From Torpedo marmorata (Eukaryota): a stretch of DNA of 64,000 nt. The stretch covers positions 7,006,001-7,070,000 of the forward strand of contig CDRNVU010000048.1 in assembly GCA_977017645.1 (NCBI GenBank). The letters are read 5' to 3'. Shown piece after piece: positions 1-64,000 of the stretch. The translations under genes were made by a program, and so were the position numbers. A model generated the notes under the pieces. The model was not told the DNA's origin and searched no databases. It saw only the letters and a list, made by a program, of their open reading frames with translations. Position 1 is the first letter of the stretch. Each line of letters begins with the position of its first letter.

Positions 1-110
1 TGTAAACAAACTGTGCAAATACATAAAAATATTCAGTGATAAATAAGATGGAAAGTAAGTCCTCAAATGAGTCTCTGATTGAGTCTGTTGATTCGGAGGC
101 TGAAGGTGAA
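1..110 (-). mobile_element. Decayed Rex1/Babar-like LINE 3' end fragment
   Basis: 'aagtcctcaaatgagtctctgattgagtctgttg...ggctgaaggtg' resembles, from memory, antisense 3' ends of Rex/Babar LINEs. Short and decayed. Confidence 0.35.
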
Positions 111-154
111 TGAAAAATGTTAGCTTGTTTTAAATAAAAGGTCAATAACTGTAA

Positions 155-670
155 ACGAGCAGTTTGCAAATTCTGCACGAGGACATGTGGATCTCTCCAC
201 ATCTCCGGGCTGTGCAAATGTTCCCAATTTACATAATTAGCTTCTTTCCCCACCCACCCTTTAATGGGAAATTTCATATTTTTCCACATCATCCATTTTC
301 CAGATCTTTGCTCACTCGCCAAACCGAATCGCATCCTTATTCTGCTTCACAGCTCATACCCCGGCCTATCTTTGTGTTATCAGACAATTCAGCAACTATA
401 ACCTTGTCCGTTATTTACTGTCGACTCGGGCGTATAGGACTTTTAAATGTCCTAATTTTACCAGCCTCCACCACCACCCCAGCAGATTTTTTTCCAGACA
501 GCCACAACTCTCTATGTGGACGACTGATAAATGATGTTTCCCATAACTTTCCTCCGCATACATTAAACTGATAACCTATGGTATTGACCATTGCCACTCC
601 GAGTAAAAAATGTACTGCGTACTGATTCTATTTGTGCCTCTCATAATCTTACACATCTGAACTATGACCG
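155..670 (-). mobile_element. Decayed CR1 LINE fragments (RT and 3' end)
   Basis: Minus strand gives broken 'VAELSDNTKIGRG' (cf. FADDTKIG), an 'RLGEWAKIW'-like stretch and 'CKIMRGTNRI'. Many frameshifts. Confidence 0.7.
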
Positions 671-1070
671 TGAAACGGTGATATTTCTGCCCGCACAATG
701 GTGAACCTTCCCTCCATGCCTCGACAATAACTTTGAACTTGATTTCAACAAGAGCTTTTAAACGATCAAATGAAAAAGGAATTATCATTGAAATGGAGGT
801 TTCTGTGGTTTTATGATGAGCAGCTTATTTTTCATCTTCATTTTATCATCAGCAGCTTATTTTCAGGTTTATGAATGTGACAGATGCGTCACTGCAAGTA
901 TGATTGGGGGGTGTGAAAATAATTCGCAACTGAAAAGTTAACTTTAGAAGTTTAGAACGCAGGTTTTCGGATACACAAACGCTCAATATGTGTTTGATCT
1001 TACTAATGTAGATAAACCGAGATGTACGACATATTTTAACGAGAGGTCGGAGAGCTGGATGCAACTAGAG

Positions 1071-1314
1071 TGGCACGGTTAGTTTAGCGGTTAGCGCAAC
1101 GCTGTTACAGCGCCAGCGACCCGGGCTCGAATCCAGCGGTTTCTGCAAGGAGTTTGTACGTTATCCCCGTGTCTGCGTGGATTTCCTCCGGGCGCTCCTT
1201 TTTTCTCACCCATTTCAAAACGTACCGGGGGTGGAGGTTAATTGGGTGTTATTGGTCGGCACGGGCTCGTTGGAAGAAAGTGTCTGTTACCATTCTGTGT
1301 GTCTACATTTAAAT
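1071..1314 (+). mobile_element. tRNA-derived V-SINE (HE1-like)
   Basis: A/B-box-like head (tggcacggttagtttagcggttagc...gggctcgaatcc), V-core 'ggagtttgtacgttatccccgtgtctgcgtggatttcctccgggcgctcc' and a LINE-like tail. Confidence 0.85.
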
Positions 1315-1737
1315 GTAGAACCATAGAACGCCACAGCACAGAAAACAGGCCGTTCGTCCCTTCTAGTCTGTGCCGACCATTAACTACGACCATTTAACTA
1401 CGTTGTCATAAGCAGGAAAGTAAATGAAAGCATATCCGAGGAACATGAGGAGCCAAGGGATGTTGAAGTTTGGATCGACTGACTGACGTGAACCCGTGCA
1501 GTCGTGATGATGTTTGGTGGGTAGGACCCGGATCGTAGTGCCTGAATGTTTGGTAAAGGAACATCCTCCCACAGAATTTAACTTTCTCCTGACTATCAGT
1601 GGAATTGCCAAATAATGCAAAGTGATGGACCAAATGTCAATGAATAAATTTATGGAAACATTTCATGAAGCAACGCCATGCCCACGTTGGGCCGAACGGA
1701 ATTTTCCATGCTGTATAAATCCATGGCTTTACCAGTG

Positions 1738-2090
1738 GTTTAACCATATAATCATAAAACATTTACAGCAAACAAACAGGCCAGCTCGGCCCTTCGAGTC
1801 CATGCCGAACACATTCTCCCACCTAGTCCCACTGACCCGCACCCGGCCCATAACCCTCCACACCTCTCTCGTCCATATACCTATCCAACATTTCCTTAAA
1901 CATTAAAATTTAACCTGCATCTACCACTTCGGCTGGAAGGTCGTTCCACCCTCCTACCACCCTCTGAGTGAAGAAATTCCCCCTCATGTTTCCTGTAAAC
2001 ATTTCCCCCTTCAATCTCAATCCATGCCCTCTTGTTTGAATCTTCCCCACTCTCAATGGAAAAAAGCCTGTCCACATTGACTCTTTCTTT
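1738..2090 (-). mobile_element. CR1 (HER1-like) LINE 3' end
   Basis: ORF 1910-2101 'TRGHGLRLKGEMFTGNMRGNFFTQRVVGGWNDLP'. (aaccatat)n tail on +. Confidence 0.92.
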
Positions 2091-3149
2091 GAATGGGGCA
2101 CAGGTTTATATACACTTATCCATCTTTGTGACTGTTAGATTACTTTCTGCAATTTATTAGAAAATGCTCGCTCAAACCAATATCCCGTAGCATAGGAGAC
2201 TTACGAAGTGTATATTTCTGCAAAGGAAATATGTCAGCAGTGAGAGCAGGAATTCTTCAACACTGGAACATTATTCGAGCCTTTGATCGGTGACAACATA
2301 ATTTCTTTCTGCAGGTTTCGGCGGCTGAATTCAGCTCTGAATTTCCTGAGGCCTCAATGGAAGGCGTGAAACTGTGCAATAATAATTGAGTATAAAATAC
2401 TCCAGCGACCTGAGTGCAAAGAGGAGCAGATTGTCTCTCCCCCAGCTCAGCCGGTTGTTTGGTTGATCACAGATTGTGGACAACTTTCCGCTCGTTCAAA
2501 GGGAAACAGGTCATGGTGCATCCTTCGTTCCATGGTCAACAACACTGCAGGGCTCTCATGCTATTTGTGCTTGGTTCAAAATGATGTTCCTCTAACTGTA
2601 ATCCTCTCATCCGTACATGGTTCTATTTATCCGGCTGTGTGCAGTTTTAGAGATAACGGAGATCTGTTCCCAAAATATCCCTTCGCATAGTAAGAGTATT
2701 CTGTGACAATCGAGTTTAACCCTGCTTATTGACTTGTATGTTGCTACCCCTGTCGCAGTGTTGGTGGTTTCTGCCTCTCGTCTAGACCCAGCAAGAAAGA
2801 CGCCGTCGCTCTTATTAGTGGCTGTGAAAAGCAACCGTGACCGTCACGGCCACAGTTACTGCCCTTCGCCTTGCCCTGGAGAACGCCGTGTTCAGCTACT
2901 CTCATGTTCTTCTTGTGCGCCCGGAGCGCTGCTGGGTAGAAGTTAAAATGATTAACACCCAGTGTCGACAGGATTCTAGAGCTCAGGATGGTTTGCGAAT
3001 CGAGCCGCCTTCCTCTGGTGGGCACACCTGCACCTGCTGCTGCTCTTCCTTGTGGCAGGGAAAGGAGCGTCCCCTCGCCGTCTACCATTCATTTACCATT
3101 ATTCATTTTCTTATGCTCCGTAACATTGCTTATCGTACCACTAACATTC

Positions 3150-6100
3150 TTTATTTTTAAAATATTTTATTTAAAATTTTTAAATCACAAAATACATAAA
3201 ATGGAATATAGAATTTTCAAATTATTTGTGATACAATTTCACCCCCCCTCCCTCCCTCCCCTCCCCAAACCTCCCAACCCCACTAATCTAATAAAAATAA
3301 AAATATAAAAAATAAAAGTAGAAAAAGAAGAAGAAAAAGAAAGAAAAAGATAGAGTAAGGGGAATGTCAATCTATAAACTAATTCTATTATGGAGGTCAA
3401 GTATGCCAGCAGATCCGATATCTAGAGATCTTCAAATCCTTAAACCAACAACTTTCATATATGGGCAACAAATGTTTTAAAAGAAATGATATTTATTACG
3501 TAAATTATAAGTAATTCTTTCAAGTGGTATACATGAACGAGGTTCTGCATGCTATCTTTCTAATCCCAAATCTAAATCAGATTTCCAAGTAATAGCAATG
3601 CACTTCTTTGAAACAGCTAAAGCAATTCGCAAAAATTCTATCTGATACATATTTAGTTTCATCTTAATACTAAATTTTATAATATCTCCAAACAAATATA
3701 TCATAGGATCCATTGGAAACGTAATCTTAAATACTTTATCTAAAAAAAATTTAACTTTCAACCAAAAATCATAAACTTTTGGACAAAACCATGTACAATT
3801 TACAAAAGACCCTTCCTCTTTATTACATCTAAAACATAAACCTGATAATGTCGGATTAAATTTCTTTAATTTTTAGGTGTTAAATATAATTGATGAAAAA
3901 AATTATATTGTACTAGTCAAAATCTAACATTAATAATTTTCGTCATACTTAATTTACATAATTCTTTCCAATGATTTTCATGTTTTCTTACATTCAAATC
4001 TAATTCCCATTTTAACCTTGATTTATCCAAACCTACTTTTGGTATTTTCCTCTGAAACAATTTATACATTTGAGAAATAAATTTATTACCATCTCCATTA
4101 GTAACTAATAATTCTCATTCATTTTGTCTTGGTAAAATCAAAGCATAACCTAATTTCCACTCACAGAACCTCTAATTTGATAATAAGCAAAAAGTGTATT
4201 ATCTAATATATTAAATTTATCTTTCATTCTTTGAAACGTAATAAATTTCCCAGCTTCAAAACAATCACTAATCTTCTTAATTCCTTTTTGAAACAAAATT
4301 TTAAATAATTGATTATTAATAGTAAATGGAATAAGTCCATTTTGATATAAAGGCATCTTTGGAGAAATCAATCCTTTTCCTCCTATTTCCTTATCCGTCT
4401 TATTCCATATTTCTAACAAATGTTTAAAAATAGGCGAATTTTTCTTTCTTGTTGATATTAATTTAGAATCCCATTTATAAATAATTTATTCTTTAGCGTC
4501 ATCACCTATATTTTTTAATTCTATTTTAATCCAAGCAGGAGATTTAGCTGAGTCAAAAAATTCATTAACAAATTTTAATTGAGCAGCTTTATAATAATTT
4601 GGAAAATTAGGAAGTTGCAAACCACCTATTTCATAATTCCAAGTTAATTTTTCCATACCTACTCTTGCTAACTTTCCTTTCCATAAAAATTTCCTAATAA
4701 TTGAATTTAAATCTTTAAAACTTTTTTGAGGAATTCCATAAGGAATTGATTGAAATAGATATTGAATTCTTGGAAAAGTATTCATTTTAATACAATTTAC
4801 TCTTCCCAATAAAGTTATAGGTAAATCTTTCCAATTTTCTAAATCTTTCTTTATTTTCACGAATAATGGTAGGTAATTTAATTTATATAAATTAGCCAGT
4901 TTTGTATCAACCCTTACTCCCAAATATTCAATTCCTTCCTTTGCCCATTTAAATTGTGTAATTTCTTTACATCTACTATAAACCCCTTGTGATAATGCCA
5001 TAATCTCACTTTTATCAGAATTAATTTTATATCCAGATATTTCCCCATATTCTCTCAATAAAATAGACAATTGTACTAATGATGCAACAGATTTTGTCAT
5101 ATATATCAATACATCATCTGCAAACAAACTAATTTTATGTTATTCCATTCCAACTTTAATACCAACTAATTTGGAATCTTTTCTAACTAATTCAGCCAAA
5201 GGTTCTATCGCTAAAATGAATAATGCTGGTGACAAAGGACAACCCTGTCTAGTATATCGAGTCAAAGGAAATTTTGGAGAAATTTGTCCATTTCTGACTA
5301 CTTTAGCAGATGGTTCTTTATATATAGTTTTAATCCAATTAATAAATGTATTTCCCAAACCAAATTTCTCCAGTACCTTAAATAAAAAATTCCATTCTAA
5401 TCTATCAAAAGCCTTTTCAGCGTCTAATGTTAAAACTAATGGTAAATCTTCCTTCTTTTTATGTAAATTAATTAAGCTAATCAATCTAGCTATATTATCT
5501 TTTGAATATCTATTTTTGATAAAACCAGCTTGATCTACATGAATTAAACCTCGTAAATAATTAGCCATTCTATTTGCTGGTATTTTTGCCATTATCTTAT
5601 AATCTACATTTAACAATGAAATAGGTCTATATGATTCAGTTTTCAATACATCTCTATCTTTTTTTGGTATAACTGTAATTATTGCATTTAAAAAGGTTTT
5701 CGGTAATGAATGAGTTTCCGTAATCTGATGAAATACTTCCATATATTGAAGTATTAATAAATCTTTAAACTCCTTATAAAATTCTGATTGAAACCCATCT
5801 TCACCTGGAGATTTACCACTCTTTAAGGAAGAAAGAACTTCATTAACTTCCCTCATTGTAAAAGGTAAATCTAAAGAATCTCTACTTTGAGTATTTAGTT
5901 TAGGTAATGTAATTTTAGATAAAAATCTAGTAATTTTTGAATCATCTTGATAAATCTGAGATTTATATAAATTCAAATAATAATCTTTAAAAGAATCAAT
6001 TATTTCTCGAGGTTTATAAGTTATCTCTCCAGAGTTTTTTTTCCTTATAGCATTTATAGTTCTAGAAATTTGAACTTTTTTAAATTGCCATGTCAAAACT

Positions 6101-6420
6101 TAATGAGTTTTTTCTCCTAATTCAAAATACGTTTGTTTAGTTCTTTCAATTAATTTTTCCATTTTATATGTTTGTAATAAATTATAATGTAATTTCTACC
6201 CATTTAAATTGTTTCTTTTTTGAATTGATCTATTTTTTGTAAATATTTTTCCAAACATTCAATCTCCTTCTCAAGTTTTTCTACTTCCTTAAGATAATCT
6301 TTCTTAATTTTTACTGAATAACTTATTATTTGACCTCTTAAATAAGCTTTTAAAGCTTCCCAAATAATAAATTTATTATCAGTAGACTTAGAGTTTATTT
6401 GCAAAAATTCCACCAATAAC
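3150..6420 (-). mobile_element. L1-clade LINE, 5'-truncated, ORF2 RT with frameshifts (family A)
   Basis: ORFs 5140-6096 (KSPGEDG, YRPISLLNVDYKI, LDAEKAFD, RQGCPLSP), 4486-5127 (FADD), 4150-4419 and 3552-3761. T-rich tail and G-rich 3'UTR near 3150-3350. Confidence 0.95.
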
Positions 6421-7321
6421 ATTCTTATCCACATCATTAATATGCATGAGGATCAATGAAGGATACATCGTTGACTTCTCTGAAAAAGCACCATTCCACC
6501 ACCACTGAGCCATTTTGTATCACATATTGAGAGGGATTTTTCAGAGAGACTGACATGGATTGAGGGGAGAAAACTCACTGATATATCAGTGCGGTGCATA
6601 TGGGATTGAGCAGCTGAGTCTGTTTGACCTAATGAGTGAAAATAATCCGCGTGGATTCCAAATAATAGATCACGCAGATGATGCGCGTTGGGTCTGACAG
6701 ACAGTAAGCTTGGTGATATTCCATTGGTTGAAACAGTTATCGGATAGATGGAAAGTGGTATATTAAAGTTATTAATTAAACTATTTGTTTTAATCCTGTA
6801 TAAGAAACCCCCAAATATCCAATTTTCTCATCCTGCCAATCAACGCTCTTAGAGGAGGCACATCTTAGTCGCCAGTCCAATCAGTAAGGAGTGAGGTCTC
6901 AGGGCAGTGGTGAACCAAAATTGCCCAGAGATGGGAAATAAAATGAGGCCTGTGGTCTTAGTCTTCGCTCTGCCCCGCAACGTCATCATCCTGTGCCTGT
7001 AGCTCGTTGCAGAGTCAATTGTTGCAGATAATCGAAGAAAGTGGATTGTTTGTGAAATGATAATTCATCGAGTCTATAGCGTGTGGAATAATGTCAGCCA
7101 CAGCACAATCATATTCATTTACAGAGTGAATCCCTACAAGTTCAGGGAGCAGGATGAGAGCGCGATGAAATATCCGGTCAATTCAGCGTTTCCACGCATG
7201 AACAAAGCAACGCCCCCAACGCGACCCCGTGACGGTTGCAGTGTCTCTAGTCCAGCCTTTTCAGAGTTAAATTCCACTCTTCCAGTTCTTCTCGATTCTG
7301 TTGTAATCTTAGATAACCTAC

Positions 7322-7750
7322 TTCATTAATAAAGGTAGAGATGTGGATGCAGTGTGTATGGACTTCAGCAAGCCTTTATATAAGGATCCCCATGCAAGGC
7401 TTATCAACAAAGTAAGGAGGCATGGAATCCAAGGAGGTCTTTCTTTGTGAATATAGAATGATAAGACAGAGGGCGGATGTAGATTATTAGAATTCTGCAT
7501 GGTGGTCGGTGACCAGTGTTGTTCCGCAGTGATCTTTTCTGCTACCCCGTCCTTTTTGTGATTTTTATCAATGGCTGGGTGAGGAAGTTGAAGGGTTGTT
7601 TGGTAAGTTTGCCAATATCACGAAATTTGCTGGTGTCCTGCATAGTCTTTCAGGGTTGCCAGGCAGTATAAATGGACGTTGATAAGATGCAGAGGTTGGC
7701 TCAGAATTAGTAGTTGGAGTTAATACGTAAAACGTTTGAAGTACATTATT
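7322..7750 (+). mobile_element. Decayed CR1 RT fragment
   Basis: Translates to 'DAVCMDFSK...PHARLINKV', 'VTSVVPQ' and 'KFAN', degenerate CR1 RT motifs. Confidence 0.8.
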
Positions 7751-7764
7751 TCGCTACGTCCAAT

Positions 7765-8078
7765 TTATAACCATATATAACCATATAACTTTTACAGCAC
7801 AGAAACAGGCCAGTTCGGCCATGTCGAACACATTCTCCCACCTAGTCCCACTGACCCGCACCCGGCCCATAACCCTCACACCTCTTTCGTCCATATACCT
7901 ATCCAAATTTTCCTTAAACATTAAAATTGAACCTGCATCTACCACCTCGGCCGGAAGCTCGTTCCACCCTCCTACCACCCTCTGAGTGAAGGAATTCCCA
8001 CTCATGTTTCCTCTAAACGTTTCCCCCTTCAATCTCAATCCATGCCCTCTTGTTTGAATCTTCCCCTCTCTCAATGGA
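7765..8078 (-). mobile_element. CR1 (HER1-like) LINE 3' end
   Basis: ORF 7754-8074 'TRGHGLRLKG...FTQRVVGGWNELP'. (aaccatat)n tail. Near-identical to 1738-2090. Confidence 0.92.
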
Positions 8079-8504
8079 AGGCAGATTATATTATGGGATT
8101 GCTACGAGCAGTATGGCCGACGGAGAGATATTCGGTCCAGATATTACGACGCTCAAAGATATTGCAGAGGTTGATGGTGTTGGTGAGAAGATCCATGGCA
8201 GTGGTGCCCATACTACAACCCCCGGAAAACTGCGACACGTTGCCAAGTTAAGAGGCACATAGTGACTTTTTAAAAAAAATAAAATGGATTATGGCCCTTT
8301 GGAACATAGTCTCCAACGATAAATTGCAGTGAAAGTATATTACACTTCTTAGTTTCAACACTAGATGTCGGTGCCATTTTGAACAACGAAGAGACCGACA
8401 GTTACAACGTTACTCGTCGATGAAAACGTTTATCTCAGTTACAATAAATGTTTATATCAGTTAAAAAAATGTTGATCTCAGTTGATAAAACATGGCGGAA
8501 CACC

Positions 8505-8690
8505 TATACATCCCTCCTCCCCTTTATCGCTGCTGTCCCCTCATCCCTTCTCCACCTATTACCTTCTGCCTTTGAGACCGTATCTCCCCCTTACTCTTTT
8601 GCTCGGACGCCTGATCACATTTTTCCATACCTTGATGAAGGGCTCAAGCCCGAAACGTCGATTATGTATTTTTACCTTTGCTATATAATA
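8505..8690 (+). mobile_element. Penelope-like element terminal fragment with hammerhead-like motif
   Basis: Pyrimidine-rich tract followed by 'ccttgatgaagggctcaagcccgaaacgtcg' (8630-8660). Confidence 0.7.
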
Positions 8691-9099
8691 TGAAGGGCAT
8701 ATGGGAATATTTCAGAGGGAGCTAATTCTAATCGCATAAAATTATAAAGAAAGCCAAACAAATAGTAATGACTGTAAAAAATGTGCCGGCCGTTATTGTT
8801 GAGGATCTGGACATGTAGAGTAGTGAGGTATCCTTGGGTTCTTCCAGGTGTTGTTGATGCCATCCCTGGAACACTGCACACAGTTTTCTAAAAAGAAAGC
8901 GTTGTATTGCAGCCAGTTCAAATGAGGTTCCGCTCGCAATTCTTTCAGCCAGGAATAATTGCATTTGCGTCATGGTAAGCTTAGATTTAGGAGCTGAAGT
9001 AGCCCAATCGGCCCGTCGACTCCACGCCGCTATTTCATCATCAGCTGATCCATTATCCGTCGCAGCCTCACTCCTCCGCCTTTCCCCCATAAACGTTTA

Positions 9100-10210
9100 T
9101 ATCCTGACTATTCAGAAACCTATAAAGCTCTGCCTTAAGTACACTCAACCACGTGGCATCCACAGTTTCCCGTGGAACCAAATTCCAGGGGTTCACCTCT
9201 CTATCCATGAATAAATTCCTTTGCAACTCTGTTTAAACGGGCGCCCTTCAATCCTGAATTTGTGCCGTCTTGTCCTTCATTCGTCTGCCGTGGGAAACAG
9301 TTTTGCCTCATCTAAACTGTTCTGGTCTTTCAATGTTCTAAATGCTTCTCTCAGGACCCTCCCATTATTCTGAACTGCAAGGACCACAGTCCAAGAGCCG
9401 TCAGACGTTCTTCATATGCTAATACCTTCATTCTGGGAAGCATTCGTGTAAATCATCTCTGAACGCTCCTCAATCCCAGCATATCCTTCCTAAAACAAGG
9501 AGACTAAATCTGAGTCATGTACTCCAGGTGAGGACTCATCAGAGCCTTATAAAGCCTAAACATCACATCGCTTCTCCTATATCCGTTTCCACTTGATACG
9601 AATGACAATATTGCCTTCTTCATCACCGACTGAACTCGGAGTTTTACCTTTCGAATATCATGCACGAGGACAACCAAGTCCCGTTGCACCTCTGAATTTT
9701 GAATTTTCTCCATCAATCCAAATAATGGTCTTCCCTTCCCTTCCTAATTACAAAGTGCATGGCTGTGCATTCTCCAACATTCTGTTTCATTTGCCACTTC
9801 ATTGCCCATTGTCCTCATCTATCTAAGTCTCTCTGCAGCCTCTCCGTTTCCTCCTCACTACCTGCCCCTCCACCTATCTTTGTAGCATTTGCAAACTTAG
9901 ACATAAAGGCATTTATTACGCTATTTAAATCATTAACATGCAACTTTTAAAAAGTGGCCTCATCACTGACACCTGTGGTACACCACTGGTAACCGGTAAC
10001 CAACCACAATGTGATCCCCTTATTTCTACTCTCTGTTTCTTGCCGATCAGCCAATGCTCTACCATAGCAAATATAGTTCCTGTACTTTAACGGGCTATCC
10101 TTTTGTGAATGATCACTCGGCACCAAATATACAACTAGAAATATACAAATATACAAAGTCCAAATATGCAACCCCCCACTGCATATCCTTTGTCCATCCT
10201 GGGTATAGTT
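9100..10210 (-). mobile_element. Decayed CR1 LINE (RT to 3' end)
   Basis: ORF 9504-9716 'VQRDLVVLVH...RLYKALMSPHLEY'. SKFA-TKIG and VTSGVPQ-like motifs on minus. Confidence 0.88.
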
Positions 10211-11006
10211 TCCTCAAAAATGCAGTGGGCTTGGCAGTCTGTTTCTGTTTCCTTGGGGTTATGAAAATGAGGAGTAACGTAATTCAAGTATGCAAGATCC
10301 CAAAGGGAATTGGAAGGTGAAGATACTGAAATGTTTTTATTTGTGGGATGGTTATGAACAAGGATACTTAGTTAGAAAGTGAGGGCTAGTCAGCAGTGGA
10401 TAGAAAATTGTGCTTTATGAGGCTGAGGTGAGATCAACAGGTCTATTTAAGTCCAGGAATCGGCATATATCCACAATTACCGTCATCACCTTCATGTGAA
10501 TTATTCAATTTGCGAAGTGAAGTTGGTTGGTATCACACAGCGAAACGATTTAGTGGACAATGGTGTTCGTTTGACACATGGTTATGTCTGCCTTTGTTAA
10601 CGTTTGACCAAGGGACAACGATACCGTTTATTTAGTTGAAAATAAACTGTTTAGCATTTAAATTTCTTGTGTTTCATCGTGAAAGGCAATATTAAAAAAT
10701 AAAGGAAAAATAAAGTAATGGTGTTATTTATTTCTGATCAACTACATATTTATTTATTCAGAACTGCAAAAATATAGAGTAAGTGGCATGTCATTCTATT
10801 TTCAGTTGCAAAACAATAGTTGAAGGTTTATAATTAGGAACAACGAATTGGACCCTCCCTAATGCGTTGTTCAATTCAACGAATGACAATCGTTTTGAAG
10901 TGTTCTTTGGCAACTTGGGGTTTCACTCCAGTATACATAAGGTCTCATTTTGCCATCAGAAAAGCGCTCACTGAGCTCACAGATTCAAAGGCGCTTCTCT
11001 CTGAAA

Positions 11007-11076
11007 ATGAAACAGCCAATAATCGTACACGTGGAAAATATTTACTATCCTATTCTTGCAGCTTTTGGAGTTCCTG
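11007..11076 (+). CDS. GPR139/GPR142-like class A GPCR gene 1, coding exon 1 (MKQPIIVHVENIYYPILAAFGVP)
   Basis: ATG at 11007, 70 nt (23 codons + 1), donor CCTG|gtaagc at 11077. The phase-1 join to 13988 restores TM1 'YYPILAAFGVPANL'. Confidence 0.88.
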
Positions 11077-12159
11077 GTAAGCTCCCTATTATCATTTGCT
11101 GACGCTTTCAGAACTTTACCGTTTCGTCTGCAGCGTGCACACATTTTGTCCAGGATTTCCCACCGCTGTGATAGGCACAATGACGTTATTGTCTTAATCT
11201 GCAAAACGTACTGCTAATTAAAGCTAAAACCTAGTTCTAATGACTCCAGGCTGATTATCTATAGCAAATATAAATAATGAATAATTCAAATTATGTGTTT
11301 TAGCAGTTAATGGGGTTGTACAGTATGTGCCTTGAGAGACCGTTATGTGCAAAGGAAAAGGGAACGAAACCGTTTTTTCGAAAAGAGGACAGTCTGAAGT
11401 GTTTTTGAAACGCTGAACGAAATACCGTGTGTAATTGAATCAGTCTCGCCATTTCTGCATGCCCTATATACGAAATGACTGCATCTAAATACAGGAGACA
11501 ATAGGATCCACGACCTCTGCCAATGCAAGGTGCGCTGATGTCCTTCCAGAATGTACATTTGTACAGTCTTATGTGATGTATGCATCAATATTTGTGAAAT
11601 GCAAAGGGTCCATGTGAATTTATTGCGGGCGTATAACATATTCCTGCACTTTCTTCTTTGTTATACAATAAGTAGAATTCATTGGGTGGGATGTAAATAG
11701 TGGAGTTCAAATAAATTGAAAAAATACAATTCATGAAAATTAGCTGTCAAAACGCTCGTCCTTTTCTACCGTTGTCACATCGAAATTCGCCGTATCGTCG
11801 GCACTAACCTACAAAGGTGTTTCTCATGATCAGAAACCGATTCCAATCTGTGGTGTTTCATGAGTAAAGGAAAAGTTATTTCGTCTGATAATTTTTGTAT
11901 CTGGGGAAATTCTGTGGATCTTCTAATTCAAGAAAGTGATCCACGGATCCCATGACAGAACACACGTCTATGTTAGCTGTTATGCGCCTCACGTTCGGCA
12001 ACAGAGAGACGAAGCTGTAATTATATTTCTCAACACTGACCCCTTTTGCTCTTGCTTAAAAATGTTACGTCTACATTCTGCATAATGAATATCGAGAATT
12101 CGTTAGATACCTAAATCCAATTTGGTTTTTGTTTTTCCCAAGATATTTAAATTGACTAA

Positions 12160-12397
12160 TTTTTAAAAAAATTAGACATACAGCATGTTAACAGGACATT
12201 TCGGCGAATGAACTCGTGCCGTCCGATTACACCCAATCAACATAAAACCCCCGGTACTTTTCTAAAGGTCGGAGCAACCGAAGCCCCCAGGGAAAACCCA
12301 CGCAGACACAGGGAGAACGTACCAACTCCTTCCAGCCTGCGCGGGATTCGAACCCCAATCCCTATCGCTGGCGCTGTAACAGCTAAGCGTGCCGCCG
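12160..12397 (-). mobile_element. V-SINE (HE1-like), in intron of gene 1
   Basis: Reverse complement of the 1071-1314 family: 'ggaaaacccacgcagacacagggagaacgtaccaactcc' and 'gggattcgaaccc'. Confidence 0.85.
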
Positions 12398-12799
12398 TTT
12401 CTGCACATTTCGGCAGAAGGTACAGTCAACTACTTTAAAATTCGAAGAGTTAACAACTGTTCAGATATCGTCATCAATTTGTCTAAAATATTAAATGGAA
12501 TGCCTGTAGATTCACAATTCTAAGATTATAGATAGGATTCCGAAAGTAAGGTTTTGCCTTTGACTTAGATTTGATTCGAGGACAGACACTCTCGACATTT
12601 GTAAGAACTACTCAGTTAACAATTACTTTTTCCATGTTTTCAAGATTATTGGAATGTATAAGCAAGGGTTGGGGTAAATGTCTAGTAAGATCAAGGCTGC
12701 TTTGACTGTAACCGAAAGCAGCAATACCATTCAACTGTTGAGTGCCAAGTGCGTATTTCCTTACCCGCTTGGTACTTAACGGTCCATCTTTTTTTCTGA

Positions 12800-13420
12800 A
12801 AATCAAAACAACCGTAGATGCAAGAAATGAAAGACTAAAGGAGAAAATTCGAGAACAACTCAGTAGCGCAGTCCGTACCTGTGGGAGTGGAAGTAGAATT
12901 AACATTTCAGTTCGTAGTCAGTTCTTAAGAACGGGAAAAAACGGACATTTAAAAGTTGACTGAATCTACAGTGGGAGAGCGGGGGTGTACCTAACGGGAT
13001 GTGACAATGGAAGCCACGGAGGTACGCGGAGAATATTATAGTGACCAATTGTTGAAAAGAAGCAGTTAAGCAGAGAGAGGGTTGAATAACGATTTAGTCA
13101 ATTGCGAAAAACGGAGAAGAATGACGTGCCAATACGTTGGACTGGGCATGTCTTCCAACCCTGAAGTAATAAAACTGGAGTGGGATTTCAGATAACCTTG
13201 TTTCCTCGTCTGTGTCGTCCAACAACCCGTGACCTTAACTTAGTTTGCTTTCTCTGTTCTCATCCCTGCATGAAAGTTCAGGGAATATTCCTCGTGGGAG
13301 TATTCAGATGGTTGCGGTTGACATTTGAAACAAATATTGTAAGTTGGAAAATTTAATTAAAAATGTAGCAATGCTGCCTGATAACGACCGTCAACATTCA
13401 AGTTGAAATTCCGCGTTATA
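12800..13420 (-). mobile_element. Highly decayed Penelope-like remnant
   Basis: 'gtagatgcaagaaat...aactcagtagcgcagtccgtacctgtgggag...taacatttcag' resembles antisense Penelope terminal sequence. Very degenerate. Confidence 0.4.
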
Positions 13421-13602
13421 TCTATCTGTGTTTGAAATTTGGTGAGGTATTCTGAATTTGAAAATGAACTTCTCATTGACGAAAGAGTCGAATCTTCTCC
13501 TTCGAAACTATAAATATCGGCTGGTTTTAAAAGCAACACGAGGCAAGAAAAGCGACTCCCTGCTTCTGAGCGATAATACCTTGATTCAGAATATTTGAAC
13601 AA

Positions 13603-13837
13603 TTTTTTTTTAACATTTAGACATTTCGGTCCTACGAGTTCGTGCCGGCCAATTTACACCCATTAACCTACACACCCCGTACATTTTGAAGGTGGAAGGA
13701 AACCGGAGCCCCCGGAGAAATCCCGCGAAGACACGGGGAGAAGGTACAAACTGCTTACAGACAGCGCGGGATTCGAACCCAGGTCCGGTCCCGATCGCTG
13801 GCGCTGTAAAGGCGTTGCTCTCACCGCTAAGCCAACC
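13603..13837 (-). mobile_element. V-SINE (HE1-like), in intron of gene 1
   Basis: 'ggaaaccggagcccccggagaaatcccgcgaagacacggggagaaggtacaaact', 'gggattcgaaccc' and 'cgctggcgctgtaa'. Confidence 0.87.
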
Positions 13838-13987
13838 TTTAAATGTCTCTTTATTTGGCGCGACGAAAGATCAGCATATTTTCTCGACATAAAATAAATG
13901 TAATAATTCTAACATGTATCCTATGAAGAAAGCGCGATTGAGTGTCCTCTCACGTCAGTGTTTACGACTTTACATTTCCGTTTGCAG

Positions 13988-14895
13988 CTAACTTGATGGC
14001 GATTCTCATCCTCTCTCGTGGAAACTGCGGTTTGTCCAAATGCATCACCCGGTACCTGCTCTCCATGGCCGTCGCTGACCTGACGGTTCTCATATTTGAA
14101 GTCATTCTCTTTGAGATTAAAGATGGTTATTTCCCATTTTCCGTCCTTAACTATACTCCAATCTGTAGTCTCAACTTGACTCTGCTTTTTGATTCCCTTG
14201 ATTGCTCCGTCTGGTTTACAGTGGCGTTCACCTTTGATCGATTTGTTGCAATTAGTTGTCAAACATTACGAGTGAGATATTGCAACGAGAAAACAGCTGC
14301 TGTGGTCGTGACCGTGGTGTCGCTCGCACGCATTTCAGAAAATTCTCCGCTATACTTTATATATGAACTTCGAGAAATGATTAATGACATACCTTGGTCC
14401 TGTTTTGTTAAATCAAGCTTCTATACATTGCCCATATGGACAACATTGCTGTGGTTAGATACAATTTTAACGCCATTTCTGCCATTTACTTTGATTATGC
14501 TGCTCAACGCCCTGACTATAAGACACATTGTAATGGCCAATAGGACGAGGAGTGGCCTCCGAGGGGGAAAGAAGGTTGGGAATAACAGTGATCCGGAAAT
14601 AGTGAATCGCAGGAAATCAATCACGTTACTGCTATCTATATCTGGATCTTTTCTGCTGCTTTGGATGGTCATTTTTGTTTGTTTTATATCCGTGCATTTT
14701 TCACACAATACATTTTTGGAATCGAATTACAAGGACCCGTTCACCATTGCAGAACAATCCGGTTACATGCTGAGATGTTTGAGCTCTTGCACAAACACGT
14801 TTATATATGCGGTGTCCCAGAGTAAATTTAGAAATGAACTGAGAAAGATAATTATGCGTCCCCTGGAACTCCTTTGTGTTACAATAATGAAATGA
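13988..14895 (+). CDS. GPR139/GPR142-like class A GPCR gene 1, coding exon 2 (325 aa after splicing)
   Basis: Acceptor tttgcag| at 13987. Open to TGA at 14893-14895. Hydrophobic helices, MAVADL (TM2), DRF (TM3), TM3 and ECL2 cysteines, NTFIY (TM7), KFR helix 8. Confidence 0.93.
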
Positions 14896-15169
14896 AAGTT
14901 ATTCGTTTCACTCGTTTAAGAAGTATATTCCTAAATGTACAAACGTTCTGTCATTTAGATGCGCATACAGGAATCATCAAAGGAAATCTGAAATGAGCTG
15001 TGTTACGATGGAATAACATAAAATATGCTGAATGATCATTTTAATCGTGTTATTTCACGTCGATGCACGTCACCGCTACGACTGTTATCTTATGATCGCT
15101 GATGTTATTTAATTACTATTTGTTTAAGGCTAAGTACACAAGTGTGAGAGGATAAGTTCATTTCGTGTA

Positions 15170-18100
15170 TTTGTTTTTGTTTTTTTTTATATTTTATTTA
15201 AAATTTTAAATCACAAAATATATAAAGTAAAATATATGTATCAAAGTACTTGTGATACATTTTCACCCCCCCCCTCCCTCCCATCCCTAACCTTCCCATC
15301 CCTACTAAAGTAAAAATAAAAAAGACAGCAAAAGATAGAGTGAGGAGAATGTCAATTTTAAAAACACATCTATAAACTAATTTTATTGTGAAGGATAGGT
15401 TTGCCAGTCAGATCCGATGTCCAGAGATCTTCAAATCCTTAAACCAACAGCCTTCATATATGGGCTTCCTATTTTCAAAAAGAAATGATATTTATTACGT
15501 AAATTATAAGTATTTTTTTCAAGTGGTATTCATGAACGAAGTTCTGCATGCCATCTCTGTAAACCCTAAATCTACATCAGATTTCCATGTAATAGCCATC
15601 CATTTCTTAGAAACAGCAAAAGCAATTCGCAAAAATTATATTTGATACATATTTAATTTCATCTTAGTACTAACTCTTTTAATATCTCCAAACAAATATA
15701 TAATTGGGTCCATTGGGAATGTAATTTTTAACACTTTATCTAAAAACGTTTTAACTTTCAACCAAAAATCATAAACAATTGAACAAAACCATGTAGAATG
15801 TACAAAAGAACCTTCCTCTCTATTACATCTGAAACATAAGCCTGATAATGTCCCATTAAATTTCTTTAATTTTTAGGCGTTAAATATAATTGATGAAAAA
15901 AATTAAATTGAACTAATGTATATCTAACATTAATGATCTTCGTCATACTTAGTTTACATAATTCCTTCCAATGTTCTTCATCTATTGTTACATTCAAATA
16001 TGATTCACATTTTAATCTTGATTTATGAATTCATACTCCAGGGATTTTTCTCTGAAACAGTCGATACATTTGAGAAATACATTTATTTACACCTCCGTTA
16101 GTAACTAATAATTCTAGTTCACTCTGTCTTGGTAAAGTCAAACTATAGCCTAACTTGCCAACTAAAAATCCTCTCATTTGATAATAAGCAAAAAATGTAT
16201 TATTCAATACATTAAACTTATCTTTCATTCTTTGAAAAGTAATAAATTTACCAGCTTCAAAACAATCATTTATTTTCTTAATTCCCGTTTGGAACCATAT
16301 TTTAAATAATTGATTATCAACTGTAAATGGACGGAGTTTATTTTGATATAAAGGCATCTTTCGAGAAATTAACCCTTCCTCTCCTATCTCCCTATCCACT
16401 CTATTCCATATTTCTAACAAATGATTAAAAATAGAATAATTTTCCCTCTTATTAATAATAAGTTAGAATTCCATTTATAAATAACTTCTTCTTTCAGATC
16501 TTATCTGATATTATTCTAATCCAAGCAGAAGACATAGCTAAATCAAACAATTTATTAACAAATTTTAATTGAGCTGCTTTATAATAATTTTGAAAATTAG
16601 GAAGTTGCAAACCACCCATTTCATATTTCCAAGTTAATATCTCCATACCTACTCTAGCCAACTTTTCTTTCCACAAAAACGTCCTAATAATTAAATTTAA
16701 ATCTTTAAAAAAGTTCAAAGGGATTTCATAAGGAATTGATTGAAAAATATATTGAATTCTTGGAAAGACATTCATCTTAATACAATTTACCGTTCCTATT
16801 GAAGTAAATCCTTACAACTGTCTAAATCTTTTTTAATTTTCTGAAATAATGGTAAATAATTTAATTTATATAGATTAGTTAATTTTGTATCAATCTTTAT
16901 TCGCAAATATTTAATTCCTTCCTTTGTCTATTTAAATTGTGTAATTTCTTTACATTTACTCTAATCCCCTTGTGTAAATGCCATAATTTGACTTTTATCA
17001 GAATTAATCTTATAACCAGATATTTCCCCATATTCTCTCAATAAAACAGTCAATTGTATTAAAGAAGTAATAGGTTTTGTCATATAAATCAATACATCAT
17101 CTGCAAAGAAACTAATTTTATGCTCTTCTCTTCCAACTTTAATACTTTCAATCTTAATATCTCGTCTAATTAATTCTGCCAAAGGTTCTATTGCTAAAAT
17201 AAACAATGCTGGAGATAAAGGATATCCTTGTCTCGTTGATCTTGTCAAAGAAAATTTTGAAGAAATTTGTCCATTTGTCACCACTTTAGCAGATGGTTCT
17301 TTATATATAGTTTTAATCCAATTAATAAATGTAGTTCCAAAACCAAATTTCCCAAATACCTTAAATAAATAATTCCACTCTAATCTGTCAAATGCATTTT
17401 CAGCATCTAATGTTAATACTAATGCTAAATCCTCTTTCCTTTTTTTCCACATTAATCAGAATCAGAAATAAAATCAGAATTTATTGTCAAGAACAAGTCA
17501 TTCAATTCGGTGTGTTTTGGCAGCATCATAGTGCAATTAACATTCATATTAACCATCTTACGACATTACTATAAAAATTATAAACAATAGTGCACGAAAA
17601 GTAAGGCAGTGTCTTTGGTTCATTGATTATTCAGGAATCTAATGGCAGCGGGGAAGAACCTGTCCTTGTATCGTTGAGTGCTCGCCTTTAGGCTCCTGTA
17701 CCTTTTTCCCGATGGAAGCAGAGTGAAGAGGGCATGGCCTGGGTGGTGGGGGGTCTTTGAGGATAGAGGCTGCTTTTTTAAGACACCGCATCATGTAGAT
17801 GTCCTTGATGGAGTGAGGTTTGGCACCTGTTATGTCACAGGCCGGGCTAACAACCCTCTGGAGTTTACCCTTGTACTGGGAGTTGACGCCTCCATACCAG
17901 TAAGTGATGCAACCAGCCAGAATGCTCTCCACGGTACAACTGTAGAAGTTTACGACAGTCTTCGGTGACATACCGAATCTCCGCAGACACCTCATAGACT
18001 GCATCAACGTGGAGGCTCCAGGACAGATCCTCGGAGATGTTGACACCCAGGAATTCGAAGTTCTTGACCCTCTCCACTACTGAGCCCTCGATGAGTACTG

Positions 18101-18852
18101 GGTCGTGTTCCCCTGACTTCCTCCTGAAGTCCACAATCATCTCCTTTCTTTTGCTGACATTGAGCTCAAGGTTGTTGTCATTACACCATTCAACGAGCTG
18201 ATCTATCTACCTCCTGTACGCTTCCTCATTGCCGTTTGTGATTCTGCCGACAACTGTGGTGTCATCGGCAAACTTGTAGGTGGCATTGGAATTGTGCCTG
18301 GCCACACAGTTATGGGTATATAACGAGTGGAGCAGTGGACTAAGCATCAGGGTTAATTAAACTAATTAATCTAGCTATATTATCCTTTGAATATCTATTC
18401 TTAATAAAACCGGCTTGATCTACATGGATTAAATCTGGTAAATAATTAGCCACTCTATTTGCTAAAATGTTTGCCATTATCTTATAATCCACATTTAACA
18501 ATAAGATTGGTCTATATAATTCTGTTTTCAACACATCTCTATCTTTTCTAGGTATAACTGTAATTATTGCATTCGAAAATGTTTCCGGTAACGAGTGAGT
18601 TTCCGTTATTTGTTTAAACGCATCCATATATGGATGTATCAATAATTCTTTAAACTCCTTATAAAATTCTGATTGAAAACATTCTTCCCCTGGATATTTA
18701 AAAACTCGTTAAAGAACTAAGAACATCATTAACTTCCCTCATTGAAAAAGACGAATCTAAAAATTCTTTACTTTGTGTATTTAATCTCTGTAGCTGAATT
18801 TTAGATAGAAATTCATTAATTTTAGGATCATCTACATCAATCTGAGATTTAT
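15170..18852 (-). mobile_element. L1-clade LINE family A, 5'-truncated, interrupted by a Rex1/Babar insertion
   Basis: ORFs 16031-16420, 16494-16775, 16961-17452 (FADD) and 18340-18642 are collinear with the 3150-6420 copy. Poly-T tail near 15170-15190. Confidence 0.93.
17457..18351 (-). mobile_element. Rex1/Babar-clade LINE, 5'-truncated
   Basis: 'MIVDFRRK...ERVKNFEFLGV' and '[15 protein letters not shown]'. (aatcag)n tail. 'ttaat' duplicated in the host L1. Confidence 0.9.
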
Positions 18853-19250
18853 ATAACCATAACCATATAACATTTAGAGCACAGAAACAGACCAGTTCGG
18901 CCATTCGAGTCCATGCCGAACACATTCTCCCACCTAGTCCCACTGACCCGCACCCGGCCCATAACCTTCCACACCTCTCTCGTCCATATACCTATCCAAC
19001 TTTTCCTTAAACATTAAAATTGAACCTGCATCTTCCACTTCGGCCGGAAGCTCGTTCCACCCTCCTACCACCCTTTGAGTGAAGAACTTCCCCCTCATGT
19101 TTCCTCTAAACTTTTCCCCCTTCAATCTCAATCCATGCCCTCTTGTTTGAATCTTCCCCTCTCTCAATGGAAAAAGCCTGTCCACATTGACTCTATCTTT
19201 CCGCTTCATAATTTTAAATACCTCTATCTAATCACCCCTCAACCTTCTAG
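18853..19250 (-). mobile_element. CR1 (HER1-like) LINE 3' end
   Basis: ORF 18934-19209 with TRGH and FFTQRVV motifs. (aaccatat)n tail. Confidence 0.92.
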
Positions 19251-20060
19251 TTAGGAGAAATAGGAGAGAATGTATCAGAAGAATTTATATATAAATGGAA
19301 CTGAAGATAACTGGTAGGAGTTAAAGAAACACCATTATTAAAACACTTGATTATTGCTTGGAACAAGATTAATTATGAAATAGGGACAAAAGGGACTATA
19401 TCACCTAAAACGTCATTGATACAGAAGAATATTATACCTTTTACAAAAGATAATATTTTTTTAAATATATGATCACAGAAAGGAATAAAGAATATAGAAG
19501 ATTGTTATGAAGGGTTTCAATTGATGTCGTTTACACAGTTAAGACACAAATATGGAATACTGAATAATTCTCTTTTTTGTTTTTTTCAATTAAGAGGATA
19601 TTTAAGAGTAAAATTAGGCTTGGATATGCTGTTACAAAATTGTAGCAAAGTGTAAACTCTTATTAGGAAAGGAAATACTAAAAAAATTACTTTTATAATA
19701 TATTCCTTGTTACAAAGGAGTGCCTTAAAACAAGGACTTCATAAATATAGACAAAGATGGGAGCAAGATCTTAATGTAATAATTGATGAAAAAAGATGGT
19801 CGGAGTTATGTCAAGATAGCATGACCAACACTATTAATGTAAGCTATAGATTAGTACATTATAACGTTTTACAACAATTATATCTTACACCACAAAAAAT
19901 TGAATAAGATAAAATCTACATTATCAAACAAGTGTTTTAGATGTGGTGCAGAAGAGTGAACTTTTTTTACATTCAACATGGTTATGCTCCAAGGTAAAAT
20001 TCTTTTGCATGGAGTTAGGGAATTTGTTAAAACTAATTACGGGTCTAACATTTCCACCAA
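19251..20060 (+). mobile_element. L1 ORF2 C-terminal fragment (different family)
   Basis: ORF 19707-19907 'WEQDLNVII...YRLVHYNVLQQLYLTP', followed by a 'CFRC...H..W.C' Cys-rich motif. Confidence 0.85.
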
Positions 20061-20305
20061 ACCCGGCCCATAACCTTCCACACCTCTCTCGTCCATATAC
20101 ATATCCACCTTTTCCTTAAACATTAAAATTTAACCTGCATCTACCACTTCGGCCGGAAGCTCGTTCCACCCTCCTACTACCCTCTGAGTGAAGAAATTTC
20201 CCCTCATGTTTCCTCTAAACTTTCCCACTTCAATCTCAATCCATGCCCTCTTGTTTGAACTTCCCCACTCTCAATAGAAAAAAGCCTGTCCACATAGACT
20301 CTATC
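20061..20305 (-). mobile_element. CR1 3' region fragment
   Basis: Near-identical to part of 18853-19250. Confidence 0.9.
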
Positions 20306-21084
20306 ACTATTACCATCTCTATTACTCACAGAAAGTGTTCAGTTCGGAGTCGAAGGGTCTATGAAGAAAAAAGCCACAAAAACTGAAGTTGTTTTTCCTT
20401 GAAACTCAAGGACAATGCTTACAAATATTTCTGTATACTTTGCGGAATCATAAACAACTTAAGCCTGTTGGAACAGAGTTATGAATGTCACATGGATTCC
20501 AAGAAACTGGAGCTGGCAACTGTTAAGACTACAGGAAGTGGTCACAGGTTTTTCAATAATTTGGACTGTTACATGATGTCAGAGACCCATATTATTGAAG
20601 AAGTCAGACATTTTGAAACAGACTGAACCAGACTGGAGAAACTCTGACACTTTGGAAAGACAAAGATTCTGAAGCATTCTGAAGAAAATTTACTTCGTGG
20701 AAAGTCAGGATTTGAGCAGTAATCTCTGCATCGATAGATGTACTGTCTTTGTGTATTTTTCTTATCATAGGAAATACATAATAAATGGCTTATAAAATAA
20801 TAAGACCACTTTCAAATAGTTTCCATTAAAAGAGGACATCACCGTATGATACTCCTGATTAAGAAACAAGTCATCGTGAAGATCACAGTTCTGTAACCCT
20901 AAGAAGATAGGTGGAATCTTGTGAAAACGCTCGTGTGAAGAAAAATATCTCTAAAAGACAACTCATCAAAAGACGTGTGCGTTTGAAAGAAATCGAATGC
21001 TCCATTTTTGCTTTATAATAACTTCTGAAATACAATTTAAGGTGATATTGAGGTTCAACATAAGAAGCTTGAAGCTGAACTTTA

Positions 21085-22212
21085 CTTATTCTTTTTTTCA
21101 ATCTCTTTATTAATTCCATAAAATCATGGATATAACAATTCATTCACTATATACGTTTAAAAATGCAAAGGAATGCATTATCACATGTTCAATTACTCCA
21201 TCCATAACAGAGTAAACATTACAGATATATATAATTTTTGAATTACAATTTTGAATTATAATGCCAATAGATATAAAAAAACAAGCCACAAAAAAAGTTA
21301 ACACAGTAATTTCATCGTAATACATTTTTTATAAAAGCTAAAGCGCTATAAACTTGCCTACTACCTACCCCCACCACAGAATTGAACTGACCTTCAGAGA
21401 TAATATAACTTCAAAGCATGAGGAATCATAAACTCTGGTAATAGTCAATAAAGGAACCACAAATATTGGTAAATTTTAGGTTTAATATAATATTTGAACA
21501 TCTAATCTTTTTCTAATCAGAAAATATTACAGCTATTGTAAGAGAGAGAACGGAAAATAAAGTATCATTATATGCAGGTGACCTTCTGCTGCTAGTTTCA
21601 GATCCTAAAAATTCTGTTCCAGTGATTTTACAATCACTGGATATATTTGGATGTTTATCGGGATAAGAATTGAATTTAGGTAAAAACGAATTACTGCTGA
21701 GAAAATCACCTTATGTGCTACCATTTCAAGTTCATTTTTAGGTAGTTAAAATATTTAACATATCTTGGGGTTAACATTACAGTAAAATTTAATCACCTAT
21801 ATAAAGAGAATTTTTTTCCTCTATTGAATAAAGTTAAAAAATTAACTAAAATGTAGTCTCCGTTAATGATGTCATTAATAGGTCGTATAAACATTATAAA
21901 AATGTATATTTTGCCTACATTTTTGTATGTATTCCAAGCACTTCTAGTATTTCTCCCTGAAGTATTTTTGATCAAATAGACTCGTTAATTTCATCTTTTA
22001 CTTGGAATGGTAAAAGACCAAGAGTAAGAAAGGAAGTACTACAAAATGACAAACCACAGGGTGGTTTTGCTTTAACTAATTTTAGGGATTATTATTGGGC
22101 TACTAACATTATACTTATTAATATTTGGATACATTTTAAGAATTATGAAGAAATATTTAAATGGATTAATTCAGATATTAAGGTTATAGTTAATCATTCG
22201 TTAGTATCTATA
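21085..22212. mobile_element. 5'-inverted L1 inserted in the Gypsy 5' LTR
   Basis: Minus-strand L1 3' end (T-rich tail, LEKIR C-terminus) at ~21085-21516 joined to a plus-strand RT segment ('KVSLYAGDLLL'...'YYWATNI'). Flanks are ttgaagctgaacttta and ttgaaactggacttta. Confidence 0.8.
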
Positions 22213-22466
22213 TTTGAAACTGGACTTTAAAATATACTTTTTTGGATTTAAGTTTAAACTTAAATAGTTTGGGATTTAACACACACACACACGTTTACAT
22301 TTGCACATAGTGGGATTTAAACTGGAGTTAAGTTTAGAGATAAGTAATATATGTTATGTTATTGATAGTTTAAATATAACTATTTATTTAATATACCATT
22401 GTCTGTTCATCTTCCATTGCTGTTCCTTTGTTAGTACTAAGAGGGTTTGTTAGTTCGATACAAAAT

Positions 22467-22484
22467 TGGGTGCTCGTCCTGGAT
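22467..22484 (+). promoter_or_regulatory. tRNA-Pro-type primer binding site of Gypsy 1
   Basis: tgggtgctcgtcctggat versus the tRNA-Pro PBS TGGGGGCTCGTCCGGGAT, 4 nt after the LTR end. Confidence 0.8.
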
Positions 22485-22950
22485 TTTACCAAAGATTTAT
22501 GATCTTAATGGGAGCTTATTTGATTGATTAAAATTCGATTTGTTGGTTAAAATCTTTTTGAAAGCTAATTAAAAGGCTTACTGTGTGTGTGCATAAGCAA
22601 AACAGCAGCAAAGGGTTATGGTAAATGTTTGGTAACACCACGAAGTGTAGATTTGAAAGTGGAGACGTGGTCAAAGACTGAAAAAATTGCAATGATTATG
22701 TTTTAAAACGCAAAACTAAGTGTGGGCCAAGTGAAACTTTCCAAATAATATATGATAACTTTTGGGCATTGTCAAGTTCTGCAGAGTTTCCGAGGGTTGA
22801 GAATGAGGTGTTAAAACCATTTACTGAGTAAATCTTTTGAGCAGCAGTTACAGCTGAAAAAGATGGAGTTAGAAATATTGAGAATTTAGTGTAAGAGAGA
22901 GAAAGACAATAGACAGCATGTGCTGGAGATAGAAAAATTAAATCGAAGAT

Positions 22951-22993
22951 GGAGAGAGAGAGAGGGAGAGAGAGAGACAGAGAGAGAGAGAGA
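22951..22993 (+). repeat. (AG)n purine microsatellite in the gag region
   Basis: Direct reading. Confidence 0.9.
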
Positions 22994-25900
22994 AATTTTA
23001 GGTAGAGGAAGCAGAACGGCAAAGGAGATTTCAGGCGGAAGAAGCAGAAAAAACAGGAGGTTTGAAGATAAAAGGAGAGTAGAAGAAAAAAACGGATGTC
23101 TGAAATAGAAATGAGAGAAATGGAAACTTGGTCAGATTTTGCAGAACTTGCAAATGAGAATGATATAAATTCATATCTTAAATTAAAGCCGTAAATCTTT
23201 TAAAAAGGGACAACATTCTGCTACATTTGCAGATGACAATCACAATGTGAAATGTGTACCCAATAAAATTTTTCAGAAGGTTAACATAAAGTACCAAAAT
23301 AAGGTAGAAAATAAATGGAAAATCCTTTTGGTTTATTTTGTGACTATTGTAAGAAACATGGTCATGTGGTAGAGAAATGTTTTTTCTTGAAGAGAAATAG
23401 AGAACAGAAAACAGTGCGAGATGCTTATATTCAAGGTGGTGAAAACCAGGGAAGTAAAGAAGGTAATTTAAAATACCCGAATAAGTTTGAAGCTGAATGG
23501 GCAATTGTATCCAGCAAAGAAAAGGCTGAGCAAACTGACAGAAAAGCTATGTTTAAAAATTTTGCCAGTGAAGAAAATTATGTACAAATTGATTTAAAGG
23601 GAATAAAAGCTTGTGAAATTCAACCACATGCACAAACAGAATTACCAGCACAGGAAGAAGCGGGCTATGATGACTCATCGGTCACTTTAAATGTTCCTTT
23701 GTTGGAACATAAGTCCAGAATTAAACTTGAAAGTAATGACTGTACACAGCAGATGAAAGTGGATTTGTCTTTTTTCAGAGAAAAGTTAATAGAGAAACAG
23801 AATAACGAAAAAGATATTGCTGAAATCATGAATACAACACTCTCTGATGAGAAAATTAAGAAAGTACCAGTTGGTTACTATTTTTAAAAAGTAATATTAA
23901 TGAGAAAATAGAGGTCAGTTGATATTACGCCTAATGAAGATTGGGGTGTTGTTCATCAGTTTGTGCTTCTTAAAGATTATAGGGATGAGATTGTAAAACT
24001 AGCCCATAGCACACTTCTAGGTTGGCATCTTGGGGTAAGGAAAACTACCTATAAAATTATGAAACAATTTTATTGGCCTAATTTAAGAAAGGATGTTAAT
24101 AGATTTTGTAGGACCTGTCGCACTTGTAAAGTTGTGGGGAAACATAATCAGAGTCCACCTGTTGCTCCTTTAAAACCTATTCCTGTTTTTGGGGAACCGT
24201 TTTCTAAAGTTATTGTGGATTGTGTTGGTCCATTGCCCAAAACAAAAGCTGGAAACGATTATGTGTTGACCATTATGTGTGCAGCTTCTAGCTTTCCGGA
24301 AGCAATACCACTTAGGAACATTAAAGCAAAAAATGTGCCTTGGCGTTTGGTGAAATTTTGCACTTCATTTGGTTTGCCGAAAGAGATGCAATCAGATCAG
24401 GGAAGTAAATTTATGTCAGGTGTATTTCAACAGTTAGCTTTTCAATTGGGAGCTAAGAAAATTACATCATCTACGTATCACCCAGAATCTCAGGGAGCTT
24501 TGGAGAGATTCCATTCGACTTTAAAAACTATGTTGAGGAAATATTGTTGTGAGAATGAGAAGGATTCAGATGGAGGTATTAATTTACTTTAATTTGCAGT
24601 AAGGGAAACAATACAACAACTGTTATATTTAGTTATTTTTAATTAGTGTTTGAACATGAAGTTAGAGGACCTTTTATGTTGATGAATGAACAGTGGTTTA
24701 ATGAGGATGTGCAGTTGAATTTGTGAGAGTATGTTTCGAAGTTCAAATATCGTTTACAGAAGGTCTGTAAGATAGCAAAGGAGAATTTAAAAATGGCTCA
24801 ATGTGATATGAATGTTTGGAATGACAGAAAAGCCAGAGGGAGAATACGTAAACCAGCCGATAAAGTGATAATTGATTTTACAACAACATCTGATCCTCTG
24901 AGAGAACAATTTTGAGGACCTTATTAAATAGAATCTAAGGTAAATGAAGTTAATTTCGTGGTTAAAACTTCTGATGGGAGACGTGAAAAACAGAGTTGCC
25001 ACGTTAACATGTTAAAACATTATTTTGAGAATCTGGATGTCAGCTGGAAGGAGCTTTCACAAGAGGTATTGATTGTTGAGAAAATTGAGGAGGTTATGGA
25101 TCATGCCGATCCCTGTGAGAGCCATTTTAAAGAGAACATTGTTCCAGTTCCTTTGCCTAATTTAAGTACATTGGAAAATTTAGATGAGATGTTGCTTCAT
25201 TTGAAACCTCAGGAAAAGGAACAAACTAAACAGTTAATTTTAAAATTCAAAAATTTATTTCCGGATGTGCCACAGCGAACTTCCATCGCTTGCCACGATG
25301 TTGATGTTGGAGATTCAAATCCTATCAAACAGCACCCATATAGAATGAATATTGATTGGTGTAAAAAGGTAGATCAAGAGATTGAGTACACGTTAAAGAA
25401 TAATATTATTAGACGTTCTACTTCAGATTGGAGTTCACCTTGCGTACTGGTACCTAAATCAGATGGGACAGTTAGATGTTTCACTGATTATAGAAAAGTT
25501 AATGCAGTGACAATAAAACAGATGCTTATCATATCCCAAGGGTGATTGATTGTGTGGATAAGATTGGAAAATCTACCTTTCTTCCAAAAATATAGATTTA
25601 TTCAAAGGTGACTGGTGTGTCCCTTTAACAGAAAGAGGAAGGGAAATTTCTACTTTTGTAACCACATCGGGTTTACATGAATACAATGTTTTACCATTTG
25701 GAACGTAGAATTCTCCAGGAACATTTCAAAGGACGATTAATTCTGTGAGTCAAGATTTGAAACATACAGATGCTTATATTGATGACTTGGTTACAGGGAA
25801 TGATACATGGGAAGAACACATCTCTGCGTCAGAGAAATTGTTTGAAAAACTTTTGAAAGCCAATCTTACTGTTAATTTAGCTGAAATTGAATTCTGTCAT

Positions 25901-26396
25901 GCTAAGGTGACTTTCTTGGTTATGTTGTTGGCCAAGGAAAAGTGGCACCTGTTCAAGCTAAAGTTCAGACAATTATTGAATATCTTGTACCCACGGGTAA
26001 GAAAGCTGTGGGGATATTTCAGGAATGGTTGGGTAATCCAGAATGTTCTGCAAAAAAATTGCAGAGATAGCCGTTCCTCTGACTAACCTTTTAAAGAAGA
26101 GTGACTATGATAATATTGACAATCCAGTGGCATATGTATCTAAGTAATTCAAGGAACACCAAAATGAATATTCTACTATTGAAAAGGCATTATTGCCTCT
26201 TGTATGGGCTTTGCAACATTTTGAGGTTTATATTTGCAATGAAATGAAACATATAAATAGACGGTAATTCAACTGGAGTTTAATTTTGCAAGATTATGAC
26301 TTAGTAATAACTCATATTAAAGGCAACGAAAATGTTATTGTTCATTGCCTGTCCGGATATTGAATATACGTTATTTCCGCAAGAATTTTTTTATCA

Positions 26397-27775
26397 GAAT
26401 CAGAATCAGAATTTATTGTCATGAACAAGTAATGAAATTCGGTATTTTGCGGCAGCATCATAGTGCAATTAACATTCATATTAACCATCTAACGACATTA
26501 CTATAAAAAAATTATAACCAATAGTGCACGAAAAGTAAGGCAGTGTCTTTGGTTCATTGATTATTCAGGAATCTGATAGCAGCGGGGAAAAAGCTGTCCT
26601 TGTGCCGTTGAGTGCTCGTCTTTAGGCTCCTGTACCTTTTTCCCGATGGAAGCAGAGTGAAGAGAGAGGGTATGGCCTGGGTGGTGGGGGTATTTGAGGA
26701 TAGAGGCTGCTTTTTTAAGACACCGCCTCATGTAGATGTCCTCGATGGAGTAAAGTTTGATGCCTGTGATGTCACAGGCCGAGTGATCAACACTCTTGGG
26801 TTTACTCTTGTCCTGGGAGTTGGCGCCTCCATACCAGGCAGTGATGCAACCAGCCAGAATGCTCTCCACTGTGCACGTGTAGAGGTTTACGAGAGTCTTT
26901 GGTGACATACCTAATCTCCGCAGACACCTCACAAAGTATAGCCGCTGACGAGCCTTCTTTGTGATTGCATCAACGTGGATGCTCCTGGACAGATCCTCGG
27001 AGATGTTACCACCCAGGAATCTGAAGTTCTTGACCCTCTCCACGACTGAGCCCTCGATGAGGACTGGGTCGTGTTCCCCTGACTTCCTCCTGAAGTCCAC
27101 AATTATCTCCTTGGTTTTGCTGACGTTGAGCTCAAGGTTGTTGTCGTTACACCATTCAACGAGCTGATCTATCTCCCTCCTGTACGCATCCTCATTGCCG
27201 TTTGTGATTCTGCCGACAACCGTGGTGTCATCGGCTAACTTGTATATGGAATTGGAATTGTGCCTGGCCACACAGTCATGGGTGTACAACGAGTAGGGCA
27301 GTGGACGAAGCACGCATTGTTGGGGTGCGCCTTTGATGATAATCAGTGAGGAGGAGACGTTGTTTCCAATTCGTACTGACTGTGGTCTTCCGATGAGAAA
27401 GTAAGGGATCCAGATGCAGAGGGGGGTACAGAGGCCTAGAGTTTGTAGCTTTTTCACCAGCACTGAGGGAATAATGGTATTGAAGGCCGAGCTGTTGTCG
27501 ATGAAGAGCAGCCGTATGTATGAATTGTTGTTTTCGAGGTGATCCAGAGCTGAGTGGAGATCCAGCGATATTGCATCTGCTGTGGAGCGATTGTGGCGAT
27601 AGGCGAATTGCAGTGGGTCCAGATCTTTGCTTAGGTATGTGTTAATTCTGGCCATGACCAGCCTCTCAAAGCATTTCATCACAGTAGAAGTTAGTGATAC
27701 TGGACGGTAGTCGTTGAGGCAGCCCACACTACTCTTCTTGGGTACCGGGATGATTGATGCCCTTTTGAAGCGGTA
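26397..27775 (-). mobile_element. Rex1/Babar-clade LINE, 5'-truncated, inserted in Gypsy 1
   Basis: ORF 26561-27820 with [22 protein letters not shown] and ADD. (aatcag)n tail. 'tatca' on both sides. Confidence 0.93.
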
Positions 27776-28843
27776 TATCAAGTTGTGTAAGAAATCTATC
27801 AAACAAATAGTAGATTGCAATTTAAAATTTGACCTCTTGGATGTTTAAAATCTTCTCCGTGGAAAGGAGCTGTAACGGATGTGGTTATGTTAATATTAAT
27901 ATTTAAAGTTAAGTTATAGAATTTTATATATTCGTAATGTTATTTCTGGGCTGGTACATGGTCACACACAGGTCACAGCACATTTACAGGAAAAAAAACA
28001 TTACTCAGAGAGAGAATTCAGTTCGGAGTCTAAGCGTCTGTGAAGAAAAAAAGCCATAAAACTGAAGTGGTTTTTCGTTGAAACTCAAGGACAATGGGGG
28101 TTGCTTCAAAGCATTTTTTGAGTACTTTCCGGAATCATAAACTTCTTAAGCCTCTTGGAACAGAGTTAATAAGGTCACATGGTTTCAAAGAAACTAGAGA
28201 TGTCAACTTTAAATATTCCAGGAAGTGGTCAAATGGTTTCCAATAATTCAGACTGATGTCATTGATGATGTAATGTCACATGATATCAGAGACCCATATC
28301 ATTGAAGAAATCAGACATTTTGAAACAGACAGAACCAGACTGTAGAAACTTTGGAAAGACAAAGATTGTGAAGCATTCTGAAGAAAATTGACTTCCTGGA
28401 AAGTCAGGATTTGAGCAGTGATCTCTGACTGGAGAGAGGTACTTTCTCTCTGTATTATCCTTATCGTAGCAAATACATAATAAACAGCTTTTAAAATAAG
28501 TAAGACAATTTTCAAATTGTTTCTTGGAAAATAGTACATCACAGTATGTTACACCAGATTAAAAAAGAAATCATTGTAAAGATTACAGTTCTGTAACCCT
28601 TACAAGATAGGGGGAAACTTTTGAAAACGGTCGTGTGAAGAAAAATATCGCTGAAAGACAACTGATCAAAAGACGTGTGAGTTAGAAAAAATTTGAATTC
28701 TGCACTTTTGCTTTATAATAACTTCTGAATTACAATTTAAACGGATCCGGAGGTTCAACAAAAGAAGTTCGAAACTGGCCATTAAATTTGAATTTTTCAG
28801 ATTTATGTTTAAACTGAAGTAGTTTGGACTTTAACACATACAC

Positions 28844-31800
28844 TGTAAGAGCCATAGGCTCTTTTCTTACCTTCGTCGCAGCGTTCCGATTGTCGCAGCA
28901 GGTGTCGGAGGAGTCGCGTAGTTTGATAGCCGTGCTTGGCTTATGACTACCCTGCACATGTGCGGGGGTGCCGACGTGCCCATGCGCAGTTGGTAGGTAG
29001 GTGGAGCATGCTCAGTGAGTATGCGCGGTGGAGCATGCGCGGTGGAGTATGCGCGGTGGAGCATGCGCGCAAATCGAAAAGATGTAATATAAAACATGGC
29101 GACGAAGAGGAGTGTGAGTGAGATCATTGTAGTTTTCATTGACCGCTAATAAGGAACGTTTATACTTCGTTATAAAGGAACGTTATTAGGAATCGTTATT
29201 AAGCATATTTATCAAGGATTGTTTATATTTCGTTAAAGATATTTAAGTTATTGAAGACTGAAGGATTTATTGAGAACCAGAGCGTAAGAGGTGTGAAGGA
29301 AGGGACTCCACTTTTGAAGACGTTGTACAATTTTTGGAATGGCATGTGGAAGTTAACACAATACTAGTACTTGGAAATATTAAGGATACTTCAACAGTTC
29401 CTAAAGACGTAAAGAAGACTAAATCATTGTTTCAACAGAAGCCAAAAGGAATTACCTTTGTTAATACTGTGTTAGATACAAGCACAGAAAAGAACAAAGA
29501 AGTAAAGGAAATGGAAGATCACACTGTTCAGAAAAGCTGTTTGTATTGCAAAGATATGCATGCTTCAGACAAATGTTCACGATTGGAGAAAAGGTCGCAT
29601 GATAAGAAATTAATTTTCTAAAGGAGTATGGAATATGTTTTGGCTGCTTGTGTAAAGGACACATCAGCAAAACTTGTAATAAGCGACTCACTTGTGATAT
29701 ATGAAATTTAAAGCATACCAAGTTACTGCATATTCAACGAAGTCAAGTTGAGAAGGAAGTCAAACAATCTGAATCTAAAACTAATGAACCAGCTTTAGCT
29801 TCGGTTCAGACAAACAGTCTTACTGGGGCCGGTGACAAAGCCCTCTCAATAGTTCCTGTACAAGTTAAAGCTAAAAAATGTAACTTCATACTGAAGACCT
29901 ACGCATTGCTTGTACTATTGAATTAATGAACAAACTTAATCTTAATGGAAAAAGATCACAGATCTTATTGAAGACAATGAATGATGAAAGAAACATTGAA
30001 ACAAATATAGTTTCAGGTTTAGAAATTGCTGGATTAAATAGCAATCAATTTTGCGATCTTCCAAGTATATATACTCAGAAGACTATGCCTGTGAATAAGG
30101 AGAATATTCCATATCAGGATGATATCAAACAGTTGGCTTATCTAAAAGATGTTTGCTTACCTAAGATTGAAGCCAAGATCGATATGTTAATTGGATTAAA
30201 TGTTCCAAAAGCTCTCGAACCTCAGGAAGTAATAAGGAGTCAAACTGACGGACGTAATGCTGTGAGAACAATGCTTGGATGGACAATTAACGGGTCATTA
30301 GGAGGAAAGATGAATAATGATCAGAAGACGTTGAACGTAAAAGTCAACAGAATTTCAGTTGTGAAATTAATGATATGTGGGAACAACCGTTTAAAATTGA
30401 TTTTCCTGAATGTCTCACACATATTCAAGAACCTTCAAAGGCGGACAAGCAGTTTCTGGATTTAGTTTCAAATTCTGTTAAACATATTGATGGTCATTAC
30501 TGTATAGCATTACCTTTGATGAAAAGAGAAGTTTGCATGCCAGATAATAAAATAGTTGCAGAACAGCGTATGCTGAATTTAAAGAGAAAATTCAAGAGGA
30601 ATTCTTCCTTTCATTTGGGATAGGCAGATGTCATGTTAGACATGATAGCGAAGGGTTATGTAGAAAAGGTATCAGAAGATATCTTGGAAAATAAAGATGG
30701 CAATAAAATGGTATTTACCTCATCATGGAGTTGTACATGCACAAACTAAAAAAACTACGTATCGCTTTTGATTGTAGAGCATCATTTCAAGGGGTTTCAT
30801 TAAATTCTCAACGTCTACAAGGTCCAGAATTAACCAGTACTTTAATAGGTGTTCTGATAAGATTTTGTAAAGAATCTATTGTAATTGATGCAGATATTGA
30901 AGCGATGTTTCATCAAGTAAAAGTACCATCAGAAGATCGTAATTTGTTACGATTGTTGTGGTGGCCTAATGGAGATTACAATGAAGACATGATTGAATAA
31001 AGAATGGCAGTTCATCTATGTGGAGCAACATCGTCACCGAGCTGTGCAAATTGTGCGCTCAGAAAATGTGCTAAAGAAAATGAAGAAAAATTTAGTTCTC
31101 AAGCCATAGGCATCATCAAGAGTTAAAGTAGATCTGTAATAAAGCAGGTTGCATCCTTATGAAATGGATTAGCAACAGTCGAGATGTGTTGGCTGTTATT
31201 CCTGAAGCAGAAAGAGCAAAGGAGATAAAACATCTTGATTTCGATTGTGACATTCTACCCGTCGAAAGAATTTTAGGGGTACAATGGTGTGTTCAATCTG
31301 ATGTTTTCAAATTTAAAATTGTTTTGAAAGAACGGCCTTTAACAAGAAGAGGTATTCTTTCGATAGTAAGTTCAATATATGATCCTTTAGGAATATTGGC
31401 ACCAGTAGTATTAATAGCCAAGAGAATTCTGCAAGAATTGTGCAGTAGAAAATTGGAAGGGATGAAGCTGTACGAGAATTCATTGCACAGGATTGGATAA
31501 ATTGGATTGAGAGTCTTAAAATGTTAGAAAATTTTGAAGTCAACAGATGTTTGAAACCAAACGAATTTGGAATTGCCAGCCATGCTCAGTTACACCACAT
31601 TGCTGATGCAAGCGAAGGTGGTTTTGGTACTGTCAGTTATTTAGTACAACGAAATAACCAAGAGCGAGTACAATGTGTATTGGTAATGGGAAAATAGAGA
31701 GTGGCTCCATTAAAGCCAGTCACCATACCTCGTATGGAATTAACTGCCGCTACTATGGCGAACGAAATGGACACAATGTTGAGAAGATAATTACAGATGG

Positions 31801-31942
31801 AGTTAGCAGACTATGTTTTGGACAGATAGTACATCAGTACGTAAATACATTAATAACAAAACCACAAGGTTTCGTACCTTTGTGGCTAACAGAATTAATG
31901 TAGTTGGAAAGGTTTCTCATGCTAATCAATCGAGATATGTTG
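28844..31942 (+). mobile_element. BEL/Pao LTR retrotransposon, internally deleted, 3' part missing
   Basis: TG start inside the Gypsy 3' LTR. Three Cys/His knuckles (CLYCKDMH..C, CFGCLCKGHISKTC, C..*..KHTKLLH). Motifs 'KLRIAFDC', 'DIEAMFHQV', 'GATSSPSCA', 'SIYDPLG', 'DASEGGFG', 'TIPRMEL' and 'WTDS..FVANR'. Confidence 0.9.
28981..29070 (+). repeat. Tandem 14-bp repeat (ggagcatgcgcggt) in the BEL LTR-like region
   Basis: About 5 imperfect copies read directly. Confidence 0.85.
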
Positions 31943-33578
31943 GTGAAGGCCTTCATAAAATAGTTGTGACAAAGGGGATAGTGATGAACGAAGTAATGGT
32001 ACCAAAGTCGGACAAATCCCCAGGTCCTGATCAAATGCATCCCAGGGTTCTGAGGGAAATGGCAGAGGTTATAGTCGATGCATTGGTGGTCACATACCAA
32101 CATTCTCTGGATTCTGGTCAGTTCCCGGCAGTTTGGAAAACAGCAAATGTTGGCCAGAAGACTGGGAACTGTCGGCCAATTAGCTTAACGTCTGCAGTTG
32201 GGAAAATGCTTGAATCAGTCATTAAGGATGAAATAGTGAGACATTTAGGACGAAATGGTTCAATCAGGCAGACGCAGCATGGGTTTGGGAAGGGCAGACC
32301 TTGTTTGACAAAGTTGTTAGAGTTCTTTGTGGACATAATGGGTGCGGTAGATAGAGGGGAACAGGTTGATGTTTTATATTTGAATTTCCATAAAGCGTTT
32401 GATAAGGTGCCGTACAAGAGACCTATCAGTAAGGTACAGGTGAATGGAGTCCAGGGAAGTATACTGGCATGGATTGAGGATTGGCTTTCTGACAGGAGGC
32501 AGAGAGTCGGGATAAATGGGTGTTTTTCTGATTGGCAGACAGTGGTAAGTGTGGTGCCGCAGGGGTCGGTGCTGGGCCCACAACTCTTCATCATTTACAT
32601 TGATTATTTGGAGGAGGGGACAAAATGTGGTGAAGCCAAGTTTGCGGATGATACTAAATTGAGTGAAAGAGCAAATTGTACTGAGGATGTGAAGAGGCTG
32701 CAGAAGGATATAGTTAAGTTAGGTGAATGGGCAAAGGTCTGGCAGATGGAGTACAATGTTATTAAGTGCGAGGTTATCCACTTTGGGAAGAAACATAAAA
32801 GAGCAGAGTATTATTTACATGGTGAAAAACTGCAGCATGCTGTTGTGCAGAAGGACTTGGGAGTGCTTGTGCACGAATTTCCAAAAGTTGCGTTGCAGGT
32901 GCAGCAGGTTATTAATTTGGCAAATGTAATGTTGGCTTTCATCGCTCGGGGAAATTAATTGAGGAGCAAGGAAGTAATGTTGCAACTGTACAAGGTACTG
33001 GTGAGACCGCACCTGGAGTACTGTGTGCAGTTCTGGTCTCCATATTTGTAGAAGGATATACTGGCCTTGGAGGCAGTCCAGAGGAGGTTTACTAGGTTGA
33101 TCCCTGAGATGAAGGGGTTGACATGATGAAAGGTTAAATCGTCTGGGATTGTACTCGCTCGAGTTCAGAAGAATGAGAGGATATCTTACAGAAACATATA
33201 GAATTATGAAGGGGATGGATAGGATAGAGGTAGGAACGGTTTGTTTCACTGGTGGGTGAGACCAAAACTAGGGGACACAGCCTCAAATTCGGGGGAGTAG
33301 ATTTAGGACAGAGATGAGGAAAAACAGTTTTTCCCAAAGAGTGGTGAATTTGTGGAATTCTTTACCCAGGGAAGCGGTTGAGGCTGCTTCGTTGAACATA
33401 TTTAAGGTTCAGTTGGATAGAGTTTTACATAAAAATGGAATTAGGGGATATGGGGAAAGGGCAGGTAGGTGGAGTAAGGTCATTGATCAGATCAGCCATG
33501 ATCTTATTGAATGGCAGAGCAGGCTCGATGGGCCGGTTAGCCTACTCCTGTTCTTAATTTCTTATGTTCTTATGTTCA
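31943..33578 (+). mobile_element. CR1 LINE, 5'-truncated (RT to 3' tail)
   Basis: KSPGPD, RPISLTS, QHGF, KAFDKV, PQGSVLGP and FADDTK motifs. (cttatgtt)n tail. Confidence 0.95.
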
Positions 33579-33824
33579 CTCTGTCCCTTCTGCCTTCTTG
33601 CACGTTGTCTCCTCGCTGTGTTTTGGGGCAACGTTCAGTCTAACAAGGAGCGGGCACGGTCTGATCTGCAGCCGAGGGGACACGATGGCCGCTGTATTCC
33701 CGGGGGGATTGTTGCAAATTCCGCTGCCTTCACTGTCACCAGGAGATTTGTTTTGGCCAATCCGGAGGTCTGGCTGAATTTCCAATACTGTCGCGTGATT
33801 AAACGTATATTTTAAAATTAGTTA

Positions 33825-33969
33825 TGTTACAAAATCAAACCAGCAACGACAGAAGACGCAATGCAAAAGGGGTAAAATTGAAATTATTATTTATTAAGCA
33901 CAAGTTAACATATAATTTCACAACAATTAACCCCACTATAAACGTCTATAAACTCTATTCTTATCTAAA

Positions 33970-34006
<37 letters not shown>

Positions 34007-34743
34007 GCCCAGACCATTACAGTCTGTGCCTTACCCTTATGTAAAAATGGAAAAACTTTCCCCAGAATAAAACCCCAGGTCAGTCATAAAAACACAAGTC
34101 AGTCAAAAAAAAGGATAATACATTCCACAAAATCCACTCTCTAAGTTCAGGCTTCAATACAGCTGTGAGTCTGGTAGAAGTACTTCTGAATGAACGTTGG
34201 AGAGAGACCATGACTGTTTATGCTTACAAATACTTGTTTTCTTCTCTGATGACGTCCCCTTCTTCTAGGTTCATAAGGATTGCAAGTTCCAGATCAGTAT
34301 ACCACTGATTTAGGCGTATGCTTGATCTCACAGCTAGTCTCGCTGATGTCACGCCTGTTCTCCACATAAGTTGCTTTTTCTCAGAATTTCTCTGAGACAG
34401 GAGGCCAAGTGCTATTCTGTCAGTCTTTCTCTGCGTTTGCACACACCTGGATTTGGCTGTGTCTTGTAGCCTTGCAACTCACAACTGCTGTATGGTTTGC
34501 AGAGATCTGCCCCTGCTTTTTGCAAAGGTGAAACAAATGTATCTTGTCCAGTCTGTCTCTGTCTCTCTCTCTGGTCTCTCTCTGTCTGGCTACACCAAGA
34601 GTGCAACAACGTATCTTGTCTGGGTACACCAAGTAGCTGGGGAAGTTAACTCTTTCAGTACCTGGCCCCAGTGTATACTACAAAAGAATTCATCTTTCCT
34701 GCTGACCATCCGCAGTCCAAATGATCAGTCATGGTGCATAACA
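33825..34743 (-). repeat. 3' LTR of Gypsy 2
   Basis: tgttac...ataaca, homologous to 39575-40492. Contains a (TG)n tract. Confidence 0.95.
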
Positions 34744-34881
34744 CCTCCCACCCACAAAGGAAATTTTGGTCTACAAGAACAAAATTTAGGAAAGTAAGTG
34801 AGGTGTCAGAATATAAACAAAATCTACAATGTTCATCCACAAATACAAAATATGAACTATTTTCATTGATAAAGTTTGACA

Positions 34882-35832
34882 TCAAGAAAGACAATCAACA
34901 ATTACATTATCTCTCCCTTTTATATGAGTGATTACCAAATTATATTCTTGTAAAATTAGACTCCAATTCAACAACCGTCGATTCTTATTTTTCATTTTAC
35001 AAAGATAAACCAATGGATTATGGTCAGTATACACTATGGGTGGTTTTTGAGCTGTGCAGATATACACATCAAAGTCTTGTAGAGCCAACACAAGAGCCAA
35101 CAACTCTTTCTCTATAGTTGAATAATTCCTTTGATGATCATTGAACTTCTTCGAGAAGTAGGATACCGGATGGTCAATGTCTTCTTCGTTCTTCTTCTGT
35201 AACAGCACCGCACCCACAGCTTCATCGCTCGCATCCACGGCTAAAGAAAACGACTGTTTTAAATTAGGTGACTTAAGCACAGGTTGGTGGCATAACATGG
35301 CTTTCAATTTGACAAAGGCTTCCTGACAACCTGTTGACCATACAAATTTCTCTTTCTTTCTAAGCAAATTTGTGAGAGGGGTCGCAAGATCAGCAAAGTT
35401 TTTACAGAACTTGCGGTAGTAGCCAATCATTCCCAGGAACCTCCTCAGAGTTTTCTTACCAGTTGGAACAGGGAACTCGGAAATAGCGACAACCTTTTCC
35501 TCTACTGGCGCCAACTGCCCCTGTCCTACTACATAACCCAGATAAATAACAGTAGCATGTCCAAACTCACCTTTACTTAAATTAACTGTGAGTTTTGCTT
35601 TGGACAGTCGTTCAAACAATTGTTTTAGCTCAAAGACATGCTCTTCCCAGGTCTCACTACTTACAATTAAATCATCAATGTAAGCACCTATGTTTTTCAA
35701 CCCTTGAATCACTGAATTAATCATTCTCTGAAATGTTCCTGGAGCATTATTCATACCAAAAGGCATAACATTATACTCATAAAGCCCAAAAGGTGTTACG
35801 AATGCAGAAATCTCCATAGCCCTTTTTGTCAA
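34882..35832 (-). pseudogene. Gypsy 2 pol: RT C-terminal half and RNase H
   Basis: MPFG, YIDD, YLGY, FLGMIGYYRKF, DAS, YSTIEKELLAL and TDH motifs. Confidence 0.92.
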
Positions 35833-35856
35833 AGGAACACACCAGTATTCTTTTAA

Positions 35857-37323
35857 TTAGTCAATTTTTGTAAGAAATCTGGCCTTCCCCACGTTGTCTA
35901 TACAATCGTCTATTCTAGGAATAGTATAAGCATCTGTCTTGGTTACAGTATTTACTTTCCTATAATCAGTACAAAACCTAACCGTTCCATCAGGCTTCGG
36001 CACTAGAACACAAGGAGAACTCCAATTGGAAGTAGACTTTCGAATAATATTGTTCTTTACTATGTAGTCAATTTCCTGATCTACCAGTTTGCACTTTTCC
36101 GCATTGATTCGATAGGGATGCTGTTTTATCGGTCTTGCATCTCCTACATCCACATCATGATAAGCGATGGAAATTTTCTGAGGCACATCAGGAAATAAAC
36201 TTATAGATTTTAAAAATAACGGACTCATCTCTTCCTTTTCTGAAGTTTTTAGATGAGACAACCTCGTCTCCAGATTGCGCAAAATCATGGAATTTTCTAA
36301 CCTCGGGCTTATCAATTTCTGTGTCCCATGACCCTCTCTGAAACTGGTTTCATCCGTCTCCTCCTTACCCTGATCAATAACCAGTACCTCTGGTACATTT
36401 TCAGTCCCTTTGTGTGGCACCTGTTCAAAATATGGCTTAATCATATTCATATGACAGACCTGTGTGTCTCCTCTGCGATTAGGTGTTTCTATGACATAGG
36501 TGACATCATTAATGATTGACTTAACTCTATAGGGTCCTGAAAATCTAGCCCTAAGATGATTTGAAAGGATGGGAAACAGAACTAATACGTTCGCACCAGG
36601 TTTAAAAGTTCCCATCTGCGCCTTTCGATCATACCAAACCTTCATTCTCTGTTGATTGGCCTTTAAATTCTCCTTTGCCATCTCACAAGCCCTATGTAAC
36701 TGATCCTTAAATTTGGAAACATAATCTAACAGATTTAAATGCACATCACGATTAATCCACTGTTCTTTTAATAATCTTAAAGAACCTCTCACCTCATGTC
36801 CGAAAACTAATTCAAATGGACTAAAACCAAGTGAGTCTTGCACAGTCTCCCTCGCCGCAAATAACAACAAATGAACCCCATCATCCCAATCCTTTTCCTT
36901 CTCACAACAATAGGTTCTAATCATGGTTTTGAAAGTCGAATGGAACCTCTCCAAGGCCCCTTGACTTTCTGGATGGTACGCAGAGGATACAATCTGTTTA
37001 ACTCCTAGTCCATCAACCACTTGTTGGAAAACGCCTGATATGAAATTACTGCCCTGATCTGATTGAATTTCCCTTGGCAAACCTACCAAGGTGAAAAATT
37101 TTACCATAGCCTTTACAATTGACTTTGCTTTTATGTTTCTCAGAGGAATGGCCTCTGGAAATCTGGTGGCTGCACACATAATTGTTAACAAATACTCATT
37201 CCCCGCTTTGGTTTTGGGCAATGGGCCAACACAGTCCACAATTACTCTCGAGAAAGGCTCACTGAAAGCAGGGATAGGATGCAAGGGTGCCACCGGAGTA
37301 CCCTGATTAGGTTTACCCACCAC
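35857..37323 (-). pseudogene. Gypsy 2 pol: integrase core followed in frame by RT N-terminus
   Basis: VDCVGPLP, SDQGSNF, YHPESQGALERF and GPY, then PIKQHPYR, WSSP and RFCTDYRKVN in the same ORF. Confidence 0.93.
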
Positions 37324-38326
37324 CTGACAAGTGTGAAATGCCCGGCAAAAGCTTACAACCTCCCTTCTCTAACTGGGCCAATAAAATTGTTTCATTATCT
37401 TCCTTTAAGGTTTCTTCACCCCAAGATGAACACCTAAGGGTGTACTATGAGCCAAAGTTATTATTCATATCTATATACTTTAGGGATCACAACCTGCTGC
37501 ACTACTGCCCATTCTTCATTGGCAGGAACATCACGTGGTCTCCACTTCCTCATCAACACCCCATCTTTTTCATAATAACCTACTGGCACCTTTTTAATCT
37601 CCTCTTCAGAGAGAACTTTATCCCTCACCTCAGCAAGATCAGGATCGTCCTTTTGTCGGGATAGTGACAAATCTGTGCCTTTAGGTGTCTTATCAGTGGC
37701 TGGGTCTAACATAGGAGATAGCTCAAACTTTTCCAGATTTTATTGATTATCAGTGTCTTTTCCTTTCACAAAGTTATTTTCCACTGCCTTCTCTACAGTG
37801 GCATTTTTCTTAGACATGGCCCTGTTTATGGCACATGCCGGATAAATATCAGAGTCTTTCTCTGACTTATCAATGACTGGCTTAGTGGTCATTCGCACTG
37901 CAGGAACTACTTTACCCTTTGCCAAGTCATTACCTAACAACAGTGAGACTCCTTCTACTGGCAACTCTGATTTCACTCCTATTATAACTGGTCCTTCCAC
38001 CAAGTCTGATTCCAATACTATTTTGTGCAAAGGAATGGACTCTACCTCACCACCAATTCCTTTAATTAAATTTATGTCACCGGTGTCAGTAGCTTCGCAA
38101 AATTCCAAGACACTATCTAACACAAGTGACTGAGCAGCTCCAGTATCTCGCAAGATTTTCCCTGGCAGTTGTTTTGATCCTGACTTAACTGAAACAAAAC
38201 CATCAGTCACAAAAGGTTTAAATACATCTTTAACTTTGTCAGTAAATTTATCTCATTCCTGGGTGTTATACATCTTCTCACTCTGAATACAAGCATTAGG
38301 TGTTGCATCCTTTTCTCTCTTCTTTT

Positions 38327-39010
38327 TCAACACTGGACAGCTTGCTGGCATATGACCAACCTTCCTACAGTGGTGGCAAATTGGACCCGAATTGTTTTCC
38401 CTTTTCCACTTTCCTTCATCCCTTTCCTTAACACCACTTCCAAATTTACTTTCCACTTGCTTCTGATTATCCACCGTGACATTTTGGAAAATTCTACCTG
38501 AGGCTTGTGGGTTAAAGCATATCCATCTGCCAACTTAGCTGAATTTTGCCAAGTGTTCACCTCCTTTTCATCTAAGTATGCCTTAATATCCTCAGGAACA
38601 CAACTTTTTATCTCCTCGATTATTATTAATTCTCTCAATTGATTGTAATGATTGTTTACTTCCTTAGATGTGCACCACCTGTCAAAACACACAATCATTT
38701 CATAGGCAAACTCTGTATAAGATTGGGTTGCTGATCTTTTTAAATTTCTAAACTTCTGTCTAGAAGCGTCTGGAACTAACTCATAAGCCTGGAGTATAGC
38801 CTTTTTCACCGTTTCATAATCAGCAGCTTGCTCTGTGGTAAGAGTACTATAAGCTTGCTGAGCTTTTCCTTTTATTACACTTTGTAACATAAGAGACCAT
38901 TGGTCTTGTGGCCATTTTAATTTCACAGCCACCTTCTCAAAATGTTGGAAGTACTTATCTATTTCTGCCTCCTCCAATGGAGGAACCAACCTAACTTCTC
39001 TACTAGCCAA
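38327..39010 (-). pseudogene. Gypsy 2 gag capsid with SCAN-like region
   Basis: 'YFQHFEKVA..WP..W...L.GKAQ.AY...YETVKKAILQAYELVPDASRQKFR' and 'LRELIIIEE', typical of Gmr1 gag and SCAN. Confidence 0.8.
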
Positions 39011-39553
39011 AACCCCTCAGCAGGATGACGAATTTGATCTTGGCGCTCTTCTTGTCTCCTCTCATTTTCCAACTTTATCTTTTCCAGCATATATATCCTA
39101 TTTTCTCCTCGTTCTCTAAGTCTAATCTCTTTTGTTCCCTGGCTACCTCCAATTCTAATTTCCGTTGTTCCAATTCCCAGTGCTTTTGTTCCAATTCCAA
39201 TTTCTTTATTTCCAACTGTAAGTTTTCAGAAGGTTTACCCTTGGGAAACTGCTCTAACACGCTCTCCTCAAACTTTTTTTCTTTTATATAGTATTTGACT
39301 ATTTTTCTCCCAATCTTTGCCTCTTTCATAGATGGTTTTACAGAAGCAATGCCCAACTCTGTTGCTATAGCCACTAACTGTTCCTTTTTCGCCTTTTTTA
39401 AAGTATCAGGTTCAGGTGATTCCAAGAAATGTTCTACATCCATTGTTGCTGGTTTTTCGTTACACACACACTAGCTTTTAATTAGCTATACAAAAGGAAT
39501 GCCTTAAACCAAACTGGGATTCCTTCAATTACCAAGATGGATTTTGATTCAAA

Positions 39554-39571
39554 TCCCACAACGAGCCCCCA
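39554..39571 (-). promoter_or_regulatory. tRNA-Pro-type primer binding site of Gypsy 2
   Basis: Minus strand tgggggctcgttgtggga, directly after the 5' LTR. Confidence 0.8.
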
Positions 39572-39574
39572 ATT

Positions 39575-40492
39575 TGTTTCAAAATCAAACCAGCAACGAC
39601 AGAAGACGCAATGCAAAAGGGGTAAAATTGAAATCATTATTTATTAAACACAAGTAAACATATAATTTCACAACAATTAACCCCACTATAAACGTCTATA
39701 AACTCTATTCTTATCTAAAAGGTGCGTGTGTGTGTGTGTGTGTGTGTGTGTTTAAAGCCCAGACCATTACAGTCTGTGCCCAACCCTTATGTAAAAATGG
39801 AAAGACTTTCCCCAAAAACCCCTGGTCAGTCATAAAAACAAGTCAGTAAAAAAAAAAGAATAATACAGTCCACAAAATCCACTCTCTAAGTTCAGGCTTC
39901 AAATTCAGCTGTGTCTATTAGAAGTACTTCTGAATGAACGTTGGAGAGAGACAATGACTGTTTATGCCTACAAATACTTGTTTTCTTCTCTGATGACGTC
40001 CCCGTTTTGTAGGTTCATAAGGATTGCAAGTTCCAGATCAGTATACCACTGATTTAGGCGTATGCTTGAATCTCACAGCGAGTCTCGCTGATCTCACGCC
40101 TGTTCTCCACAGAAGTTGCTTTTTCTCAGAATTTCTCTGTGACAGGAGGCCATGTGCTATCCTGTCAGTCTTTTCTCTGACTTGCACAAGCCTGGATTTG
40201 GCTGTGTCCTGTAGCCTTTGCAACTCACAAACTGACTGTCTTTTCCTGCAGAAATCTTCACCTACTTTTTGCAAAAGTGAAACAAATGTATCTTGTCCAG
40301 TCTGTCTCTCTCTCTCTCTCTGGTCACTCTCTGTCTGGGTACACCAAGAGTGCAACAATGTATCTTGTCTGGGTACAGCAAGTAGCTGGGGAAGTTAACT
40401 CTTTCAGTAGCTGGCCCCAGTGTATACTCCAAAATAATTCATCCTTCCTGCTGACCGTCCGCAGTCCAAATGGTCAGTCATGGTCCATAACA
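39575..40492 (-). repeat. 5' LTR of Gypsy 2
   Basis: tgtttc...ataaca, homologous to 33825-34743. Confidence 0.95.
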
Positions 40493-40544
40493 GTACCTAC
40501 GAATCCCCAATCACTATAGCTCTCCTCGTCTCTCCCCTTCCCTT

Positions 40545-43500
40545 AGAACACGAACACAGCACAACACAGTGCAGGACATTCATCCCTCGATGTTGTGGCA
40601 ACCCTTTTATTTCTAAATAAATACTAAACCCTCCCTACACCGCAATCCTCCACTTTACCTCCATCCATGTGCCCGTGTAAGAGTCTCTTAAATGCCCTAA
40701 TGTTTCAGCCTCCACTACCATCCCTGACAAGGCATTTTTGGCACCCACAACTCGCTGTGTAAAAAACATACCCCTGATGTCTCCCCTAAACTTCCCTCCC
40801 TTCACTTTGTACACATGTCCTCTGGTGTTTGCTATTCCTGCCATGGAAAACAAGCGCTGGCCGTCCACACTATCTATGCCTCTCATAATCTTGCAGACCT
40901 CCAATATGTCTCCTCTCATCCTTCTACGCTCCAAAGAGGAAAGTCCCACTTCTGCTAACCTTGCCTCGAAGGACTTGTTTTCCAATCCAGGTAATACCAT
41001 GGTAAATCTCCTCTGATCACATTCCATAGCTTCCACATCCTTCCCGTAATGAGGTTATCTGTGGTCTCACCAGGGATTTGTAGAGTTGCAACATGACCTC
41101 TCTACTCCTGAACTCAATCCCGCTATTAATGAAGCCCAGAATCCCATAGGCCTTCTTACCTATCCTATCAACCTTTGTTGCGACCTTGGGGGATGCATGG
41201 ATTTGAATACCAGGATCCCTCTGTTCATCCGTACTCTTAAGTAACCGACCATTAACCCTGTTCTCAGCCTTCTGGTTTGTCCTTCCAAAATGCATCACCT
41301 CACACTTATCCGGATCGAACTCCATCTACCACCTTCCGCCCATCTCAGCATCCTGTCTATATCCTCTTGTAACCTTCGACAAACTTCAGCTCTATCGGGA
41401 TCTCCTCCAACCTGCGTGTCATCCGCAAACTTACTGATCTATCTTTCCGCTTCCTCATCAGGGTCATTTATAAAAAACACAAAGAGCATGGGTCCCAGAA
41501 AAGATCCCTGCGGCACTCCGCTCGTCACTGACCTCCAGGCAAAATACTTTCCTTACACTACTACGCTATGCTTTCTTCCTGTAACCAATTATTTATCCAC
41601 ACAGCCAAGGTTTCACTGATCCCATGCCTCATGACTTTTCGGATGAGTCTCTCGTGGGGAACCTTGTCAAATGCCTTATTAAAATCCAGTTAGAGAACAT
41701 CACACGCCCTACCATCATCAATTTATTTTGTTACCTCCTCAAAAAAATCCATTTAAGCGAGTGCAGCACGACCTTCCCTTCACACAGCCATGCTGACTAT
41801 CCTTGAGTAGACTACTTCTCCAAATGCTCGTAGATGTTATCCTTAAGAATCCTTTCCAATAGTTTGCACACGACTGACGTAAGACTCACCGGTCTGTAAT
41901 TCCCCTCAGCGTTAGCATCGTTATGGACAAAGATACAAGTAGACAGAATTGTAAAATGTTTAATTGGGGAAAGGCTAATTAAGATGTGATGAGGCAGGGA
42001 CTACATTTTCAATTTTCCAAACCCCCGGCACCTCCGCTGCGTCCAAAAAGGACTCCAATATCACAGCTACTGCCCCTATCTCTTCTCTCACTCTCCACAG
42101 CAACCTGGGGCATATCGCTTCCGGCCACGGGGACGTATTAATCTTGATGTTTTTAAGAAGATCCAAAACTACTTCCTCCTTTATCTCCACATTGACCAGC
42201 ACACAAGCCTGTTCTATTCCGACCTCACCCTGAGGAAGGCCTTTTATATTGTGAATACTGACGCCATGTATTCATTTAGGTCCTCCCCAACCTCCTCCGC
42301 CTCCAGGCACATGTTGCCTCCTTCATCCTTCATTCTCGTCATCCTTCCGTTCTTCCCATACGCTTAGAACGCCTTGGGGCCTCCTTACTCCAACTTGACA
42401 AGGACTTCTCATGCCCCCTTCGAGCTCTCCTATGTCCTTTCTGAGCTCCTTCCTTTCTACCATGTAATTCTCATGAGCCTTTCCTGTTTCCTGATTACCA
42501 TATCTACTATATGCTTTCTTCTTCCTTTTGACTAGTTGCCTCACCTGTTTCGTCAACCACGGTTACCTTTTCCTCCAATCGTTTCCTTGTCCCAATGGGA
42601 CAAACCTATCCTGAACCCAGCACAATTGGTCCCTAAACTTCCTACACATTACTTCTGTGTTTTCACCCTTGAAAAACTGTTTACAATTTCCTCTTGCTAG
42701 TTCCTGCCTCATCCCTTCATATTTAGCCCTTCCCTAATTAAGCAACATCGAATTTTACCTGTTTTTATACTTTTCCACAGCTATGCTGAAGCTAAGGGTG
42801 TTGTGATCCATCTCTCTATCATGCTCCCCCACCGCTAGGTCCGCCACCTGACCAGGTTCATCCCCCGGAACTGGATCCAGTATGGCCTCTCCCCTCGTCG
42901 GACGGTCCACATGCTGTGTCAGGAATCCTTCTTGAACACACCTGACAAATTCTGCAAGATCCATCCCTCCTGCAGTCAGGAGGTGCCAGTCAATATTAGG
43001 GAAGTTGAAATCACCCATATGTACAACCCTGTATTTTCTGCACCCTTCAAAAATCTGCCTGGTCGTCTGCTGCTCGGTGTCCCGAGGGATATTTTGGGCC
43101 TATAGATGACTCCTAGTACAGTGATTGCTCCCTTCCTATTTATGACTTCCACTCACACGCTATCAGTGGACACTCCCTCTGCAGCGTCCTCCCTTTCTAT
43201 CCCTGACCAGTAATGCTACTCCCCCTCTCTTACATTCCATCCTATTTATTTTAAAACACCTAAACCATGGTACCTACATCAGCCAATCGTTCCCTTCCTC
43301 CAACCAAGACTCTGTAACGGCCACAACATCGCGGTTCCACTTACTGATCCATGCTCTAGTTCATCCCCTTTATTCCAAATCATCCTCGAGTTGCAATATA
43401 CACATTTCAAACGCTCTAACTGGCTACATTTATGTTTTGTTCCCTGCCTCTCCTTCATCACAAACTCAGAACATTTGGCATCATGCTTTTGACCTTCTGT

Positions 43501-44900
43501 CGTATCCTCTGCACTCACATTCTCATTCCCACCCCCCCCCTGCCAAACTACTTTAATCCCTCCCCCGCAGCTATAGCAAACGTACCCACCAGGATATTGG
43601 TTCCTTTCCAGTTCATGTGCAGCCCGTCCTTTTTGTACAGGTCAGACCTTCCTCAGAGGAGATCACAACGATACACAAATCTGAATCCCTGCCCCCTGCA
43701 CCAACTCTTCAGCCACTCATTCATCTCCCACAAGTTCTATTCCTACCGTCACTTGCACGTGGCACAGGCAGCAAACACGAGAATACTACGTTTGAGGTCC
43801 TGCTTTTAACTTCTTACCTAACTCCTTACATTCCCTCTTCAGGACCTCGTCCCTACTCCTATCTATATCATTGGTCCCCACGTGGACCACGACATATGGC
43901 TGCTCCCACTGCCCCTCAAGAATGATGTGAACTCGATCAGAGACGTCCCTAACCCTGGTACCTGGGAGGCAACATACCATGCGGGAACCTCGATCTTGTT
44001 CACTCGAACGGAGACGTCCTTACCCTGGCACCTGGGGGGCAACATACCATCCGGGAACCTCGATCTTGTTCACTCGAATGGAGACGTCCTTAGCCGTGGC
44101 ACCTGGGAGACAACATAACATCCGGGAGCCTCGATCTCATTCACAAAACCTCCTATCTGCTCTCATAACCAACGAATCCATAATTACCGTAGCTCTGCTC
44201 ATCACCCCCCCCCTTTCCTCTGAGCCGAAGTTGCAGACTCTGTGCCAGCCCCTTGACCACCACCACATGTCCCTGGTAGATATTCCCCCCAACAATATCC
44301 AAAACGGTATATTTATTGTTGAGCAGCAAGGGCACAGGGGTGCTCTGCACTGTCTTCCTATTCCCCTTACCTCTCCTAACAGTCACCCAGCTACATGTAT
44401 CCTGACATTTGCGGGTGATTGACAACCTGAACCTCCTCTCTATCACGGCGTCTGCCTCCCGATGATCGGGAGTTCATTCAGCTCCAGCTACTGTTCCCGA
44501 AATGTGTCTCCAAGGAGCTGCACCTGAATGTCCCTCTTACAGGTGCAGTTACCAGGGAAAATTGTGTTGTCCCAGATACCCCACATGCTGCATTCGGAGC
44601 ATTCCACCGCCCTAGCTACTGTCTCCATTAACTCCTCCTAATTTAAAGACAAAGATCTTACCTTCCCTTACTGGAAACAGGCTCGTCCTCAGCCTCTCTT
44701 CGCCGAAGCCTCGTTAGCCAAAGTATCTGAGTTCCACTCTGACCCTGAGCCACTGACACACTGGCCGCTCTCCACTGGCCGATCCTCTTGAGTTACCCCT
44801 CTTTATATTTGTCACTGCCCCTTATCTTTACTAATCCTCACAACAATCACAGTTCTGTTTAACCCTCAACTTCCCCTCTGCTTCCATTTTAAATGCAGCC
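40545..44900 (-). mobile_element. Near full-length decayed CR1 LINE (ORF1 with SGNH esterase, APE endonuclease, RT)
   Basis: ORF1 'VCCLPGTRVRDV...VVVHVGTND'. EN 'GDFNFPNIDW...PTRGEAILD...DH'. RT and C-terminus 'KCEVMHFG', 'TRGH', 'FFTQRVV'. Confidence 0.9.
43932..44140. repeat. ~70-bp unit triplicated inside CR1 ORF1
   Basis: Three copies of 'gagacgtcc..accctggcacctgggaggcaacataccatccgggaacctcgatct'. Confidence 0.88.
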
Positions 44901-44953
44901 ACCTCAAGCTGGTTCCCAACACTAACAGCTCTCCCGAGTCCGAAGCACCTCGG

Positions 44954-45425
44954 GTGACCGGACGGAGAATTGGCGACAGCTTTGTGGAGCAACTTTACTC
45001 CATCCTGTGCCACTGCCATGATCCCCCAGTGGCCAGCCACGTTAAATCCACTTTCCCTTTCCACACTGACGTGTATATGCACGGCCAAGTGTCCGCCCAA
45101 TTCGCGACTGAACACACATTGCATGAAGAGCTGTTTTGTTTTCTTCTTGTCGGTCACCAGGCAGCGGGATTACCATCTAACTCCAATTTCTGGGAGCCTG
45201 TGCATTTGGTTTCACACCCCTCCCTGCTTCCCCAATATCCCTGGTCTAATTCCAACTGATATTTGACTTCTCTCCCCCGTCTTTTCTATCTGCCCATCAC
45301 CCTCTCCTTCTTCACTTCAGCACACGACGGCCTTCCTTAATTCTATAACATTTCGCTTCTACCGTCAGACTGCATTATCCTCATATGTCTGTACCTGCTT
45401 CCTGTCACCTGGAAGCATCTCACCG
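44954..45425 (+). mobile_element. Penelope-like element GIY-YIG endonuclease C-terminal remnant and 3' region
   Basis: ORF 44954-45259 'TGRRIGDSFVEQLYSI...DPPVASHVKS...HTD...EE' matches the PLE pattern T.RRL.DRF.EHL...LPVA.HFN. Pyrimidine-rich 3' tract. Confidence 0.75.
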
Positions 45426-45609
45426 TTTTCTATTTCTTCTGCTTAGTATATCATGAACGTGAGTTTCAAAGACATTGAGTAAAATTGCTTGGTTGTGAGA
45501 AAGATAACTTTCAAAACAATCTTCAATATTTTTAATACGCTATCGTGTCCAAATCCTGGAAGATTGGTTGTCTATAGAAAATGGAATAAGTCTATTCTGT
45601 ACCAAAGGT

Positions 45610-46208
45610 GTCGTCATTGACAATAAATTTTAGAAAATAGACTAATTAAATAATTACCGAAATTAATCCATATGAATCAGAAAGGTTTTGTAAAAAACTC
45701 GACTGTGAGTAGATAATGTCGCAAGATTGAATAGCTTAATCCATGTAGCTCAGAAAAAGGGAAATTTAAGTCTGGCGGTGGCCTTGGATGCAGAAAAGGC
45801 ATTTGATAGACTTGAATGGGAATTTTTGTTTAAAATCTCGGCTAATTTTGGTCTGGGACAGGTCTTTATAAATTGGGTTAAGGCATTATATAAAAACCCC
45901 AGACCGAATTTTGTGACAAATTGACAAGTTTCTGTACCTTTTCAATTGACTATGTCAAGTAGACAAGGCTTCCCTTTATCGCCAGCTTTGTTTATTTTAG
46001 CGATAGAATCCTTAGCTGAATTAGTACGGTCAGATCCTGATATTCAGTGTATTAAAGTTAATCGACCGGAGTATACAATAAATGTATTTAACGACGATGA
46101 CTTGATATATTTGACTAATTCCTTGAATTCCTTCCGCCAATTACATTAAAGATTGGTGGAATATGGTTAATATCAGGTTATAAAATTAACTGGGATAAAA
46201 GTGAACAA
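45610..46208 (+). mobile_element. L1 RT fragment
   Basis: 'ALDAEKAFDRLEW', 'RQGFPLSP', 'FNDD' and 'SGYKINWDKSE'. Confidence 0.9.
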
Positions 46209-46555
46209 GATAACTTTCGAATCTGTGTATAAATCTAACCCTTTCGAGTCCGTGTCCATATTTTCAGTGACTACCAACAAGCGCATATTCTCCGTGTCCT
46301 GGTTTACAGGGACTATCAACAAGCGCATATACTCCGCTTCCCCGTTTTTCGGGATTATTTTTATACCGAACCACCAGCTGGTTCGTAATGGTGTTCGCAC
46401 TGTAGTTTACGCATGGACTGAGCACGGAATTGATCTTATCAAAGGTTAAGAATGGAAGGAAACCAAAGGGATAATTATGTTGCCTGACAGTATTCCTTCC
46501 CCGATCGTGAACAAGGATCGTGTTCAGGTGGAAAATGTGAAATTATGTGACACGT

Positions 46556-47508
46556 TCACCCGCGCGGGACACACTGCCTGACCTTTTCAACAAGCATGTT
46601 AACGGGAGAGAGCAGCGCAATCATCAGTTGCTCTCTGAATTTTCTCTGGGTCACTCCGTAAATAAAGGTGTTGGTGCAGCAGCTGAAAAGCTGAATCACA
46701 GACCCCGCCATATTTGCACGATAAAGGCGTATGGACGTCTCCAGGTCCGTGTAGAGGCAGCGTATGAGAATGAAGACCACGGTGGTTGGCGCCCAGCAGA
46801 GAATGAAACTCGCCGACAGGGTGAAGAGCAGAATGATGGATTGTTTCCGGCTCTCCATCTCCGGGTCCCGTTGTTTCTCGGCGTGTCTCTGCCCCATGAG
46901 CCTCCTGCGGACTCTGCTCGCCGCCACTATCTGTCTGACGGTCAGAGCATTGAGGGTTAAAATGATGAAGAAGGGAAGCAGCGGGTTCCATAGGCGGTCG
47001 ATCCAGTAAAGCACCTCAAATGAATCTGTCATCGGAAGAACGAGTCTCCCGTCACACACCCAATCACCTCGTCCTGACACACGTGTTAAAGTCAAATGCA
47101 TGAAATAAAAAGGGACGTTTTTTAAACAGAATGCGATACATATTGTACCAATAACCACACTCGCATTTTTTGGAGTGCAGTATTTGGTTTTGATCTTCGG
47201 CCAGCAAATGGCCACGAAGCGATCGAAGGTGAAAGCGACCGTGAACCACACGGAACAATCAACAGCGACGTAACACAGGACATAGTGAACAAGGCAGAAT
47301 GGAGCTTTGTCAAGGAGGATGAATATTTTGTATAAAATTGAATCATCATCCGCCCAATAAAATCGGTATGCGTTAATCACCCGATAGAGCAGGACTTCGA
47401 TAATCACCACCATGAGATCCGCCACCGCCATCGCCACCAGATAGCGAGTGATACACTTGGAGAGTCCACAGTTTCGTCGGCTGAGGATGACGATTGACAC
47501 CAGGTTAA
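46556..47508 (-). CDS. GPR139/GPR142-like class A GPCR gene 2, coding exon 2 (335 aa after splicing)
   Basis: Acceptor ttgtttcctcag| then TT AAC CTG. Open to TGA at 46558-46556. MAVADL, DRF, CWAP, NTFIY and KFR motifs. Paralogous to gene 1. Confidence 0.93.
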
Positions 47509-48801
47509 CTGAGGAAACAAATTAACAGTAACATTATGAATAATCATCGAAGACACTGGAGGAGAAAATAAGGAATCGGCTTCGTAAATAGCCTTTAATA
47601 TATACATCCAGCCTTTAAAAAGCTGAGCTACTGTAACATTTCAAATCTATTCATTCGCGTGTTACCCATTCTGCGCTTTCAAACGATATTTCACGCCTGT
47701 CCGTGCAGGATGAGAGCCGCCACAAGGATACATCACCAATGTGGTGACAATCAGTGGATTTAATTCTGTATGCTGAGAGGAATACGCCGGCAGCATAGTG
47801 GGAAGTATCACAGATATCTTCCTGAGATCGCGTTGTGAAGTTTCTCATCACCCTGAGACTGTGTCCGTCTGTTTAATTCACCATCTCCCACACAAGTACG
47901 GTAACTAACCGCTGATATTCCATTTCAGTCATTGTCCTGAATAAATACACAGACTGCGACGCAGTGCTCTCGACCATCTGAGAAGTATTGTGATATTTAT
48001 TTCAATCATTCGGAAGCGATACCAAGGATTGGCCACAACTGCAAGTGCTATAAACACTCAAAAGGTGAATCTGAAGGAAGCCAGATAGAAAAATAAATGA
48101 TCGACCTATTTTACCCTGAATAAGAATACAAAACCAGACTTTTGTTATAACTATTGCTGATGATATTATTCGACAGATAATCACAGACTGTTCAACTTCA
48201 ACAATTTATCAATGGGAACTACTCTGGTGCCAGAAGACGAACCCCGTATGAGAAGGAGAAGCAGGGGAGACGACGACTCACGGGACGGTGACCACGATGC
48301 GGTCATGTACAAATTCCGCAGGGTTCTGTCCACACCGGACTAATTCGGAGTAACTCTATGACTGTTTGAGAATCCATCTGGGTGATAACGTTCAGTGATG
48401 CGGACATGGGATGTTTGAGCTCACTCGCTGCATGTTTGAGACACGAAAAAGACGCGTGAATCCTTCAAATATTTAAGAGTGATCGCACCTCAGCACCCGA
48501 CAATTGTGGGAACAGATCCGAATTTCCGTGAAAATCCCCGGACAGTCCCCTAAAACTGTGCACATCAATGAGGATAAATGTGAACCGCCAACTTCTGCTC
48601 TATGCTCAGCGTAATGAATGAGTTCATTTTGAAAAATACCTCATGTCACATTGGGAGAAATATACAGCGATACCACCAGTAACGTGGACGAAATGGCAAC
48701 CACAAATGACGGCTCAAATACACGAAACACAATGGACACATCACCAGGAACAGCCTGACCTCGGAGTTCCAAACAATTACCCGGTGGCGGGACATACTTA
48801 C

Positions 48802-48856
48802 CAGGGATGCCGATGACTGTGATAAGTGGGTAAAGCACATATGTGTACGAAGTCAT
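48802..48856 (-). CDS. GPCR gene 2, coding exon 1 (MTSYTYVLYPLITVIGIP)
   Basis: ATG at 48856, 55 nt (18 codons + 1), donor CCTG|gtaagt at 48801. Same intron position and phase as gene 1. The frame is open upstream to about 48949, so the true start may be earlier. Confidence 0.82.
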
Positions 48857-49282
48857 GCTATATTGCCTGTGGAAGTTCTCTTGCTTGTCGGACGGCAGGA
48901 GGCACTCGGTATGGAATTCTGGATCCAACGAAATTAATTCGTATTCCAAATAAAATGAACGTCAGAAATTAACTTTTAAAAACAAAATAAAATATATTTG
49001 TTTAATTCCTTGTAACTGCCTCGATTAACAGATCACCCGTTCATCCTATTCGAAATATTTCAGGTCTTTACGTCCTATTGGTTCAGACCGAAGTAATGTT
49101 CAGACCCGAGATGCGCCTTTTTATGGAACAAATTCCTACCTGATGTTGAAATCAACTTGCATCATAATTAATGTTGCTTATCGCTGCCTGACAAACAAAG
49201 CAATATTTTCTACATCACTGAACTTTGAAATTCAATGGAAACAATGTTCCTTCGTCAAGAAATAAAACAATAATACTGTTAA

Positions 49283-49610
49283 GACCATAAGAGAAAAGCA
49301 GAAGTAGCCATTTCGGCCCGTCGAGTCCGCACCGCCATTCCGCTGCCAACAGATCAATTCTTCCACTCAACCCCACACCCCTGCCTTCTCTCCATAACCT
49401 TTGATACCCTGACTGTGCACATTTACATCAATCTCTTCCTGGAAAACACCCAACGACCTGGCCTTCACAGCCGCACGTGGTAGCAAATTGAAATGGGTCC
49501 ACCACCCTCTGGATAAAGAAATTGCTCCCCATCTCTGTTTTAAGTGGGTGCCCTTCAATCCTGAAATTGTGCCCTCTTGTCCTTAACTCCCCTCCCATGG
49601 TAAATAACTT
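49283..49610 (-). mobile_element. CR1 3' end
   Basis: 'RGHNFRIEG' and 'FFIQRVV'-like motifs plus 3' UTR on minus. Confidence 0.85.
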
Positions 49611-50819
49611 TGAAATTATATCTGCGCTCTGTGTGATGCGGCGACATAGTCGAAAGTTATTGTTGAAGTGCCGGCGCTGTCAGCCCGTACATAACCTCAC
49701 CTGGTCAGTCCCAGCACCACTTCATGGTGCGACTGGAGACCCCACTCCAGTGCTTCTGCCGGTTAAATTAATTTTACAGAGAACGTGGCGACTTTGATTG
49801 ATCTTCACTGCCGCGCCACATTAGCGTTTATCTTCGTCATCCCGTTATAGTCATTACTGCAGTTTGATATTTAGTCAGCAGTGACACCCACGCATTATGT
49901 CCACAAACTCACTGGAGTTCAGCCATCAGCCGGAGACAAAAGAACGTGTTTAGTGGTTATTTGTTCACTGTTAAGGAAGCAATTCATATCAGAGTCACAA
50001 GTCGGCCAAATATACGGGGTACAGTTATTTCAACCGTAATATTCAAATTGTGAAAACATCATGGTGAAGATCCGCTGTGCTGGGCGAGCGGTGCATCATG
50101 TCCATGTGTGATATGTTCAGTGCTGCTGCAATAATAGAATCACTGCCCTATTACACACTAGACCATTTTAACATTGAATCCCAGTGACAGAGACACTGCA
50201 CCCCCAGACGCTGAATGATTATTTCAAGCTTTTGACCATAGCGTCAACAGTGCCCCGGCCCAGTCTTCAGGGATGTCGTTCAGAATCCGTGAAACAGAAT
50301 TGTTGTCGTTGCCAATTCAGCGATCAATTATCCACTGAAATATCCGCTACACTGCTCCACCAGTGATAGGCGCAAGCAAACGTTTGTATTGTTGCCAACC
50401 ACTCAAAGTGCACGACGTTGTTTGACCTGATAGTCATGCCATTGCTTCCCAATGTTGACGCTGTTCATCTCCGTCCGTTCAGCAATGTAAACGATCTCTA
50501 ATAATTTCCTCCTTAATCTTGTCCCAACTCCGCTTCTACCGTGGAAAACGTCCAGAACAATGCGGGCGCTTTCAGGCAGTCGAATCAATTCCAGTCCCTT
50601 CGTCCATTTTTATCCCTAACTCCTGGACCCTGCAAATTACATTCCGGCAGGAGACAATGGAATTCACTGCGACCGTTTGGATTTCCTCTCTACCCCGCCG
50701 CCTTGGAGATCGTAACCTATCCCAGCTTAAAATGTTGCGACTGTTCAACGACCAACAAGTGTATCTCCTCTATTACTTTGTATCATTGACCCTGGGCGAT
50801 TAGATATGCACTATAAAAA

Positions 50820-52150
50820 AATTCATATGTACGCCATTCGGCCAGTCGATTAGGCTCCTCTATTCCAGCATGTGTTGAATCATTGGCCCAACTCAGCCCT
50901 GAATCCCCGTTTGTCCCCGTAACATTTGGTAACACGACTATTCAGATGCATATGCCATAAATGCACCCTGCAAGCGTGCCTCCATACAGGCCCGTTGTAG
51001 CAAATTCTCAAGGGTTACCTCTCTCTGGCTGATGAAATTACTCGCCATGCCTGTTTTACATGTGGACCCTTCAATAGTCAATTTGCGCCCTCGTGTCCAC
51101 GACACCCTTACCATGGACAACAACTATGCAAATCTACTCCGTACAAACTTACAACATTCGCTTTACTTAGAACCATCGAACCACAGAACATTAAATCACA
51201 GACACAGGCATCCTCGGCCGTTCTAGTCTGTGCCGAACCATGTTTGCCTCGCCCCACTGACCTGCACCCAGTCCATAGCCCTCCTTACCCCTCCCATCCA
51301 TTTACCTGTCTAAATGCATCTTAAATGTTAGAATTGAGCCCGCATTCACCACTTCAGCTGAAAGCTCGTTCCACACTCCCACCACTCTCTGTGCGATGAA
51401 GTTCCCCCTCATGTTCCCCCTTAACTTTTACCCTTTCACTCTTAACCCATGTCCTCTGGTTTGTATCTCACCTACCCTCAGTGGAAAAAGCCTACCTACA
51501 TTTCCTCTGTCTATCCCTCCGATGATTTTAAATGCCTCTCTCAAATCTCCCCTCATTCTTCTTCGCTCAAGGAAATTAAGTCCAAACCTGTTTAACCTTT
51601 CCCTGTAACTCAGTTCGTGAAGTCCGGGCAAAATCCTAGTAAATCATCTATGCGCTCTGTCTATCTTTCCTGTAGTTAGGTGACACAAACTGCACACAAT
51701 ACTCCAAATTTGGCCTCACCAATGTCTTGTACAATTTTAACATAACGTCCCAACTCCTGTACTCAATACTTTGATTTATGAAGGCCAATATGCCAAAATC
51801 TCCCTTTACAACCCGATTCACCTGTGATGCCACTTTCATGGAATTATGTATCTGTATTCACAGATCCATCTTTTCTACCGCACTCCTCAGTGCCCCACCA
51901 TTTACCGTGTATGTTTACTTATGTGAGGCCCCCCTCTCTTTCTTGTTAGCTCCAAGGAATACAGAAAATGGGCCGTTGAATGTTCCTCATAGGGTAAACA
52001 AATCATCCCAGGAATCATTATTTTGAATCTTCACGGTTGCGTCTCCAATGCCAGCACATCCTTTCCTGAATAATTAGCCTCGTACTCCAAGTGAGGCATC
52101 ATCCGTGCTTTATAAAGCCTCAACATAGCATTCCGCTCGATCCTTGCAAC
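50820..52150 (-). mobile_element. Nested CR1 fragments (younger copy ~51170-51920 within an older one)
   Basis: ORFs 51428-51631 and 51648-51839 ('LYKTLVRPNLEYC', 'TRGHGLRVKG'). Degenerate CR1 sequence on both flanks. Confidence 0.85.
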
Positions 52151-52439
52151 ACTACAACGCGTTGCATCTGTCCCTTGGACGTGGGAATCGCGGAATGTAG
52201 GATATGCCCTGCTGCTACGGTTATCTCCCATTGCCGTAGTACCATTGTATCCCCACAGTCAGCACGTTATGGCAGGGTACCTGTATCTTCTCGTGGTTAA
52301 CATGTCATCTGCGCGACCGCAGGAAGTGAGGGCTGTCCCTAGCGCCTGAGCGATTACCTCCTGTTGGAATATTGTGTTACGTTGTGGTTGTCTCGTTAAA
52401 GAAAGATTTGGAAATTATGGCGAGGGTGCAGAGTTGATA

Positions 52440-53270
52440 TACAAAGATGATGCATGGATTGGAGAAAGTCTCTTTTGAGGCAGGACCTGGGGTTTTTCTC
52501 TTTGGAGAGAAGAAGGATGGATGAGAGGTGACCGAATAAAGGTCTACAATATTCTGTGAGGCATCGATAGTGTGAACAGCCAGAAGCCATATTCAAGGGT
52601 CGAGAGTATCAAACAAAAGAGGACATATGTACAAAGTTAGAGGAGAAAGGTTTAGGGGACACCTCAGGGCAGTGGGTTTCAAACTGCCCCCTGAACTCAC
52701 ATTCACCTTAAGCAATCCCTATGCCATAAGTGATCTGCGATTAGTAAGGCATGGCTTCAGGTGGTATGTGAGTGGAAAGAAAAAGGTTTGCAAACCACTG
52801 TTTTAATCGTACCTAATTGACTCCTTATGTGCACGGTTTCATAATTCCAAAGGAAATGGACCAATGGCAATTTTTCGCAAGCAAAATATTTCAGTCACAA
52901 TTGGGTCTAGGGCAGTGGTTCTCGACCTTCACTTCCCACTCACATACCACCTTAAGCAATCCCTTACCAATCACAGAGCAATTATGGCATAGGGTTTGCT
53001 TAAGGTGGAATGTGAGTTTAGGGGGGCAGTTTGAAAACCACTGCCTCAGGGATAGGTGTTTGTACGCAGAGAGTAATGTGTGCATGGAATGCATTGCCAC
53101 AGTTTGTGGTGGAAGCTGCTGCGACAGGGACATTTAAAATACGCTTAGACAGGCACACGATTAATGAAAAATAGAGTGAGACGGGGTAGGGAAGATTTTA
53201 TCTTTATGAGTAAGCTTACATATTACGGAATTAAATCGGTGGCAGAAGCGTCTGGATTGTACTGCAATGT
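52440..53270 (+). mobile_element. CR1 3' region interrupted by a hAT MITE
   Basis: 'FSLERRRM..' and 'RGHMYKVRGERFRG' before the MITE. CR1 3' sequence resumes after 53051. Confidence 0.8.
52670..53043. mobile_element. hAT (Charlie-like) non-autonomous MITE, composite structure
   Basis: TIRs cagtgggtttcaaact...agtttgaaaaccactg. Perfect 8-bp TSD cctcaggg at 52662-52669 and 53044-53051. Confidence 0.93.
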
Positions 53271-53829
53271 TCTCAGATCTATATTCAAACCAACCAGTAG
53301 AGGGTGCAGTTTACCCATCCTAAACCTCGTTTGGATGTGGTTATCTGACTGGACAATAGGACATCTGTGCAGACATCTCTCCTTTCACATTTTCAACGAC
53401 TATGCTGAGATGGTCAATTACAATTGAAGATTTCGGAAAGGATGGTGGATTGTTTATTTCTGCATTTTACGAGTTCATCCGTCACTGTGTGCATGAGAGC
53501 CAAGCCAGGTTTTGCACACTCAATGCCCAAGCCTGCTGTCCAGGTAAATAACCCCTCGGAGTTCTTGAGTATCGTTTCATAGACTTCATTTCACATGATA
53601 TATCAAGTGGAACAGGCAGCAGTCTCCACTGATTACCAATTATAAAATCTACATTTACAATAACGTATAAGGATGGACAAAATTCTTTATACTGAAATCA
53701 TGATGACATTAATTTAATTAATGTCTTTGCAAAATGTATCTCGATCTTGACTCAGTTTTTGATAATTACAAACTTACATTTGTCTAATTGTAAGAAAATC
53801 TCATCATTAACATCTGGTAGCGTCCTTGA

Positions 53830-56020
53830 ATACAGTCAAGTTGAGTCACACGTAGATAGGGTGGTGAAGAAGGCATTTGGTATGTTGGCCTTCATAAATC
53901 AGAGTATTGAATATACGAGTTGGGATGTCATGTTGAAGTTGTATAAGGCATTTGTGAGGCCAAATTTGGAATATTGTACGCAGTGTTGGTCGCCGAATTA
54001 CAGGAAGGATATAAACAGAATAGAGAGAGTGCACAGAAGATTTACAAGAATGTTCAGAATCAGAATCAGAATCAGAATTTATTGTCATGAACAAGTCATG
54101 AAATTCGGTGCTTTGCGGCAGCATCATAGTGCAATTAACATTCATATTAACCATTCTAACGACATTACTATATAAAAAATTATAAACAATAGTGCACTAG
54201 TGTCTTTGGTTCATTGATTGTTCAGGAATCTGATGGCAGCGGGGAAGAAGCTGACCTTGTGCCGTTGAGTGCTCGTCTTTAGGCTCCTGTACCTTTTCCC
54301 CGATGGAAACAGCGTGAAGAGGGCATGGCCTGGGTGGTGGGGGTCCTTGAGGATAGAGGCTGCTTTATTAAGACATCGCCTCATGTAGATGTCCTCGATG
54401 GAGTGAAGTTTGGTGCCCGTGATGTCACAGGCCGAGGTAACAACCTTCTGGAGTTTGCTCTTGTCCTGGGAGTTGGCACCACCATACCAGGCAGTGATGC
54501 AACCAGCTAGAATGCTCTCCACGGTACACCTGTAGAAGTTCACGAGAGTCTTTGGCGACATACCGGATCTCCGCAATCGCCTCACAAAGTATAGCCGCTG
54601 ACGAGCCTTCTTTGTGATTGCATCCACGTGGATGCTCCAGGACAGATCCTCGGAGATGTTGACACCCAGGAATTTGAAGTTCTTGACCCTCCCCACGACT
54701 GAGCCCTCGATGAGGACTGGGTTGTGTTCCCCTGACTTCCTCCTGAAGTCCACAATCATCTCCTTGGTTTTGCTGACGTTGAGCTCGAGGTTGTTGTCAT
54801 TACACCATTCAATGAGCTGATCTATCTCCCTCCTGTACGCTTCCTCATTGGCGTTTGTGATTCTGCCGACAACTGTGGTGTCATCGGCAAACTTGTATAT
54901 GGCATTGGAATTGTGCCTGGCCACACAGTCATGAGTGTATAACGAGTAGAGCAGTGGACTAAGCACGCATCCCTGGGGTGCGCCTGTGTTGATAATCAGT
55001 GTGGAGGAGACGTTGTTTCCAATTCGTACTGACTGTGGTCTTCCGATGAGAAAGTCAAGGATCCAGTTGCAGAGTGGGGTACAGAGGCCTAGAGTTTGTA
55101 GCTTCTTGACCAGCACTGAGGGAATAATGGTATTGAAGGCCGAGCTGTAGTCTATGAAGAGCAGCCGTATGTATGAATTGCTGTTTTCGAGGTGATCCAG
55201 AGCTGAGTGGAGAGCCAGCGATATTGCATCTGCTGTGGAGCGATTGTGACGATAGGCGAATTGCAGTGGGTCCAGATCTTTGCTTAGGTATGTGTTAGTT
55301 CTGGCCATGACCAGCCTCTCAAAGCATTTCATCACAGTAGAAGTTAGTGCTACTGGGCGATAGTCGTTGAGGCAGCTCACACTACTCTTCTTGGGCACCG
55401 GGATGATTGATGCCATTTTGAAGCAGGTGGGAACCTCTGACTGCCGCAATGAGAGATTGAAAATGTCCGTGAACACTCCGGCTAGTTGGTTGGCGCAGAT
55501 TTTCAATACCCTGCCAGGTACGCCGTCAGGGCCTGACGCCTTGCGAGGGTTCTGTTGCCAGTGTTTCTGGGTTTGAGTTATAGGGAAAGGTTGAACAGGC
55601 TGGGACTTTATTCCTGGAGCGTAGAAGGTTGAGGGGTGATTTTATAGAGGTATTTAAAATTATGAAGGGGAAAGATAGAGTCAATGTGGACAGGCTTTTT
55701 TCCATTGAGAGAGGGGAAAATTCAAACAAGAGGGCATGGATTGAGATTGAAGGGGGAAAAGTTTAGAGGAAACATGAGGGGGAATTCCTTCACTCAGAGG
55801 GTGGTAGGAGGGTGGAACGAGCTTCCAGCCGAAGTGGTAGATGCATGTTCAATTTTAATTTTTAAGGAAAAGTTGGATAGGTATATGGACGAGAGAGGTG
55901 TGGAGGGTTCTGGGCTGGGTGCGGCTCAGTGGGACTAGGTGGGAGAATGTGTTCGGCATGGACTCGAAGGGCCGAACTGGCCTGTTTCTGTGCTGTAAAT
56001 TTTATATGGTTATATGGTTA
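53830..56020 (+). mobile_element. CR1 3' part (53830-54055 and ~55553-56020) split by a Rex1/Babar insertion
   Basis: 'LYKAFVRPNLEYC...RRFTRM' resumes as '[12 protein letters not shown]...TRGHGL'. (atatggtt)n tail. 'tgtt' duplicated. Confidence 0.92.
54056..55552 (-). mobile_element. Rex1/Babar-clade LINE, 5'-truncated, with an uninterrupted RT ORF (54211-55506)
   Basis: 431-aa ORF with [27 protein letters not shown] and KFADD. (aatcag)n tail. Confidence 0.95.
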
Positions 56021-58265
56021 TAAGTGTAAAACATCTAACTTTAGCTTGAGAAAGGGAAAGGAATTATAAACCCTTCCAAAATTATTTTTAATAGATATTC
56101 GTCCTTCTTGCGTCTCCTGCGCAAACATAATATCGACCTGAAACCTTCTAATTATATTAAATACCTTTCTTCGTTTAATAGGGTGATTGAGGCCGTTACA
56201 ATTCCAAGAAATAAAATTAAATGTATTTTTAGCCATATTAATATTAAGATTAATAAAATTAATAAGGGAAGCTTGTCGCGCATGTACAAACACATTCGCA
56301 AAAGGGCGATAGAGCACAGCATGAACAATAACAAAAACACAAATTACAAATTCCAAAACCATTCAAAGTTGATCATGGAAAAACAAAAGTTATAGTAATT
56401 AATAAAACCCCCACCCCCAATGGCCGAAAACTACCCAATAAGTGGGCACAAGCTTAAGCTACTCATCCCTTGACCCCTATCTCCAAGTGAGAACGCTCCA
56501 AACATGAATTACAAAGTTATGTTTGTTCCCACACATTACAGACAAAACAAACTGAGTTCTGCGTAGCAAGCCATCAAGAAACAATGTTAACTGTCCATAA
56601 ATTACAAGGTTGAAAGAACTGATCGCCATTTTACAAATCCAGCACAGTATAAACCGTTAATTAATTAATAAGAAAGATCACCAAAGGTAACAGCCTGTAA
56701 AGTTAAACTATATATATTAAAACAGGGGGAAAAAAAACCCTATTACTTTTTATTTAAGCAAAAAAGATATATAAAGAGAGAAAGGAGAAAGAAAGGAGTG
56801 AGTCCAAAAATATCTTCAGCCATAACATCTCATAGCCAGGAAACAGTTCATGGAGATTGGTACGGATCTTCCAGGTACTTCCAAGCTTGATCTGGAGTAG
56901 TAAACAATGTGGAGGGACCATTCTTAGGAAACCCTTCAAACGAGCAGGAAAACGAAGTTGTTTTTCATGGAACTCAGACATGACGTCTTACAATTTCATT
57001 CTCTCTGCCAAGACTTCAGGGCAGTAATCTTCCACAATACGTAAATAGATATCCCGAAAATTTGGCATACTTCGCCTACGAGCCTCTCTGATTATAGCGT
57101 CCTTTGTTTGAAAGGAGAGAATAACAGGTCGAGTTTAACTTCGGGTGGAGGTTTTGACCTCAGAGCACGATGTGCCCGATACAAAATTGGAGGTTGACTC
57201 AGCACTAAATTAAACAAATCAAACAGCATGTCTGAGAAAAGTTTAATCGGGTCAGAAGCTTCAACACCTTAAGGAAGTCCAAAGATACGTAATTTCTGTC
57301 TCCGATTTCTGCTATCTAAGTCGATAAATTTATGTTTATATTTTTGAAAATCAGCTGCAGTCTACCGAAAATGTTCTTCAAAGGCATTAATTCTTTTTTT
57401 CCAAAGTGGCAATATGCTCCGACTGATCTTGATAATCCGTAGAAAGCTTGTTATATTTTTATTATAAGTCGTCAAAACGCCCTTGAAACTTTGTAATTGT
57501 TTGATCCAGGGCCTCATAATACACGTTCCAATTGTCAATGTTCACTTCCATTCTTGCAAGAATTTCTTCAACAGATTTAGAGGCTTAGGATTCAGAACCT
57601 TTTCTTCCATTTTCCCTTGTATTGGTTCAGGAACTGTCCTTCCACTTTTACCTCTGACATTTAGAGGGAAATCTTTTTAAAATTCCGAGAAAGAACATAT
57701 TTTACATATTAAAATATCTGTTAGGTAGTGGGAAAAAAGATTAGATGTTCAAGAGCAACACCAAAGACGTGTAACTCCATCGGCCACCAGCTGGAGTTTA
57801 TTGATTCCAAGGTTGCATTTGAACATTTTAATACAATATCTGATGTAGCAGGAAGATTTTTAAAAGTTACTGGTTCATTGGGAAATAATAAGGTAGTAAT
57901 CGTTAATATATATGCTCCTAATATCGACTGTCCTGAATTTCTTCAAAAAGTTTTGAATTCCCCACCTAATTTGAAGGAATACGTGCTGATTACGGGTGGA
58001 GATAGTAACTGTTGCTTAAATCCTCTGATTGACAGGTCCTCCGCCATTCAGACACTTCCAAATAAATCAGCCAGTTATATTAACTCTTTCCTGTTGGACT
58101 ATGTTTTAGTAGATATAGGTAGATTTTACTCCCGAAGGAAAATGAATTTTCTTTCTTTTCTCACGTATACCATAATTATTCGAGAATACATTATTTTTTT
58201 ATTGATACACGATTGATGCATTAATAGGAAAATGTGAATGCGATGCAATCGTGGTTTCTGATCAT

Positions 58266-59803
58266 ATAACCATATAACCATATAACAATTACAGCACGGC
58301 AACAGGCCATTAGGCCTTTCCAGTCCGCACCGAACCAAACATTCCTATCTAGTCCCACCTACCTGCACCCTGCCCATAACCCTCCACTTCCTTCTCATCC
58401 ATATACTTGTCCAACTTTTTCTTAAATAATAAAATTGACTCTGCCGCCACTACTTCTCCCGGAAGCTCATTCCACACCGCTACCACTCTCTGAGTAAAGA
58501 TGTTCTCCCTCATGTTACCTCTAAACCTCTGCCCCTTAACTCTTAGCTCATGTCCTCTTTTTTTCAATCTCTCCTATTCTTTTTTTTTTTTTTTTTAATA
58601 TTTTATTTTAAGGTTTTCAATTTTATCACAATAATACAAAATAATGTAAAATATACATTAAACATCCGTTAAGTTCAATACATAGGAGTTTCGTATTACC
58701 ATGAATCTAACCCCATCTAAACCACCCTTACTAAAACAACCCACCCTCCACCCTTCCCATCCCTTATCCCCTCCCCATACTTGAACTAAAAAAGAAAAGA
58801 GAAGGGAAAAGTACAATTGAAAATTACAATTGCAAATATATCTATACACATCCATGGCTCGATGTAAGAGACTCAGCAATGGAAATAGTCTATCCACATC
58901 CACTCTGTCTATCCCTTTCATAATTTTAAATACCTCTATCAAATCCCCTCTCAACCTTCTACGCTCCAAAGAATAAAGACCTAATCTGCTCAATCTCTCC
59001 TTGTACTCTAGGTACTTAAACCCAGGTAACATTCTGGTAAACCTTCTCTGCACTCTCTCTACCTTGCTGATATCCTTCCTATAATTTGTCGACCATAACT
59101 GCACACAGAACTGTAAATTAGGCCGCACCAAAGCCTTATATAATCTCAACATCACTTCCCAACCCCTATATTCTATGCAATGATTGATAAAGGCTAGCAT
59201 ACTAAAAGCCTTCTTCACCACCCTATTCACATGAGTTTCCACCTTCAGGGAACGATGCACCATTATTCCTAAATCTTTCTGCTCTTCTGTATTCATTAAT
59301 GCTCTCCCATTTACGACATATGTCCTATTCTGATTCTTCTTACCAAAATGAAGCACCTCACACTTATCAGCATTAAATTCCATCTGCCATTTTTCAGACC
59401 ACTTTTCTAAGCAGCCCAAATCCCTCTGCAATCCTTGAAAACCTTCTTCATTAGCCACTATTCCACCTATCTTAGTATCATCTGCATATTTACTAATCCA
59501 GTTTACCACCCCATCATCTAGATCATTGATATATATAACGAACAACAATGGGCCCAATACAGATCCCTGAGGCACACCGCTGGTCACCGGCCTCCAACTT
59601 GACAGACAATTATCCACTACCACTCTCTGGCTTCTCCCTTCCAGCCAATGTTCAATCCATTTGACTATCTCAGAATTTATACCTAAAGACTTCACCTTCC
59701 TAACTAACCTTCCATGCGGAAGCTTATCGAAGGCCTTACTGAAGTCCATATAGACAACATCCACCGCGCTACCCTCATCCACATTCCTAGTCACCTCTTA
59801 GTC
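58266..59803 (-). mobile_element. CR1 LINE, 5'-truncated, inserted in the L1 endonuclease
   Basis: ORF 58658-59794 (DFSKAFD, PQGSVLGP, YADDTK). TSD atcat at 58261-58265 and 59804-59808, within the SDH codons. (aaccatat)n tail. Confidence 0.95.
58580..58877 (-). mobile_element. Short L1-type 3'UTR/poly(A) insertion nested in CR1
   Basis: Poly-T run and a G-rich (minus) tract like the other L1 3'UTRs. Interrupts otherwise contiguous CR1 sequence. Confidence 0.7.
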
Positions 59804-62062
59804 ATCATGCACCTTTAAAGCTTTCTGTTGAAATCTCCGGTGTCACTTCTGGAGTGCAACAATGGCGGTTCAATTCTGCTCTGCTTCAGGATGAGAAATT
59901 TATTAGCTTTATGAAAGATCAGATTTATTTATTTTATCAGACAAATTCCAAGGAAGGAATATCCTATCTGGTAATTTGGGATGCACTTAAAGCATTTCTA
60001 CGAGGACAAATAATATCTTATTCTGTTATAAAACGTACCGAAAGTAAATTGACATTACTTGATAATAGAATTAAAGAGATTGACAGATTATATTCTATTA
60101 CACCCAGTCTAGACCTTTATAAGGAAAGAGTAGAATTTCAAACTCAGCATGACTTATTATTAACTTACCCCATCGAGAATCAACTACTTAAACTTAAAGC
60201 TCAATTTTATGTTCAGGGAGAGAACTCAGGTAAGCTGTTGGCTGGTCAGCTAAAGGCAGCTGCAGCTAAAAGACAAATCATAAAGATACGTAAGAAGGAT
60301 GGAAACTTAACTTTTGATCATGCTGAAATTAATGAAGTGTTTTAGGAATTGTATTCAGATCTATACAAATCTGAATTTCCTGATAATTCTATTTTAATGT
60401 ATAAATTTTTACAACGGTTGAATATTCCTAAAATATCATCAGAAAATCAAAACTTGTTGGAAGCTCCAATTTCAGAGTCGGAAGTTTCCCAAGCTGCATT
60501 TTATCTTCAATCTGGCAAGGACCCAGGTCCGGATGGCTTTACGGTGGAATTTTTAAAATCATTTACTAACTTACTTACTCCTCAACTATGTAAAGTGTTT
60601 GAAAATTCCGTTTTCTTTGGGACCCTACCGGCAACTTTTTATGAATCATCATTTACACCGGTTCCTAAAATGATTTAATATCTGACATAATGTACTTCCT
60701 ATAGGCCAATTTCTTTGTTGAATATAGATTTTAAGGTTCTTTCTAAGATTGTAGCCGGCAGGTTGTAAAATATTCTTCCTTCTGTTATATCTAAAGATCA
60801 GACCTTATTTATTAAAAATCGATATTCACATTTCAACATCCGTAGATTAATGAACATTATTTATTCCCCTTCGGACACAATTCCAGAATGTGTAGTTTCT
60901 CGAGATGCAGAAAAGGTTTTGACAAAGTGAGTGGAACTATTTATTTGAAATATTAAGGATATTTAAATTTGGTATGGGTTTTATATCATGGATTAATTTG
61001 ATCTATAGTACCCCCTTAGCTGTGGTATTTACTAATAATAAAAATCCTCCTCATTTAGGTTGTTTAGGGGAACTAGACAGGGATGTTCCCTCAGCCCCTT
61101 TCTATTTGATCCAGCTTTAGAACCTCTGGCAACAGCCCTTAGAGACTCTCATGAGGTTCAAGGGATTGTCAGAGACGGAGCAACTCATGGTTTATTTGTA
61201 TGCAGATGACTTATTAGTTTATATTTCAGATCCCGAATGATATACCCAGTTATGTTATCTGTGTTTTCTCAATTCAGCTCTTTCTCTGGATATAAATTAA
61301 ACCTTCATAAAAGTGAACGTTTTTCCGATTAATATGCTCAAATTCCATTTCAGATTTTTGGATATAATTTCACATACATAGAGGTTAAATTACTAAAATG
61401 TATAAAGATTTATATAAACTCACTTTTTCTCCTCTATTTGAATATGTGAGATTGTCTTTTTTCTTGATGGTCTCCTTTGTCGTTACCTTTAATAGGTAGT
61501 ATTAATGTAGTTAAAATGATAATATTACCTACGTTTTTATATTTATTTCAAGCAATTCCAGTTTTCATTCCGAAATCCTTTTTAATAATATTGACTCAAA
61601 ATTTTTTCCTTTATTTGGAAGAAAAAAAAACCCCAAGAATTAGTAAATTGAATTTACAAAAAATTTAAAAAGATGGAGGTATGGCCTTACCTAATTTTAT
61701 ATTTTATTATTGGGCGGCTAATATTCGCTGTCTAACATTTTGGATTTTTTATTCTGATAAATTGGATCGTCCATTATGGACAGAATTAGAATTGACATCT
61801 GTACAGCAATATTCAGTGGCCTCTTTATTGGGTGCCTCCCTTCCATTTAGCTTTTCCAAAATCAATAGGAATATATCTAATCCAATACTCAAACACACAT
61901 TACGAATCTGGTTCCAATTTTGATTTTTTTTAAATTTAAATTAACTTTGTCTAATCTGGTGCAATCTCTCAAAACTATTTTTAGACCATCAATATTTGAT
62001 CAATGTTTCTCTCCATGGAAAATCAAAGGTATTGTTTCTTTTGCAAATTTATTTAAGGAAGT

Positions 62063-64000
62063 TTTTTTTGTTTTGTTTCAAATATTTTATTTAAAATTTT
62101 AAATCACAAAGTACATAAAATAAAATATAAAATTATCAAATTACATGTGATACATTTTTACCCTCCCCTCCCTCCCTCCCCTCCTTACACTCCCAGCCCC
62201 CTGACTCACCGATGAGGTGCAGTCGAGTCGCATAGTACACTGTTCGGCCCAGCCTACAACCACGCCGAAAGCACGGGGAGCCCATACTAATCTACCAAAA
62301 CAAAAAATAGAAAAGAAAGAAAAAGATAGAGTAAGGAGAATGTCAATCTAAAAAGTACATCTATAAACTGATTTTATTGTGGAGGATAGGTTCGCCAGTC
62401 AGATGCGATGTCCAGAGATCTTGAAATCCTTAAACCAACAGATTTTATATACGGGCTCCATATTTTAAAAAATAAATGATATTTATTAAGTAAATTATAA
62501 GTAATTTTTTCAAGAGGTATACATGAACGAAGTTCTGCATGCCATCTTTCTAACCATAAATCGACATCAGATTTCCATGTAATAGCAATGCATTTCTTAG
62601 AAACAGCTAAATGAATTTGCAAAAAATATATTTGATACATATTTAATTTCATCTTAATACTATTTTTTTAATATCTCCAAACAAAAATATCATAGGGTCC
62701 AATGGAAATGTAATACTCAATACTTTATCTGAAAAGTTTTTAACTTTCAACCAAAAATCATATATCTTTGGACAAAACCATGTAGAATGTACAAAAGAAC
62801 CTTCATCTCTATTACATCTAAAACATAAACCTGATAATGTCGAATTAAATGTCTTTAATTTTTTAGGCGTTAAATATAATTGATGAAAAAAAATTATTGA
62901 ACTAATCTATATCTAACGTTAATAATCTTCGTCATATTTAATTTACATAATTCTTTCCAATGTTCTTCATCTATTGTTACATTCAAATCTGATTCCCATT
63001 TTAATCTTGATTTATGAATTCCTACTTTAGGGATTTTTCTCTGAAACAATCTATACATTTGAGAAATAAATTTATTTACACCTCCATTAGTAACTAATAA
63101 TTCTAGTTCACTCTGTCTTGGTAGAGTCAAACTTTTACCCAACTTCCCAACTAAAAATGCTCTAATTTGATAATAAGCAAAAAGTGTATTATTCAATACA
63201 TTAAACTTATCTTTCATTCTTTGAAAAGTAATAAATTTACTAGCTTCAAAACAATCATTTATTTTCTTAATTCCCTTTTGGAACCAAATTTTAAATAATT
63301 GATTATCAACAGTAAATGGAACAAGTTTATTTTGATATAAAGGCATTTTGCGAGAAATCAAGCCTTTCCCTCTTATCTCACTATCCACTCTATTCCATAT
63401 TTCTAACAAATGTTTTAAAATAGGAGAATTCTTCCCGCTTATTAATAATAATGTAGAATTCCATTTATAAATAAGTTCTTCTTTCAAATCTTCTCCTATA
63501 TTATTTAATTCTATTCTAATCCAAGCAGAAGACTTACCTAAATCAAACATTTCATTAGCAAATTTTAATTGAGCTGCTTTATAGTAATTTTGAAAATTAG
63601 GAAGTTGTAAACCACCCATTTCATAATTACAAGTTAATTTCTCCATACTTACTCCAGCCAACTTTCCTTTCCACAAAAAATTCCTAATAATTAAATTTAA
63701 ATCCTTAAAGAATTTCAAAGGAATTTCGTAAGGAATTGATTGGAAAAGATATTGAACTCTTGGAAAGACATTCATTTTAATACAGTTTACCCTTCCTGTT
63801 AAATTTATAGGTAAATCCTTCCAACTTTCTAAATCTTTTTTAATTTTCGTAAATAATGGTAGATAATTTAATTTATATAAATTAGCTAATTTTGTATCAA
63901 TCTTTATTCCCAGATATTTAATTCCTTACTTTGACCATTTGAATTGTGTAATTTCTTTACATTTACGATAATCCCCTTGTGTCTATGCCATAATTAAACT
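62063..64000 (-). mobile_element. L1 family A 3' part, running off the window
   Basis: ORFs 62894-63775 and 62374-62652 are collinear with the copies at 3150 and 15170. Confidence 0.95.

Follow-up and report, generated by a model that had tools for sequence, protein, structure and literature searches.

The 64,000-nucleotide stretch of Torpedo marmorata DNA that we analysed (the window) contains two intact receptor genes, A and B, members of two different subfamilies, both ancient, within a GPCR repertoire of chondrichthyans. About 5,400 loci of this family were found in the genome, multiplied by duplication and joined in one clade, and we hold with high confidence that this is a giant, diversifying receptor family. 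The initial annotation had suggested an expanded family evolving by birth and death; the clusters and pseudogenes described below bear this out, at a scale far beyond that first suggestion.

Genes A and B and their surroundings

Gene A lies on the forward strand, with a first exon (11007..11076, matched by homologues) that encodes the ATG, a short N-terminus and the first half of TM1 and ends in a phase-1 GT donor, and a second exon (13988..14895) that runs from TM1 to the stop codon, giving a spliced protein of 325 aa. Gene B, on the reverse strand, has its first exon, also with a phase-1 GT donor, at 48802..48856 and its second at 46556..47508, giving a protein of 335 aa. Both introns are GT-AG introns of phase 1 positioned after a G-x-P within TM1. 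As initially proposed, these are convergent, stop-free genes of two exons each that encode real class A GPCRs: both proteins match Pfam 7tm_1 and have seven helices and a DRY-type motif (DRF in both). The predicted structure of the gene B product had seven helices at pLDDT 88.9, and this model was used for the fold search (single-sequence prediction reached pLDDT 41.7 only), which returned generic class A receptors, with GPR139 at rank 11 and not singled out.

The two proteins are identical at 130 of 321 positions (40%), and all six motifs that had been quoted for them were present in the alignment. The description of their outer face as barely alignable was accurate, as identity was 12% across the extracellular loops (8% in ECL2, 0% in ECL3 and 31% in ECL1, where B carries an extra 12-residue insert) and 31% in the outer helices. 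The accompanying claim of near-identical core and intracellular motifs held for the inner helices (69%) and ICL1 (86%) but not for ICL2 (22%), ICL3 (33%) or the C-tail (28%), and the conserved part is ICL1 with the inner helix halves, not the whole intracellular side. The very short N-termini are likewise real, but they also occur in P0214 and P0229, relatives that are single-copy, and are therefore no marker of a sensory role.

Between genes A and B lies a spacer (14896..46555, no strand) rich in what we take, from ORF motifs, to be retroelements. A decayed third family member, a relic from TM5 to helix 8 with two stops and a frameshift, lies at about 6806..7185 on the forward strand, where tblastn with many family members gave 26-31% identity and E values down to 8e-6; it was missing from the initial annotation. 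Upstream of gene A on the same strand, a homeodomain-type site near 10831 and a TATA-like box at 10931-10940 (together 10831..10940) form a possible promoter. Homeodomain-type sites were found upstream of eight of ten genes, a weak lead, as these motifs were chosen after the sequences had been viewed and on the basis of 10 of 22 loci.

Number, clustering and turnover of family loci

Two independent motifs gave 5,381 and 5,443 matches genome-wide (controls, 0 and 35). One of them replaced an earlier TM7 pattern, which gave 3,811 matches and missed a large subfamily, and all family counts given here come from motifs, as protein searches gave lists of about 120-130 scored matches and not totals. 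Few paralogues with 1:1 orthology, the outcome that had been named as speaking against an expanded family, are contradicted by the roughly 5,400 loci. The loci are densely clustered, with 50 of them within the first 2.24 Mb of contig C39. Among these 50 consecutive sampled loci the main exon (exon 2) was open in 35 by a strict scripted intactness test and in 40 when five open frames scored as broken by the script were added, leaving 20-30% broken. The 35 open loci formed 34 clusters at 95% identity. Extrapolated from these 50 loci, the number of intact genes is about 3,800-4,300, falling to about 2,000 should retained haplotypes have doubled every copy.

The convergent A-B pair itself was found again, its genes 26-39 kb apart, on no fewer than nine further contigs (C83, C89, C90, C91, C94, C111, C131, C140 and C281). 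Many contigs carry the 33-kb module whole, and over 10 kb one of its copies matches the window at 99.7% identity. Counting gene A itself, the genome holds at least 31 full-length copies of it with identities of 92% or above, and gene B has at least 126 genomic matches, all at least 88% identical among the matches listed. Since 29 of 58 near-copies matched another copy at no less than 99.5% identity, some may be alleles. We rejected a pure haplotig artefact, as ten module copies cannot equal two haplotypes and four single-copy relatives were each found once in the genome, and also an origin of the count in transposons only, as contigs C1-C31, the site of dispersed fragments, hold just 50 of the 5,381 motif matches.

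A search of the literature on GPR139 in sharks and skates and on chemoreceptor expansion, mostly outside subscription journals, found no description of this family. GPR139 was unmentioned in the main texts of shark genome papers, in the zebra shark supplement and in 12 of 24 whale shark supplementary files. The automatic RefSeq label of most family members is 'probable GPR139'.

Descent of the family and its relation to GPR139

The family forms one clade of shark, ray and chimaera receptors (support 96/91), and its deep subfamilies are common to all three groups. Its sister is a single-copy orphan receptor of amphibians and sturgeon, the P0229 group (support 100/99), which possibly corresponds to a GPR210 subtype of PMC6504862. 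The amphibian orphan formed 20 clusters between which no species label was ever repeated, and it resembles the family in its short N-terminus and in its TM3, TM6 and TM7 motifs, but differs in a near-invariant pocket (96%) and in K6.51 in 22 of 22 rows. No separate copy of P0229 type was present among the 119 genomic matches listed, the best of which reached 34%.

With GPR139 as its closest human receptor by profile and the TM1 intron in common, the family belongs to the GPR139/142 superclade in the broad sense. It shares with GPR139 the class A fold, W6.48 and the phase-1 intron position in TM1, and among solved structures the family profile matched GPR139 best (E 7e-23; next, 9e-16). However, true GPR139 (L101/L102, E 2e-161 to PDB 7vug) and a GPR142-like receptor are separate single genes in this genome, one copy each against thousands, and lie outside the family clade at 21-23% identity to the family. 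The family also has the TM3-ECL2 cysteine pair, which GPR139 lacks in the alignment.

GPR139 activation needs a basic residue at 6.51 (R244), according to the available portion of PMC8807744. This position is I in A and T in B, and Arg6.51 is missing from every family row examined (29 and 22 rows), whereas a basic residue is kept in GPR139, the GPR142-like gene, L104, 20 of 20 LAT rows and 22 of 22 amphibian rows. At the positions given for the Trp/Phe site of GPR139 in the accessible sections of PMC5430874 (F3x33, H5x43, W6x48 and N7x38), the residues are F, D, W and Y in A but Y, D, W and S in B; H5x43 and N7x38, absent from both, are rare across the family. A GPR139-like amino-acid-sensing pocket finds no support here: the true genes are separate and Arg6.51 is lacking. 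Orthology of A and B to GPR139 was rejected on the same residue, on the separate clade and on the identity of A and B with the single true GPR139 (22-23%).

Nematode srw receptors are a chemoreceptor expansion out of the clade of SPR/MIP, proctolin and FMRFamide receptors. Srw matches were found on 16-74% of the members of atlas neighbours, and sub-threshold Srx matches in 5 of 52 family members. Rows resembling invertebrate receptors fell outside the family clade, and the family is an independent vertebrate expansion. GPR139 has itself been linked to this invertebrate clade in the available text of PMC12208981.

Selection on the ligand face and candidate functions

The ligand face had been predicted to vary, and we observed divergence of the pocket or the outer loops under positive selection in two of three subfamilies. 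In subfamily S1 (22 genes) omega was 2.03 in the pocket (LRT 30.4) and 0.33 in the inner helices, and random outer-helix codon sets matched the pocket signal in 0.14% of draws. In the B-type subfamily (15 genes) omega was 1.72 in the loops and 0.20 in the inner helices, but the loop signal weakened to omega 1.47 (p 0.03) once the loops had their own synonymous rate. The proposed site-wise dN/dS comparison thus found non-uniform selection on the ligand face in S1 and the B-type, but not in the A-type (29 copies), where omega was 0.55-0.92 in all classes, pocket and loop signals were both lacking and an M2a signal was lost when the gene was split in thirds. Signs of recombination, which can inflate omega, were present in S1 (p 0.018) and in the A-type (p 0.002). 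Pocket and whole-protein identity were 96 vs 76% among amphibian orthologues, 61 vs 84% among S1 paralogues and 21 vs 44% across the whole family.

In its genomics the family resembles the OR, TAAR, V1R, V2R and T2R families: its loci are densely clustered, it evolves by birth and death and leaves pseudogenes, and its pocket has diversified while the core stays constant. It differs from them in its root within the GPCRs. Among 52 members we found no OR, V1R or V2R Pfam domain, 7tm_1 being the only domain above threshold. The N-terminal exon codes for just 18-29 residues, with no long class C N-terminus, and TAARs, which have no Pfam domain of their own, were absent from the top 60 PDB matches. 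The available text of PMC10869828 gives an olfactory receptor maximum in vertebrates of 2,514, which the family count equals or exceeds, and 20-62 (mean 43.8) in cartilaginous fishes, a group said in the accessible part of PMC8455134 to have few GPCRs and olfactory receptors, despite its reputation for an acute sense of smell. In the shark nose, V2Rs have been demonstrated (PMC10116579, accessible text), and the top-50 brain and olfactory genes of catshark contain no GPCR in the portion available of PMC11979771.

We propose that the repertoire grew from one orphan of the GPR139/142 superclade, which amphibians keep as a single copy and sturgeon also have. In this genome segmental duplication has brought the family to about 5,400 loci, most of them, by extrapolation, with open frames. 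In two of three subfamilies the inner helix halves and ICL1 have stayed constant, whereas positions 3.33, 5x43, 7.39 and 7.43 of the pocket, or else the outer loops, were driven apart. With their differing pockets feeding a single G-protein pathway, the many receptors could then detect small molecules or peptides from outside in a combinatorial way, most likely in chemosensory cells of the nose, the skin, or the mouth and gill epithelium. We put the chances of a chemosensory role at about even; the small olfactory receptor sets of cartilaginous fishes and, post hoc, the homeodomain-type sites spoke for it, whereas the lack of any O/E site in ten upstream regions counted against it, as did the V2Rs of the shark nose and the catshark gene list. 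More tentatively, as somewhat short of an even prospect, the family would add a seventh to the chemoreceptor families of vertebrates: descended from an orphan related to GPR139, it would work alongside few V2Rs in sharks, rays and chimaeras and form in this ray the largest vertebrate chemoreceptor repertoire known.

The receptors may instead be innate-immune sensors on granulocytes or barrier epithelia that detect microbial or parasite molecules, for which formyl-peptide receptors and the zebrafish NLR expansion offer parallels. Very recent species-level amplification in mosaic near-identical blocks and positive selection at the ligand face would equally fit host-pathogen conflict, and C/EBP-ATF/PAR-type sites, picked post hoc, lie upstream of three of ten genes. 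However, ETS-type sites were found upstream of one of ten genes against five of ten intron controls, and the family profile lies closer to GPR139 than to any other solved structure, with chemokine receptors behind it (about 1e-15), and we regard this explanation as rather unlikely. Duplicated sensors of GPR139 type, responding to Trp/Phe or to a single endogenous peptide, would account for that profile match and for the common position and phase of the TM1 intron, but the residues missing at 6.51, 5x43 and 7x38, the low identity and the separate true GPR139 gene make them very improbable indeed.

Other alternatives concern the copies themselves. A modest ancient functional core may be surrounded by near-neutral recent duplicates or partly retained haplotypes whose frames are open through youth, consistent with the A-type omega values, the recurrent module with its copy at 99.7% and the 20-30% of sampled loci that are broken. 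The constrained inner helices (omega 0.2-0.33) and ligand face above 1 in S1 and the B-type, the S1 mean identity of 84%, the ten module copies and the relatives found once each argue against this, and we consider it improbable. Large near-identical amplicons on unplaced scaffolds resemble ampliconic testis genes, and germline receptors of testis or sperm, amplified through sexual or meiotic conflict, might be expected to look like this; but sharks, rays and chimaera have the deep subfamilies in common and selection is concentrated on the pocket, which suits ligand diversity better than dosage and leaves such an origin a slight prospect.

One GPCR clade of about 5,400 loci has thus been concealed by the automatic name 'probable GPR139' in a group deemed GPCR-poor, and selection in it falls on pocket positions used by GPR139. 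If the receptors are sensory, the account of chemoreception in sharks and rays would be altered and vertebrates would gain a receptor family; if they are immune, they would make up an innate sensor repertoire of very large size. Through the amphibian gene, with its single copy, the ancestral ligand could be approached in the laboratory.

Genes A and B in the window

Genes A (11007-11076 and 13988-14895, + strand; 325 amino acids) and B (48856-48802 and 47508-46556, - strand; 335 amino acids) were present as the initial annotation had described them, both being stop-free, with a canonical phase-1 intron in TM1 and a 7tm_1 domain. An alignment-based model of B contained seven helices (pLDDT 88.9). 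The aligned proteins were identical at 130 of 321 positions. The proposed conservation of the intracellular and core face held for ICL1 (86% identity) and the inner helices (69%), but not for ICL2, ICL3 and the tail (only 22-33%), and the proposed divergence of the extracellular face was evident in the loops (12%) and outer helices (31%).

A decayed third family member lay at about 6806-7185. The array spacers were filled with many retroelement ORF fragments (window positions 3552-6099, 16031-18708, 23315-31500, 34882-39470 and 54211-63925), which from their ORF motifs we take to be LINE-type reverse transcriptases and Gypsy-like and BEL-like integrase/pol pieces.

Size and intactness of the family

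In this genome of 6.22 Gb, the search with the gene A protein gave at least 31 full-length copies at 92% identity or more among the 131 scored of 8,565 candidates, and all 126 scored of 8,383 candidates for gene B had at least 88% identity. Because such protein searches saturate, exact motif matches were used for counting. The TM3 motif had 5,381 exact matches genome-wide (reversed control, 0) and the independent TM7 motif 5,443 (control, 35), which upheld the expanded, clustered family first proposed. These patterns recovered 64/65 and 65/65, respectively, of the loci from the protein search, and each count is accordingly a minimum for the assembled loci. Contigs C1-C31 held only 50 TM3 matches; the first 2.24 Mb of C39 held the next 50, about one per 45 kb. 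Four single-copy relatives had one copy each in this genome.

Among the 50 C39 loci, judged on exon 2 for most, 40 had an exon-2 frame open by length (95% interval 67-89%) and 35 passed a stricter motif test (56-81%); with an identity threshold of 95% these 35 fell into 34 clusters, and with one of 60% into 7. Seven of 20 hand-picked loci on C1-C31 were open. Extrapolation from the single C39 cluster gave about 3,800-4,300 intact genes. The estimate could be too high if haplotypes have been retained: 29 of 58 near-copies had a partner at 99.5% identity or more, and a C140 block matched 10 kb of the window at 99.7%. Such inflation cannot exceed twofold, leaving about 1,900-2,150 intact genes. 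The convergent A-B pair was found again on at least nine other contigs, showing that segmental duplication is real. For complete olfactory receptor genes, passages of one survey give a vertebrate maximum of 2,514, with 20-62 in cartilaginous fishes (PMC10869828).

Several other arrangements were observed. At 14.1-16.7 Mb of C80, an early-branching subfamily (L105 type) that the TM3 pattern does not detect forms a dense tandem array, mostly on one strand. On C140 (L141, L142), the gene A block shared 99.7% identity with the window and the gene B block just 95.8%, the nearest B copy being on C94; this pattern suggests that duplicated modules have exchanged segments in a mosaic fashion. Truncated pieces of one family member, covering TM2-TM4, were dispersed over C1, C2, C5 and C22 (L081-L085 and L096). 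They sat within an element whose long tandem-repeat arms are in inverted orientation at its two ends, probably a non-autonomous DNA transposon with a captured receptor piece.

Relationships of the family

Gene A had 1,844 relatives at E <=0.001. Among the 120 listed, the 114 that were named all came from sharks or rays (horn shark 26, sevengill shark 29), most commonly as 'probable G-protein coupled receptor 139', and the closest was an electric ray protein (82% identity). Family genes are already in RefSeq under an automatic name, where their number is visible to anyone counting. A literature search, with most subscription journals outside its scope, found no description of the family, and a passage of a whale shark paper describes cartilaginous fishes as relatively poor in GPCRs (PMC8455134). 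We regard the family as real. Giant birth-and-death receptor repertoires are already known, from which it differs in its new root and extreme size.

The GPR139 name is misleading. In single-sequence comparisons, human GPR139 matched no better than the oestrogen, vasopressin or opioid receptors did. The GPR139 likeness originally reported survived in that a 52-sequence family profile ranked GPR139 clearly first, but true GPR139 was one separate gene on C56, and R6.51 was absent from every family row examined. A GPR142-like gene lay on C53 (56%), and a further single relative on C25.

In a maximum likelihood tree (63 rows, LG+G4, 321 columns, midpoint root), 31/31 family rows formed one clade (support 96/91) with an amphibian gene as its sister (100/99); the next branch was a single-copy jawed-vertebrate group including sharks, and GPR139/142 fell outside. 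A 96-row quick tree agreed, with a sturgeon protein joining the amphibian branch and a chimaera protein inside the family. The amphibian gene formed 20 clusters with no species label twice, and its best match among 119 scored in this genome was the family (34%). A joined proteins of sharks and rays, and B joined one of a catshark, which makes the A/B split older than the shark-ray split. Passages of a study without sharks name GPR210A/B, from fish and coelacanth, as related to GPR139/142 (PMC6504862).

The C25 relative (L104, G000:C25:87688474-87689367, -) is a single-copy orphan related to GPR139, and its exon is open. It keeps E3.32, F3.33, H5x43 and R6.51 but has T at 6.48, and in the tree it belongs neither to the family nor to the coelacanth-type group. 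The genome's coelacanth-type single-copy receptor (L169, G000:C45:108057461-108058195) matched over residues 105-344 only, with one internal stop; it may be a disrupted gene or contain an additional intron. The amphibian sister (P0229 group) is an unnamed single-copy orphan GPCR kept across frogs, salamanders and caecilians and present in sturgeon. Its pocket is near-invariant and charged (R2.61, D2.62, K6.51, K6.55, E6.58), and it is a good ligand-discovery target.

The ligand face and putative function

We compared 17 pocket positions, fixed in advance from GPR139 contacts given in two papers (PMC8807744; PMC5430874). In the single-copy groups the pocket was more conserved than the protein as a whole (96 vs 76% identity; 79 vs 57%), and in the family it was less so (subfamily S1, 61 vs 84%; whole family, 21 vs 44%). 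A basic residue at 6.51 occurred in GPR139, the GPR142-like gene, the C25 gene, 20/20 jawed-vertebrate group rows and 22/22 amphibian rows, and in none of the 29+22 family rows. The 22 S1 genes showed nine residues at 3.33, seven at 5x43 and seven at 7.39, the three non-tryptophan sites that GPR139 requires for Trp/Phe. GPR139-like amino-acid sensing by the family is, in our judgement, very improbable.

Codon models were run on open-frame genes only, with custom GY94 code whose M0 likelihood equals that of IQ-TREE. The variable ligand face of the initial annotation was partly corroborated by site-wise selection. In S1, omega was 2.03 in the pocket (LRT 30.4) and 0.33 in the inner helices, and M2a vs M1a (LRT 74) was significant in 2/3 gene thirds with their own trees. 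In the B-type subfamily (15 genes), omega was 1.72 in the loops (LRT 24.5; 1.47, p 0.03, when the loops were given a separate synonymous rate), 0.61 in the pocket and 0.20 in the inner helices; 9/11 selected sites were extracellular and all thirds were significant. The 29 near-identical A-type genes, however, had omega 0.55-0.92 with no class >1, and their signal was gone after splitting. Recombination signals (S1, p 0.018; A, p 0.002) mean that omega there should be read with caution. Mostly neutral amplification of the family seems to us distinctly unlikely.

A weak, post hoc look at the upstream regions of 10 genes (22 examined) found homeodomain-type sites in 8, TATA in 5, C/EBP-ATF-type sites in 3 and an ETS site in 1; O/E sites were in 0 of the 10. 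Two sources, in passages that do not address this family, count against a nasal role: no GPCR appears among the catshark's top 50 brain and olfactory genes (PMC11979771), and the receptors demonstrated in the shark nose are V2Rs (PMC10116579). A putative role in innate immune sensing is a tentative alternative that we would not favor, and one in reproduction is doubtful in the extreme. Chemosensation of outside molecules, the reading we prefer, is a putative function about which our judgement is evenly balanced.

The analysis shows that this GPCR family is very large and clustered and is still duplicating, and that its signalling core is constrained and its ligand face diversified. Coupling to Gq and Gi is described for GPR139 (PMC8807744), and for the family we infer that its members would signal through a common G protein and that different members would bind different ligands.
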